From Heterodontus francisci (Eukaryota): a stretch of DNA of 64,000 nucleotides. The stretch covers positions 1,178,001 to 1,242,000 of the forward strand of contig NW_027140453.1 of NCBI RefSeq assembly GCF_036365525.1. Direction: 5' to 3'. Each line of letters starts with the position of its first letter. The first letter of the stretch is position 1. A program made the translations under genes and the position numbers. The notes beneath the pieces were generated by a model. It did no database searches and was not told the origin of the DNA. It saw nothing but the letters and a program-made list of their open reading frames with translations. Shown one piece after another: positions 1 through 64,000 of this stretch.

Positions 1-630
1 TCACCTCTGTGCAGTGAAGGTTAGAGGGAGATTAACAAGACTGGTATCAGGGATGAAGGACTTCAGTTACTGTGGAGAGACTGGAGAAGCTGGGGTTTTT
101 TCTCCTTGGAGCAGAGAAGGTTAATGGTAGATATGATACAGATATTGAAGATCATAGAGGATTTTGATAGATAATTGATAACACATCACATCATCTACTG
201 GCCAATATATAGAAAATCTATGCAAAGATGGTCAGTCATTCCATCACTGCAGTATGTTTAATTAGTTCATACAAACTGTAATCACCTAAAGATATAGTTA
301 GATAGTTACAGAGACAGACAGATAGGTAACCAGGTAGAGAGATAGATAGATAGAGAGACAGAGAGATAGATAACCAGGTAGAGAGATAGATAGAAAGAGA
401 GACAGACAGGCAGGGAGACAGATAGTTATGAACTCTGACATTCAATCTACTGCTGCCGCCTGCTGGTGGAAGAGGAGCACTGACATTCAATCCACTGCTG
501 CCCACTGATGGTGGAAAATGAGCAGTGAGACTCAAACCACTGATGCCACCTGCCGGTGGATGATGAGCACTGAAATCCTGTTCATCTGCTGCAGGTTGAT
601 GCAGCTGCAGATCCGCTTTCTCAAACACAG

Positions 631-1391
631 CGATACGACAAGCGCAGAAATAGACAGCGGTGTGAGATGTAGCAGCGTTTCTCAGTGCCAAAGTAAACAG
701 TGTATCGCTGAATCTGACTGCCTGAAATGACTCGGACCTGTAATTGGTAACAGTCACTTCTGTAGCAGAATAGAACAGAGATTCCAGTGCCCTGTCTGGT
801 TGTTGTCTGTACCAGTACATTAAGGTCCAGCCAGTATTGGTCAGCGTGCATCTGAGTGTTGTCGACTCTCCTGCTGCAATCGATAGGATCGAGGGAAACT
901 GTTCCACATAAGAGGCGAGTATTCCTGTGGAATGGAACATCGATTAAATTATTATTTCAGCCAATAGCGGATTAGAGGAGGGACTGCATTGCAAGAAAGA
1001 AAGGGCTTACATTAACATAGCGCCGTTCAGGACCTCAGAAAGTGCTTTGCAACCAATGTAGTTACTCAATCAGTACTGCCTCTGCGACAGTGCAGCACGC
1101 CCTCAGTACAGCCTCTGCGACAGTGCAGCACTCCCTCAGTACTGCCGGTGCTACATTGCAGCACTCCCTCAGTACTGCCTCTGCGACAGTGCAGCACTCC
1201 CTCAGTCGAGACACCCGGGGCTTTCAGCCTTGATTTTGAGCTGAAGTGTTCTGGAGTGAGACTCTGACACAGGAGTGTTCCGGACAGAATCACCGCTAAC
1301 ATTACAATACATTATTCGACACAGTTTCTGACTTTGACTTACGTGGGAAGAATGCAGCCATCAAGATTAGACAGAGAACTTCATGGAACAT
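631..1391 (-). pseudogene. TRBV: V1: TRBV-like segment, family 1 (CACS type). ORF intact but RSS defective. Leader 1391-1343, V exon 924-631
   Basis: Leader MFHEVLCLILMAAFFP ends at C|GTAAGT; acceptor CCACAG|GA. V domain has C...WYRQ...YFCAC. Heptamer reads CTGTG where paralogs have CACAGTG; nonamer is GCATCAACC. Confidence 0.85.
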
Positions 1392-2722
1392 GATTTCTTC
1401 ATTCGATACCAACTCGATGTGTGAACGTGTGGAGTTTTCAACAACACACTTGCAGGCGGTTTCTATATTATATCCAATTAAATACCCAGCATCCGGTTGT
1501 CATTGTTATTGGCAGTCACTTACTGCGACACTCTGCTCCACCCCATTACATTGTATAGCAATGTTGTAGAATGATACAACACAGGAGGATAGGGGGAGAT
1601 TGAATAGAGGTGTTCACATTTCAGAAAGGGATTTGATAGAGTAGAATTCAGGGAAGCAACCCTCTATACCCAGAGAGTGTGTACATCCCTTATTGCCCCT
1701 GAGAAGGTGGTGGTGAACCATCTTCGGAATTACCTTCTGGGCCATATCAGAGGGCAGTTAGTCGTCAACCACATTGCTGTGGGTCTGCAGTCACATATAG
1801 GCCAGACCGGGTAAGAATGGCAGATTTCCTTCCCTGAAGGTCATCAATGAATACGTTAGGTTTTTACGACATTCCATGTTCAGAATTGCTCTTACTTTCC
1901 ATTACAGATTTTATTTATTTACTTAATTAAATTTAAATTCAATTTCTGCCCTGGTGAGAATTGAACTCAAGTCTGGAGATCATTAGTCAAGGCCTCTGGA
2001 TTACTAGTCCAGTAACATAACTGCTCTGCTCCCGTACCTCCTTGCTGAATGGAGGTTAAAGGGTTAAATTGTTCACTGGTCTGAACTGCGAGTTTCTTTG
2101 AAGAACACATCAAATGTGACTCGAGTCTAAGATGAAAGTGGGTAAAGAGTTTTCAGCAGCTTCTGAACTGGAGAGGGGTCTCACTTTGAACACTGTGAAA
2201 CAGCGCTCAGATGGTTAATGGTTCTGCGCTGAGTTAGTTTCTGTGCATGAGGGGGTTGTTCGCCTCTGTGTAGTGACGTTTAGAGGGAGATTAACCAGAC
2301 TGGTATCAGGGATGAGGGACTTCAGTTACTGTGGAGAGACTGGAGAAGCTGGGGGTTTCTGCCCTTAGAGCAGAGAAGGTTAATTAGATGTGATACAGAT
2401 ATTGAAGATCATAGAGGATTTTGATAGATAATTGATGATAAACCACATCTTCTACTGGTCAAGATATAGAAAATCTATGAAAAGATGGTCATTCATTACA
2501 TTACTGCAGTCTGTTTAATTAGTTCAAACAAACTGTAATTACCTAAAGATAGTTAGATAGCTGGAGAGACAGAGAGATAGATAACCAGGTAGAGAGATAG
2601 ATAGATAGAGAGACAGAGAGATAAACAATCAGGTGGACAGATAGATATGAACAATAAGCTTCAATCTACTGCTGCCCCCTGCCAGTTGAAGATGAGCACT
2701 GAACTCCCGTTCATCCGCTGCA

Positions 2723-2761
2723 GGTTTTTGCAGCTGCTGATCCGCTTTCTCAAACACTGTG
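2723..2761 (-). promoter_or_regulatory. 23-RSS of V2
   Basis: CACAGTG, 23-bp spacer, GCAAAAACC. Confidence 0.95.
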
Positions 2762-3529
2762 CGATACTACAAGCGCAGAAATAGACAGCGGTGTGAGATG
2801 GAGCGGCGTCTCTCAGTGCCAAAGTAAACAGTGTATCGCTGGCTCTGTCTGCCTTAAATGACTCGGACGTGTAATTGGTGACAGACCCTGTTCCAACAGA
2901 ATAGAACAGAGCTTCCAGTGCCCTGTCTGGTTGTTGTCTGTACCAGTACATTGCAGGATAGCCAGTATTCTTCAGCATGCATCTGAGTGTGGTCGACTCT
3001 CCTGCGGAAATCGATAGGATCGAGGGCGACTGTTCCACATAGGAGGAGAGTATTCCTGTGGGACGGAACATCGATTAGATTATTATTTCAGTCAATAATG
3101 GATTGGAGCAGGGGCTGCATTACAAGAAAGAGAGGGCTTACATTAATATATCGCCGTTCAGGACCTCAGGGCATCAGAAACGGCTTTGCAACCAATGTAG
3201 TTACTCCCTCATTACTGCCTCTGCGAAAGTGCGGCACTCCCTCAGTACTGCCTCTGCAACAGTGCAGCACTCCCTCAGTACTGCCTCTGCGACGTGCAGC
3301 ACACCCTCAGTACTGCCTCTGTGACAGTCCAGCACTCCCACAGCCCTGACACCTGGGGTATTACTTTTGACTTTGAGCTCAAGTGTTCTGGAGTGAGACT
3401 CTGACACAGCAGTGTGATGGAACAGGATCACCACTGACATTACAATACATTATTCGACACAGTTTCGGACTTTGACTTACGTGGGAAGAGTGCAGCCATC
3501 AAGATTAGACTGAGAACTTCATGCAACAT
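2762..3529 (-). CDS. TRBV: V2: TRBV-like segment, family 1, apparently functional. Leader 3529-3481, V exon 3055-2762
   Basis: Leader MLHEVLSLILMAALFP, GT-AG phase-1 intron, YVEQSP...RCMLKNTGYPAMYWYRQ...YFCACSI, followed by an intact RSS. Confidence 0.93.
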
Positions 3530-4903
3530 GATTTCTTCATTCGATACTAACTCGATGTGTGAACGTGTGGAGTTTTCAACAACACACTTGCAGGCGGTTT
3601 CTATATTGTATCCAATTAAATACCCAGCATCCGGTTGTCATTGTGATTGGCAGTCACTTACTGCACATTCTGCTCCACCCCATTACTTTACATAGCAATG
3701 TTGTTGAATGATACAACACAGGAGGATAGGGGGAGATTGAATAGAGGTGTTCACATTTCAGAAAGGGATTTGATAGAGTAGAATTCAGTGAAGCAACCCT
3801 CTATACCCAGAGAGTGTGCCCATCCCTTATTGCCCCTGAGATGGTGATGGTGAATCATCTTCGGGAATACCTGCTGGGCCATATCAGAGGGCAGTTAGTA
3901 GTCAACCACATTGCTGTGGGTCTGCAGTCACATATAGGCCAGACCGGGTAAGAATGGCAGATTTCCTTCCCTGAAGGTCTTCAATGAATACGTTGGGTTT
4001 TTAAGACACTCCATGTTCAGGATTACTCATACTTTCCATGACAAATTTTTATTTATTTAATTAATTGAATTTAAATTGCATTTCTGCCCCGGTGGGAATT
4101 GAACTCAAGTCTGGGGATCATTAGTCCAGGCCTCTGGATTACTAGCCCAGTAACATTACTGCCCTGCTGCCGAACCTCCGTGGTGAATGGGAGTTAAATG
4201 GTTAAATTGTTCACTGGTCTGAACTGCTAGTTTCTTTGAAGAACACATTAAATGTGACTCGAGTCTGAGGTGAAAGTGGGTAAAGAGTTTTCAGCAGCTT
4301 CTGAACTCGCTGTCAGGAGGCAGGTGTCCCAGAGATGAAGTTATCTGGAGAGGGGTCTCACTTTGAACAGTGTGAAATAGCGCTCAGATCGTTAATGGTT
4401 CTGCGCTGAGTTAGTTCCTGTGCATTGGGGGGTTGTTCGCCTCTGTTTTGTGAAGGTTAGAGGGAGATTAACCAGACTGGTATCAGGGATGAGGGACTTC
4501 AGTTACTGTGGAGAGACTGGAGAAGCTGGGGGTTTCTGCCCTTAGAGCAGAGAAGGGTAATGGTAGATGTGATACAGATATTGAAGATCATAGAGGATTT
4601 TGATAGATAATTGATGACAAATCACATCTGCTACTGGTCTTTATATAGAAAATCGATGAAAAGATGGTCATTCATTACATTACTGCAGTATGTTTAATTA
4701 GTTCATACAAACTGTAATTACCTAAAGATAGAGTTAGATAGATAGAGAGACAGAGAGATAGATAACCAGGTAAAGAGATAGATAGATAGAGAGACAGAGA
4801 GATAAACAATCAGGTGGACAGATAGATATGAACAATAAGCTTCAATCTACTGCTGCCCCCTGCCAGTTGAATATGAGCACTGAACTCCCGTTCATCCGCT
4901 GCA

Positions 4904-4942
4904 GGTTTTTGCAGCTGCTGATCCGCTTTCTCAGACACTGTG
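4904..4942 (-). promoter_or_regulatory. 23-RSS of V3
   Basis: CACAGTG, 23-bp spacer, GCAAAAACC. Confidence 0.95.
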
Positions 4943-5777
4943 TGATACTACAAGTGCAGAAATAGACAGCGGTGTGAGATGGCGCGGCGTCTCTCAGTGC
5001 CAAAGTAAACAGTGTATTGCTGGCTCTGTCTGCCTTAAATGACTCGGACGTGTAATTGGTGACAGACCCTGTTCCAGCAGAATAGAACAGAGCTTCCAGT
5101 GCCCTGTCTGGTTGTTGTCTGTACCAGTACATTGTAAGATAGGCAGTATTCTTCAGCGTGCATCTGAGTGTTGTCGACTCTCCTGCGGAAAGCGATAGGA
5201 TAGAGGGTGTCTGTTCCACATAGGAGGAGAGTATTCCTGTGGGACGGAACATCGATTAGATTATTATTTCAGTCAATAATGGATTGGAGCAGGGGCTGCA
5301 TTACAAGAAAGAGAGGGCTTACATTAATATATCGCCGTTCAGGACCTCAGGGCATCAGAAACGGCCTTGCAACCAATGTAGTTACTCCCTCAGTACTGCC
5401 TCTGCGACAGTGCGGCACTCCCTCAGTACTGCCTCTGCAACAGTGCAGCACTCCCTCAGTACTGCCTCTGTGACAGTGCTGCACTCCCTCAGTGCTGCCT
5501 CTGCGACAGTGCAGCACTCCCTCAGTACTGCCTCTGCGACAGTGCAGCACACCCGCAGTACTGCCTCTGCGATAGTCCAGCACTCCCTCAGCCCTGACAC
5601 CTGGGGTGTTAGTTTTGACTTTGAGCTCAAGTGTTCTGGAGTGAGACTCTGACACAGCAGTGTTATGGAACAGAATCACCGCTGACTTTACAATACATTA
5701 TTCGACACAGTTTCTGACTTTGACTTACGTGGGAAGAATGCAGCCATCAAGATTAGACTGAGAACTTCATGCAACAT
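4943..5777 (-). CDS. TRBV: V3: TRBV-like segment, family 1, apparently functional. Leader 5777-5729, V exon 5236-4943
   Basis: Intact leader, splice sites and V ORF ending YFCTCSI. Confidence 0.93.
5385..5590. repeat. 33-bp intronic minisatellite in family-1 leader introns (also ~1065-1205 and ~3205-3345; ~1 copy at ~47850-47890)
   Basis: Unit CTCCCTCAGTACTGCCTCTGCGACAGTGCAGCA; copy number differs among paralogs. Confidence 0.9.
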
Positions 5778-7209
5778 GATTTCTTCATTCGATACTAACT
5801 CGAAGTGTGAACGTGTGGAGTTTTCAACAACACACTTGCAGGCGGCTTCTATATTGTATCCAAATAAATACCCAGCATCCGGTTGTCATTGTGATTGGCA
5901 GTCACTTACTGCGACACTCTGCTCCACCCCATTACATTGGTTAGCAATGTTGTAGAATGATACAACACAGGAGGATAGGGGGAGATTGAATGGAGATGTT
6001 CACATGTCAGAAAGCGCTTTGATAGAGTAGAATTCAGGGAAACAACCCTCTATACCCAGAGAGTGTGCCCATCCCTTATTGCCTCTGAGAAGGTGGTAGT
6101 GAACCATCTTCGGGAATACCTGCTAGGCCATATCAGAGGGCAGTTAGTAGTCAACTACATTGCTGTGGGTCTGCAATCAGATATAGGCCAGACCGGGTAA
6201 GAATGGCAGATTTCCTTCCCTGACGGTAATCAATGAAGACGTTGGTTTTTTACGACACTCCATGTTCATGATTACTCATAGTGTCTCTGATAGATTTTTA
6301 TTTATTTAATTAATTGAATTTAAATTGCATTTCTGCCCCAGTGGGAATTGAACTCAAGTCTGGAGATCATTAGTCCATGCCTCTGGATTACGAGTCCAGT
6401 AACATAACTGCTCTGCTGCCGAACCTCCGTGGTGAATGGGAGTTAAAGGGTTAAATTGTTCACTGGTCTGAACTGCTAATTTCTTTGAAAAACACATCAA
6501 ATGTGACTGGAATCTGAGATGAAAGTGGCTAAACAGGTTTCAGCAGCTTATGAACTCGCTGTCAGGAGGCAGGTGTCCCAGAGATGAAGGTATCTGGAGA
6601 GGGGTCTCACCTTTGAACAGTTTGAAACAGCGCTCAGATGGTTAATGGTTCTGAGCTGAGTTAGTTCCTGTGAATTGGGGAGTTGTTCACCTCTGTGTAG
6701 TGAAGGTTAGAAAGAGATTAACCATCTGTTACCAGGGATGAGGGACTTCAGTTACTGTGGAGAGACTGGAGAAGCTGGGGGTTTCTCTCCTTAGAGCAGC
6801 GAAGGTTAATGGTAGATGTGATACAGATATTGAAGATCATAGAGGATTTTGATAGATAATTGATGACAAACCACATCTTCTACTGGTCAATATATAGAAA
6901 ATCTATGAAAAGACGGTCATTTATTACATTACTGCAACATGTTTAATAAGTTCATACAAACTGTAATCACCTAAAGATAGAGTTTGATACATACAGAGAC
7001 AGAGAGCTAGATAATCAGGTAGAGAGATAGATAGATAGAGAGTCAGTCAGGTTGACAGACAGCTATAGAGAGAGGTAGAGATATAGGGAGATCGAGGGAA
7101 AGTCATGTAGGTAGAAAAATAACGAGCGAGATAGAGAGACAGTCACTGCCCTGTAAAAGACAGGGATGTTAATTGGCATTCTCTCATTTTACACCAGCTT
7201 GGTAGCGAG

Positions 7210-7560
7210 AGTGAAAGAGAGGGTTGAAGAGAGAGGGAGAGAGAGTGATGGAGAGAGAGGCAGAGATGGATGGGGAGAGAAGGAGAGAGAGGAATGGAGA
7301 TAGGAAGAGAGAGGGATGGAGAGGAGCAAAGAGAGGGATGGAGAGTGCAGGAGAGAGAGGGATGGAGAGGGATGGAGAGAGAGGGATGGAGAGAGGGTGA
7401 GAGAAGGATGGAGAGGGAGAGGGAGAGAGAGGGATGGAGACAGGAAGAGAGAGGATGGAGAGTGGGAGCGAGAGGGATAGAGAGAGAGGGAGAGAGAGGG
7501 ATGGAGAAAGAGAGGCATGGAGAGAGGGAGAGAGAGGGTTGGAGAGAGAGAGCGATGGGA
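7210..7560. repeat. GA-rich low-complexity tract
   Basis: Degenerate GGATGGAGAGAGA units. Confidence 0.85.
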
Positions 7561-7589
7561 AGTTATCGATCAGTCATGATCTCAGTGAA

Positions 7590-7703
7590 ATAAAGGATTA
7601 CTGACCCGAAAGAAGGGTCACTGACCCGAAACGTTAACTCTGCTTCTCTTTCCACAGATGCTGCCAGACCCGCTGAGTGGTTCCAGGATTTCTTGTCTTT
7701 ATT
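7590..7703 (+). mobile_element. Short Penelope-derived insertion with partial hammerhead-like motif and 16-bp TSD
   Basis: TCATGATCTCAGTGAA at 7574-7589 and 7704-7719 flanks GAAGGGTCACTGACCCGAAACGTTAACTCTG; same element as 22640-22775. Confidence 0.8.
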
Positions 7704-8714
7704 TCATGATCTCAGTGAAGGTCGGAATGTTTTCGAGGTGATGAATGAACTCCTTGTGTTCCCAGGTCACTGTTGAAGTGTCTTCCAGACTCTGATGTTT
7801 ATAATGGTACAACAGCGCACTCTACTGTCCCTTTGGAGAAAGAAAACACAGTGACATCAAACCACACCTTCAATATCCATTCATCAATCCATCCATCTCT
7901 CTCTATCTTTCTCCCTCTCTCTATCTCTCTCTCTACCTCTCTTTATCTCTCTCTCTCTGTCTCTGTCTCTCTCTCCCTCTCTCTATCCGTGTCTCTCTTT
8001 CTCCCTCTCTCTCTATCTATCTCTCTATCTATCAATCTCTCTATGTCTCTCTCTATCTATATATCTATCCATCTCTATTTATTTCTCTCTCTCTCTCTAT
8101 CCGTCTCTCTTTCTCTCTCTTTATCTCTCTCTCTCTATCTATCTCTCAATGCCTCTCTATCTATTTATGTNNNNNNNNNNNNNNNNNNNNNNNNNNNNNN
8201 NNNNNNNNNNNNNNNNNNNNNNNNNNNNNNNNNNNNNNNNNNNNNNNNNNNNNNNNNNNNNNNNNNNNNNNNNNNNNNNNNNNNNNNNNNNNNNNNNNNN
8301 NNNNNNNNNNNNNNNNNNNNNNNNNNNNNNNNNNNNNNNNNNNNNNNNNNNNNNNNNNNNNNNNNNNNNNNNNNNNNNNNNNNNNTCTCTGTCTCTCTCG
8401 CTGTTGTTTCTGAACTTCACTTCACATCTTAAAATCTTTAAGAAGCTCTCTGAGACCGCTGAAGGTTTACCCTTCAGTCTTCTCTTTTCTGGAGCAAAGA
8501 TAACCCGATATTCAAACTATCATGTTCGCTTTAAACTCTGTGTTCCTGTAAAGTCGAATTCGCAATTCCCCGGTGCTTCGAAATCTAACCTCTCCCTTTC
8601 TCTTTAAATCTGCACTGTCTTCTTGTGAAGAACATGTTCCCAATGATGAAATCACCCAACAGGACGCAGCACCGCCTGGTTTTATCTGAAACAGGTGTTT
8701 CCTGCTGCCTTTGG

Positions 8715-8753
8715 GCTTTTTGTTGAACTGCTCCATCTCTCTGAGTCACTGTG
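8715..8753 (-). promoter_or_regulatory. 23-RSS of V4
   Basis: CACAGTG, 23-bp spacer, ACAAAAAGC. Confidence 0.92.
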
Positions 8754-9230
8754 AAGACTCCAGGCACAGAAATACACTGCCGAGTGATTCTCCCGCAGGC
8801 TGGAGGACTCGAGGTGGAACTCGGAGTTACTCGGTCTCTCGGCGGTGAAACCCTCCACCGTCCCCTCTGAGTTCACGCTTTGTACACTTCGGGAGTAAAA
8901 CATCAGCTGCGGCGTCTTCCCCGGGTATTGTCTGTACCAAAACATGTCAGGGTTACTTGTGCCCTGCACGGTGCATTTCAGCTTCACCTGCTCACCAGAA
9001 AATTTGGAGACAGCGGCGGGAGTCTGGTGGATAGTCTGTGAGTTCACATCTAGAAAAGAGACAGGGAGAGGAGGAGATCAATAAATAGCGACATTCAGTC
9101 CAGTGGGGAGAAAGAGGAGAGAGAGAGAAAATCAAAGAAAAATAAAATGAAAGAAATGTTAAGGAGAATTATTGTTTCAATAAAATGCCTTACGGTGAAA
9201 CAGGGTGATCAGAGTCAGTAACAGATACAT
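8754..9230 (-). CDS. TRBV: V4: TRBV-like segment, family 2 (SQTIHQ...CAWS type), apparently functional. Leader 9230-9194, V exon 9049-8754
   Basis: Leader MYLLLTLITLFH; NSQTIHQTP...CTVQGTSNPDMFWYRQ...YFCAWSL. Confidence 0.93.
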
Positions 9231-9299
9231 CTTTTACTTTAAGCTGCCCTCTGAATCAGCAAAGGGGAGAGAGATGGAGTGATGAGTGTTGTCAATAGC

Positions 9300-9372
9300 C
9301 AACCCACTCTTTACAAATCATTGGGACGAACAGGAAGAGCATTAGGAAGTGATGCACAGATGGTGACGCCCA
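9300..9372 (-). promoter_or_regulatory. Conserved family-2 V promoter block (Ets-like GGAA cores, CCAAT-like, half-CRE)
   Basis: Plus-strand TTACAAATCATTGG...GAAGAGCATTAGGAAGTGA is conserved about 80-120 bp upstream of the ATG in V4-V8; function inferred. Confidence 0.55.
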
Positions 9373-9869
9373 GGTAAACATGTCAGAGTGGAGTAGGTTG
9401 TCAATGTCTCTCTCTCTATCTCAATCCGCCTTCCTCTCTCTTTCTTACTCTTTGTTCCTCACTCTCTCTCTCTCTGCATGTATCGAGCTTTATGTCTCCC
9501 ACTCTTTCAATCTTTTTCTCTCTATATCTGTGTGTGTGTGTATTTTTCTCTCTCTGTCTCCCTCTGTCCTGTTCATTTACGTTGAGTTTTTCCTCTCTAT
9601 GTCTCCCTGATTCACCCTCTCTGCCTCTGTGTTTCATGGGCTGATGTATTGAGAAATAGAGGGCACTTATTGAAGGTAATTGGCAAAAGATCCAAAGGTG
9701 AACTGAGGAAACGTTTTGACGCAGTTCGTGGTGAGGATCTGGAATGCACTACGTGAGAGTGCGAGGGACGCAGATTCAATCGTGGCTTTCAAAAGGAAAT
9801 TTGATAATTATCTGAAGGGAAAATGTGCAGTGTTACGTTGAAAGGGCAGGAGGAGTGGGACTAGCTGCA

Positions 9870-10430
9870 GAGACCAAATACAGCGACAGGGTGACAGCAT
9901 TGTGGAACACCCTGCATTCAGGCTGCAAGTGTGACCCTGAGGTCCCGGTTAGTGGACACTTTTAATTCTCATTCCCACTCCCACCCTGACCTCTCTGTCC
10001 TCGACCTCCTACTCTGCTCCAATGAAGCTCAACAGAAACTCGAAGAACAGCACCTAATCTTTCAATTGGACATTTTACAGCTTTCTGAACTCAACAGTGA
10101 GTTTAACAATTTCTGATCATAACCACTGCTCCGGTTTATTTGGACAGAGGTTTGTTGGTAATAATTGTGTTTCTGCCATTTCCACCTCCTCTAGACCCAT
10201 CTCTTGTTCTTTACTTGACCCATTAACATCCCCTTTGTCTTGCACCAGCCTCAGTTTTGTTATTAAATCTCCCCTGCATTCCTCCCATTCTCCCTCTCCC
10301 TGGCTTTGTGCTGCTTAAAAGTTGATAGACCTCTAAATCCTTCCAGTTCTGCTGAATGATCTAGGACCTGATATGTTAATTTTTCCTCCTCCACAGAGGC
10401 TGTCTGACCTGATTAGTATTTCCATCCTTA
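9870..10430 (+). mobile_element. Penelope-like element 3' fragment (GIY-YIG endonuclease C-terminus plus decayed terminal region)
   Basis: Translation FNSHSHSHPDLSVL...KLEEQHLIFQL...NSEFNNF resembles PLE endonuclease ends; decayed hammerhead-like tail at ~10343-10410. Confidence 0.7.
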
Positions 10431-11066
10431 TTTATTTGTAAACCAGAAACGCAATGAGCACCAATATAGTGACAGAGCACCCAGAACCTAAACCATCCAG
10501 CATCTGCGGTTCCTTGTGTTCAGTTCACCAGACTGTAACCGGGATGTATTTCTATAATTATCAGGAGAGGTTCATAGAGAAATTTCAAAGTCCCTGTTGA
10601 AACATCATCAATAATCTGATCCATTTCACGGTCCGACACCGCCCTCTGCTGTCCCTTTGGAGAAAGACAACACTGTCAGTGAATAAAACACAACAGTGTC
10701 TGTCTGCCTACCAGCTATCTATCGACCTATCTACCTACCTATCTGATCTTCACTTCACACATTAAACCCTTTCATAATCTTTCTAAGAACTCTGAATTTT
10801 CACCCTTCAGTCTTCTCCTCTCTGGAGCAAAGATGTTCAAACTATCTTTGTTCTGATATCATTCCTGGAAAGTCCATTTCACACTTCCCCTGTGCTTCTG
10901 TATCTAACCTCTCACCTTCTGTTTAAATCCGCCCTGTCTTCTTGTGAAAAACACTTTTCCAATGCCAAAAACACCAAACAGGACGCAGCACCGCCTGGTT
11001 TTATCTGAAACAGGTGTTTCCTGCTGCCTTTGGGGTTTTTGTTGAACTGCTCCATCTCTCACTGTG

Positions 11067-11530
11067 AAGACTCCAGGCACAGAAATACACAGCCGAGTGA
11101 TTCTCCCGCAGGCTGGAGGACTCCAGTTTGAACTCGTACTTATTCAGTTTCTCTGCGGTAAAACCGTCCACCGTCCCCTCTGGATCCACATAGTTAGCAG
11201 TACTGGAGTAAAACATCAACAGCGGCTCCTTCCCCGGGTATTGTCTGTACCAGTACATGGAGATGCTACCAGTACATGGAGATGCTACTTCACAGTGCAC
11301 ATCAGTCCCACTCCTTTCGCGGGAAATCTGGAGACAGTGGCGGGAATCTGGTTGATAGTCTGTGAGTTCACATCTGGGAGAGAGATGGAGAGAGGAGGAG
11401 ATCAGTAAACAGGGAATTTCTGGGAATGAAAGGGAGACAGGGAGAGGAGAGGAAAGTTATTAACGATAATCTTTGCATTTCATGCTCACTTACAATGAAA
11501 CAAGATTATCAGACCCAGTAACTGATACAT
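11067..11530 (-). pseudogene. TRBV: V5: family-2 TRBV pseudogene. Leader 11530-11494, V exon 11373-11067
   Basis: 19-bp tandem duplication at 11250-11287 with net +11 nt gives a TAG after CTVK; RSS 11034-11066 has only a 17-bp spacer. Confidence 0.92.
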
Positions 11531-11713
11531 CTTTCACTACAACATGTTCTCTTAATGGACACAGGAGTGAACGCCGGAGCCTAGAGTCTTGTGAGGGTCC
11601 AAATAGACTCTTTACAAATCATGGGGAGGAACATGAAGAGCATTAGGAAGTGATACAATGTTGGAGACGCCCATTCCCCCAGGTCAACAAATTACAATCA
11701 AATTGGTTGCCAA

Positions 11714-11783
<70 letters not shown>

Positions 11784-12581
11784 ATCTCAGTTTACCTTCC
11801 GCTCTCTTGCTCTCTCTCTGTCTGTCTCGCTCTCTCCTCATGTGTCTGGGGTTCTGTCTCCCACTCTCTCCTTCTCTCTGACTCTCCCTCTCTCTCACTC
11901 TTACTGTCTCATTAGTTCTTTCTCTGTCTCTGTCTCTCTCTAGCTCTGCCTCCCTATCTGTCTCAGGCTCTTTATCTCAGTCTCTCTTTCTCTCCTTCTC
12001 TCTCAGTCCCTTTCTCTCTCACTCTCATTATGTCTCTCTTGCTGCCTCGCTGTCTTTGTCCCTATCTCTGTCTCCCTCTCTGTCTCAGTCTCTTTAATTC
12101 TATCTGTCGTTTTTCCTCTCTCTCACTAGATCTCTCTGTCACACACACACACACTCTTACTCTCTCTAACAAAATGGTGTCCTTGTCCTGTTCATGTGTA
12201 TCAAGCTGGATCTGCATGATCTCCTGCTCTTTCAGTGTTCTCACTAAATCCTTCTCAAAGCCATTGTCAGTTCCATGGTCCTGGATCCCCCTCTGCTGAT
12301 CCTGTGGAGAAGGTAAACACTGTGTCAGTGCATAAAAACCCAGATTATTGTCATTGATTCCTGGTAATTACATTCTGAGATCTCGTGACACCTTTATTAA
12401 TCGCAGTACCTGTAAATCTAGTGTGTCACTACAATCATCGCTCAACACTTTTTATTGTAATACTTTCACTCTGCATAAGGGAACAGGAGGTCGAGGCACC
12501 GAACGGTTTTACCCCCCCACAGGTGTTTCCTGCTGCCTTTGGGGTTTTTGTTGAACTGCTCCACCTTTCTGAGTTACTGTG

Positions 12582-13042
12582 AAGACTCAAGGCACAGAAA
12601 TACACGGCCGAGTGATTCTCCCGCAGGCCGGAGGAGTCCAGTTTGAACTCGGAGTCAGTCGGTCTCTCGGCGGTGAAACCATCCAGTGTCCCCTCTGAGT
12701 TCACCCTCTGTACAGTTAGGGAGTAAATCATCAGCTGCGGCTCCGTCCCCGGGTATTGTCTGTACCAGTACATGTAAGGGTTACTGGTGCCATCCACGGT
12801 GCATTTCAGCTTCATCTGCTCCCCAGGAGATTTGGAGACAACGGCGGGAGTTGGTGGATAGTCTGTGAGTTCACATCTGGGAAAGAGACAGGGAGAGGAG
12901 GAGATCAGTAAACAGGGAATTTCAGTAAAGTGGGAGAGAGAAAGAAGTAAAAACAAAACCTAAAGAAATGTTAAGTAGAATTATTGTTTCAATAAAATTC
13001 CTTACGGTGAAACAGGGTGATCAGAGTCTGTAACAGATACAT
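12582..13042 (-). pseudogene. TRBV: V6: family-2 TRBV with a 1-bp frameshift in FR1. Leader 13042-13006, V exon 12876-12582
   Basis: GAGTTGGTGG here versus GAGTCTGGTGG in paralogs at ~12851; RSS 12543-12581 is CACAGTA-23-ACAAAAACC. A sequencing error cannot be excluded. Confidence 0.85.
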
Positions 13043-14413
13043 CTTTTACTTTAAGCTGCCCTCTGAATCAGCAAAGGGGAGAGAGCAGGAGTGATGAGTG
13101 TTGTCAATAACCAACCCACACTTTACAAATCATTGGGAGGAACAGGGAGAGCATTAGGAAGTGAGGCAGAGATGGTGACGTTCATTTCCCACATCAACAA
13201 ATGAGAATCGAGTTGTCAATGTCCCAATTTCTCTCTCAGTCTCTCTCTCTTTCTTTCTCTCTCTCTCTAAGGAGGTGATTGTCCTTCTCCTGGTCATGTA
13301 TATCAACCTGGAGGACTGTATGATCTCCCACTGTTTGAGTTATCCTATGAACTCCTTCTCAAAGCCATTGTGCATCACATGGTCCTAGAGCGTCCTCAGC
13401 TGTCCCTGTGGTGAAAATATACACAGTGTCAGTCTATAACAGCCCCACTCCTTTTATTGTTATTCTTTCCTGACAGTTACTATCCTGAGATCACGGGATA
13501 TTCTTATTCAATGAGCTGGAAAATGAATAGACACGGATACATAGCAGTGCATGTGTGTGCGTGTATTTTTCACTCGCTCTGTCTTTAGATCACTGACCCC
13601 CTCTGTTTTACTGCTCTCTGTCTTTCTGTCCCTGTCTCAGTCTTTGTGAGTGTGTGTGTATGTGTGTGTCTGTTTCCCAATCTGTTTCAGTCTCTTCCTC
13701 TGTCTTTTTTTTGTTTTCTCTCTGGTTCTTTCTTGGCCCCCCTCTCTGTCCTCCTCCCTCTCCTCTCTCTCCTCCTCTCAGTCTCAATCGCTCTGTCTCC
13801 GTCTCTCTGTCTCAGTCCCTTTGTCTCTGTCAGTTTTCCTCTCAATCTTGTTCTCACCCTCTCTCACACACTCTGTCTCCCTCTCTTTGTCTCTCTCGCT
13901 GTGTGTGTGTGTGTGTGTGTGTGTGCGTATCCCTCTTTAAGGTGATGAATGTCCTTCTCCTGTCACTGTGTATGAAGCTCGAGGGCTGCATGACCTCTGC
14001 CTCTTTCTGTTTTCCGATTAAATGTTTTCTCGTCCATTGTGTATTAATGGTCCTGGAGCGCCCTCTGTTAACCCTATAGAGGAAGAAAACTCAGTGTCAG
14101 TGCAGAAGAACTCAAGTCGTTTTATTGTTAATCTTTCCTGATAGTTACAACCTCAGGTCTGGTGTTATCCTTGTTAATCATTCAGAGAGAGATCGAAAGT
14201 TTTACCGCACAGATGGAGTCCGTTCGTTGTCTCTTCGTCAGTGCCTGTACATCTATTATCTCACTTTTATTCTCACTTGTCCTCTTATCATCACAAAAAC
14301 AATCGCCCTGCACAAAAACCAAGCGGCAGCACCGAGCACCTTTATCCTCCACAGGTGTTTCCTGCTGCCTTTGGGGTTTTTGTTGAACTTCTCCATCTCT
14401 CTGAGTCACTGTG

Positions 14414-14887
14414 AAGACTCCAGGCACAGAAATACACGGCCGAGTGATTCTCCCGCAGGCTGGAGGACTCCAGGTTGAACTCCGAGTTACTTGGTCTCTC
14501 GGCGGTAAAACCATCCACCTCTTCTGGAGATACGAGATTGGCACCCGTGGAGTAAAACATAAACTGCGGCTCCTTCCCCGGGTATTGTCAGTACCAAAAC
14601 ATGGCAGGGTTACTGCTGCCCTGCACGGTGCATTTCAGCTTCACCTGCTCCCCAGAATATTTGGAGACAGCAGAGGGAGTCTGGTGGATAATCTGTGAGT
14701 TCACATCTGGGAAAGAGACAGGGAGAGGAGGAGATCAGTAAACAGTAACATTCAGTCCAGAGGGGAGAAAGAGGAGAGAGAGAGAAAATCAAAGAAAAAT
14801 AAAACGAAAGAAATGTTAAGTATAATTGTTGTTTCAATAAAATGCCTTACGGTGAAACAGGGTGATCAGAGTCAGTAACAGATACAT
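14414..14887 (-). pseudogene. TRBV: V7: family-2 TRBV with in-frame stop (WY*Q). Leader 14887-14851, V exon 14706-14414
   Basis: AGA>TGA at 14588-14590; RSS 14375-14413 is consensus CACAGTG-23-ACAAAAACC. Confidence 0.9.
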
Positions 14888-15529
14888 TTTTTACTTAAGC
14901 TGCCCTCTGAATCAGCAAAGGGGAGAAAGCAGGAATGATGAGTGTTGTCAATAGCCAACCCACTCTTTACAAATCATTGGGAGGAACAGGAAGAGCATTA
15001 GGAAGTGATGCACAGATGGTGACGCCCAGGTAAACAAGTCAGAGTGGAGTAGGTTGTCAATGTCTCTCTATCTATCTCAATCCGCCTTCCTCTCTCTTTC
15101 TTACTCTTTGTTCCTCACTCTCTCTCTCTCTGCATGTATCGAGCTTTATGTCTCCCACTCTTTCAATCTCTTTCTCTCTATATCTGTGTGTGTGTGTGTA
15201 TTTTTCTCTCTCTGTCTCCCTCTGTCCCGTTCATTTATGTTGAGTTTTTCCTCTCTATGTCTCCCTGATTCACCCTCTCTGTCTCTGTGTTTCATGGGCT
15301 GATGTATTGAGAAATAGAGGGCACTTATTGAAGGTAATTGGCAAAAGATCCAAAGGTGAACTGAGGAAACGTTTTGACACAGTGAGTGGTGAGGATCTGG
15401 AATGCACTACCTGAGAGTGCGGGGGACGCATGTTCAATCGTGGCTTTCAAAAGGAAATTTGGATAATTATCTGAAGGGAAAATGTGCAGTGTTATGTAGA
15501 AAGGGCAGGAGGAGTGGGACTAGCTGCAG

Positions 15530-16090
15530 AGACCAAATACAGCAACAGGGTGACAGCATTGTGGAACATCCTGCATTCAGGCTGCAAGAGTGACCCTGAG
15601 ATTCCGGTTAGTGGACACTTTTAATTCTCATTCCCACTCCCACCCTGACCTCTCTGTCCTCGAACTCCTTCTCTGCTCCAATGAAGCTCAACAGAAACTC
15701 GAAGAACAGCACCTCATCTTTCAATTGGACACTTTACAGCTTTCTGAACTCAACAGTGAGTTTAACCATTTCAGATCATAACCAATGCTCCGGTTTATTT
15801 GGACAGAGGCTTGTTGGTAATGATTGTGTTTCTGCCAGTTCTGCCTCTTCTAGTCCCATCTTTTGTTCTTTACTTGACCCATTAACTTCCCCTTTGTCTT
15901 GCACCAGCCTCAGTTTTGTTATTAAATCTCTTTTGCATTCCTCCCATTCCCCGTCTCCCTGACTTTGTGCTGCTTAAAAGTTAATAGATCTCTAAATCCT
16001 TCCAGTTCTGTTGACAGATCTACGACCTGACATGCTAATGTTATTTCTCCCTCCACAGAGGCTGTCTGATCTGATTAACATTTCCATCCT
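15530..16090 (+). mobile_element. Penelope-like element fragment, duplicate of 9870-10430
   Basis: Nearly the same GIY-YIG C-terminal translation (ORF 15590-15781). Confidence 0.7.
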
Positions 16091-16386
16091 TATTTATTTA
16101 TAACCCAGAAAGGCAACGAGCACCAATATAGTGACAGAGCGCCCAGAACCTAAACCATCCAGCATCTGTGGTACCTTGTGTTCAGTTCACCAGTCTGTAA
16201 CAGGGATGTAGTTATTTAATTATCAGGAGCGGTTCATAGACAAGTTTCAAAGTCCCTATTGAAACATCATCAATAATCTGATACTTATCACGGTCCTACA
16301 CCGCCGTCTGCTGTCCCTGTGGAGAAAGACAACACTGTCAGTGAATAAACCACAACAGTGTCTGTATATCTATTTACCTATCTATC

Positions 16387-17011
16387 NNNNNNNNNNNNNN
16401 NNNNNNNNNNNNNNNNNNNNNNNNNNNNNNNNNNNNNNNNNNNNNNNNNNNNNNNNNNNNNNNNNNNNNNNNNNNNNNNNNNNNNNNNNNNNNNNNNNNN
16501 NNNNNNNNNNNNNNNNNNNNNNNNNNNNNNNNNNNNNNNNNNNNNNNNNNNNNNNNNNNNNNNNNNNNNNNNNNNNNNNNNNNNNNNNNNNNNNNNNNNN
16601 NNNNNNNNNNNNNNNNNNNNNNNNNNNNNNNNNNNNNNNNNNNNNNNNNNNNNNNNNNNNNNNNNNNNNNNNNNNNNNNNNNNNNNNNNNNNNNNNNNNN
16701 NNNNNNNNNNNNNNNNNNNNNNNNNNNNNNNNNNNNNNNNNNNNNNNNNNNNNNNNNNNNNNNNNNNNNNNNNNNNNNNNNNNNNNNNNNNNNNNNNNNN
16801 NNNNNNNNNNNNNNNNNNNNNNNNNNNNNNNNNNNNNNNNNNNNNNNNNNNNNNNNNNNNNNNNNNNNNNNNNNNNNNNNNNNNNNNNNNNNNNNNNNNN
16901 NNNNNNNNNNNNNNNNNNNNNNNNNNNNNNNNNNNNNNNNNNNNNNNNNNNNNNNNNNNNNNNNNNNNNNNNNNNNNNNNNNNNNNNNNNNNNNNNNNNN
17001 NNNNNNNNNNN
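16387..17011. other. N run (gap or mask); others at 8171-8385, 26549-26833 and 45383-45518
   Basis: N characters, each adjoining a microsatellite. Confidence 0.98.
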
Positions 17012-17295
17012 CTTCACACATTAAACCCTTTCAGAATCTCTCTAAGAACACTAAAGGTTTATCCTTCAGTCTTCTCTTCTCTGGTTCAGACTACTTTGAT
17101 CGCTATAACTTCTCAGTATCGGTTTCATTCCTCGAAATTCTATCTCGCAATTTTCCACTGTCTCTAAATCGAATCTCTTTCTCTTTAAATCCGCCCTGTC
17201 TTCTTGTGAAAAACATGTTCCCAATGACAAAAACACCCAGCAGGACGCAGCACCGTCTGGGTTTATCTGAAACAGGTGTTTCCTGTTGCCTTTGG

Positions 17296-17334
17296 GGTTT
17301 TTGTTGAACTGCTCCATCTCTCTGAGTCACTGTG
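17296..17334 (-). promoter_or_regulatory. 23-RSS of V8
   Basis: CACAGTG, 23-bp spacer, ACAAAAACC. Confidence 0.95.
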
Positions 17335-17787
17335 AAGACTCCAGGCACAGAAATACACGGCCGAGTGATTCTCCCGCAGGCTGGAGGACTCAAGGTTGAA
17401 CTGGGAGTCAGTTGGTCTCTCGGCGGTGAAACCGCCCACCGTCCCCTCTGGATCTACATAGTTAGCAGTACTGGAGTAAAACATCAACAGCGGCTCCTTC
17501 CCCGGATATTGTCTGTACCAGTACATTCTAGCAGTACTGGTGCCCTCCAATGTGCACCTCAGTTCCACTGCCTCTCCACGCAATCTGGAGACTGCGGCGG
17601 GAGTCTGGTGGATAGTCTGTGAGTTCACATCTGGGAGAGAGATGGAGAGAAGAGCAGATCAGTAAACAGGAAACTTCTGGGAATGAAAGGGAGACAGGGA
17701 GAAGAGAGGAACGTTATTAAAGATAGTTTTTGTATTTCACACTCACTTACAATGAAACAGGATTATCAGACCCAGTAACAGATACAT
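17335..17787 (-). CDS. TRBV: V8: family-2 TRBV, apparently functional. Leader 17787-17751, V exon 17630-17335
   Basis: Leader MYLLLGLIILFH; intact V ORF to YFCAWSL. Confidence 0.93.
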
Positions 17788-18882
17788 CTTTCACTACAAC
17801 TTGTTCTCTTAATAGACACAGGAGTGAGATCAGGAGCTTAGAGTCTTGTAACGGTCCAAATCCACTCTTTTCAAATCATTGGGAAGAACATGAAGAGCAT
17901 TAGGATGTGATACAATGTTGGAGACGCCCATTCACCCAGTTCAACAAATCAGAATTGAATTGGCTGCCAATCTGCTTCTCTCTCTCTCTATCTATCTCTA
18001 TCTCAGTTTACCTTCCGCTCTCTTGCACTCTCTCTCTGTCTCTCTCTCTCTCCCCTCATGTGTCTAGGTTTATGTCTCCCACTCTCTTCCTTTCTCAGAC
18101 TCTCTCTCCCATTCTATCTCAGTTTATCTTCACTCACTTTCTCTCTCTGACTCTCTGTCTCCTCATGTATCTAAGGTTATGTCACCCATTCCCTCCTTCT
18201 CTCTGACTCTCCCTCTCTCTTACTCTTCTTATCTCTTCAGTTTTTTCCCCTCTCTCTGTCTCTCTCTAGATCTATCTCCCTATCTGTCGCAGGTTCTTTA
18301 TCTCAGTCACTCTTTCTCTCTCAGTGTCTCTCTCTCTCTCATTATGTGTCTCTTGCTGTCTCACTGTCTTTGCCTCTATCTCCGTCTCCCTCTCTGTCTC
18401 AGTCTCTTTAACTCGACCTGTCGTTTTTCCTCTCTCTCACTGGATCTCGCTCTCTCTTTCACACACATACACTCTCTTTCTCTCTCTAAAGGAGTGGGTG
18501 TCCTTGTCCTGTTGATGTATATCAAGCTGGATCTACATGGTCTCCTGCTCTCTTAGTTTTCTCACTAAATCCTTCTCAAAGCCATTGTCCGGTCTATGGT
18601 CCTGGATCCCCCTCTGCTGTCCCTGTGGAGAAGGTCAACACAGGGTCAGTGTATGAATACCCAGATTATTGTCATTGATTCCTGATAGTTACATTCTGAA
18701 ATCTCGTGACATCTTTATGAATCGTTCATTGCACCCTCGGCAGTACCTGTAAATCTAGTGTGTCACTACAATCATAACTCAACTCTTTTTATTGCAATAA
18801 ACACTTTCACTCTGAATAAGGGAACAGTAGGTCGAGGTACCGATCAATTTTATCTGAAACAGGTGTTTCCTGCTGCCTTTGG

Positions 18883-19006
18883 TGTTTTTGTTGAACTGCT
18901 CCATCTCTCTGAGTCACTGTGAAGACTCCAGGCACAGAAATACACGGCCGAGTGATTCTCCCGCAGGCTGGAAGTCTCCAGTTTGAAGTCGTATTTATTT
19001 AGTCTT
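18883..19006 (-). pseudogene. TRBV: V9: 5'-truncated family-2 V relic with intact RSS (not in ORF track)
   Basis: RLNKYDFKLETSSLRENHSAVYFCAWSL followed by CACAGTG-23-ACAAAAACA (18883-18921); upstream part replaced by LINE sequence. Confidence 0.9.
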
Positions 19007-19009
19007 TGG

Positions 19010-19970
19010 GAGTAGATAGAGAGAAACTATTACCGCTGGTTTGGGAATCTAGGACTAAGAGGCCAAGACTAAAAATTAGAGCCAGACCTTTCAGGAGTGA
19101 AATTAGGACACATGTTGACACACAATGGGTGGAGAGGTTTGAACTCTCTTCTGCTAACGGAAATTGATGCTGATTCAATTGTTAATTTGAAATCGGAGAT
19201 GGATAGGTTTTTGTGATCCAAAATAAATATTAAGGGATGTGGGGCAAAGGCGGGAATATGGAGTTAGATCACAGATCAGCCATGGTCTCATTGAATGGTG
19301 GTACAGAATTGAGGGCCTGAATGGCCTGTTCCTGTTCCTGCCTTTGTCTTAGCAGTTTCTGCTGGCAGTGAATTCTGTATTTTGGGTAAAGAATTCTCCT
19401 CAACTCCCTATCGGATTTCAGTTTTTCTCAGCTTTTATTCTCTGTTTTATTCCTATCCTCTTCGTCCCCTAGTCTTTGTACAATCAGCTAATGGGAACAG
19501 TTTTTCTTTGTCTACTTTATCTAAACCTCTCTTCATTTTGTACACTTCTGTCAAATCTCCCCTCAATTTCCTTTGCTCCAAGGAGAACAACCCCAGCTTC
19601 ACCAAACTAACCATGCAGTTAAACTCTCTCATCCCTGGAACCATTCCAGTAAATCTCCTCTGTACCCTCTCAAGGACCCTACATCCTTCCGAAAGTGTGG
19701 TGACCAGAACCGAGCTCAGTACTCAAGTTGGGGCCGAACCAGAACCTCATATATGTTGAGCATAACCTCCCTGCTTTTGTACTTTATACCTCTATTCATG
19801 AATCCCAAGATCCCATAAGCTTCGTGAACCTCTTTCTCCATATGTCCTGCCACCTTCAAAGATCTATGCACAATAACCCCAGGTCCCTCTGTCCTTGAAC
19901 ACTCTTTAGGCCTGTGTCATTAAGTCTGTATTTCCTCTCTGTCTCCCTTCTGCCAAAATGTATCTCCTGA
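19010..19970. mobile_element. CR1-like LINE 3' fragments in both orientations
   Basis: LGLFSLEQRKLRGDLTEVYKMKRGLDKVD translation typical of the CR1 ORF2 C-terminus. Confidence 0.8.
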
Positions 19971-20869
19971 CAACAATGCAGTTCACTGTTAACTGCCTCT
20001 GAAATGGGCTAGCAAGTCATTCAGTTCAGGGCAATTCGGCATAGGTAATGAATGCTGACCTTGTCAGTGATGTGCACATCCCTGAATGTGTGTATTTTAT
20101 ATAAAATTATTCCTTCTCCATTTTTCTTTCACTGTTTTCTGACTTTGCTTCCCCTCTTTACTTCCTTCAGATCATCTGTTTTGGTATCTCACAAGTGTTG
20201 CTCAAACCATTCACTATGAACGAGCAGACTTGGGAAAATCCAGTTGTCTATTTTGTGTGGAATGGTTATGATTTGAATCTGTTTCAGAGTTCGTGGAATT
20301 GACTATTAGGTCGATTGGTCAAGTCACTGCTGCATTGCTCGCTCAGTCTTCACAGAAGCAAGTGGGACTCAGGCTGCGGTGGAGCTCCATCCCCATCTCG
20401 TGGTTGTAATGTGTAACTACAGGCACCTGAGAATTGCACAGTGCAATTGATGAAATAGGCATTCTGAAGACATGCTTTGAAATTGCTCCGTCTTCCCATT
20501 TTTTATACATTGCTTCGGCTGGTGATGCTGGTGACATCGAATTAGATAGAAGATGCAGAACAAATTCCGATGGGACCATGTTCCAGACTAGGCTGGAGCA
20601 GATGGCAGTGTAGTTGGCATGTCACTGTGCGAGCAAACCAGAGGCTGGGGTGAATCTCCAGGGGACATGCGTTCGAATCCCATGAGGTCAGATGGTGGAA
20701 TTTAAATTCAATTAATGAATAAATACAATTATTTCATTGGAAAATCTGCAATTGAATGCTAGTCTCAGTTAAGGCGCCCTGACACCCAGCTGGCTCACTC
20801 ATGTCTTTTAGGGAAGGAAATCCGCCGTCCTTACCTGGTCTGGTCTACATGTGACTTGAGACCCACAGA

Positions 20870-21600
20870 ACACAAGAAATAGGAGCAGGTGTAGACCATA
20901 TATCCCATCGAGCTTGCTCCGTCATTCAATGCAATCATGGCTGATCTTGGGTTCCAATTCCACTTTCCTGCCTGCTCCCCATATCCTTTGATTTCCTGAG
21001 GGATCAAAAATCCCATCCTTAAATGTATTCAATGAAGGACCATCCACAACACTCTGGGATAGAGAATTCCAAAGATTCACAACCCTTTGAGTGAATTCAT
21101 TTCTCCTCATCTCAGTCCGGAATGATTGATCCCTTATCCTGAGATTTCTCGCTGCCTCATTTCTTGAAAAGCCGTGTAACATTTGTCAGCTTTCAATCCG
21201 ATGGGACCATTCCTGAATCTAAGGAATTCTGGAAAATCATAACCAGCGCCTCCACTCTCTCTGCAGCTATCTCTTTTAGAACTCTGGTATATAATCCATC
21301 TGTTCCAGGGGACTTGTCAGATTTTAATCCCTCGAGTTTCTCCAAGAATTTTTCTCAATTGATATGAATATCCTTAATTTCCTCACTTTTTTTAGCCCCC
21401 AGATTACTGCCTATTTTTGGTATGGAACTTGTGTCTTCTACTGTGAAGACAGGCACAAAATATTAGTTCAATACCCCTGCCATTTCCCCATTCCCCATGG
21501 TGATTTCTCCTGTCTTTACCTCGAAGGAACCAACGTCAACTTCAGCTACACTTTTGCTTGTTATGTAAAAGCTCCTACCATCTGTTTTTATATTGCTGGT
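20870..21600 (-). mobile_element. CR1-like LINE fragments
   Basis: FRTEMRRNEFTQRVVNLWNSL translation. Confidence 0.7.
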
Positions 21601-22506
21601 TAGCTTATTCTCATATTGTATTCCCACATCTGATGAAAGAACATAAACAATGTCTTCATCCAGCCCTATCAGTATGACGTGCTATTTCCTGCTCCCTTAT
21701 TTTTTTTATCCAGCATCCATTTACATATATCTGGTTATACACATCATTTCTTTCTGTGTGCTAGCGGATTCCACATTCTCACTACTCTGTATAAATTCAT
21801 TTCTTGGAGTTATTAGTGAGTATGATGTATTCCTGGCCTTCCCTACAAGTGCAGGCATCTTCGCACCTCTACCCTATCATATTCCTTCATAATCTTGAAC
21901 ACCTCTATCAGGTCACCCCTCAGCCTTCTCTTGACTGGGGAAAGGAATCCCAGACTTTTCAATCTTTCCTGATAGTTATAACCTTTGTGCTCTGGTATCA
22001 TTCTTGGAAATCGATTTTGCACTTCTGCTCATTACCTCTCTGTGTAATATGGAGACCAGCACTGTGCACAGCACTGCAGATTTGGTCCAACCAAGGTCGA
22101 TGGAGACCAGAACAGTGCACAGGGCTCCAGAAGAGCTCTAAGTAAGGTATTTGTAAGTATGAACTGTCCTCAGCACTTCAGGCGTCGTCTACACAAGGCA
22201 TATCGAGCTGAGAATTGTGCACAGTTTGCACAATTGTCCAGGTGTGGTCTATCTGAGGTTCGGGTTGAATTGTATTTCTAAGGGCCATTATTCAGGTGTG
22301 GGCACAGAGAGTGTGTGTTGCCTGTCTGGAGGTTGTGGGGAGTTAGAACATGGGCGTTCTGCCACTCGAACGGGCACTGAACAGATGCAGGTCCGCATCC
22401 GATCACCCAGGGCTCCTCTACACCGAATGCTGGGTTAAATGCACCCGTTTGAAGGGAGACGTGTGAGGGTTTTTGTCAAGGCGGCCAATGACTCTGAACC
22501 GCTGTG

Positions 22507-23388
22507 TCCCATCACCAGCTGCACAGAAATACACCGCCTCGTCCGTGGCGTTCACACTCTCGATCGTCAGAGTGGATTTCTTATTGTCCAGAGTCCTGGT
22601 AATAACAAACCCGCTCTTAAAACCATCTTCATGCTGAGGTTCCGAAGAAGGGTCACTGACCCGAAACGTTAACTCTGCTTCTCTTTCCACAGATGCTGCC
22701 AGACCTGCTGAGTGAATCCGGCATTTCTTGTTTTTGTTTCAGATTTCCAGCATCCGCAGTATTTTGCTTTTATTATTCATACTGAGGATCATTGCTTAGA
22801 AAGTTAAACCCGATTAACAGGAATCCTCTGCCGGGGGACTGACGATACCAGTACATGTAGTTGCGAACTGTTCCTTCCTGCAGACAGTTCATTTCCACGG
22901 GTCCTGGTTGTTTAACAGCCAGTGACTGAGGCCATTGATGTATCACATCACCCCGGCAAACACCTAGAAAGAGAAATTAGAGGGAATGAACTAGTATCGA
23001 TGGAGTTACAATTGCGACGATGGACGTCGGTGTTGCACCGAATTAACGACGGAAATTCGGTCTGTGTCCTAATTTCCTACAAGTACCTGGATCTTTACAA
23101 CTGTAAAATAGAATTGTGGAATCCACAAGCTTGCAAGTGGGTGCAAACATTAAAGAGTTAACATCATAATAATAACACTTGTCTTCCCAAACTAGGGGAC
23201 AGATTAATGAGTTCACTGTCTTATATGAAATAATCGATTACTGATTTAACAAGTCACCGCTGCTCAGTTTTATTGAGATCATTAATCATCCCTTTCAGTT
23301 GATCAAATGTAGAAGAGTGATTGGGACAGAATTTTGACCTACTCAGCGCCAGAAGGGAAATAGCAAAGACGATGAAACTGAAAGGCAT
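22507..23388 (-). pseudogene. TRBV: V10: TRBV-like segment (family 3) disrupted by an insertion. Leader 23388-23343, V exon 22963-22507
   Basis: Removing the insert and one TSD gives DVIHQWPQSLAVKQPGPVEMNCLQEGTVRNYMYWYRQSPGRGFLLIGFNFLSNDPQYEDGFKSGF...VYFCAAGDG; RSS 22468-22506 is CACAGCG-23-ACAAAAACC. Confidence 0.92.
22640..22775 (+). mobile_element. 136-bp Penelope-derived element with hammerhead-like motif, inserted in the V10 exon
   Basis: TSD TTCAT(G/A)CTGAGG at 22628-22639 and 22776-22787; CCGAAGA-AGGGTCACTGACCC-GAAACGTT-AACT. Confidence 0.85.
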
Positions 23389-24139
23389 GTTTGCGGTGGA
23401 TCTGAGAGACTTTCTGCTGGTTACTCTGGGTTTTAAGGGAGGGAGAGAGATGAGGTGTAGGCAGAGCGGATCGTCATAAGAGGAAGTTATCTCAAGGCAA
23501 TGATCCCCGCCCCTACCTTTAAGTTGTCTCCCATTCTTTTGTTCGCTTCCTTCCGCCCCTTTCCACTTGTTTCTTCTCTCCATTTCCCTCCGTCCACCCC
23601 ACTTTCTACTCTGCTGCCAATATCTTCACTCTCTTCCCTTTGTGAGCTTGCTTTCATGCTGAATCGAGGGAAATTTTGAAGGTAGCGAGGTGTTGGAGAG
23701 GGTAGGTGAAAAAAACAAGGGGCGGTGCAACGATAGCTGCTTTGAGTGACTCCAGAGCTTATGGCGCACAACAGGGGATTATTAACATCCTTTTGCAAAT
23801 TAAAATCAGTAGTGGAGGAAGAGAAGGTGGATAGTTCGATGGCAGCGGAGGCGGCTCATATAACATCACTGTAAAGTGGAAATCTAACTGCATTTAGCCT
23901 TTAAAGTGAAAAGATTGCGGAAGCAGAGGAATTGACTCATTGATCAGCGGCGCCAAAGCCTGTGGTGGCGCGAAATATAGTGGAGCCACTGCGCCGACCA
24001 GTGGCAGCATGGTGCAACTGCAACAAGCTGTGTTTGTTACTTTCCCAGTGAAACCCATGCTGTGGGCTTCTTCAAGACAATTCCCGAAATTCATCCTCCT
24101 TCTCAGTGTTTCATCCTCTCCTGCAGAGGATTATTACCC

Positions 24140-24530
24140 GCAGAATTAACGATACAAATTCAGTCTTTGTCCTAATTTCCTGCCAGTATCTGTACAGATG
24201 TAAAGCAGAAGAGTGAAATCTACATGAGCAAAAGTGGGTGTAGATGTTATATGGTTAACAGTATATTCTTCACACTTTTGTTGCCAAAAAAGGGGGAACA
24301 GATTAATGAGTTCAATGTCTTATATTCAATAATTGATTGCTGATTTCACAAGTCACCGCCGCACAGTCTTGTTGAGATCATTAATCAGTTGATCAAATGT
24401 AAAACAGTGATTGTGACAGAATTTAAACATACTCAGCGACAGAAGGAAAATAGCAAACGTCGATGAAATTGAATGGCATGTTTGCGGCGGATCTAAGACA
24501 CTTTCTGCTGGTTGCTCTGGGTTTAAGGGA
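24140..24530 (-). pseudogene. Orphan leader exon and intron of a family-3 V; V exon absent
   Basis: Homologous to ~23040-23435; leader at ~24433-24479 carries a 1-nt insertion relative to V10. Confidence 0.75.
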
Positions 24531-24534
24531 GCGA

Positions 24535-26130
24535 AGCTGAGGGAGGAAACATTATTTGGATTAGCATCCTTGAAAGTTGATAAATCACCAGGGCCGGATG
24601 AAATGAATCCGAAGCTGCAAAAAGAAGCAAGAGAAGAAATAGCAGAGGGTCTGACCATCTTTTTGCAGTCCTCACAGGTGTGGTGCCGGAGGATTGGAGA
24701 ATTGTTAATGTTGTGCCTCCGTTTAAAAAGGGAGAGAAGGATAGACTGACTAATTACAGGCCAGTCAGTCTGACCTCAGTAGTGAGCAAATTATTGCAAT
24801 CTATTCTGGGAGACAGGATAAACTGTCACTTAGAAAGGCATGGGTTAATCAAGGATAGTCAGCATAGATTTGTTAAGGGACGATCTTGTTTTATCAATTT
24901 GATCTAATTTTTTGAAGTAGTAACAAGGAAGATAGATGAGGGTCGTGCAGTTTACGTGGTCTACCTGGATTTTAGCAAGGCTTTTGAAAAGGCTGCACAT
25001 GGCAGACTGGTTAAAAAAACAAAATCCCATGGGATCCAGGGAAATGCAGCAAGGTGAATACAAAATTGGCTAAGTGGCAGGAAACAAAGGGTAATTGTTG
25101 ATGGGTGTTTTAGCGACTGGAGGGCTGTTCCCAGTGGCGTTCCACAGGGCTCAGCACTGGATTCCCTGCTTTTTGTGGTATATATTAACGATTTGGATGC
25201 AAATGTAGGGGGGCATTTTCAAGATGTATGCAGACAACACAAGGATTAGCCGTGTGGTAGATCGCGAGGTGGATAGCTGTAGGCTGCAGGAAGATATTGG
25301 TGGTCTTGTCAGATGGGCAGAAGAGTGGCAAATGGAATCCAACTTGGAGAGGTGTGAGGTGATGCATTTGGGGAGGTCAAACAAGGCAAAGGAACATACG
25401 ATTAATGGGAAAATACTGAGAAGTGTAGATGAAGTGAGGGAACTTGGAGTGAATGTCTCCAGATTACTGAAGGTAGCAGGACAGGTCGATAAGTTGGTTA
25501 AGAAGGCATATGGAATCCGTTCCTTTATTAGCTGAGGTATAGAATACAAGAGCAGGGAGGTTATGCTGGAACTGTATACATCATGGGTTAGGCCACAACT
25601 TGAGTACTGTGTGCAGTTCTGGTCACCTCATTGCAGAAAGAATGTAATTGCACTAGAGAGGGTACAGAGGGGATTTACGAGGATGTTGCCAGAACTGGAA
25701 AATGCAGCTATGCGGAAAGATTGGATAGGCTGGGGTTGTTCTCCTTGGAACAGAGAAAGCTGAGGGGAGGTCTGTTAGAAATGTAAAAAATATTGAAGGG
25801 GCCTGGATAGAGTGGAGGTGAAAGGTCTATTCATCTTGGCAGAGAGATCAGTGACGAGGGGGAAGAGATTTTATGTGATTGTTAGAAGAATTGGAGGGGA
25901 GAAAAGGAAAACCTTAGAAGTGGTGGGGGTCAGGTACTCGCTGCCTGAAAGGGTTGTTGAGGCAGACACTCTCAACTCATTCAAAGGAGTCTGGATATGC
26001 ACCTCAAGTGCCGTAATCTGCAGGGCTATGGACCAAATGCTGGAAGGTGTGATATGAACAGGTGGATTGTTTTTCAGCCGCCACCGACACGATGGGCCAA
26101 TTGGCCTCTTGCTGTGCCTTAAACTTTCTA
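24535..26130 (+). mobile_element. CR1-like LINE ORF2 (reverse transcriptase) fragment, decayed
   Basis: KSPGPD, NYRPVSLTSVV, GVPQGS, YADNT, RPQLEYCVQFWSP motifs with stops and frameshifts. Confidence 0.92.
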
Positions 26131-27164
26131 CGATTCTATTGGAGTGATAGAGTGTATGTGAAAGTGCCAAGGAATGAGAGAGAGACATAGTGCGAGACAG
26201 AGTCAGAGAGGATGATATGGTGAAAAACAGTTAGAGTAAAAGAGAGGCAGTGATAGAGATAGATGGAGAAAGGGAGAAAAAGATCTCTGTCTATTTATCT
26301 ATACAGCTATCTATCTATCTCTGTAGCTATCTGTCTATCTTTCTCTCTATCTATATATCTGCATGGCTGTGTGTCTGTCTGTCTATCTGTGTCAATTTGT
26401 CTCTCTATCTGTATGAATCCGTCTGTCTGTCTTCATATCGACCTATCTGCATATCTGTCTGTCTATCTAACAATCTATTTGACTATTTGTCTATCTATCT
26501 GTCTACCTATCTGTCTGTCTATCTATCAATCTGTCTACCCATCTGTCTNNNNNNNNNNNNNNNNNNNNNNNNNNNNNNNNNNNNNNNNNNNNNNNNNNNN
26601 NNNNNNNNNNNNNNNNNNNNNNNNNNNNNNNNNNNNNNNNNNNNNNNNNNNNNNNNNNNNNNNNNNNNNNNNNNNNNNNNNNNNNNNNNNNNNNNNNNNN
26701 NNNNNNNNNNNNNNNNNNNNNNNNNNNNNNNNNNNNNNNNNNNNNNNNNNNNNNNNNNNNNNNNNNNNNNNNNNNNNNNNNNNNNNNNNNNNNNNNNNNN
26801 NNNNNNNNNNNNNNNNNNNNNNNNNNNNNNNNNCTATCTATCTATCTGCCTGTCTCTGCTGCCTATTGCATGGTGCTGTACACCAATTGGCTTCCGTGTT
26901 TTAAGTACACTGCTCTCTGAAATGACCTAGCAAACTCTTCAGTTATCTACAAGGCAGCACACACCTTCTCCAGGGCAATTAGCGATGTTGAATAACTACT
27001 GGCCTTCTCAGAGGGACCCAGGTCCCCAGAATGAATTTTTAAAAAATCAAAACAAGGGAAGAAGTTGCAGAGGATCTGACTATCATTTTCCAGTTCTTAG
27101 TTGGCTGTTAACTGCTTTGGGGCGTCTTGAAGTCGTGGAAGACCTGATATAACTTTTTTTCTTA

Positions 27165-27685
27165 TTCCTTCATGGGACGTGAGTTTCTTTCACAAGGCCA
27201 GCAATTATTTCACAACACTGATTACCCTTGAGAAGGTGGTGGTGAGCTGCCTTCTTGAACCATGGGGGGTAGGTACACCCACAGTGCTGTTGGGAAGGGA
27301 GTTCCCGGATTTTGACCCAGTGTCAGTGAAGAAACGGCGATATAGTTCCAAGTCAGGATGGTGTGTGACTTGGAGGGGAACTTGCAGGTGGTGGTGCCCC
27401 CATGTATTTGCTGCCCTTGTCCTTCTAGTTGGTAGAGTTGGTTGGTTTGGAAGGTGCTGTCTAAGGACACTCGATGCTTTGCTGCAGTGCATCTTGTTGA
27501 TGGTACACACTTCTGCCATGTGATAAAGGGAGTGAGTGTTGAAGGTGGTAGATGGGTTGCTGATCAAGAGGGCTGCTTTTTCCTGGATGGTGTTGAGCTT
27601 CCTGAGTGTAGTTGGAGCTGCACCCATCCAGGTAGGTGGAGAGTATTCCATCACACTCCTGACTTGTGCCTTGTAGATGATTGAT
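27165..27685 (-). mobile_element. Non-LTR retrotransposon 3' fragment
   Basis: IYKAQVRSVMEYSP...HHHLQVP; same family at ~37325-37720, 41320-42420, 47010-47200 and 49215-49765. Confidence 0.8.
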
Positions 27686-28041
27686 ACTCTATCCATCACT
27701 TCACAATGGTGATGTAAACTATCTGTCTTAATTACATCATTAATTAACCTTTTAATTAATCAAGTATGAGACAGCGTCTGTGATTTAGTTTTAACATACA
27801 CAGTGCCAGAAATTAAACAGTGTAGACGAGGACTTTGAAATTTTGCAGGGGATCTGAGGCACATCTCTTTCTTTCCTTCTCTCTCTTCCTCGTACCTTCT
27901 GCTATTCCCTGTCATTCAGCCCTTGATGAAGGTTCAGGAATCCGGGAATCACCAGCTTGGAAAACGGCCGGTGAGGCAGGGAGAGACATTAACCATTGTC
28001 ACTGCTCCTGTATGTCAGTCAGTTGTGTTGTTCACCCTGTT

Positions 28042-28080
28042 GGTTTTTGTACTGGCACTAAGGCAGTCTGCAGCGCTGTG
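28042..28080 (-). promoter_or_regulatory. 23-RSS of V11
   Basis: CACAGCG, 23-bp spacer, ACAAAAACC. Confidence 0.92.
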
Positions 28081-28896
28081 CTCACTGGCTGCACAGTAAT
28101 ACACTGCCGCATCCGCAGCCTTAACCTTGAGGACCCTCAGGCTGCATCGTCTCTCCTCGGGCCTTAAAATCTTCACCTCCTCCTCAAATTTTCCTTCGTA
28201 TGTGACTGGGATTCCATTAATAGAATGACCCATTAGGGTGAGCCCCTGCCCGGCATACTGCCGATACCACAGCATAACGCTCTTACTACTGTCATTCTGG
28301 TAACAGTTTAATTCTGCTGGTTCACCTCTCTTCCCCACCACCAGAGTTGGCCACTGGTGTATCACCTCTGCTAGAGTTTTGCCTTGAGAAATAAGGAGAA
28401 TAGTTTAAAAAGTTTAGAACATATTGTGACATATGATAACCAACTATAACTATCCAAATAGATAAGTAGATAATACTAGATAACTATATAGGCAGACAAT
28501 ATATAGTTAAATGATATATTTGTAGATATATAGATAATACACAGATAGATATAGAGATTGTAAAATAATGTAGCAAGTGATATGAGACAGACAAATTAAC
28601 CCAGAATTAGGGAAAACTTATCGGTTAAAGATAGGTATAGTAGCGTCACGAATATATAAGTAATTTTTATTCAGTCATAAATTTCATTAAGTAAATATTA
28701 TTTACAGTGAAAGTAAAGTATGTAGTTTAAGAAATGACAGAAAATCGACTGCAATGATGTTGTATCAATCTAGTTTGATAGAAGTTAGTAGTGAATGAAA
28801 ACACAGCATGTATTTTAGCAGAGGTATCTTTATGAACGATGAATACCTACATGGAAGAAGAGAACAGACGATTAGGAAGAGTTTGACTAACTGCAT
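28081..28896 (-). CDS. TRBV: V11: TRBV-like segment (family 4), apparently functional. Leader 28896-28851, V exon 28382-28081
   Basis: Leader MQLVKLFLIVCSLLP; EVIHQWP...NCYQND..SVMLWYRQYAGQGLTLMG...YYCAASE. Confidence 0.93.
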
Positions 28897-29774
28897 CCTG
28901 CAGACTGGGGGCTGAATCTGTTCATGAACCAATATCAGGCGGCTGAAGATAAAGCAGAGAGCGGAAATGACAGCACTGGAAGCAGGGTTTCCTTCTGACC
29001 CCTCACTTCTGGGTATGACAGAATAATAACACCCCCTGGTCGGAAGGAGCTTGAATAAGGAACTGCTTCCCGTCTGTATCTGGGTCTCGTTGGTTATGTC
29101 TGATTGGTGTTGTATAGTGTGGCTCTTTCGAACAGACGGGCCAGGCTCAATGGGCTGAATGGCCTCGGCTCTGCTGCATGATTCTATAAATATATAAGAC
29201 ACATCAAGTGGCTTGTTTATATTAGGCAGATAAAGATTTATTTCCCCTTTGCTAAACGACAATTCAAGGGCGATGTTTTACATTGTGGTGAAATGTTAGA
29301 TACTTTGAAAAGCGACAGTGTCATGAAGAAGTGGGTTAACTGTTTTAAACAGATGCTCAAACTGCCGTCAGGAGGCAGGTGTTCCAGTGAGAGACCTATC
29401 TGGGGAGGTGTCTCACTTTTGCATTGGATGAATCACTGGGGACATGTACAACAGGGAGCTATGTGTAACTCCTGTCATAAACCACCGACAGCTCATTCAA
29501 CAGGACCATGAACCCATTTACCCCACCTCGGAATCTGTTCTTTACAGGTAGAGGCTGCCTTAACGAGAAGGATCTGAGCACATTGCTGCAGCATTTTTAA
29601 TAATTCATAATGTATTGATGTACTCTGTGTCGAAGGAGAGCAAGAAGATGAAACTATCAGTAAAATACAAATCATGATAGATCAATAATTAAACTGGTGT
29701 GGTGCAAATAATGGGGTTAGATAGATGATAAACGTCAGATATATGGTGGATGCATATTTAGAGAGGTGAGAGAC

Positions 29775-29858
<84 letters not shown>
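29775..29858. repeat. (GATA)n microsatellite
   Basis: About 20 uninterrupted AGAT units. Confidence 0.95.
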
Positions 29859-30010
29859 GGATGCAGAGACGCACAAAGAGACACAGAAACTCGCAGATAG
29901 TCAGAGAGACAGAAAGACACTGAGATAGACAGACAGGTTTATCTCCCACACGTGCTTTCCTGCCCCTTTAGAGTTTTTGCTGAACTCCAGCGCCTTTCTG
30001 AGTCACTGTG

Positions 30011-30294
30011 CAGACTCCAGGCACAGCAATACACGGCTGATTGAATCGCCAACAGGCTGGAGGACTCCAGGTAAAACTGGGTGTTGTCGGGTCTCCTGGT
30101 GGTGAAACCGTCCACCTCACTGGAGGGATTGATCGTTCTGGTGAAGCTGGAATAGAAAAGGTTCTCGGATTCATGGTCCGGATGCCACCAGTACCAGTAG
30201 AAAGATTCTGTGTAAATACACTGGATACTGACTGGACAGCGTGGGGAATGGGATATGGAAGTGGGAGACTGTTGGTTCAGCACGGCCCCTACAT
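30011..30294 (-). pseudogene. TRBV: V12: family-5 TRBV exon, probably a pseudogene (no leader found, CDR1 deleted)
   Basis: CIYTESFYWYWW versus CIYTEATASSVFYWYRW in V15; YCC in place of YYC; RSS 29972-30010 is CACAGTG-23-GCAAAAACT; intron homology stops at ~30370. Confidence 0.8.
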
Positions 30295-32579
30295 CTGTAA
30301 AACCGAGAGAGAAAGAGAGAGATACACCCAGGGACAAGGTTTAAATTGACATCGTCCACGAAGAGGGGGCAGGTACGATGGGCCGAACGATCTCTTAAGT
30401 GTCCTTAATGTCCCGTGTTTCTATGTAAGAAGGGAGAGGTGAGAGAGGGAGAGATGCGCAGAGAGAGAAAGAGAGACTCAGAGAAAGACATAGAATGATA
30501 AAGAGTGAGAGAAAAGGAGAGAAGCAGAGACAGAGAGAGAGAGAAGCACACAGACAGAGGGAGAAAAACAGCAACAATCCATACATGGACAACAGACATG
30601 AAGGAGCTAAGAGGACAGGGAGAGAGAGAAAGAGAGACAGAGAGAAAGGGAGAGTGGGAGGGACAGACATAGAGGTACATATATCGTTAGACAGAGAGAA
30701 AGAGATATGTAAATAAATATTGATAGATAGAGATTCTATATAGATAGATAGTGAAATAGGCAGATATACAGATAATTAGATAACATAGATAGACAGATAG
30801 ATAGAGTGATGGATGGAGAGACAGATACATAGACGGAGAGATAGATAGATATAAAGTTAGATATGCAGATTCATAGATAGATAGATTCAGAGAAAGGGAG
30901 ATACAGAGAGATAGATGGTGCAATAGACATTCTGATAAAGACCAGAGGTGTAATGAACAACAATACTGTCATGTATGGGGTAAATGTCACTCTAACACGT
31001 GCTTTTATAGTTTAGCTGCCAGTCTTAAAAATAAAGTACTGTTGTTCTGAAGGATTCACTATCACACCATTTGTACAAAATGAATACATTTTATTTACCT
31101 TCTAAACACTAATCTGCACACAGGAAACAGATTCCCCCGCCCCTTTGTGTGAAGGAGTACTTCCTGACATCACTCCTGAATAGCCTGGCTCGATGTTTGG
31201 GTTTAGACCACCTTGTTCTGCCCCCGTGCCCCGCCCTCAACAAGAGGAAATAGTTTATCTCCATCTACCCTATCAACACATTCAATCATTTTAAACACCT
31301 CAGTCAGATCACCATTTAATCTTCTATACCTGAGTGAATAAGGAACAAGCAATGTAAACATGTTGGGTGTTGCATTTCCTTCACCCTTGATTGACTGATC
31401 AAAGATATTTTCAGAAACTCTGAACACAGGAAATCTTTCATAGAATCAGAGACTGGTTACAGTACAGAAGGAGTCCATTCCGCCCATCGAGTCCATGCCA
31501 GCTCTCTGCAAGATCAACCCAGCCAGTGCAACTCCTCCTATCTCTCCTGTCAATTCAATTTGTCGCCATAACCACCTGCAAATTCCTCTGCGCTGTTTCC
31601 TTCGCATGCTCTTGTGGAAGGACTTTGTCAGCACAACACAGCAACAGAATCGCATTGTACAGAGAGACACAGAGACAGGGAAGGCACCGTTAGTATGTGT
31701 GGTTATCAGAGTGCAGCTGTAAATGTTTCAACATGTTCACGGATGCAGCAAGGAAAAAACAGCCTGTTTTGTGGGTTTAACCGACACACCTTTGTATTTT
31801 TCCACTCCTAGGCCCGAGGCAAAACAGTAGGTTAAAGGGTAAGGTAACAAAGTGTTATGTTCCTGGGCTAGTAATGTAAAGGCCTGGGCTAATAACCTGG
31901 AGATGTGAATTCAAATCCCAGCATGCTGGATTATTTCAATTCCCTTCATTAGATAAAGCTTGATTGATGAAAAGCTGCTCTCAGTCATGGTGAACATCAA
32001 CCTACAGTATTGGACAAAAAACTCATCGTCACTGAGAGAAAGAAACCTGCCATCCTTATCTGGTCTGGCCTAAGAGGTGACTCCAGTCCCACAACAATAT
32101 GGTTGATTCTTAAAGGGCCCTCTGAATTGGCCGGGCAAGACAGTCGGTCATACAAAAGCTGTGACGGGAACAGACAGCAATGGGGGTGGGCTCATCGCCA
32201 TCTTCTCAAGGACGGTGAGGTGGTGGGCACTGAATTCTGCATAACAGTGCCACAACCACATCCTGTGAATGAAAGCAGATAGAGAGATTGAGAAATATAA
32301 TAGAATAGAGGCCTCAACACGGGTGTGTGTACACTGCATGGCCTGTCCTCACCCCCAGACACATCATCTGGTCTGTTTCAATCTTTCCCCTCACTGCTCT
32401 GTAGCTAACCCCAGCCTCTTCCATGCAAGCGATACATGCACAGTTACTTGGCTGAGCTCCCATCCAGCATCCCTGATTAACATTCCCCAGTAACCCTCCA
32501 TCCTAAACTCCCACAAAATGCTCATGTGCCTGCTGTGTTATTTCCACCAACTTCACCAATCCCTTTCGACACCCCTAAA

Positions 32580-33455
32580 TGTTGGTGTTGTTCTCCTGCT
32601 GAAGATGTTGTTGAATTTGTTGGTGTCTTCTTCCGACTGAAGTTGTTGTTGAACTTCTTGGTGCCTGCTTCTGACTGAAGTTGTTGTTGAATTTGTTGGT
32701 GCCTTCTTCTGACTGAAGTTGTTGTTGAATTTGTTGGTGCTTTCTTCCGACTGAAGTTGTTGTTGGATTTTTGGTGTTTTTCTCTCCTGCTGAAGTTTTT
32801 GTTGGATTTGTTGGGTTTTGTTTTACTGCAGCTGAAATTGTTGTTGCATTTTTTGGTGTTTTTCTCCTGCTGAAGTTATTGTTGAATTTGTTGGTGTTTT
32901 TCTACTGCTGAAGTTGTTGTTGAATTTGTTGGTGCTTATCACCTGCTGACTGAAGTTGTTGTTGAATTTGTTGGTGTTTTTCCCTGCTGAAGTTGTTGTT
33001 GAATTGTGGGGCTTTTTAACTGTTGCTGAAGTTGTTGTTGTATTCGTTGATTTTTTTCCTGCTGAAGTTGTTGTTGAATCTGTTGGAGTTCTTTACTGCC
33101 TGCTGACTTTGTTGTTGAATTTTTTGGTGTTTTTCTCCTGCTGAAGTTGTTGTTGTATTCATTGATTTTTTTTTTCCTGCTGAAGTTGTTGTTGAATTTG
33201 TTGGTGTTCTTTAATCCCTGCTGACTTTGTTGTTGAATGTTTTGGTGTTTTTCTCCTGCTGAAGTTGTTGTTGTATATGTTGAATGTTTTTTTCCCGCTA
33301 ATGTTGTTGAATTTGTGGTGTTTTTCTCCTGCTGAAGTTGTTGTTGTAATCGTTGATTTTTTTTTTCCTGCTGAAGTTGTTGAATTTGTTTGTGTTTTTC
33401 ACCTGCTGAAGTTGTTGTTGAATTTGTTGATATTTTTCTTGAATTTGTTGCTGTT
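32580..33455. repeat. ~36-38-bp minisatellite (CTGCTGAAGTTGTTGTTGAATTTGTTGGTGTTTT)
   Basis: More than 20 degenerate units; related arrays at ~40580-40645 (opposite strand), 41025-41310 and 42430-42660. Confidence 0.9.
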
Positions 33456-33899
33456 TTACTCCTGCGATGCAGTGTTAGAGGGGGCCAATTTGCCACCAAT
33501 AATATTGTCCTCCTCAGCACAGATGCCACCGGATGTAAGGAACTATGCATAATGATCCAACAACAAAGCATGTGCTTAGACTACACAGGTCAATGGGATG
33601 AACAAATGAGTAACATTTCATTGGCTAGTATTGGGTTTTGTTTTGGTGACATCCTGGGACTGTACAGAGGACAACCTCTGATGTCCAGAAGGGCAGAACT
33701 GCACAGTCAGAGGGGGCAATCCTCAGCAATGATTATCCTCCAATCAAAATTGCACCGACAATAACCACAGATGATCTGGACATTATTGCCTGTTCGATGG
33801 ATCTTGCTTTGTAGAAACTGGCTGCCACTGTTCCTATCTTGCAGCAGTGGCTGCACTTCGAAGAAGTACTAGCAACGAATATGGGATTAGTAAAGCACT

Positions 33900-34500
33900 C
33901 GGGTTCTTGGGCTTTATAAATGGAGGCATGGAGCACAAGCGCTGGGAAGCTATGATGAACCTTTCCAAAGCTCTGGTTAGGCTGTAACTGGAAGTTTGCG
34001 TTCAGTTCTGGTCACCACACTTCAGGAAGGATGTGAGTGTCCATGACAGGGTGCAGAGGAGATTTTACCAGAATGGTTCCAGTGATGTTACATGGTTATT
34101 TTGGAGAATCTGGGGTTGTTTACCTTGGTGCAAAGGCAATTGAGGGGAGATCTGATAGAGGAAACAAGATTGTGACAGTGTTAGTTAAGGTAGACAGAGT
34201 AAACCTGTTCCCATTCGTGGATGGTGCAAGGACTATTGGTCACAGATTGATGATTCTGGACAATAGATACTGGGGTATTTGAGGAAGAACCTCTATACAC
34301 AGTGAGTGGTAACAACAGGGAATTCACTGCCTACCAGGGTGGTGGAAGTGGAGACAATGAATGATTTCAAAAGGAAATTGAATGGATACCTGAAGGAGAT
34401 AATCTTGCTGGGCCGCAGGGATAGAGAGGGGGAATGGGCTTGACAGGATTGCATGGACTCGATGGGCCGAATGGCCTCCTTCTGTACCATACTGGCTGTA
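33900..34500 (+). mobile_element. CR1-like LINE 3' fragment
   Basis: CAGTTCTGGTCACCACAC...GATGGGCCGAATGGCCTCCTTCTGT 3' end as in other CR1 copies here. Confidence 0.75.
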
Positions 34501-34655
34501 TGACTTTCTGGCTAACTGGCTGTAAAGTGTTTTCAGATGAAATGGTGTTGCAAAGGTCACCAATAGGGATACACAGGGGCTCGATGGTTTGCTGAGCTTT
34601 CCAGACGATGCTGCTCACAGGTGGGTGTTTTAGGGGCAGGTTGGGAGAGTGAGGA

Positions 34656-34694
34656 TGTTTTTGTCTCACTCTGCCGCAGGGTTGTATCGCTGTG
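34656..34694 (-). promoter_or_regulatory. 23-RSS of V13
   Basis: CACAGCG, 23-bp spacer, ACAAAAACA. Confidence 0.9.
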
Positions 34695-34992
34695 CCCACA
34701 CTTGCTGCACAGTAGTAGGTCGCAGTGTCTGTCGACTGGGGGTCGCCCAGCTGCAGGGAGAATCGGTTGCTTGCAGAGTCGTGTTGCACATTGAACCGCT
34801 TCTCAAAGCCTGGCCCACAGCTGCTGTATTCATTGCACATCCACTCTATTGCCTTCCCCTCCTGCCTGTACCAGTGCATGGTGTAGCTGCCCATGCTGGC
34901 TCCCTCCAAGCTGCAGCCAAGGGCGAGGGGCTTCCCCGGTCGTATAGAAGCCGCGGCTGGAGTCTGGACCGCAGTGGGTGCAGACTGAACCC
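34695..34992 (-). CDS. TRBV: V13: divergent TCR V exon (family 6, short CDR2, two extra Cys). Candidate leader 35429-35354 is uncertain
   Basis: Acceptor TTCCAG|GG; AVQTP...GCSLEGASMGSYTMHWYRQ...IEWMCNEYSSC...DTATYYCAASVG. Confidence 0.85.
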
Positions 34993-35559
34993 CTGGAACA
35001 CATTCCATAAAAGAAAGTAATTCAGAATCATGGAAGGAAAATGGTAGCATAAATCATAAAATCTAACAGAATAGAAAGAGGCCGTTCTGCCCATCGTATC
35101 TGCGCTGGCTGTTTGAAAGAGCTATCGAGTTAGTCGCACTTGCCCCTGCTCCTACCCCATTGCCCTCCCAATTTCCCCGCTCCAAGCCCTGATCCAATAG
35201 CCATTTGGGAGATTACTATTGAATCTACTTCCTCCTGCTGAAGGGATACCACTTACACCAAATCCAATGTCCAAGCAATAAGATGACCAAGATTGAGATG
35301 TTTTTAGCTGAGACTGCCATCGCCCTTCTCAGAAGCAGAGAGGCAGCCCTTACTGAGCAACAAGCCAGTGCCTGGTAAATGGAAATGCCACCGGTTGTGA
35401 TGAAGAGAGTGGAACGATTGGCCGCCCATCCTGTACCTCGACCACGCCTGTCAGCAGAGTGAACAAATGAGGAGCACTTCCCTCGGCAACATTGCTGTTA
35501 TTTATGCAGATTGCTGCAAGCCCCTTAGCCCGACTTTCCCTCTTCCCTTCCCAACATTC

Positions 35560-36975
35560 CCACCTTTCCTTCGATGGAATATTGCCTTATTTTTTGATTG
35601 GCCAGGAACGTGCTGACCATGCGAAAGATAGGTAGGAAAACAAATTGTGAGGAGGGCACAAAGAGTCTGCAGAGGGTTATAGATCGGTTAAGTGAGTTGG
35701 GCAAAAAATTGGCAGATGGAGTATACTGTGGGCAAATGTGAGATTGCCCAATTTGGCAGGAAGAATGGGAATTCAGAATATTATTTAAATAGAGAGAGAC
35801 TGCAGGACTCCACAGTACAGAGGGATCTGGGTGTCCTGGTACGTGAATCACAAAAAGTCAGCATGTAGGTACAGCGCGTGATTAGGAAGGCAAATGAAAT
35901 GTTGTTGTTTATTGCAAGGGGAATCGAATTCAAAAGTAGGGAAGTGTTGCTACAGCTGTACAGGGCCTTAGTTAGACCACATCTGGAGTAATGTGGACTG
36001 TTTTGGTCTGCATAATTGTCTTATGAGGAAATGTTGAGCAGTTTGAGCCGATACCCACTGGAGTTTAGAAGAATGAGAGGTGATCTTATCGAAACATGTC
36101 ATATTTTAAGGGGGATTGACAGCGTGGAAGCCGAGAGGATGTTTCCCCCTGGTGGGCGAATCTAGAACTAGGCAGCATAATTTCAAAATAAGTGATTGGC
36201 AGATGGAGTATAATGTGGGGAAGAATGAGGTTCTTCACTTTGGTTGAAAGAATATAGTTTTTTATAAGGCGTCAATCTTCTCAATGTTGATGTTCAGAGA
36301 GGCTTGGGTTTCTCAGTACATGAGACTCAGTAAGTTCACATGCAGGTGCAGCAACAAATTCGCAAGGCAAATGGCCTGTTGGCCTTTATTGCAAGTGGGA
36401 TTGGAGTACAGGAATAAGGAAGTCTTGTTACAATTGGCCAGCGCTTTGGTAAGATCACACCTGCTTTACTGTACACAGTTTTGGTCTCCACATCCGAGGA
36501 AGGCTACACTTGCCTTGGTGGCAGTACAGCGAAGGGTCACTCCATTGGTTCCTGGGATGAAAGGTTTGTCCTATGATGAGAGAGCCTGTAGTCTATGGAG
36601 TTTAGAAGAATGAAAGGTGATCTCAGTGAAACATGCAAGATTCTGAAGGGGCTTGATAGGGTAGACACTGAGAAGTTGCTTCCCCTGGCTGGGGAATCTA
36701 TTTCAGCCTCAGGATAAGGGGCCAAGCATTTAGGACTGAGATAAGGAGAGGTTTCTTCACTCAAAGGGTGGTAAATCTTTGGAATTCCCTACCCCCGGGG
36801 GTGGTGGATGCTCCATTATTGAATATATTTCAGGTTGTGATAGACTGATATGTGGTCACTCAGGGACTGAAGGGATATGGGGAGCGGGTGGAAAAGTGGA
36901 GTTGTGTTAGAGGATCAGTCATGATGGTATTGAATGACAGAGCAGGATCGACGGGCCGAATGGTCTACTCCTGCT
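35560..36975 (+). mobile_element. Two adjacent CR1-like LINE 3' fragments
   Basis: WQMEY, ALVRSHLLYCTQFWSP-like translations occur twice. Confidence 0.8.
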
Positions 36976-37814
36976 CCGATTTCTCATGTTATTCTGAAAT
37001 CTAGTCATTTGATTCATGATGATTCCATTAACACAATCTAAAAACCCGTTTACTTTAACTGCAGGCTCTTTACATCAGTCTTCACCCTTCACTGATCTGA
37101 CCAGAATAATTCTCTGCTGGCCTCTTTCAGTATCTTCCCTGCAATTGGATTAATTTTTGGTCCCATCAACGTACATAACACAACATTTGCCTAAATTTAA
37201 TGCCAGTTGCCATTGTGTGGCCTTATCCCCTGCCACAAGTAAATCACTTTGGATTCCACAGGACCCCTCTACTGTCTTAACCCGTGCACAGATTTTAGTG
37301 ACATCTGCAAACATTCTTTTCTTATTTCATTGGATGTGGGAGTCACTGGCCAGGCCAGCAATTATTGCCCATCCCTAATCGCCCTTGAGAAGGTGGTGGT
37401 GAGCTGCCTTCTTGAGCCACTGCAGTCCATGTGAGGTAAGTACACCCACAGTGCTGTTAGGAAGGGAGTTCCAGGAGTTTGACCCAGCGACAGTGAAGGA
37501 ACAGCGATATAGTTCCAAGTCAGGATGGTGTGTGACTTGGAGGGGAACTTGCAGGTGGTGGTGTTCCCATGCGTTTGCTGCACTTGTCCTTCTAGATTGA
37601 GGTCGCGGGTTTGGAAGGTGCTGTCGAAGGAGCCTTGGTGCGTTACTGCAGTGCATTGTGTAGCTGGCACACACTGCTGCCACTGTACGTTGGTGGTGGA
37701 GGGAGTGAATATTTAAGGTGGTGCTTGTTTAGTTAGATTCCCCCAGCTGCTGTGGTGGGATTTGAACTCCTGTGCTCTGGATCATTCGGTCGAAGCCTCT
37801 GTATTACTAGTCCC

Positions 37815-38795
37815 AGTTTTCTTTTGGGCCTCCTTATCTCGAGAGACAATGGATACGCACCTGGAGGTGGTCAGTGGTTTGTGAAGCAGCGCCTGGAGTG
37901 GCTATAAAGGCCAATTCTGGAGTGACAGGCTCTTCCACAGGTGCTGCAGAGAAATTTGTTTGTCGGGGCTGTTGCACAGTTGGCTCTCCCCTTGCGCCTC
38001 TGTCTTTTGTCCTGCCAACTGCTAAGTCTCTTCGACTCGCCACACTTTAGCCCCGCCTTTATGGCTGCCCGCCAGTTCTGGCGAACGCTGGCAACTGACT
38101 CCCACGACTTGTGATCAATGTCACAGGATTTCATGTCGCGTTTGCAGACGTCTTTATAGCGGAGACATGGACGGCCGGTGGGTCTGATACCAGTGGCGAG
38201 CTCGCTGTACAATGTGTCTTTGGGGATCCTGCCATCTTCCATGCGGCTCACATGGCCAAGCCATCTCAAGCGCCGCTGACTCAGCAGTCTGTACAAGCTG
38301 GGGGTGTTGGCCGCTTCAAGACTTCTGTGTTGGAGATATAGTCCTGCCAACTGATGCCAAGTATTCTCCGGAGGCAGCGAAGATGGAATGAATTGAGACA
38401 TCGCTCTTGGCTGGCATACGTTGTCCAGGCCTCGCTGCCGTAGAGCAAGGTACTGAGGACACAGGCCTGATACACTCGGACTTTTGTGTTCCGTGTCAGT
38501 GCGCCATTTTCCCACACTCTCTTGGCCAGTCTGGACATAGCAGTGGAAGCCTTACTCATGCGCTTGTTGATTTCTGCATCTAGAGACAGGTTACTGGTGA
38601 TAGTTGAGCCCAAGTAGGTGAACTCTTGAACCACTTCCAGAGCGTGGTCGCCAATATTGATGGATGGAGCATTTCTGACGTCCTGCCCCATGCTGTTCGT
38701 TTTCTTGAGGCTGATGGTTCGGCCAAATTCATTGCAGGCAGACGCAAACCTGTCAATGAGACTCTGCAGGCACTCTTCAGTGTGAGATGTAACAT
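37815..38795 (-). mobile_element. RTE-clade LINE 3' fragment
   Basis: FTYLGS, VYQACVLSTLLYGSEAW, RRLRWLGHVSRMEDGRIPK and a C-terminal CxxC zinc finger. Confidence 0.9.
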
Positions 38796-40651
38796 AACAG
38801 CAATGCTACCATACCCCCAGAGACTGGGGTAAGGTGTATTACACAATTCCCAAGTTTTTGCCGTGCATTCTAGTTACACTGTGTGTATCCTTGTGAGCCC
38901 TGCAGTAGTAAGTGCTGTTGGCTTGGACTCGGGAGCTTTTCAAGGACAGAGTGGAAGTGTTGGCCTGAGTCTTGTGCTGGGTTTCAATCCTTTTCCTGTA
39001 GTTAGATGCAGAAAGTACACTCTATCTGATCCATTCCAGGCAGTCACCAATCTGCAAGTACCAGTCCAAACAACACTCAGTCATGTTCTCCTGCCCAATG
39101 CTTCTGTGGAACATGGGTTCCTCCACGGGAACCAGGGCGTTGACCGCTGGGGACTGGAGAACGATCTAACATCTAACAAGATTCTTCACACAGGATGGCA
39201 GATCAATGGGGAGAGAATGATACAGGGTTACAGGGAGGGACAGAGGCAAAAGCAGAAGAGAGGGAATAAGAAGGAGACAAATTATTCTTCTCCAGTCACG
39301 CTGCTACATTCATACTTATATTTGCTCCACAGGTTAAGCCCAATTATAAATCAGATTTATTACATTGATAAAACTATAAATGCACCAAAGTCGGAAGGAT
39401 GAATACAAACCAGCTCAGTCTGCATCTGAGAACAAAGAAAATTGGTAATGTTTAATGATGATACTCTGTCAGAATAATCCTAACTGCTGTTCACATCAAG
39501 GAACGGTAAATTATTTCAATTTGGTTGACGAGGAGATTATGTAAGCAATGCATAAAGTAACTATTACGAACATTAATTTCATCAACAATGGGACCAAATG
39601 GGGATAGTGGTGTTTCCTGTCTGAAAGCTGGAAAGCAGTAATATGGAAAGCAGATCTCAAACTACTTTGAGATTCTTTTCAGAGGTGGAGGCTCGTTATA
39701 AGCAGTGTGATCAAACCGCCCCTGCTGCTGTGGAAACTGCAGATAGGTCAAATAACCAGTGTCACTGGCGTTGTATTCCTTGCAGAGCACCCTCTGACCA
39801 CATCATACCAACAAAACCTTAGAGGGGAACAGAGCCGGACAGGCAGAGGCCATCCCGGGGAACCCCACATAGGGAGAAATAAAGAGAGAATGAGAGAGAG
39901 AGAACAACTGGGAGGGAGCAAGGGAGAGGTAGAGTGAGGCAAAGACAGAGAGAGAGAGACAGACTGATCAACAAAGCCACTGAGAGATGGAATGATTCAG
40001 GGAAAATTAGTTCGAAAGAGAGAGAGAGATTGAGAGAACTAGTGACAGATAGAGAGAATGAGGCAATAGGATGTGTAGAGACAGACAGGGAGAGACAGAG
40101 ACAGAGCGACACAGAGACAGGAAATGAGAGGAGCTAGGCAGAATTAATTAGAGAGAGAGAGACAGAATGAGACTGAGTGCGTGTGAGAGAGGAATAGAGA
40201 CAGACAGCAAGAGTAAGCGAGGAAATTAGAGGCGAGAAAGAGAGGGGAAGGAAAGAAGCGAGTGAGATAAAGAGAGAGAATGAGAATGGGTGTGCGTGTG
40301 AGAGACAGAAAAAGCAACAGAGCTGAGAGGAAATGAGAGAAGGAAAGAGAGACAGGGATAAAGAAAGAGAATGAGAGTGAGTGTGTGTGAGAGAGGAAAG
40401 ATAACAAGACCAACAGAGACAGAGAAACAGACATGACGAGAGAGAGTAAGGAAACAATTTTACAGAACAATGTAAACGATGTTTTTTATAATCAATATTG
40501 GTGAAGTCTGATGTGTTTCCTGGTGCTTGCTCGCCCACTGCTGTCCCCCTGGAGGAGAAAACCCCCCAAAAATACAAAAACAACTGCAGCAGAAAAAAGC
40601 ACGAACAAATTCAACAATAACTTCAACAGGAAAAAAAAAGCACCAATGAAA

Positions 40652-40920
40652 AGGGCGGTACAGTGGCCCAGTTGTTACCACCGCAGCCTCATAGCTCCAG
40701 CGACCCAGATTCAATTCTGGGTACTGCCTGTGTGGAGTTTGCAAGTTCTTCCTGTGTCTGCGTACTTTCCTCTGGGTGCTCCGGTTTCCTCCCACATGCC
40801 ATTATAAATTGCCCGTGGTATAGGTAGGTGGGAGGGAAATACAGGGACAGGTGGGGATGTGGTAGGAATATGGAATGAGTGTAGGATTAGTATAAATGGG
40901 TGGTTGGTGGTCGGCACTGA
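40652..40920 (+). mobile_element. tRNA-derived V-SINE-like element
   Basis: GGCGGTACAGTGG...TGTGTGGAGTTTGCAAGTTCT...GGGTGCTCCGGTTTCCTCCCAC central domain. Confidence 0.75.
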
Positions 40921-41319
40921 CTTGTCGACTCAAGCAAGTGATTCAGGTTTGCACAACGCCTCCCTCCCTGATGGGGAACCCACGCCCCTCTCTCTACCAT
41001 TGGCTGCCAGTAGTTGCTGTTGCAAATGTTGGTATCATTCTGCTGCTGAGGTTGTTGTTGTATTTGCTGGTGTTTTCCTCCGGCTGAGGTTGTTGAATTT
41101 GTTGGTGTTTGAATCTCCTGCTGATCTGTTGTTGAATTTGTTGGCCTTGTTCTCCTGCTGAGGTAGTTGTGTTGGTTGGTGTTTTCCCTGCTGAGGTTTT
41201 TGTTGTACTTGTTGTTTTCTTCCCTGCTTAAATTGTTGTTCAATTCGGTTTTTGCATGCTGAGGTTGTTGTTGTATTTTTGGTGTTTTTCTTTCCCTGCT
41301 GAGGTTATTTTCTCTTTTT

Positions 41320-42420
41320 TAATTCAGTCATGGGATTTTGGGCGATGCTGGTTGAGGTCAGCATTTATTGTCCATCCCTAATTGCCCCTTCAGAAGGTGG
41401 TGGTGAGCTGCCTTCTTGAACCACTGCAGTCCATGTAGTGTAGGTACACCCACAGTGCTGTTAGGAAGGGAGTTTCAGGATTTTGACCCACAGTTAGTGA
41501 AGGAACAGCCGATATAGTTCCAAGTCACGATGGTGTGTGACTTGGAGGAGAACCTGCAAGTGGTGGTGTTCCCATGCATCTGCTGCCCTTGTCCTTCGAG
41601 GTGGTAGAGGTTGCGGGTTTGGAAGGTGTTGACGGAGGGAGCCTTGGAAATTGCTGCAGTGCATCTTGCAGATGGTACACACTGCTGACACTGAGCATCA
41701 GTGGTGGAGGGAGTGAATGTTTGTAGATGGGGTGCCAATCAAGCGGGCTGCTTTGTCCTGGACGGTGTCGAGCTTCTTGAGTGTTGTTGGAGCTGCACCC
41801 ATCCAGGCAAATGGACAGTATTCCATCACACTCCTGACTTGTGCCTTGTAGATGGTTAACAGGCTTTGGGGAGTCAGGAGGTGAGTTACTGGCTGCAGGA
41901 TTCCTAGCCTCTGACCTGCTCTTGTAGCCACAGTATTTATATGGCTACTCCAGTTCAGATTCTGTTCAATGGCAATCCCCAGGATGTTGATAGTGGGGGA
42001 TTCAGCGATGGTAATGCCATTGAATGTCAAAGGGAGATGGTTATATTCTCTCTTGTTGTAGATGGTCAATGCCTGGCACTTGTGTGGCGCGAACGTTACT
42101 TGCCACTTTTCAGCCCAAGCCTGGATGTTGTCCAGGTCTTGCTACATCTGAACACGGGCTGCTTCAGAATCTGAGCTGTCGCGAATGATGCTGAACATTG
42201 TGAAATCATCAGTGAACATCCCCACTCTGACCTTATGATTGAAGGGAATTTCATTTATGAAGCAGTTGGAGATGGTGGAACAGGACGTACTCGGGGATGG
42301 CGATAGCGAGCTCTGTGACATTGTCTGTAAGGCATGATTCCCTGAGTATGACTATGTCAGGTTGTTGCTTGACAGCTCTCCCAACCTTGGCACAAGGCCC
42401 GAAATGTTGGTAAGGAGGAC
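41320..42420 (-). mobile_element. Non-LTR retrotransposon ORF2 3' fragment
   Basis: INILGIAIEQNLNWSSHI...IYKAQVRSVMEYC. Confidence 0.82.
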
Positions 42421-42667
42421 CGTACAGATTCAACATGTTGTTGCATCTGCTGCTGCTTTTCACCTGCTGAAGTTGTCTTTGTTGCTTTTCTCCTCCTGAC
42501 GCACTTCTTGAATTCTGTTGGTGTTTTTTTCTCCTCCTGACATTGGTTGGTGAGCTTTTTTTTGCCAACGTTGCTTCTGAACTTGTTGGTGTTTTCCCTC
42601 GCTGAGGCTGTTGTTGAATTTGTTGATGCTTTTCGTGCTGAGGTTTTTGTTGTATTTGTTGTATTGC

Positions 42668-43165
42668 CCGGAGGAGGTTACAGAGATAGGGAGGGTTGTA
42701 GGGCTGGAGGAGGTTACAGTGATAGGGAGTATTGTAGGGGCTGGAGGAAGTTACAGAGAGAGGGAGGGTTGCAGGTCTGGAGGAGGTTACAGCAATAGGG
42801 AGGGTTGTAGGGCTGGGAAGGTTACAGAGATAGGGAGGGTTGTTGGGCTGGAGAATGTTACAGATATAGGGAAGATTGTAGGGGCTGGAGGAGGTAACAG
42901 AGATAGGGAGGGTTGTCGGGGCTGGACGAAGTTACAGAAATAAGGAAGTTTGTTGGGGGCTGGAGGAGGTTACACCGATAGGGAGCGTTGTCGGGTCAGG
43001 AGGAGGTTACTGAAATAGGGAAGCTTGTCGGGGGCTGGAGGGGGTTACGGAGATAGGGAGGGTTGCATTACCTTAAGCAGGATACAGACATAGGGAGGAT
43101 TGGAGGAGCTGGAGGAGGTTACAGAGATAGGGAGGGTTGTAGGGGCTGGAGGAGGTTACATGAAC
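42668..43165. repeat. ~37-bp minisatellite GGAGGAGGTTACAGAGATAGGGAGGGTTGTAGGGGCT
   Basis: About 13 degenerate tandem units. Confidence 0.9.
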
Positions 43166-45812
43166 AGGGATAATTGTCACTGTTCATCGAGTGTACTCAG
43201 TGTTAACCCCAGTATCATTCTGGTGAATCTCAGCTGTATCTGGTCCAAGGCAAACAGCTGCTTGTTGAGGAAGGTGCCCAGACTGTGTGCAATATTCCAA
43301 ATGTAGTCTAACCAGAGCCTCCTACAACTGTGGCATTACCTCCAAACCCTTTGTATTGTAGCTTCTTCCATTAATCACACGTTCCATAATGCATGACTGG
43401 ATGCACGCATACACCACACACACACTCCCAACTCTCTCTCTCGCCCACCCCCTCTCTCTCCTCAGTTTGTTTGACTATGTTGTTAGTTGTGCATCTTTGT
43501 CCTTCAGCTGATCGTATCTGTGCCTCTGATATGAAGAGTCTATTGTTCACAGTCCTTGACAAACACAACAGCTTCCTGCTTTGTAAAAGTTGACATTTTC
43601 CTAGTTGACACACGGCACAACATTCAAATCTGTTAGTCCCAGGGAATGCAAATATCAAAGCCGGCTCAGAAGTGTTAATGAGTCCATTGTGGGACTGAAT
43701 GAATATCTGACAACCTGGCATGGACACAGGGGCATTGACAGAATCGGCAATCCAGTGAGAATGGAGACTGTGGAAACTATCAGGGACTAGGCATTGGACA
43801 TGGGCTGGTTGGAACTGAGATGCACATTCAGACGCCCCTTTTCACAGGCAGTGTAACATTGAGTAACAATGTGCTTCAAGGTGATTGTGATTACTGAGGG
43901 GACAGTGACATTGTGAATCTGTCACAGGAATATTATCTGGAGCCCTGGACTGACTGCACTGCCCAATGTGCTAATGATCTAACAGAGAAATGTGGGGACA
44001 GACGAATCCTACCCCATCAGAAACAAATCCTAGAATAGTACAACAGAGGGAGGCCATTCGGCCCATCGAGGGTTTGTCATCTCTTTCGAAAATCAACCCA
44101 GTTAATCCAACTCCGCTCTCTTTCACCATTTCCCTCAATTAATTCCCCTTCAAGTATTGAGCCAATTCCCTTTTTGAATAATACCATTGAATTTCCACCA
44201 CCCTATCAGCATTGCCCTCCAAATCCAAACCACTCATGATATTAAAAAACATTTATCCTCATGTCACCTCTGGTACCTTTGCCCATCACATTAAAGCTGT
44301 GCCCTCTGGTGATCTATCGAATCTCCCCTTAACCTTCTCTGCTCTAAGGAGAACGTCCCTTTCTAGCCCAGTCTTTTTACTTGACTGAATTTCCTCACCA
44401 ACTGAACCATCCGAGAAAATCTCTTCTGCAACCTCTCCAAAGCCTGCAGGTCTTTCCGAAAGTGTGGTGCCCTGAATTGGGCACAATATTCCAACAGGGG
44501 CCGACCTGGTGGTTTATACAGGTTTGGCATGACTCCCGGAGTTTTGTACTCGACCTCTCTATTTACAAAGCCCAGACTGTAATATGATTTATTAATCGCT
44601 TTCTCAACCTACCCTGTCACCTTTAAATATTCCTGCACAAGCACCCCCAGGTCTCTCTGTTCTTGCACCACTTCACAAATTGTATTGTTTCATCTCTCCT
44701 CATTCTCGCAGTCAAAATCAAACATATCAAAGACTAATCCCACCCATATCTGGGACAAATTACCTGCTTATTATTATTCAGTCAGTCATGGACAATGGTC
44801 AAAACTAACCTTTTTGACCAAGCGTTTGGTCATCAGCCTTAATCTCAACTTCTGTGGGTTTGGGGTCAGATTTTGTTTTATAATGTACCCTATGTAGCAC
44901 CTTTGGGACTTTTTAATCCTCACCTTCTCCCTCACCCAGTCCGTCACTCTCTCTCTCTCTCTCTCCTCCTCACCTCTAAGACAAGTATATCCATCCTTCA
45001 GTACTGAGACCAGGACTGTACACAGTACTCCAGGTGTGGGCTCACCAAACCCTGTCCCATTACAGCAAGACTTCCTCACTCTTGTACTCTAACCCCTTTG
45101 CAATAAAGGCCAACACTCCATTTGCTGTACCTGTGTGTTAACTTTCTGTGCTTTGTGTACAAGGACACCCAAATCCCTCTGAACACCAACATTTCATCGT
45201 TTCTCACCATTTGAAAAATGTTCTGTGTTTCTATTCTTCCTGCCAAAGTGAAGAACCTCCTCACCCGAATCTCTCTCTCTCACTCCCTCAACTTGTTTCT
45301 GTCTCTCTCCCTCAGCCCATCTCTCTCTCTCTAACTCTCCCTCTCTCTCGATCTTTCTCCCCCTCACCCTGTCTCTCTCTCTNNNNNNNNNNNNNNNNNN
45401 NNNNNNNNNNNNNNNNNNNNNNNNNNNNNNNNNNNNNNNNNNNNNNNNNNNNNNNNNNNNNNNNNNNNNNNNNNNNNNNNNNNNNNNNNNNNNNNNNNNN
45501 NNNNNNNNNNNNNNNNNNGTGGATCTGATGGGGTAGTTTGGGAGAAATTATTTCGGTAGGTTGGGGACTCTGGGACGAGTGAGCATAGTCTAAAAATTCG
45601 AGGCAGACTTTTCAGGAGTGAAGTTAGGAAACACCTCTACACACTAAAGGTGGTGTTAGTTTGGAACTGTCTTCTGCAAACGCACGTTGATGTTAAATCA
45701 ATTGTTCATTTTTAAATCTGAGATTCACCTTCTCGGATGCCTTTTGGAAATTGAAATATTCTGTTGTCACTCTCTGTCCCTTAGTTATACTGTTGTTTCT
45801 GTGTTTGTGTGG

Positions 45813-45853
<41 letters not shown>

Positions 45854-47664
45854 TGTGTGTGTGTGTGTCTATGCTTGTTTCTCTCTCCTCTCTCAGAATC
45901 TCAGTAAAACTCCACATACATCAGTTTGCCATTTTAAGTCGGCTACTTTCGGTGACACCACATCTGCAGAGGGTGCACTTCCTTATGCAGGCTGGTAACA
46001 AACCCGTATCCGCAGCTGGCTCCAATGTTCCCGTGAAGATTTAGTTGTTGTTCGTAGCCATTTTTCTTTCGTGAACAGTCCCTTTAAACATTTGAAGAAT
46101 CTTTACAGACGTGTGTAATTTATCAGGGAACAGGACCTGCGTGGTACCTTCCAGGCTGCTGCACACAGCTTTACGGGAACACTGACCGACACTCTCCATC
46201 CCAATCTCTTCCTCTTTCTCTCTGGTACTCTCTCCCCATTGCTATCCTTCCCTCTCTCTCTTATTCTCTCTCTATATCTATCCCTGTCTTTCTCACTGTT
46301 ATTCTCTCCATCTGGATGGAGGAGAATGAGAGGCATATACAGAGGCAGCTTTACTCTGTATCTAACCCCACACTGTACCTGCCCTGTGAGTGTTTGATAG
46401 ATCAGAGAAGACAGAGATTTACTCTGTAGATAACTTGGCTTGGCAGCATTTGATGGGACCGTGTAGACAGAGCTTTACTCTGTATCCCTGGAATTAAGAA
46501 GGGTAAGGGGTGAGTTGATCAAAGTTTATAAGATAATCCTGGAAGCTGATGGGGTAGAGAGAGAGAAAATCTTCTCACTGGTTGGGGGAACCTGGGACGA
46601 GGGGCACAGTCTAAAAATCGAAAATTAATCTAAAATTCTTTCAGGCTGAAATCTATAAACATTTCTACACACAAAGTGTGGTAGAATTTTGGAATTGTCT
46701 TCCACAAATAACCCCTCCCTATCTCTGCAATCTCCTCCAGCTCCACAATCCTCCAATATCTGTGATCCGCTAATTCTGGCCTCTTGAACATCCCCAATTT
46801 GAATCGTTCCACCATTGGTGGCCGGGCCTTCAAACTGCCAAGGCCCGAACTCTGGAATTCCTTTCCAAAACATCTCCGTCTCAGTAACTCTCTTCCCTCT
46901 TTGAAGACGCTCCCTAAATCCAAGCTCTTTGACCAGGATTTTGGTCGTCTTGCCTAATAACTCCTTAAGTGACTCGGTGCTGAATTTTAATTTTTAAATT
47001 GATTGGAGTGAGGTGTGTGTCACTGGCCAGGCCAGCATTTATTGTCCATCACTAATTTCCCTTGAGAAGGTGGTGGTGAGCCATGTTCTTGAACCACTGC
47101 AGTCCATGTGGGGTAGGTAGACCCACAGTGCTGTTCGGAAGGGAGTTCCAGGATTGTGACCCAGTGCAATATCGTTCCAAGTCAGGATGGTGTGTGACTT
47201 TAGTTGTTGTGTGTGGCCATCTTTATCAGTGCACAGTCCCTTTAAATTTGTGATATTTTTTAACGCAGTTCGATGTAAAAGTTCTACAATCTGCCTGTCT
47301 CTGCCCATCTCTCCCTCCCTCTTTCTGCCCATCTCTCCCTCCCTCTCTCTCTCTGCCTCTCAATAAAGGATGGGCACACTGTCTGGGTATAGAGGGGTGT
47401 TTCCCTGAATTCTACTCTATCAAATCCCTTTCTGAAATGTGAACACCTCTATTCAATCTCCCCCTATCCTCCTGTGTTGTATCATTCTACGACATTGCTA
47501 TGTAAAGTAATGGGGTGGAGCAGAGTGTCGCAGTAAGTGACTGCCAATCACAATGACAACCGGATGCTGGGTATTTAATTGGATACAATATAGAAACCGC
47601 CTGCAAGTGTGTTGTTGAAAACTCCACACGTTCACACATCGAGTTAGTATCGAATGAAGAAATC

Positions 47665-48333
47665 ATGTTGCATGAAGTTCTCAGTCTAATCTTGATGCCT
47701 GCCCTGTTCCCACGTAAGTCAATGTCAGAAACTGTGTAGAATGATGTATTGTAATGTCAGCGGTGATTCTGTCCGGAACACTCCTGTGTCTGAGTCTCAC
47801 TCCAGAACACTTGAGCTCAAAGTCAAGGCTGACAACCCAGATGTCAGGACTGAGGGAGTGCTGCACTGTCGCAGAGGCAGCACTGAGGGAGTAACTACAT
47901 TGGTTGCAAAGCCCTTTCTGATGCCCTGAGGTCCTGAACGGCGCTATATTAATGTAAGCCCTCCCATTCTTGTAATGCAGCCCCTGCTCCAATCCATTAT
48001 TGACTGAAATAATAATTTAATCGATGTTCCATTCCACAGGAATACTCGCCTCATATGTGGAACAGACACCCTCGATCCTATCGATTGCTGCAGGAGAGTC
48101 GACAACACTCAGATGCACGCTGACCAATACTGCATATTACTATATGTACTGGTGCAGACAACAACCAGACAGGGCACTGGAAGTTCTGTTCTATTCTGCT
48201 GGAACAGGGTCTGTCACTAATTACACGTCCGAGTCATTTAAGGCAGTCAGAGCCAGCGATACACTGTTTACTTTGGCACTGAGAGACGCCGCTCCATCTC
48301 ACACCGCTGTCTATTTCTGCGCTTGTAGTATCG
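47665..48333 (+). CDS. TRBV: V14: family-1 TRBV in inverted orientation, ORF intact (WCRQ for WYRQ). Leader 47665-47713, V exon 48040-48333
   Basis: Leader MLHEVLSLILMPALFP, GT-AG intron, V ORF to YFCACSI. Confidence 0.92.
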
Positions 48334-48372
48334 CACAGTGCTTGAGAAAGCGGATCCGCAGCTGCAAAAACC
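48334..48372 (+). promoter_or_regulatory. 23-RSS of V14
   Basis: CACAGTG, 23-bp spacer, GCAAAAACC. Confidence 0.95.
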
Positions 48373-48392
48373 TGTAGTGGATGAACGGGAGT

Positions 48393-48847
48393 TCAGTGCT
48401 CATCATCCACCGGCAGGGGGCAGCAGTAGATTGGAACTCAGTGCTCATCATTCACCAGCAGGGGGCAGCAGTAGATTGAATCTCAGTGCTCATCTTCCAC
48501 CGGCAGGTGGCGGTAGGACATTGAATTTCAGTGCTCATCTTCCACCGGGAGGGGGCAGCAGTAGATTGAATCTCAGTGCTCATCTTCCACCGGGAGGGGG
48601 CAGCAGTAGATTGAGTCTCAGTGCTCATCTTCCACCGGCAGGGGGCAGCAGTAGATTGAGTCTCATTGCTCATCTTCCACCGGCAGGGGGCAGCAGTAGA
48701 TTGAGTCTCAGTGCTCATCTTCCACCGGCAGGGGGCAGCAGTAGATTGAGTCTCATTGCTCATCTTCCACCAGCAGGGGGCAGCAGTAGATTGAATCTCA
48801 CTGCTCATCATCCACCGGCAAGGGGCGGTAGTAGACTGACTGCTCAT
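48393..48847 (+). repeat. 10 x 45-bp tandem repeat, each unit with a CTCF-consensus core
   Basis: Units start at 48393, 48438 ... 48798; core CC(A/G)GCAGGGGGCAGCA. Confidence 0.9.
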
Positions 48848-51003
48848 TTACTGGAACCAGATCAATGAATCATCTTGGATAACAGCACAGAAGGAGACCA
48901 TTCGGCCCATCTCCCCCGTACTGGCTTATTTGAAAGAACTGTCCAGTTCTTCCCCCCTTCTACTTCCCCATCGCCGTGCACATTGATTCCATTCACGTGT
49001 ACAATCCATTGCCTTTTGAACGTTCTTGTTCAAACTGCTTCCAACACCCTTTCAGACAGTGCTCGCCACATCATAACAACTCGCTGCTTAAATAAATCAT
49101 CACATCTCCCCCCTCCCCCCACTAATTCATCTGCCAGTTACATTTAATCAATGTCTCCTGGTTGCCTTCTACCTATAGAAGCAGTTTCTATTCATTTAAT
49201 ATTTATAAAAATTCTTGAATGGGATGTGAGCATCGCTGACCAGTCCAGCATCTGCTATCCATCCCAAATTGCCCTTGGGAAGGTGGTGGTGAGCTGCCTT
49301 CTTGAACCACTGCAGTCCATGTGGGGTAGGTCCACCCACAGTCCTGTTAGGAAGGGAGTTCCAGGATTTTGACCCAGCGACAGTGAAGGAACGGCGATAT
49401 AGTTCCAAGTCAGGATGGCATGTGGCTTGAAGGGGAACCTGCAGGTGGTGATGTTCCCATGCATCTGCTGTCCTTGTCCTTCTAGGTGGCAGAGGTCGCG
49501 GGTTTGGAAGGTGTTGTCGAAGGAGCCTTTGGGAGTTGCTGCAGTGCATTTTGTATATAGTCCACAGTGCTACCACAGTGCGTTTGTGGTGGAGGGAGTG
49601 AATGTTTGTGGATAGGGTGCCAATCAAGCGGGCTGTTTTGTCCTGGATAGTGTCGACCTTCTTCAGTGTTGTTGGAGCTGCAATCGAGTGGAGAGTATTC
49701 CAACACACTCCTGACTTGTACCTTATAGATGGTGGACAGGCTTTGGGGAGTCAGGAGGTGAGGTACTCAAGACTCAACGTGCGCTGCCTGAGTGGATAGA
49801 ACTCTCCTCTCTGAGTTAGAAGGACCCACTCCACAGACTGGAGACAATGAAAAGGCTGACACTTTAGTGCCAAAAAACTGCAGGTAAGTCAAAACAAATC
49901 CACCGAGCAAAAATGTCGTACCGAAATGCATGTTTCATACTATTTTCCCTGATTAAGCAGAATTAACGCACACAATTTTGAATGCAGCACAAACGCCACA
50001 AATTGATGCTAAACCATTTATAAAAAGTCTGGTTTGGCCGCAACTGGTGTAGCGTGTCCACTTCTGTACATGACATTGTAGGAAGGATGGAGAGGGTGCA
50101 AAGGAGATTTAAGAGTAGGTGACCGGGCGTGAGGGATTTCAGCGATGTGGAGATGTGGGAGAAGCTGTTCATTGGAACAGACAATTTTACAAAAAGTCCC
50201 AGAGCCCAATCCAGAAGGTTAGGGGAGCGATGATGGAACCCGCCACTGCTTATCCAATCCACACACTTTGGAATGTTTCCCATTTCATCCATGATCTTCC
50301 CACTTCATGTAAAGTGCATCTATGGAATAGTTAAGTTGTCACCCCCCACTCTTGGTCTAACCTTTAACACTTCCATTGTTACCGAGTCCTGATAGATATT
50401 TAAGAAAGATAGTGAACATTTACTCTTGTAAAATCTCAGCTTTTCTGAAATGACCCTCTCAGCAATGCACACATCCCATCACTGAATACATTCAGATACA
50501 ATTGGAAGAGAACAAGCTTGATAATGATGGTGGAGTGAGAATCTCTTTATGGTGATGAGGCTGCTGAGGGTGAGGCTGACACAGATAATGGCGGTCGGGA
50601 GGAGGGTGGTAATGTGGCCTCAGATGGTAATGATGAGTGTGAGGATGGTGTCAGGATGAATGTGGTTATGATCAGGGGAGTACTGAAGGTATTGATGATC
50701 CCAACACACCCGCCCATTTAATCACCTCTCCACCACAGAAGATAGTTTACATCACATTTACTCCCTTCCTTTCTGCAACTTTCAAAGACATGAAACAGAA
50801 CTGCAGGCCCAGAAACCGATGAGTTGGGGGCCAAACATTGGGTCATCCCCAGAAATGACGAGTCCTCAGGGAGCCCATGAACAAAGTAAGAAAGCTTGGC
50901 TCCGCCTAGGAAAATGTTGAAGATGATGGAGACGGAAGCTGTAAATTCTAGTCAGTGCCCAAAACTTTGAGATACTCTACAATAAAAGTGCTCAGTCGTT
51001 TCA

Positions 51004-51015
51004 TATAAAACCACA
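51004..51015 (+). promoter_or_regulatory. TATA box plus adjacent Runx-like AACCACA upstream of the V15 leader
   Basis: TATAAAACCACA 33 bp before the ATG; same at V17 (~60174), TTTAAAA variant at V16. Confidence 0.6.
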
Positions 51016-51036
51016 CGGATCCTTCACCCTCCAGAG

Positions 51037-51652
51037 ATGTCTGTGTCTCAGCTCTGGGTTGTGTTGTTGGTGTTAATGGGTAAGGAGGTGTCTGAACTGT
51101 GAGGTTACAATGATGTACATGTGCCTCTGCTTCTCAGTCTCTGTCTGTCTTTGTCTCTCTCCTTCTCCCTCCATATTTCTTTCTCTGTCTCTCATTCTCT
51201 CTCTCTCTCTCTGCCTTTATCTCTGACTCTAACTGGTCCCCACCGCTCTCTCTCTGTCTGCCCACTTCTACCTCTTCTTGTTGATAACGATATAGAGATT
51301 GTCCCTGGGTTAATCTCTCTCTTTCTCTCTCTCTCTCCCTCTCTGTTTTGCAGATGTGGGGGCCGTGTTGATCCAACAGACTCCCTCTTCCTTATCCCAT
51401 TCCCCAGGTTCTCCAGTCAGGATCGAGTGTATTTACACTGAAGCAACAGCTAGCTCCGTTTTCTACTGGTACCGATGGCAACTGGACCGTGAGCCCGAGA
51501 ACCTTTTCTATTCCTACCCCGCCAGAACGGTCACCCCCTCCGGAGAGGTGGACGGTTTCACCGCCAGGAGACCCGACAACACCCATTTTTACCTGGAGTC
51601 CTTGAGCCTGTGGGTGAATCAATCAGCCGTGTATTACTGTGCCTGGAGTTTG
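51037..51652 (+). CDS. TRBV: V15: family-5 TRBV, apparently functional. Leader 51037-51079, V exon 51354-51652, RSS 51653-51691
   Basis: Leader MSVSQLWVVLLVLM; VLIQQTP...ECIYTEATASSVFYWYRW...YYCAWSL; CACAGTG-23-GCAAAAACT. Confidence 0.92.
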
Positions 51653-53476
51653 CACAGTGACTCAGAAAGGCACCGGAGTTCAGCAAAAACTCTAAACATT
51701 GACAGAGCTCACTTGTGGGAGATAGACCTGTCTATCTGGGGTGTCATTCTATCACTCTGACTATCTGTCAGTTTCTATGTCTACTGTTGAATGAACTGGC
51801 TCTTTGACAGAGTTGTCTAACTAGTTCCCATTCACTGACTAGTTCTTCATTGCACTAATAAATCTCCCCTACATCTACTTCTCCAATTGACATCTGGAAG
51901 TTACGATTGGATGGTCTTCCACCGTCCTTTCAGTCAATGCCCTCCACATGATAACAATTCACTGAGGAGAAAGATTCCACTCATCTCCCACTCTGGTTCC
52001 TTTCCCAATTACCTTCAATTCTTGGTCCCTGGTTTATCGACACTCCTGACTGTAGATACGACCCTCTGGATACAGTTTCTCCATCAAGACACTTCTGACC
52101 ACGTCTTTCAAATCTCCCCTACCCTCATTACTCCAATGGACACAAGTCCATACAAATAGGAAATGGTTGATCTTGGAACCTTTAATCATGTCTCTGATGA
52201 TTCATACAGTGCAAAGGCGAGACACCTCTCCAGATCCGTCTCTGACTGGAACACCTGCCTCCAGACGGCGGCTTCAGCATCTGTTCAAAACTGTTAACAC
52301 ACTTGTCTCTCAGTCTTTCGGTATCTTTTGAAGAATTTTCACATTGACTGCAGTTCAGTGTGGTGAAGAACTTAACCCTTTAACTCCCGTTTAGCGCAAG
52401 GGGGGGAAATGAAACTGTCTTGACCCTGAAACAAGGCAGCAGGTTGACGGCTCTTATTGGATCATAGAATCATGAGGGACACATCCAGGGTATTCAGTCC
52501 ATCGATACTGGCCTCGCTGTTCGAAAGAGCGACCTCCTCCCATCTCTCTTCATCTTACCCTATCAACAGATTCTTCAATTCCTTTCTCACTCATGTATTT
52601 ATTCAGCTCCCCCCTAAACTGCATCGTCTCTATTCGACCTCAACCCATTCCATTGGTCGCTAATTCCACATTCTCACCGCTCCCTGGATTAAAGAACCTC
52701 CTCCTGAATTCCCAATTGGATTTATTAAGGACTACCTTACATTTATGATCCCTGGTTTTCATCTTCCCTGTCCAATTACTGCCACTCCCTGTTCTTTCTG
52801 ATTAACCCTGCACTTGATCTTGCAGCTTGTCTGTCTCCTTCCCACCATTACAACAGTTACTGCATTTCAAAATACATTTGACTGGTTGAGGCTGGAGTGA
52901 AGCAGAGAGCTGTCGGGCCGAATGGAGCCGATCTGTGCATTAGCTTCCATCGACTTCTGTGCCACAAGCGCCAACACGAGTCGAGTAGAAGATTATAACT
53001 AATGACTGAAACAGGTTCAGGGTCTGACACTGAAACGCCTGATGAATCGGTGCTTGCAGTTACACCTGGAGCCACTAGGTGCCAGTGTTACTCCACTGTC
53101 GCCGCTGCCGAGAACATGCTCAGACAGAGTGAGCTTTACCCACAGCAGCTCCACAGGTCAACTTGGCTGCTTCTGAAATGTTTCACTTCTCAACTATTTC
53201 ACACAAAATATTCCGGCAATGGAAGATGAGGGAGATGAGTTTTTAATCTGATCGTTTACGGGTCATTAAGTATCAATTATGTCAGTGCAACCTTGAAATA
53301 TTTGCACCCAGATGCCAGTTTGTAGATTTCCAGGTTCTATTTTACAATTACATTGTCCCAGGTGTTTGTAGGAAACTAGGAGAGTGGCTGAATGTCCATC
53401 CTGACTTTCGCACAACTCCCACATCTATCGTGCCAAGTGTAAAGTAACATTTTCCCCCCATGCTCCCTGTTTCCAG

Positions 53477-54402
53477 GTTGAATAACGGGAGATCTGGTGC
53501 TCACTTCATGTGATCAAGTGAGAGACAGTTTTCAGAACAGAAGGCTTCACACTGACATGTTGTGATATCCTCACCCTGCCGGTGGAAGGGCTGTATTAAT
53601 CAGGTCTGTTCATTGAGGAGGTGAAACTCAGTATGTTGAGGTTTTAAGAGCGGATTTGCTTTTGCAGAACATTGCAAAACATTAAATTAACACAGAAGCT
53701 GGAGAGAGTTCACCTTCTTAGGCAGTTCCCCCTGGATTGAGGATGACTTGCTTCCACTCCGGTTCAATGGGTTCTGAGATGGCTGATGAGTCCAGTGTAT
53801 GATCTGCAGACTCTGTCACATGATGGGCAGGTGGTGCTTTGAGGATCAGGCAGGTGAGTAGTTTGCAGGTTTGTGCGCTCCCTCCGATGCCTCGGCCTTG
53901 CCTCTGCATGTTCCTTAAGTTCCTCGAGGTGTCCGATGCCTTCCCGTATGTCCTTTCTCCAACTGGGATGTTCAGGAGCCATGTTCTCCCAGGAGTCAAT
54001 GCGGATGTTTCATCTCTCCAGGGATGCTGTGAGGACATCTCTAAAACGTTTCCGCTGTCCTCCTGGGAGTCTCCTGACACGGCTAAGTTCTGAGTAGAAC
54101 TGCTTCTTTGGGGAGTCTGGTGGCAGGAATGTGAACGACATGTCCCAGCCAGTGGAGCTGGTTTTGGGTGACTCGAACCCTGACACTAGACAGATTGGTT
54201 TGGGAGAGGACGATGCTGTTGGACTACCTGTTTTGCCACTGGATTTGGAGGTTAATGCGGAGGCACCTCTGGTGTTACTTCTCCTGTGCTTTGAGGTGTC
54301 GACTGTAGGTTCTCCAAGGTAAGATCAATGTGGAGGTGCATTTATTTACAGTGACTGACAGGACAAAGCAGTTCAGAGCTATCCACTGTCTAGACAAAGA
54401 AC
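53477..54402 (+). pseudogene. Decayed family-3 V relic split by an RTE fragment
   Basis: Intron similar to V10 intron; CTCAGTATG...GGTTTTAAGAGCGG matches V10 PQYEDGFKSG; relic RSS CAAAGCA-23-ACAAAGAAC at 54364-54402. Confidence 0.75.
53714..54318 (-). mobile_element. RTE-like LINE 3' fragment
   Basis: C-terminal TCPSCDRVCRSYTGLISHLRTH; duplicated at ~58322-58925. Confidence 0.8.
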
Positions 54403-55599
54403 CACATACAGACTGACCTCAAACTCACGTAATTTTTACACGAACTCAAAGAGCAGGGCCTCATCCACAGTTTTATCTTCATGTACCTGGGTTCCAAAAT
54501 TGGAATTTGCACATGTTTGGCCTCCAACCTCCTTGGTTAAAACACACTGGGTGCACTGTGAACATTTCAGGACTCCTCATTCCTTGGTTAGACTTCATTT
54601 GGAGAACTGTGCACTGTTCCATTCTCATTATACATTGGTTAGATCACAACTGGAGCACTGTGCACAGTTCTGGCGTCTATATACATTGGTTAGGCCACAT
54701 TTCGATCACGGTATAATTATACATAACAGTAGAGATCGAACAGGCAGGGGTCCTTCTCTAGAAATGAGGGGTGCCCAGATAAGAAGTCTTTAATATTATT
54801 AATAGGTTTGATAGGATAGTCGGAGAGAAGATATTTTCACTTGAGGCCCAAGACCAGAACTATAAGGTATAAAATACTCAGTAAAAATCCAGACGTGAAT
54901 TCAGGACAAACTTCATTACCCAGAGATTGGTGAGAATGGGGAACGAACCACCATAGGCAGTGGTGGAGGCAAATAGTATTCAGTGGGATACTAGTAGACA
55001 TACGAGGCAGAAAGGATTGACAGGAGATGCTGAGAAGATGAGATAAAGAGGGATGAAAGGATGTATCTGTGGAACATCAACACCTGTATAGATCCGTTCA
55101 CCTGATGCTGTGTTCTATATTGTCTGCAATTCTATATAGTCAACATCAGTATCTGAAAGAGGGGAGAAAGTTGGAAAGCCGATCTGGAACTTCCCAAGGA
55201 GTTCTGCAGCCAATGAAGTGATTCTGTTGAATTACAGGCATGTTGGTCTTTGTTGCAAGGGGGATGGGAGAACAAGAATAAGGAAGTCGTGTTACACTTG
55301 CATTGGGTCTTGGTGAGAACACACCTGGAATACTGTGTGCACAGATTTGGACAGGGCCCCGAATGATCGGGCTGCAGATGTCAATGACACTGAACTGCAA
55401 TTCCAGAACGCGATTACCAGGCGTCAAACATTGGTCCCTCCCCGGAAATGAAAGAAAACTGGGTCCCGCCTATCTGAATGATAAAGTGATGGAGAAGGAA
55501 GCTGTGAATTTCAGTCAGTGCCGAGAACTTTGAGATACTCTACAATAAAAGTGCTCAGTCATTTCATTTAAAACCACACGGATCCTTCACCCTCCAGAG

Positions 55600-56227
55600 A
55601 TGTCTTTGTCTCAGCTCTGGGTTGTGTTGTTGGTGTTAACGGGTAAGGAGGTGTCTGAACTGTGAGGTTCCAATGATGTACATGTGTCTCTGCTTCTCAG
55701 TCTCTGTCTCTCTTTGTCTCTCTCCTTCTCCCTTTATATTTCTTTCTCTGTCTCTCATTCTCTCTCTCTATCTCTGCCTTTATCTCTGTCTCTATTTCTA
55801 ACTGGTCCCCACCGCTCTCTCTCTCTCTCTGTCTGCCCACTTCTACCTCTTCTTGTTGATAACAATATAGACATTGTCCCTGGTTTTATCTCTCTCTTTC
55901 TCTCTCTCTCTCCCTCTCTGTTTTACAGATGTGGTGGCCGTGTTGATCCAACAGACTCCCACTTCCATATCTCATTCCCCAGGCACTCTAGTCAGGATCG
56001 AGTGTATTTACACTGAAGCAACAGCTAGCTCTGTTTTCTACTGGTACCAATGGCATCTGGACCGTGAGCCCGAGAACCTTTTCTATTCCTACCCCGCCGG
56101 AACGGTCACCCCCTCCGGTGAGGTGGACGGTTTCACCACCAGGAGACCCGACAACACCCATTTTTACCTGGAGTCCTCCAGCCTGTTGGCGAATCAATCA
56201 GCCGTGTATTACTGTGCATGGGGTCAG
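55600..56227 (+). CDS. TRBV: V16: family-5 TRBV, apparently functional. Leader 55600-55642, V exon 55929-56227, RSS 56228-56266
   Basis: Leader MSLSQLWVVLLVLT; V ORF to YYCAWGQ; CACAGTG-23-GCAAAAACT. Confidence 0.92.
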
Positions 56228-58084
56228 CACAGTGACTCCGAAAGGCGCCGGAGTTCAGCAAAAACTCTAAACATTGACAGAGCTCACTTGTGGGAGATAG
56301 ACCTGTCTATCTGGGATGTCATTCTATCACTCTGACTATCTGTCAGTTTCTATGTCTACTGTTGAATGAACTGGCTCTTTGACAGAGTTGTCTAACTAGT
56401 TCCCATTCACTGACTAGTTCTCCATTGCACTAATAAATCTCCCCTACATCTACTTCTCCAATTGACATCTGGAAGTTACTATTGGATGGTCTTCCACCGC
56501 CCTTTCAGTCAGTGCCCTCCACATGATAACAATTCACTGAGGAGAAAGATTCCACTCATCTCCCACTCTGGTTCCTTTCCCAATTACCTTCAATTCTTGG
56601 TTCCTGGTTTATCGACCCTCCTGACTGTCGATACCACCCTCTGGATACAGTTTCTCTATCAAGACACATCTGACCACGTCTTTCAAATCTCCGCTTACCC
56701 TCATTACTCTAATGGACACAAGTCCATACAAATAGGAAATGGTTGATCTTGGAACCTTTAATCATGTCTCTGATGATTCATACAGTGCAAAGGCGAGAAA
56801 CCTCTCCAGATCCGTCTCTGACTGGAACACCTGCCTCCAGACGGCGGCTTCAGCATCTGTTCAAAACTGTTAACACACTTGTCTCTCAGTCTTTCGGTAA
56901 CTTTTGAAGAATTTTCACATTGACTGCAGTTCAGTGTGGTGAAGAACTTAACCCTTTAACTCCCGTTTAGCACAAGGGGGGGAAATGAAACTGTCTTGAC
57001 CCTGAAACAAGGCAGCAGGTTGACGGCTCTTATTGGATCATAGAATCATGAGGGACACATCCAGGGTATTCAGTCCATCGATACTGGCCTCGCTGTTCGA
57101 AAGAGCGACCTCCTCCCATCTCTCTTCATCTTACCCTATCAACAGATTCTTCAATTACTTTCTCACTCATGTATTTATTCAGCTCCCCCCTAAACTGCAT
57201 CGTCTCTATTCGACCTCAACCCATTCCATTGGTCGCTAATTCCACATTCTCACCGCTCCCTGGATTAAAGAACCTCCTCCTGAATTCCCAATTGGATTTA
57301 TTAAGGACTACCTTACATTTATGATCCCTGGTTTTCATCTTCCCTGTCCAATTACTGCCACTCCCTGTTCTTTCTGATTAACCCTGCACGTGATCTTGCA
57401 GCTTGTCTGTCTCCTTTCCTGCATTACAACAGTTGCTGCATTTCAAAATACATTTGACTGGTTGAGGCTGGAGTGAAGCAGAGAGCTGTCGGGCCGAATG
57501 GCGCCGATCTGTGCATTAGCTTCCATCTCGTTCTGTGCCACAAGAGCCAACACGAGTCAAGTAGGAGAATATAACTAATGACTGAAACAGGTTCAGGGTC
57601 TGACACTGAAACGCCTGCAGAATCAGTGCTTGCAGTTACACCTGGAGCCACTAGGTGCCAGTGTTACTCCACTGCAGCCGCTGCCGAGAACATGCTCACA
57701 CAGAGTGAGCTTGACCCGCAACAGCTCCACATGTCAACTTGGCTGCTTCTGAAATGTTTCACTTCTCAACTATTTCACACAAAATATTCCGACAATGGAA
57801 AAAAGTCAATGATTTGATATAAGGTAGATTGAGCCTTTAATCTGATCGTTATGGGGGCATTAAGTGACATTAATATCTGTCCAACTTTGAAATATTTGCA
57901 CCCAGATGCCAGTTTGTAGATTTCCAGGTTCTATTTTACAATTACTTTCCCCCAGGTGTTTGTAGGAAACTAGGAGAGAGCCTGAATGTCCATCGTGACT
58001 TTAGCACAACTCCCACATCTATCGTGCCAAGTGCAAAGTAACATTTCCCACCCCCCCCCCCCCCCCCACGCTCCCTGTCTCCAG

Positions 58085-59009
58085 GTGGAATAACGGGAGA
58101 TCTGGTGCTCACTTCATGTGATTAAGTGAGAGACAGTTTTCAGAACAGAAGGCTTCACACTGACATGTTGAGATATCCACACTCCGCCGGTGGAGGGGCT
58201 GTATTAATCAGGTCTGTTTATTGAGGAGGTGAAACTCAGTATGTTGAGGTTTTAAGAGCATGTTTGCTTTTGCAGATCAGTGCAAAATAATAAATTAACA
58301 AGGAAGCTGGAGAGAGTTCACCTTCTTAGGCAATTCCCCGGGATTGAGAATGACTTGCTTCCATTCCGGTTCAATGGGTTCTGAGATGGCTGATGAGTTC
58401 AGTGTATGATCTGCAGACGCTGTCACATGAGGGGCAGGTGGTGCTTGTAGGATCAGGTAGGTGAGTAGTTTGCAGGTTTGTGCGCTCCCTCCGATGCCTC
58501 GGCCTTACCGCTGCATGTTCCTGAAGTTCCTCGTGGTGTCCGATGCCTTCCCGTTTGTCCTTCCTCCGTCTGGGATGGTCAGGAGCCTGGGTCTCCAAGG
58601 AATCGACGGGGATGTTTCATCTCTCCAGGGATGCTGTGAGGACACCTCTAAAGCCTTTCCGCTATCCTCCTGGGAGTCTCCTGCCACGACCAAGTTCTGA
58701 GTAGAACAGTTGCTTTGGGGAGTCTGGTGGCAGGAATGTGAATGACATGTCCCAGCCAGTGGAGCTGGTGTGGGGTGTTTCGCGCCCTGACACGAGGCAG
58801 GTTGGTTTGGGAGAGCACGATGCTGTTGGACTACCTGTCTTGCCACTGGATTTGGAGGATAATGCGGAGGCACCTCTGGTGTTACTTCTCCTGTGCTTTG
58901 AGGTGTCTACTGTCGGTTCTCCAAGGTAAGGTCAATGTGGAGGTGTATTTATGAGCAGTGACTGACGGGACAAAGCGGTTCAGAGTTATCCACTGTCGAG
59001 ACAAAGAAC
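58085..59009 (+). pseudogene. Decayed family-3 V relic, copy 2, split by RTE
   Basis: GAGGTGTATTTATGAGCAGTGACTGACGGGA then CAAAGCG-23-ACAAAGAAC (58971-59009), aligning to the V10 end and RSS. Confidence 0.78.
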
Positions 59010-60206
59010 CACACACAGACTGACCTCAAACTCACGTAATTTTCCCAAGAACTCAAAGAGCAGTGCCTCATCCACAGTTTTATCATCAAGAACCTGGGTT
59101 CCAAAATTGGAATTTGCACATTTTTGGTCTCCAACCTCCTTGGTTAAAACACACTGGGTGCACTGTGAACATTTCAGGACTCCTCATTCCTTGGTTAGAC
59201 TTCATTTGGAGAACTGTGCACTGTTCCATTCTCATTATACATTGGTTAGATCACAACTGGAGCACTGAGCACAGTTCTGGCGTCTATATACATTGGTTAG
59301 ACCACATTTAGATCACGGTATAATTATACATAACAGTAGAGATCGAACAGGCAGGGGTCCTTCTCTAGAAATGAGGGGTTCCCAGATAAGAAGTCTTTAA
59401 TATTATTAATAGGTTTGATAGGATAGTCGTAGAGAAGATATTTTCACTTGAGGCCCAAGACCAGAACTATAAGGTATAAAATAATCAGTACAAATCCAGA
59501 CGTGAATTCAGGACAAACTTCATTACCCAGAGATTGGTGAGAATGGGGAACGAACCACCATAGGCAGTGGTGGAGGCAAATAGTATTCAGTGGGATACTA
59601 GTAGACATACGAGGCAGAAAGGATTGACAGGAGATGCTGAGAAGATGAGATAAAGAGGGATGAAAGGATGTATCTGTGGAACATCAACACCTGTATAGAT
59701 CCGTTCACCTGATGCTGTGTTCTATATTGTCTGCAATTCTATATAGTCAACGTCAGTATCTGAAAGAGGGGAGAAAGTTGGAAAGCCGATCTGGAACTTC
59801 CCAAGGAGTTCTACAGCCAATGAAGTGCTTCTGTTGAATTACAGGCATGTTGGTCTTTATTGCAAGGGGGATGGGAGTACAAGAATAAGGAAGTCGTATT
59901 ACACTTGTATTGGGTCTTGGTGAGAACACACCTGGAGTACTAGGTGCACATATTTGGAGAGAGCTCCGAATGATCGGGCTGCAGATGTCAATGACACAGA
60001 ACTGCAGTTCCAGAAAGCGATTACCAGGAGTCTAACATTGGTCCCTCCCCGGAAATGAAAGAAAACTGGGTCCCGCCTATCCGAATGATAAAGTGATGGA
60101 GAAGGAAGCTGTGAATTTCAGTCTGTGCCCAGAACTTTGAGATACTCGACAATAAAAGTGCTCAGTCATTTCATATAAAACCACACGGATCCTTCACCCT
60201 CCAGAG

Positions 60207-60820
60207 ATGTCTTTATCTCAGCTCTGGGTTGTGTTGTTGGTGTTAACGGGTAAGGAGGTGTCTGAACTGTGAGGTTACAATGATATACATGTGTCTCTGC
60301 TTCTCAGTCTCTGTCTGTCTTTGTCTCTCTCCTTCTCCCTCTATAATTCTTTCTCTGTCTCTCATTCTCTCTCTATCTCTCTCTCTGCCTTTATCTCTGC
60401 CTCCAACTGGTCCCCACCTCTCTCTTTATCTCTCTGTCTGCCCGCCTCTACCTCTTCTTGTTGATATCTTTATTGACATTGTCCTTGGGTTTATCTCCCT
60501 CGTTCCCTCTCTGTTTTACAGAAGTGGGGGCCGTGTTGATCCAACAGACTCCTGCTTCCATATCCCATTCCCCAGGATCTCCAGTCAGGATCCAGTGTAT
60601 TTACACTGAAGCAACTGCTACGTCCTATTTCTACTGGTACCGGTGGCATCCGGACCGTGAGCCCGAGAATCTTTTCTATTCCTACCCCGCCGGAACGGTC
60701 AGCCCCTCCGGTGAGGTGGACGGTTTCACCGCTAGGATACCCGACAACACCCATTTTTATCTGGAGTCCTCCAGCCTGTTGGCGAATCAATCAGCAGTGT
60801 ATTACTGTGCCTGGAGTCAG
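60207..60820 (+). CDS. TRBV: V17: family-5 TRBV, apparently functional. Leader 60207-60249, V exon 60522-60820, RSS 60821-60859
   Basis: V ORF to YYCAWSQ; CACAGTG-23-GCAAAAACT. Confidence 0.92.
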
Positions 60821-62673
60821 CACAGTGACTCAGAAAGGCGCCGGAGTTCAGCAAAAACTCTAAACATTGACAGAACTCACTTATGGGAGATAGACCTGTC
60901 TATCTGGGGTGTCATTCTATCACTCTGACTATCTGTCAGTTTCTATGTCTGCTGTTGAATGAACTGGCTCTTTGACAGAGTTGTCTAACTAGTTCCCATT
61001 CACTGACTAGTTCTTCATTGCACTAATAAATCTCCCCTACATCTACTTCTCCAATTGACATCTGGAAGTTACTATTGGATCGTCTTCCACCGCCCTTTCA
61101 GTCAGTGCCCTCCACATGATAACAATTCACTGAGGAGAAAGATTCCACTCATCTCCCACTCTGGTTCCTTTCCCAATTACCTTCAATTCTTGGTCCCTGG
61201 TTTATCGACTCTCCTGACAGTAGATACAACCATCTGGATACAGTTTCTCTATCAAGACACTTCTGACCACATCTTTCAAATCTCCCCTTACCCTCATTAC
61301 TCTAATGGACACAAGTCCATACAAATAGGAAATGGTTGATCTTGGAACCTTTAATCATGTCTCTGATGATTCATACAGTGCAAAGGCGACACACCTCTCC
61401 AGATCCGTCTCTGACTGGAACACCTGCCTCCAGACGGCGGCTTCAGCATCTGTTCAAAACTGTTAACCCATTTGTCTCTCAGTCTCTCGGGGTCTTTTGA
61501 AGAATTTTCACAGTGACTGGAGTTCAGTGCGGTGAAGAACTTAACCCTTTAACTCCCGTTTAGCACAAGGGGGGAAATGAAACTGGCTTGGCCCTGAAAC
61601 AAGGCAGCAGGTTGACGGGTCTTATTGGATCATAGAATCATGCAGGATAGATCCAGGCCATTCAGCCCAACGATCCTGGCCTGGCTGTTCGAAAGAGCGA
61701 CCTCCTCCCATCTCTCTCTATCTTGCACCATCAGCAGATTCTTCTATTCCTTTCTCACTCATGTATTTAATCAGCTCCCCCCTTAACTGCATCGTCTCTA
61801 TTCGATCTCAACCCATTCCATTTGGTCGTCAATTCTACATTCTCAACGTTCCCTGGGTTAAAGAACCTCCTCCTGAATTCCGAATTGGATTTATTAAGGA
61901 CTACCTTACATTTATGATCCCTGGTTTTCACCCTCCCTGTCCAATTACTCCCACTCCCTTTTCTTTATGAATAACGCTGCACTTGATCTTGCAGCTTGTC
62001 TGCCTCCTTACCGACATGACAACAGTGCACTTCAATATGTATTTGACTGGCTGAGGCTTGAGTGAAGCAGGGAGCTGTCAGGCCGAATGGCGCGGATCTG
62101 TGCACTAACTTCCATCTAGTTCTGTGCCACAAGCGCCAAAACGAGTCGAGTAGGAGAAGATAACTAATGACTGAAACAGGTTCAGGGTCTGACACTGAAA
62201 CGCCTGATGAATCGGTGCTTGCAGTTGCAGCTGGAGCCACTAGGTGCCAGTGTTACTCCACTGCAGCCGCTGCCGAGAACATGCTCAGACAGAGTGAGCT
62301 TTCCCCACAGCAGCTCCACAGGTCAACTTGGCTGCTTCTGAAATTTTTCACTTCTCACCTATTTCACACAATATATTCCGGCAATGCGAAAAAAAACCTC
62401 AATGATTTGATATCCCGTAGATGAGCCTTTAATATGATTGTTTAGGGGGCATTAAGTGACATTTATATCATTCCAAACTTGAAATATTTGCACCCAGATG
62501 CCAGTTTGTAGATTTCCAGGTTCTATTTTGCAATTACATTGGCCCAGGTGTTTGTAGGAAACTAGGAGAGAGCCTGAATTTCCATCGTGACTTTAGCACA
62601 ACTCCCACATCTATCGTGTCAAGTCTAAAGTAACATTCCCCCCGCCCCCCACTCCCGTGCTCCCTGTTTCCAG

Positions 62674-62855
62674 GTGGAATAACGGGAGATCTGGTGCTCA
62701 CTTCATGTGATCAAGTGAGAGACAGTTTTCAGAACAGAAGGCTTCACACTGACATGTTGTGATAGCCTCACTGCGCTGGTGGAGGGGCTGTATTAATCAG
62801 GTCTGTTCATTGAGGAGGTGAAACTCAGTTTGTTGAGGTTTTCAGAGCGGGTTTG
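62674..62855 (+). pseudogene. Decayed family-3 V relic, copy 3, 3'-truncated
   Basis: Same sequence as 53477 onward, ending at GAGCGGGTTTG where a SINE-like block begins. Confidence 0.7.
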
Positions 62856-64000
62856 GACGGATGATTTCCTTCCCGAAAAGACATGAGTGAGCCAGCTGGG
62901 TGTCAGGACACCTTAACTGAGACTAGTTTTCAATTGCAGATTTTCTGATGAAATAATTGCATTTATTCATTAATTGAATTTAAATTCCACCATCTGACCT
63001 GGTGGGATTCTAACGCATGTCCCCTGGAGATTCACCCCCGCCTCTGGTATACCAGCTCAGTGACATGACAACTACACCACCATCTGCCCCAGGCTAGTCT
63101 GGAACGTGGGGCCATCGGGCCGAATAGCCTGAATCTGTGCTGCAATTTCTATCTAATTCGATGTCACTAGCGTCACCAGCTGAAGCAATGGATAAAAAAT
63201 GGGAAGACGGAGCAATTTCAAAGCATGTCTTCATAATGCCTATTTTATCAATTGCACTTTGCAAATCTCAGGTGCCTGTAGTTACACATTACAGCCACGA
63301 GATGGGGATGGAGCTCCACCGCAGCCTGAGTCCCACTTGCTTCTGGAGAGACTGAGCGAGCAATGCAGCAGTGACTTGACCCATCGACCTAATAGTCAAT
63401 TCCACTAACTCTGAAACAGATTAAAATCATAACCATTCCACACAAAATAGACAACTGGATTTCCCCAAGTCTGCTCGTTCATAGTGACTGGTTTGACCAA
63501 CACTTGTGATATACTAAAACAGATAATCTGAAGGAAGTAAAGAGGGGAAGCAAAGTCAGAAAACAGTGAAAGAAAAATGGAGAAGGAGGAATTTTATATA
63601 AAGAAGCACATATTCAGGGATGTGCACATCACTGACAAGGTCAGAATTCATTACCTATGCCGAATTGCCCTGAACTGAATGACTTGCTAGCCCATCTCAG
63701 AGGCAGTTAACAGTGAACTACATTGCTATCAGGTGATTCATTTTGGCAGAAGGGAGACAGAGAGGAAATACAGACTTAATGACACAGGCCTGAAGAGTGT
63801 TCAAGGACAGAGGGACCTGGGGGTTAATGTGCATAGATCTTTGAAGGTGGCAGGACATATGGAGAGAGAGGTTCACAAAGCTTATGGGATCTCGAGATTT
63901 ATAAATAGAGGTGTAGAGTTCAAAAGCAGAGAGATTGAGCGAAACATTTATAAGGCTCTTGTTCAGCCCCAACTTGAGTATTGAGTCCAGTTCTGGTCAC
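62855..64000 (-). repeat. Inverted, diverged copy of ~19700-20830
   Basis: Matching ORF-track translations (SPAEAMxKKWEDGAISKHVF) on opposite strands and collinear flanking repeats. Confidence 0.9.

Follow-up and report, generated by a model that had tools for sequence, protein, structure and literature searches.

Back-to-back V arrays in a shark TCR-beta locus, each probably joining an outer D-J-C cluster of its own

Head-to-head TRB loci have been published for pike and salmonids (PMC10464911), and inverted TRBV clusters are described in the newt Pleurodeles waltl (PMC12698447) and in tuatara (PMC11754216, PMC10772921). An earlier note on the DNA studied here implied that mammalian TRBV30/Trbv31 was the sole precedent for V genes of opposite orientation, which these systems contradict. 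Shark TCR genes have been described as plain translocons (PMC6795676). Our literature search, in which subscription papers were sparsely covered, turned up no shark TRB locus mapped at the genomic level. Older work reportedly recognized several TCR-beta clusters in the horn shark.

The window analysed here is a stretch of 64,000 nt from Heterodontus francisci (assembly GCF_036365525.1, contig NW_027140453.1, positions 1,178,001-1,242,000, forward strand). It carries 13 minus-strand TCR-beta V segments, which form the left arm, and 4 plus-strand V segments with 3 plus-strand relics, which form the right arm (Table 1). The positions of the V segments and of their recombination signals (RSS) uphold this count and the divergent layout, both as first proposed. 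Six of the 13 left-arm segments are intact (V2, V3, V4, V8, V11, V13) and seven are defective (V1, V5, V6, V7, V9, V10, V12), compared with 4/4 intact in the right arm. An RSS with a 23-base spacer lies 3′ of the V in 15 of the 17 segments, being broken in V1 and V5, and the signals of both arms face outward. Intact segments possess a split leader and splice sites, and all six V exons tested matched the Pfam V-set; for V12, no good leader candidate was found.

Table 1. Annotated features of the window, in order of position.
Feature	Coordinates	Strand	Heptamer/coding end	Description
V1, family 1	632..1391	-	631	frame open; heptamer and nonamer broken
V2, family 1	2723..3529	-	2761	leader, exon and 23-spacer RSS all intact
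V3, family 1	4904..5777	-	4942	intact
V4, family 2 (CAWS type)	8715..9230	-	8753	intact
V5, family 2	11034..11530	-	11066	first cysteine lost by frameshift; RSS spacer of just 17
V6, family 2	12543..13042	-	12581	frameshift close to exon start
V7, family 2	14375..14887	-	14413	stop in frame
V8, family 2	17296..17787	-	17334	intact; RSS matches consensus; TCR beta chains head its single-domain PDB matches
V9, family 2	18883..19010	-	18921	just 3′ end and RSS
Shared non-coding block, left copy	19700..20842			8.2% substitutions relative to 62843-64000
V10, family 3	22468..23388	-	22506	exon interrupted by insertion of ~136 bases, which recurs at 7610-7706
V11, family 4	28042..28896	-	28080	intact; 96.7% identity to H. 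francisci protein P0167
V12, family 5	29972..30294	-	30010	15-base deletion; YYC motif altered
V13, family 6 (VH-looking)	34656..35320	-	34694	leader, exon and RSS intact
Decayed V13-related V	38853..39165	-		one stop; lacks first cysteine; heptamer + 15 + nonamer
Stretch with RNA-run contig chain flanking N gap	44976..47046			coding and RNA family searches negative
V14-bearing inverted family-1 unit	47361..48538	+	48334	leader 47665; RSS 48334-48372; V14 frame open, extra cysteine downstream of conserved tryptophan
45-base minisatellite	48393..48839	+		~10 copies, CTCF-like motif in each
V15, family 5	51037..51691	+	51653	intact
Relic 1, family 3 (V10 family)	53297..53660	+		intron and 5′ half of exon
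V16, family 5	55600..56266	+	56228	intact
Relic 2, family 3 (V10 family)	57862..59031	+		5′ half, then insertion, then 3′ end whose RSS is broken
V17, family 5	60207..60859	+	60821	intact; contig matches in presumed RNA runs
Relic 3, family 3 (V10 family)	62483..62855	+		ends where shared block begins
Shared block, right inverted copy	62843..64000			continues past window end

The named proteins closest to the V segments of the window are those of Heterodontus. The nurse shark V-beta-3 primer (PMC5931798) matches V1, V2 and V14 with one mismatch and V3 with two, and its shuffled control gave 0/100 matches; the nurse shark V-beta-2 forward primer found no match when 3 mismatches were allowed. 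Relatives of family 1 occur in named shark TCR-beta chains at 67-75% identity, and those of family 2 are PDB TCR-beta chains and shark chains with C-beta-like constant regions. Families 3-5 are taken as TRBV from linkage and likeness. V11-like genes of H. francisci lie on three contigs, which may be haplotype copies. The top PDB matches of V13 are VH domains; a catshark relative shows 67% identity, and in an eel gene model V13-related segments alternate with V11-like ones. We found no named chain related to V13, and a word-index search with V13 gave no match.

The centre had been described as V-free, which does not hold for its left part, where a decayed minus-strand V resides; the V-free part is ~39.2-47.4 kb. 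A tblastn search with V13 retrieved this segment (E 3e-9), and a tree of 16 of the 18 V-like exons (V9 and V10, whose exons are broken, were left out) places it, on a long branch, with V13 (97/96). Pfam gave weak Ig matches to it (E 0.03-0.06). Neither between the arms nor elsewhere in the window did we find D, J or C in a scan with J motifs, 12-spacer signals, a shark C-beta profile in six frames and, at 35.1-47.4 kb, Pfam, a scan that short D segments could escape; the best C-beta profile hit had an E of 0.71. Trypsinogen was likewise not found by Pfam in 150 of the 157 frames of at least 45 aa at 35.1-47.4 kb, nor any RNA family by Rfam in the whole window, and a search of the centre returned no protease exon. 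The layout is that of a head-to-head locus, with two V arrays diverging from a centre in which no D-J-C was detected. It departs from the TRBV30/Trbv31 type in that no D-J-C was found to separate the inverted segments from the main V array, but either arm could still be the 3′-inverted cluster of an outer D-J-C. The evidence supports both the TRBV identity and a genuine, diverged, back-to-back layout.

Homology between the arms was examined next to the claim that they are mirror images. The family-1 unit at 47361-48538 does repeat the V1-V3 unit in inverted orientation (86-94%), 62843-64000 inverts 19700-20842 at 90.6%, and the order family 5 (V12), family 3 (V10), shared block is found in both arms. 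Copies of the V12 downstream flank do lie inverted behind V15-V17; however, about the first 200 of its ~350 bases have 71-73% matches in the V1-V3 spacers too; the flank is therefore partly a dispersed repeat and was rejected in part as a unique marker. While the opposite orientations stand, the term mirror image is overstated: of the right arm's 16640 bases, 6192 (~37%) lie in inverted matches, and of the left arm's 35100, 7384 do. V14 adjoins the centre, and its paralogues V1-V3 occupy the extreme left. Inside the window, the right arm lacks counterparts of V4-V9, V11 and V13. The copies are visibly diverged, as the earlier note had it, and their non-coding divergence falls into two strata, young blocks at 5-9% and old blocks at 25-34%. 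These strata and the non-mirrored position of V14 led us to reject a single mirror duplication.

Contigs of presumed RNA runs (X5, X6 and X11, which have no RNA on record and whose contigs are evidence of presence only) indicate that both arms are transcribed. The window and the run set are ~99% alike (7 differences in 796 bases). In X6, letters of the V2/V3 type predominate, and letters of the V17 type are present at 51386. An X5 contig matches 60524-60652 in V17 with one difference and bears 37 extra 5′ letters, as expected from a spliced leader.

CTCF-like motifs, scored as matches to a consensus and amounting to about five independent sites, follow the arms. With at most one mismatch, 3/3 motifs left of the N gap are on the minus strand and 10/10 to its right are on the plus strand; with at most two, 6/35 run against this arm-wise orientation. 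Behind V14 lies the ten-copy array, with 76 bases between the V14 heptamer and the first of its motifs; the inverted direction of the family-1 motif simply reflects the inversion of its unit. In the mouse, every V-region CTCF site of Tcrb points to its D-J-C (PMC5859386, PMC10772921), and motif and V orientation are uncorrelated at Igk (PMC5859386).

The window is best read as the central part of a shark TCR-beta locus, with each back-to-back V array probably joining its own outer D-J-C. The earlier note had offered bank-wide inversion or one D-J-C per arm; the pair was rightly chosen, and the evidence leans to the latter. Besides the outward CTCF-like motifs, strongly diverged C-beta paralogues in sharks make this reading the likelier one. 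In bamboo sharks, constant regions of Hemiscyllium and Chiloscyllium punctatum are 92.7% identical (153/165), and that of a Chiloscyllium plagiosum chain is only 50.6% identical (83/164) to its congener C. punctatum; the C. plagiosum C-beta is therefore a paralogue. Against this, such paralogues, which come from other shark genera, could sit in tandem at one end or could lie on other chromosomes. One of the chains is a gene model labelled 'kappa-like' by its source. As to the history of the arms, a tandem cassette of early origin (family 5 followed by families 4 and 3) would have come to be present in both orientations; the younger V14 unit and the shared block would stem from subsequent inverted copying or conversion between arms, and tandem copying would then have tripled the right-arm unit. 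Each V would be joined by RAG to a D-J in the direction it points, through deletion where cluster and arm share their orientation and otherwise through TRBV30-type inversion, and the outward motifs would anchor two separate loop domains.

A single D-J-C, to which the arm facing away joins by inversion from upstream in the fashion of mouse V-kappa, is possible but doubtful. In the distal inverted copy of human IGK, V genes directed away from J join by inversion. The same is described for mouse Igk, where roughly one in two V-kappa genes does so and which provides a model for this alternative, although it is a B-cell locus without D segments whose CTCF orientation is independent of V orientation (PMC5859386). 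Moreover, a flipped Trbv1 signal still recombines in the mouse (PMC10772921), and one D-J-C could therefore serve both arms. Intact, transcribed segments in both arms also fit, and the arms are complementary in the window, since intact family 5 is confined to the right and families 2, 4 and 6 to the left. The divergence of shark C-beta paralogues speaks against a single cluster, as does the fact that the CTCF-like motifs of one arm would face away from that one D-J-C, unlike those of mouse Tcrb. In its specific form, a functional V bank that includes all intact family-5 segments and inverts over a long range to a single D-J-C, with the minisatellite of ~10 CTCF motifs behind V14 as loop anchor where the orientation changes, this alternative appears unlikely.

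An assembly error, with the contig to the right of the 45383-45518 gap flipped and the true locus an ordinary tandem array, is quite improbable. Flipping would yield a plain same-strand array, and this is the sole gap between the last minus-strand V (39165) and the first plus-strand unit (47361); none of the contigs listed bridges it with at least 31 letters on both sides. However, in a read check of the centre from 44.1 kb rightward, overlapping X5 contigs reach similar depth at 44976-45382 (450, 327) and at 45519-47046 (449, 475, 338, 469), with X6 and X11, from the same sample, showing depths of 0 to 6 at the places listed left and right of the gap. A scaffolding flip is unlikely because one presumed RNA run thus covers both sides of the gap similarly. 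Read on the plus strand, the loose contig ends left and right are both TC-rich, DNA contig depth is similar left and right (X1 80-162), and the switch of orientation is not bounded by a near-identical inverted repeat.

No more credible is a right arm that is an orphan inverted duplicate, transcribed but never rearranged. The three relics, the extra cysteine of V14, the absence of V14-specific letters (48218) from all four runs examined and the lack of any observed V-D-J junction would agree with it. Yet V15-V17 retain open frames, leaders and splice sites as well as signals close to consensus, in contrast to the decayed V12, their left paralogue, and V17 is the best match of the H. francisci family-5 proteins (84-85%). 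Finally, two haplotypes of one array merged by the assembler can be practically dismissed: the arms do have families and one block in common, but their gene content differs and their non-coding divergence is far above the ~1% between window and runs, which excludes allelic copies.

Back-to-back arrays in a shark of the bullhead type would mean that double TRB loci are not a peculiarity of pike and salmonids, and would raise the question of how one beta chain per T cell is kept despite several loci. The locus offers a natural test of whether V and CTCF orientation decide the choice of D-J-C. As the type of arrangement is already known, the gain is in range and testability.

TRBV30 ends in CAWS, as do families 2 and 5 here. 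Mouse Trbv31, human TRBV30 and five tuatara V genes are oriented opposite to the other TRBV genes, as here, but these amniote genes lie behind C with D-J-C in between (PMC11754216, PMC10772921), whereas the shark arrays diverge without a detected D-J-C between them. The newt P. waltl has V clusters of opposite orientation with expressed members in both, six mapped C-J-D units with inverted clusters among them, V families sorted by orientation and trypsin genes between the arrays (PMC12698447). In the shark window, by contrast, families 1, 3 and 5 each have members in either orientation and the centre yielded no protease exon. The pike and salmonid loci have the same back-to-back geometry of V arrays; both of their D-J-C clusters are mapped and are nearly identical (PMC10464911), whereas none was found in the shark window, whose arms are 5-34% diverged and whose host is a cartilaginous fish. 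An origin other than one inverted duplication may also apply to the salmonid V arrays.

Thirteen minus-strand V segments (V1-V13, left arm) were found within 632-35320 and four plus-strand ones (V14-V17, right arm) within 47665-60859, as the earlier note had counted them. Every V signal in the window is directed away from the centre. The intact V segments of the left arm are V2, V3, V4, V8, V11 and V13. All four right-arm segments have a leader, an open frame and a signal, and V14 carries an extra cysteine. Three right-arm relics of the V10 family were likewise recovered, after V15, V16 and V17, within a tripled 4.6-kb unit. Arrays of 33-base repeats lie within the family-1 introns, about one copy being left in V14.

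Defective left-arm V segments and other features of the window
Feature	Position	Arm or strand	Remark
V1		left arm, -	defective: signal
V5, V6		left arm, -	defective: frameshifts
V7		left arm, -	defective: stop
V9		left arm, -	defective: 3' piece only
V10		left arm, -	defective: insertion
V12		left arm, -	defective: deletion, altered YYC, no good leader found
V13	34656-35320	-	short CDR2 bearing two extra cysteines
Decayed V	38853-39165	-	related to V13; 15-base signal spacer
LINE-like fragment	37874-38805		directly after decayed V
45-base minisatellite	48393-48839 (+); 428-573, 2672-2685, 4853-4866 (-)		one CTCF-like motif per unit
38-base minisatellites	32580-33457, 41012-41309, 42436-42661		related; flank V13 on both sides
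37-base array	42670-43160
N gap	45383-45518		only gap inside the switch

From its sequence we identify the window, which holds four N gaps, as a TRB V array, because every V segment with an intact signal has a 23-base spacer, family-1 V segments are present in named shark TCR-beta chains, and a published nurse shark V-beta-3 primer (PMC5931798) fits V1, V2 and V14 at one mismatch and V3 at two, whereas 100 shuffles gave no match. The closest proteins to the V exons are from Heterodontus francisci itself; V11 is 96.7% identical to one of them (P0167), and non-coding DNA caught in gene models of this species matches the window at 65-92% in translation. The family assignment of V13 appears less sure than the TRB identity of the rest. 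Against PDB entries it comes closest to VH domains, although a catshark relative stands at 67%. Relatives are found in gene models of catshark, paddlefish, eel and arapaima, alternating in the eel model with V11-like segments.

A D-J-C cluster probably lies beyond each arm, in which case every V would face its partner. A single D-J-C, with one arm pointing away and joining by inversion from upstream, seems rather unlikely. A flipped Trbv1 signal does still recombine in mouse (PMC10772921). However, two centres are favoured by three indirect lines, which place no D-J-C next to either arm: the strongly diverged C-beta paralogues of sharks; the CTCF-like motifs, which follow the arms, all V-region sites of mouse Tcrb being directed to D-J-C (PMC5859386, PMC10772921); and the TRB of pike and salmonids, which shares the geometry of the window (PMC10464911). 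The constant regions of Hemiscyllium ocellatum and Chiloscyllium punctatum are 92.7% identical, whereas identity between the C-beta of a Chiloscyllium plagiosum chain and that of its congener is 50.6%. Shark TCR-beta constant regions (proteins P0165, P0169, P0184, P0175 and P0171) form groups 34-51% alike, two of them within Chiloscyllium. Shark C-beta may exist in several isotypes that are under-described.

Scanned with a CTCF consensus, the window gave 13 consensus matches (about five independent) at no more than one mismatch, against 0.77 expected. All three to the left of the gap are on the minus strand and all ten to the right on the plus strand; when two mismatches are allowed, 6 of 35 run against arm orientation. 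The 45-base minisatellite lies behind family-1 V signals, in about ten copies after V14, three after V1 and one each after V2 and V3, and the first motif is 75-76 bases from the heptamer position in all four. These putative sites may be likened to the V-adjacent CTCF sites of mouse loci. The agreement of motif orientation with the arms is a lead.

Transcription of V segments is seen for both arms in the run set, in two presumed RNA runs. In X6, contigs placed on V14 bear V2/V3-type letters and contigs placed on V15 bear a V17-type letter at 51386. An X5 contig agrees with 60524-60652 save for one difference, and 37 further letters precede this stretch in the contig, at the place where splicing would attach the leader. 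Letters specific to V14 went largely unseen in the run set.

An assembly flip at the gap, giving a false switch of orientation, is very improbable. No contig among those listed bridges the gap, and the read test of the switch did not reach 39.2-44.1 kb. However, overlapping X5 contigs cover 44976-45382 and 45519-47046 at a depth of 327-475, where presumed RNA runs X6 and X11, which share its sample, gave 0 to 6 on both gap sides at the listed places. Moreover, both X5 contigs extend into the gap with TC-rich plus-strand letters, an argument weakened by the frequency of plus-strand TC tracts in the window, and DNA depth is similar left and right. The simplest reading, which is not proof, is one transcript spanning one microsatellite. 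Allelic haplotypes are excluded, inter-arm divergence being above the level at which the window differs from the runs that contain it, about 1% (7 of 796 bases over the eight listed pieces of DNA run X1).

The centre had been described as V-free, overlooking the decayed V; the V-free part is thereby cut to ~8 kb. It contains LINE-like fragments and minisatellites; J, C, trypsinogen and an RNA family were looked for there and none was found, nor was a D-J-C between the arms. The ~2 kb at 44976-47046 covered by X5, without cover in X6 or X11, has no Pfam or Rfam match and may be a non-coding RNA, or else a terminal exon, within the TRB locus.

A single mirror duplication, as the earlier note's mirror image implied, does not account for the arms. 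Inverted matches cover 6192 of 16640 right-arm bases, and V14 is innermost in the right arm whereas V1-V3 are outermost in the left one, so that the position of V14 is not mirrored. Inter-arm substitutions fall into two groups: 5-9% (non-coding V14 unit) and 8.2% (the shared non-coding block, 19700-20842 and 62843-64000), similar to the values for tandem units inside either arm (4-8.5%), and 25-26% (V12 flank) and 28-34% (V10 against the relics). In the tree V14 is nested among V1-V3, beside V1 (95/93). The family order reads as an old tandem cassette, because Heterodontus francisci gene models have a family-5 V followed by a V11-like V on the same strand, with the same spacer DNA. This cassette would have been placed in both orientations early, and the younger blocks may stem from later inverted copying or conversion between arms.

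No shark TRB map was found in passages of PMC12227049, PMC12529555 and PMC13433984, or in the literature searched, whose scope largely left out subscription papers; a review terms shark TCR loci translocons (PMC6795676). The back-to-back TRBV array looks real and functional. The arrangement is of a kind already known, since inverted or head-to-head TRBV arrays have been published for newt (three inverted TRBV clusters, expressed; PMC12698447), tuatara (five 3'-inverted TRBV; PMC11754216), pike and salmonids. In the last two, head-to-head loci with the V segments in the middle are the basic plan of TRB, and this is the geometry of the window.

Follow-up and report, generated by a model that had tools for sequence, protein, structure and literature searches.

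Ten tandem CTCF-like motifs directly behind the 23-RSS of a V-beta-like gene of the shark Heterodontus francisci

In a 64-kb window of the Heterodontus francisci genome (the whole stretch of DNA analysed, 64,000 nucleotides), the V gene V14 is followed by ten 45-bp units in tandem, each of which carries a CTCF-like 19-mer in the sense of the V gene (Table 1). The array is a real feature and lies far outside chance expectation. That it binds CTCF and has chromatin-loop barrier activity is a reading of its sequence that we consider evenly balanced.

TRF called the repeat at 48393-48839 with a period of 45, 9.9 copies, 91% matches and 0 indels, i.e. a minisatellite in the sense of head-to-tail units of 10-100 bp, and a partial 11th unit closes the array, ending at ~48855. 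The array starts 20 nt past the V14 nonamer and the first 19-mer lies 34 nt past it, with all ten cores in register on the + strand, i.e. in V sense. The sequence-only reading had described ten 45-bp units starting 20 bp after the V14 RSS, each with CC(A/G)GCAGGGGGCAGCA or a close variant, and this description stands: the TRF call begins at that distance from the RSS at 48334-48372, and the motif is exact in 6/10 units, with one mismatch in 2/10 and three mismatches in the remaining 2/10. Elsewhere in the 64-kb window the core scan found no unit core at four or fewer mismatches beyond those behind V14, V1, V2 and V3. Homology with the flanks of V1-V3 stops at the partial last unit of the V14 array; past the unit homology V1-V3 have a TAGA-type microsatellite and V14 a fragment of a high-copy interspersed repeat, over which (48856-48918) the summed contig depth, a rough measure of repeat copy number, is ~8e4-1.5e5 as against hundreds in the array.

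Table 1. Positions in the window of V14, the 45-bp array, its paralogous units and the neighbouring CTCF-like motifs
Feature	Position	Strand	Basis
V14 leader exon, coding part (ATG to GT donor at 47714)	47665..47713	+	sequence reading
V14 V exon, open, V-set, V-beta-like	48040..48333	+	Pfam V-set E 4.7e-16; AG acceptor 48038-48039
V14 23-RSS, canonical (CACAGTG, 23 nt, GCAAAAACC)	48334..48372	+	RSS scan
V14 cassette (promoter, leader, intron, V, RSS, first unit)	47361..48448	+	inverted repeats
Ten 45-bp units, CTCF-like 19-mer in each at 48407+45n	48393..48842	+	TRF, core scan, PWM, unit distance matrix
Very high-copy interspersed repeat fragment abutting the array	48856..48918	.	contig depth, paralogue alignment
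Three units and partial fourth behind V1 (cores 450-559)	428..575	-	TRF; 15.4, 11.4, 17.5 bits
Single degraded unit behind V2	2669..2688	-	10.6 bits; 34 nt from nonamer
Single degraded unit behind V3	4850..4869	-	10.6 bits; 34 nt from nonamer
Strong CTCF-like motif between the arms, 17.5 bits	36140..36158	-	PWM scan
Nearest strong opposite-strand CTCF-like motif, 15.7 bits	44297..44315	-	PWM scan
Two co-oriented CTCF-like motifs, 13.1 and 14.0 bits	52255..53087	+	PWM scan

The V exons of the cluster are V-set domains by Pfam. The single-domain PDB matches of the V14 V exon were mostly TCR beta chains, and a public protein search with V14 gave one match, a catshark hypothetical protein of 61% identity without a chain name. 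V14 is V-beta-like, and we treat it as a putative TCR beta-type V gene. Its cassette is a copy, in inverted orientation, of those of V2 and V3 at 92-96% identity (inverted repeats I1-I5, I8 and I14). The cassette and the array are together bracketed by copies of a high-copy interspersed repeat at 47010-47164 and 49223-49377, which are 85% identical, in the same orientation and 2213 bp apart. A search of 46000-50500 against Rfam gave no known RNA family.

V14 reads WCRQ (TGC, 48153-48155) where its paralogues V1-V3 read WYRQ. All of the DNA contigs, and nearly all of the RNA-like contig depth, have TAC and not TGC at 48154, so that the assembly alone attests the Cys codon of V14. The contigs of run X5 are RNA-like, i.e. 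their depth is high in the leader and V exon and low in the intron and array; as their depth at 48154 is nearly all TAC, they support expression of the V family and not of V14 itself. The V14-specific letters (TGC at 48154, and those at 48341, 48375 and 48378) are absent from the X1 DNA contigs, which is not proof of their absence because contigs drop rare variants.

We scored the units with a reconstruction of the JASPAR MA0139.1 counts (column sums 908-913), which is not the released file. With this matrix, whose maximum possible score is 27.8 bits, units 1 to 10 of the array scored 19.6, 23.2, 19.5, 16.5, 16.5, 19.6, 19.6, 19.6, 22.8 and 12.6 bits, so that 9/10 units reached at least 16.5 bits (16.5-23.2). 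The match to the CTCF consensus that the sequence-only reading had claimed was therefore upheld by the PWM scan in nine of the ten units, within the limits of the reconstructed matrix. Against a base-composition background a score of 16 bits corresponds to p ~6e-7 and scores of at least 16.5 bits to p of about 4e-7 or lower, and the number of such matches expected by chance over all of the repeat consensus units in the window is, by our estimate, roughly 5e-4. The exception, unit 10, has lost an invariant G, and the two highest scores (23.2 and 22.8 bits) belong to the two CCAG units, which are without the core CpG.

The consensus core of the shark units, CCGGCAGGGGGCAGCAG, is identical at 15/17 positions, including the G at the third core position, to the core of chicken HS4 FII, CCGCTAGGGGGCAGCAG, as printed for the HS4 FII oligo in PMC3014928. 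The HS4 FII site bound CTCF in EMSA, and mutation of the core abolishes binding. The beta-globin site and the shark core are both of the CCG variant, whose CpG falls at core position 2; unlike the V14 array, the beta-globin site stands alone within a CpG-rich insulator, and an upstream module is not clearly common to the two. A two-part CTCF site with an upstream ZF9-11 module was considered for the shark units and not supported, as comparison by eye with the IL3 site gave only CAGT-N-C near the right distance. From their letters, the V14 units are most likely able to bind CTCF when unmethylated.

The same unit occurs behind three paralogues of V14. The core scan and the paralogue alignment agree with the earlier count of three units behind V1 and one each behind V2 and V3, giving a series of 1, 1, 3 and 10 copies for V2, V3, V1 and V14. 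The units behind V1, V2 and V3 are in V sense too, i.e. on the - strand, and the gap from nonamer to 19-mer is fixed at 34 nt in V14, V2 and V3. In both V2 and V3, CpG decay has turned CCGG into CTGG and so removed an invariant C, which lowers the score of their units to 10.6 bits. These observations support the unit being part of the V cassette, with a copy number that differs among the paralogues. The V1 heptamer (590-640, - strand) has a 2-bp deletion, CACAGTG being aligned to C--TGTG, and its nonamer is GCATCAACC; to judge from this, V1 probably cannot recombine with its broken heptamer, yet it keeps three CTCF-like units.

The distances between units indicate how the array grew. Units 4 to 9 differ from each other at 0-4 positions, units 6 and 8 being identical, whereas the edge units 3 and 10 differ from the others at 7-9 positions, and units 1 and 2 do so at 3-9. 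Near-identical central units with diverged units at the edges point to internal expansion in place, by slippage or unequal exchange, and the array is most likely a multiplication by slippage of a CTCF site linked to the V gene. A transposon origin, in which the unit would be part of a dispersed high-copy element of the SINE B2 type, was rejected. By the rough measure of summed contig depth the array, at 2e2-8e2, is like the V exon, as against 1e5-5e6 for the flanking repeats, and in the window the core occurs only behind family-A V genes.

Tandem repetition is common in this DNA, with 112 TRF tandem-repeat rows in the window. The family-A V genes have a 33-bp minisatellite in the leader intron (1070-1206, 3203-3343, 5384-5591 and 47808-47908), which varies from ~2 to 6.3 copies and whose unit belongs to a very high-copy repeat common to three species labels. 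With a window so rich in minisatellites and a copy-variable 33-bp array in the intron of the cassette itself, the expansion behind V14 needs no selection.

The V genes of the window form two arms of opposite orientation. The RSS scan found 11 23-RSSs on the - strand, from 2.7 to 34.7 kb, and four on the + strand, at 48.3, 51.7, 56.2 and 60.8 kb. The last on the - strand lies at 34656-34694 and V14 is the first V on the + strand, i.e. the first V of the inverted arm, as had been proposed from the sequence. The arms may represent separate sub-loci that diverge in orientation and each rearrange by deletional joining; V14 would then be the outermost V in the right-hand sub-locus. They share more than the V14 cassette, since 19700-20842 and 62843-64000 are inverted homologues over ~1.1 kb at 86-96% identity, away from the V exons.

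The orientation of CTCF-like motifs flips together with that of the V genes. All matches of at least 13 bits up to 44.3 kb are on the - strand and all those from 48.4 kb onward on the + strand, each co-oriented with its V arm. Ten of these motifs lie outside the 45-bp arrays, where local first-order Markov simulations predict 1.1 +/- 0.85; after paralogy the ten amount to about five independent sites. The motifs at 44297 (-) and 48407 (+) form a divergent pair 4.1 kb apart. Divergent CTCF sites are enriched at domain borders (PMC7422557), and insulation of the two arms by the array, if it occurs, would fit this divergent layout. The motifs listed at 52255..53087 follow the V15 RSS at 0.6 and 1.4 kb and recur behind V16 and V17.

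V families B and C have CTCF-like motifs of their own, in V sense and 0.4-1.4 kb behind their RSSs, at 7813, 10637, 13388 and 16299 (-) and at 52255, 53069, 56831, 57645, 61424 and 62234 (+). Between the arms there are also minisatellites of other kinds: a 38-bp T/G-rich one of 22 copies with a 118/233-bp higher-order period at 32580-33439, smaller arrays related to it 8-10 kb away (41013-41219 and 42578-42661), and a separate 37-bp array of 13 copies at 42670-43160.

The main rival explanation is a neutral minisatellite, in which the CTCF-like site is incidental or a relic and the array is methylated or heterochromatic in lymphocytes, unoccupied and without effect on recombination. We regard this as quite possible, though somewhat short of an even chance. 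It draws on the absence of any extra constraint on the motif: mismatches per column in the V14 array are 0.58 inside the 19-mer and 0.69 outside, and over all 15 units 1.16 and 1.19, so that the 15 units of this genome show no excess conservation of the 19-mer over the rest of the unit, in a test whose power is low because the sample is small and the array young. The youth and near-identity of the central units, the many minisatellites of the window, including the copy-variable one in the intron of the cassette, and the decay of the motif behind V2, V3 and in part V1 all fit neutrality as well. So does the CpG content. A CpG at core position 2 is present in 8/10 V14 units, and methylation at this position significantly cuts CTCF binding (PMC6222495). 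The core CpG has been changed by transitions in 6/15 units, which together with a CpG observed/expected ratio of 0.29 in the array suggests germline methylation; as the ratio for the window is 0.37, there is no footprint of hypomethylation, and no CpG island or hypomethylation signature was found in the array by this measure. On the other side, neutrality leaves unaccounted for a motif that is far above chance and close to HS4 FII, a proven CTCF site, and that scores highest (23.2 and 22.8 bits) in just the two CCAG units that have no core CpG to methylate. It must also contend with a position relative to the RSS and an orientation that reproduce the mouse arrangement, with co-oriented downstream motifs in the other V families of the window, and with the retention of the layout of RSS followed by tandem units under a second species label. 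The contigs of that second label (run X6) join V exon to RSS to unit 1, and spacer to units 1-2, at 90-95% identity; they may be paralogues, and the differences among those listed are in the linker with none in the core of unit 1, a weak hint of constraint on the core. Taken together, the lack of extra motif conservation, the decay behind V2 and V3 and the CpG depletion give no sign of selection for a tuned anchor; the sequence-only reading had seen in the array a copy-number-variable loop anchor that could tune V usage or insulate the two arms.

G-rich minisatellite cores resemble recombination-prone (Chi-like) sequences, and the core could in principle work by a route other than CTCF, i.e. 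as a recombination-prone minisatellite core or through E-proteins or another zinc-finger protein. We consider this improbable: the CCACCAGC units do carry a Chi-like octamer, GCTGGTGG, on the reverse strand, and CAGGTG, a candidate E-protein site, is present in unit 3 and in unit 1 of V1, but most units have no such sub-motif, while a CTCF match of 15-19 positions runs through almost every unit. More remote still is an artefact, with the length of the array or the V14 cassette mis-assembled. Among the contigs examined none has the V14-specific letters and none spans the array; however, contigs drop rare variants by construction, they cover the passage from array to flank (48712-48908) and, under the second species label, that from RSS to units, and the unit variants are in the ordered pattern expected of a real array.

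Several known systems share features with the V14 array. In mouse, most proximal VH families have CTCF at less than 100 bp from the RSS, in Tcrb just two V genes have a CTCF site close to the RSS, and in Igh and Tcrb alike every V-region site is directed toward D-J-C (PMC5859386). RSS-adjacent V sites promote the use of their own V and impede further RAG scanning (bioRxiv 2020.01.01.891473). The V14 array resembles the mouse VH81X-CBE type in lying directly downstream of a V 23-RSS; the distance of 34 nt in V14, V2 and V3 is within the ~100 bp downstream of the V RSS seen for mouse proximal VH genes, and the motif, being in V sense, points downstream of the RSS. The parallel to the RSS-adjacent elements of mouse Igh that had been drawn from the sequence was borne out both in RSS adjacency and in an orientation that points downstream as in the proximal VH genes. 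Mouse proximal VH genes differ in having one site per V, with a known function, where V14 has ten predicted sites in tandem at a shark gene of TCR beta type.

Like the V14 array, the ten Igh 3' CBEs, IGCR1 and Cer/Sis consist of several co-oriented sites at the edge of an antigen-receptor locus, and their clustered sites jointly form a strong barrier. Each of those sites has a sequence of its own, and together they extend over kilobases at the D-J-C end and face the V genes, whereas the V14 array is a 45-bp minisatellite. The third likeness is to DXZ4/Dxz4 and Firre, where tandem units each have a CTCF site (predicted, in the case of V14) and where, according to two reports (PMC3491370, bioRxiv 165340), the orientation of the array controls contacts. 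They are X-chromosome macrosatellites of kilobase units with epigenetically switched binding, in contrast to the 45-bp, RSS-adjacent unit of V14. In general, barrier or insulator strength increases with the number of tandem CTCF sites. Sharks possess CTCF with the cohesin-interacting YDF motif (PMC7471279), and loop-extrusion signatures have been reported in a skate. We found no paper in the literature on CTCF sites in shark antigen-receptor loci.

In the explanation that we prefer, a V gene cassette of V-beta type in this shark has, at 34 nt from its 23-RSS and in V sense, a site of CTCF type. Behind V14 this site and its 45-bp surround were amplified locally to ten copies, through replication slippage or unequal exchange. 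We infer that several of the units may be occupied by CTCF in lymphocytes, with the N-terminal side of the protein lying downstream, toward the other V segments of the arm. An array occupied in this way would stall cohesin extruding from the recombination centre, and the stalled cohesin would hold the V14 RSS at the base of the loop, in the manner of the VH81X site in mouse. As no V of its arm lies further out than V14, the array would also block extrusion into the V arm of opposite orientation. Occupancy would depend on methylation through the core-position-2 CpG that 8/10 units have. The expansion itself was probably neutral, and any barrier function would therefore be a by-product of it and not a tuned device.

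A more general proposal, which we put forward as speculative and think rather unlikely to hold in full, is that the TCR beta-type V cassettes of sharks have a hard-wired, RSS-adjacent CTCF site that readily expands, and whose copy number sets barrier strength and through it V usage and the insulation of V blocks. If this were true, unit copy number would be a heritable, fast-evolving rheostat of the repertoire. Should the array prove to be unbound, it would be a caution that arrays of strong motifs may arise and persist neutrally. Distinctive of the V14 array are its position at an orientation switch and the decay series among its paralogues, and its copy-variable tandem form, with 1, 3 and 10 sites, would provide a natural allelic series in which barrier strength can be set against site number. 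If the more general proposal were true, the guidance of V(D)J recombination by loop extrusion and CTCF sites linked to V genes would predate the split between cartilaginous and bony vertebrates, and the geometry of mouse Igh in a shark TCR locus would date this layer of control to the base of the jawed vertebrates.
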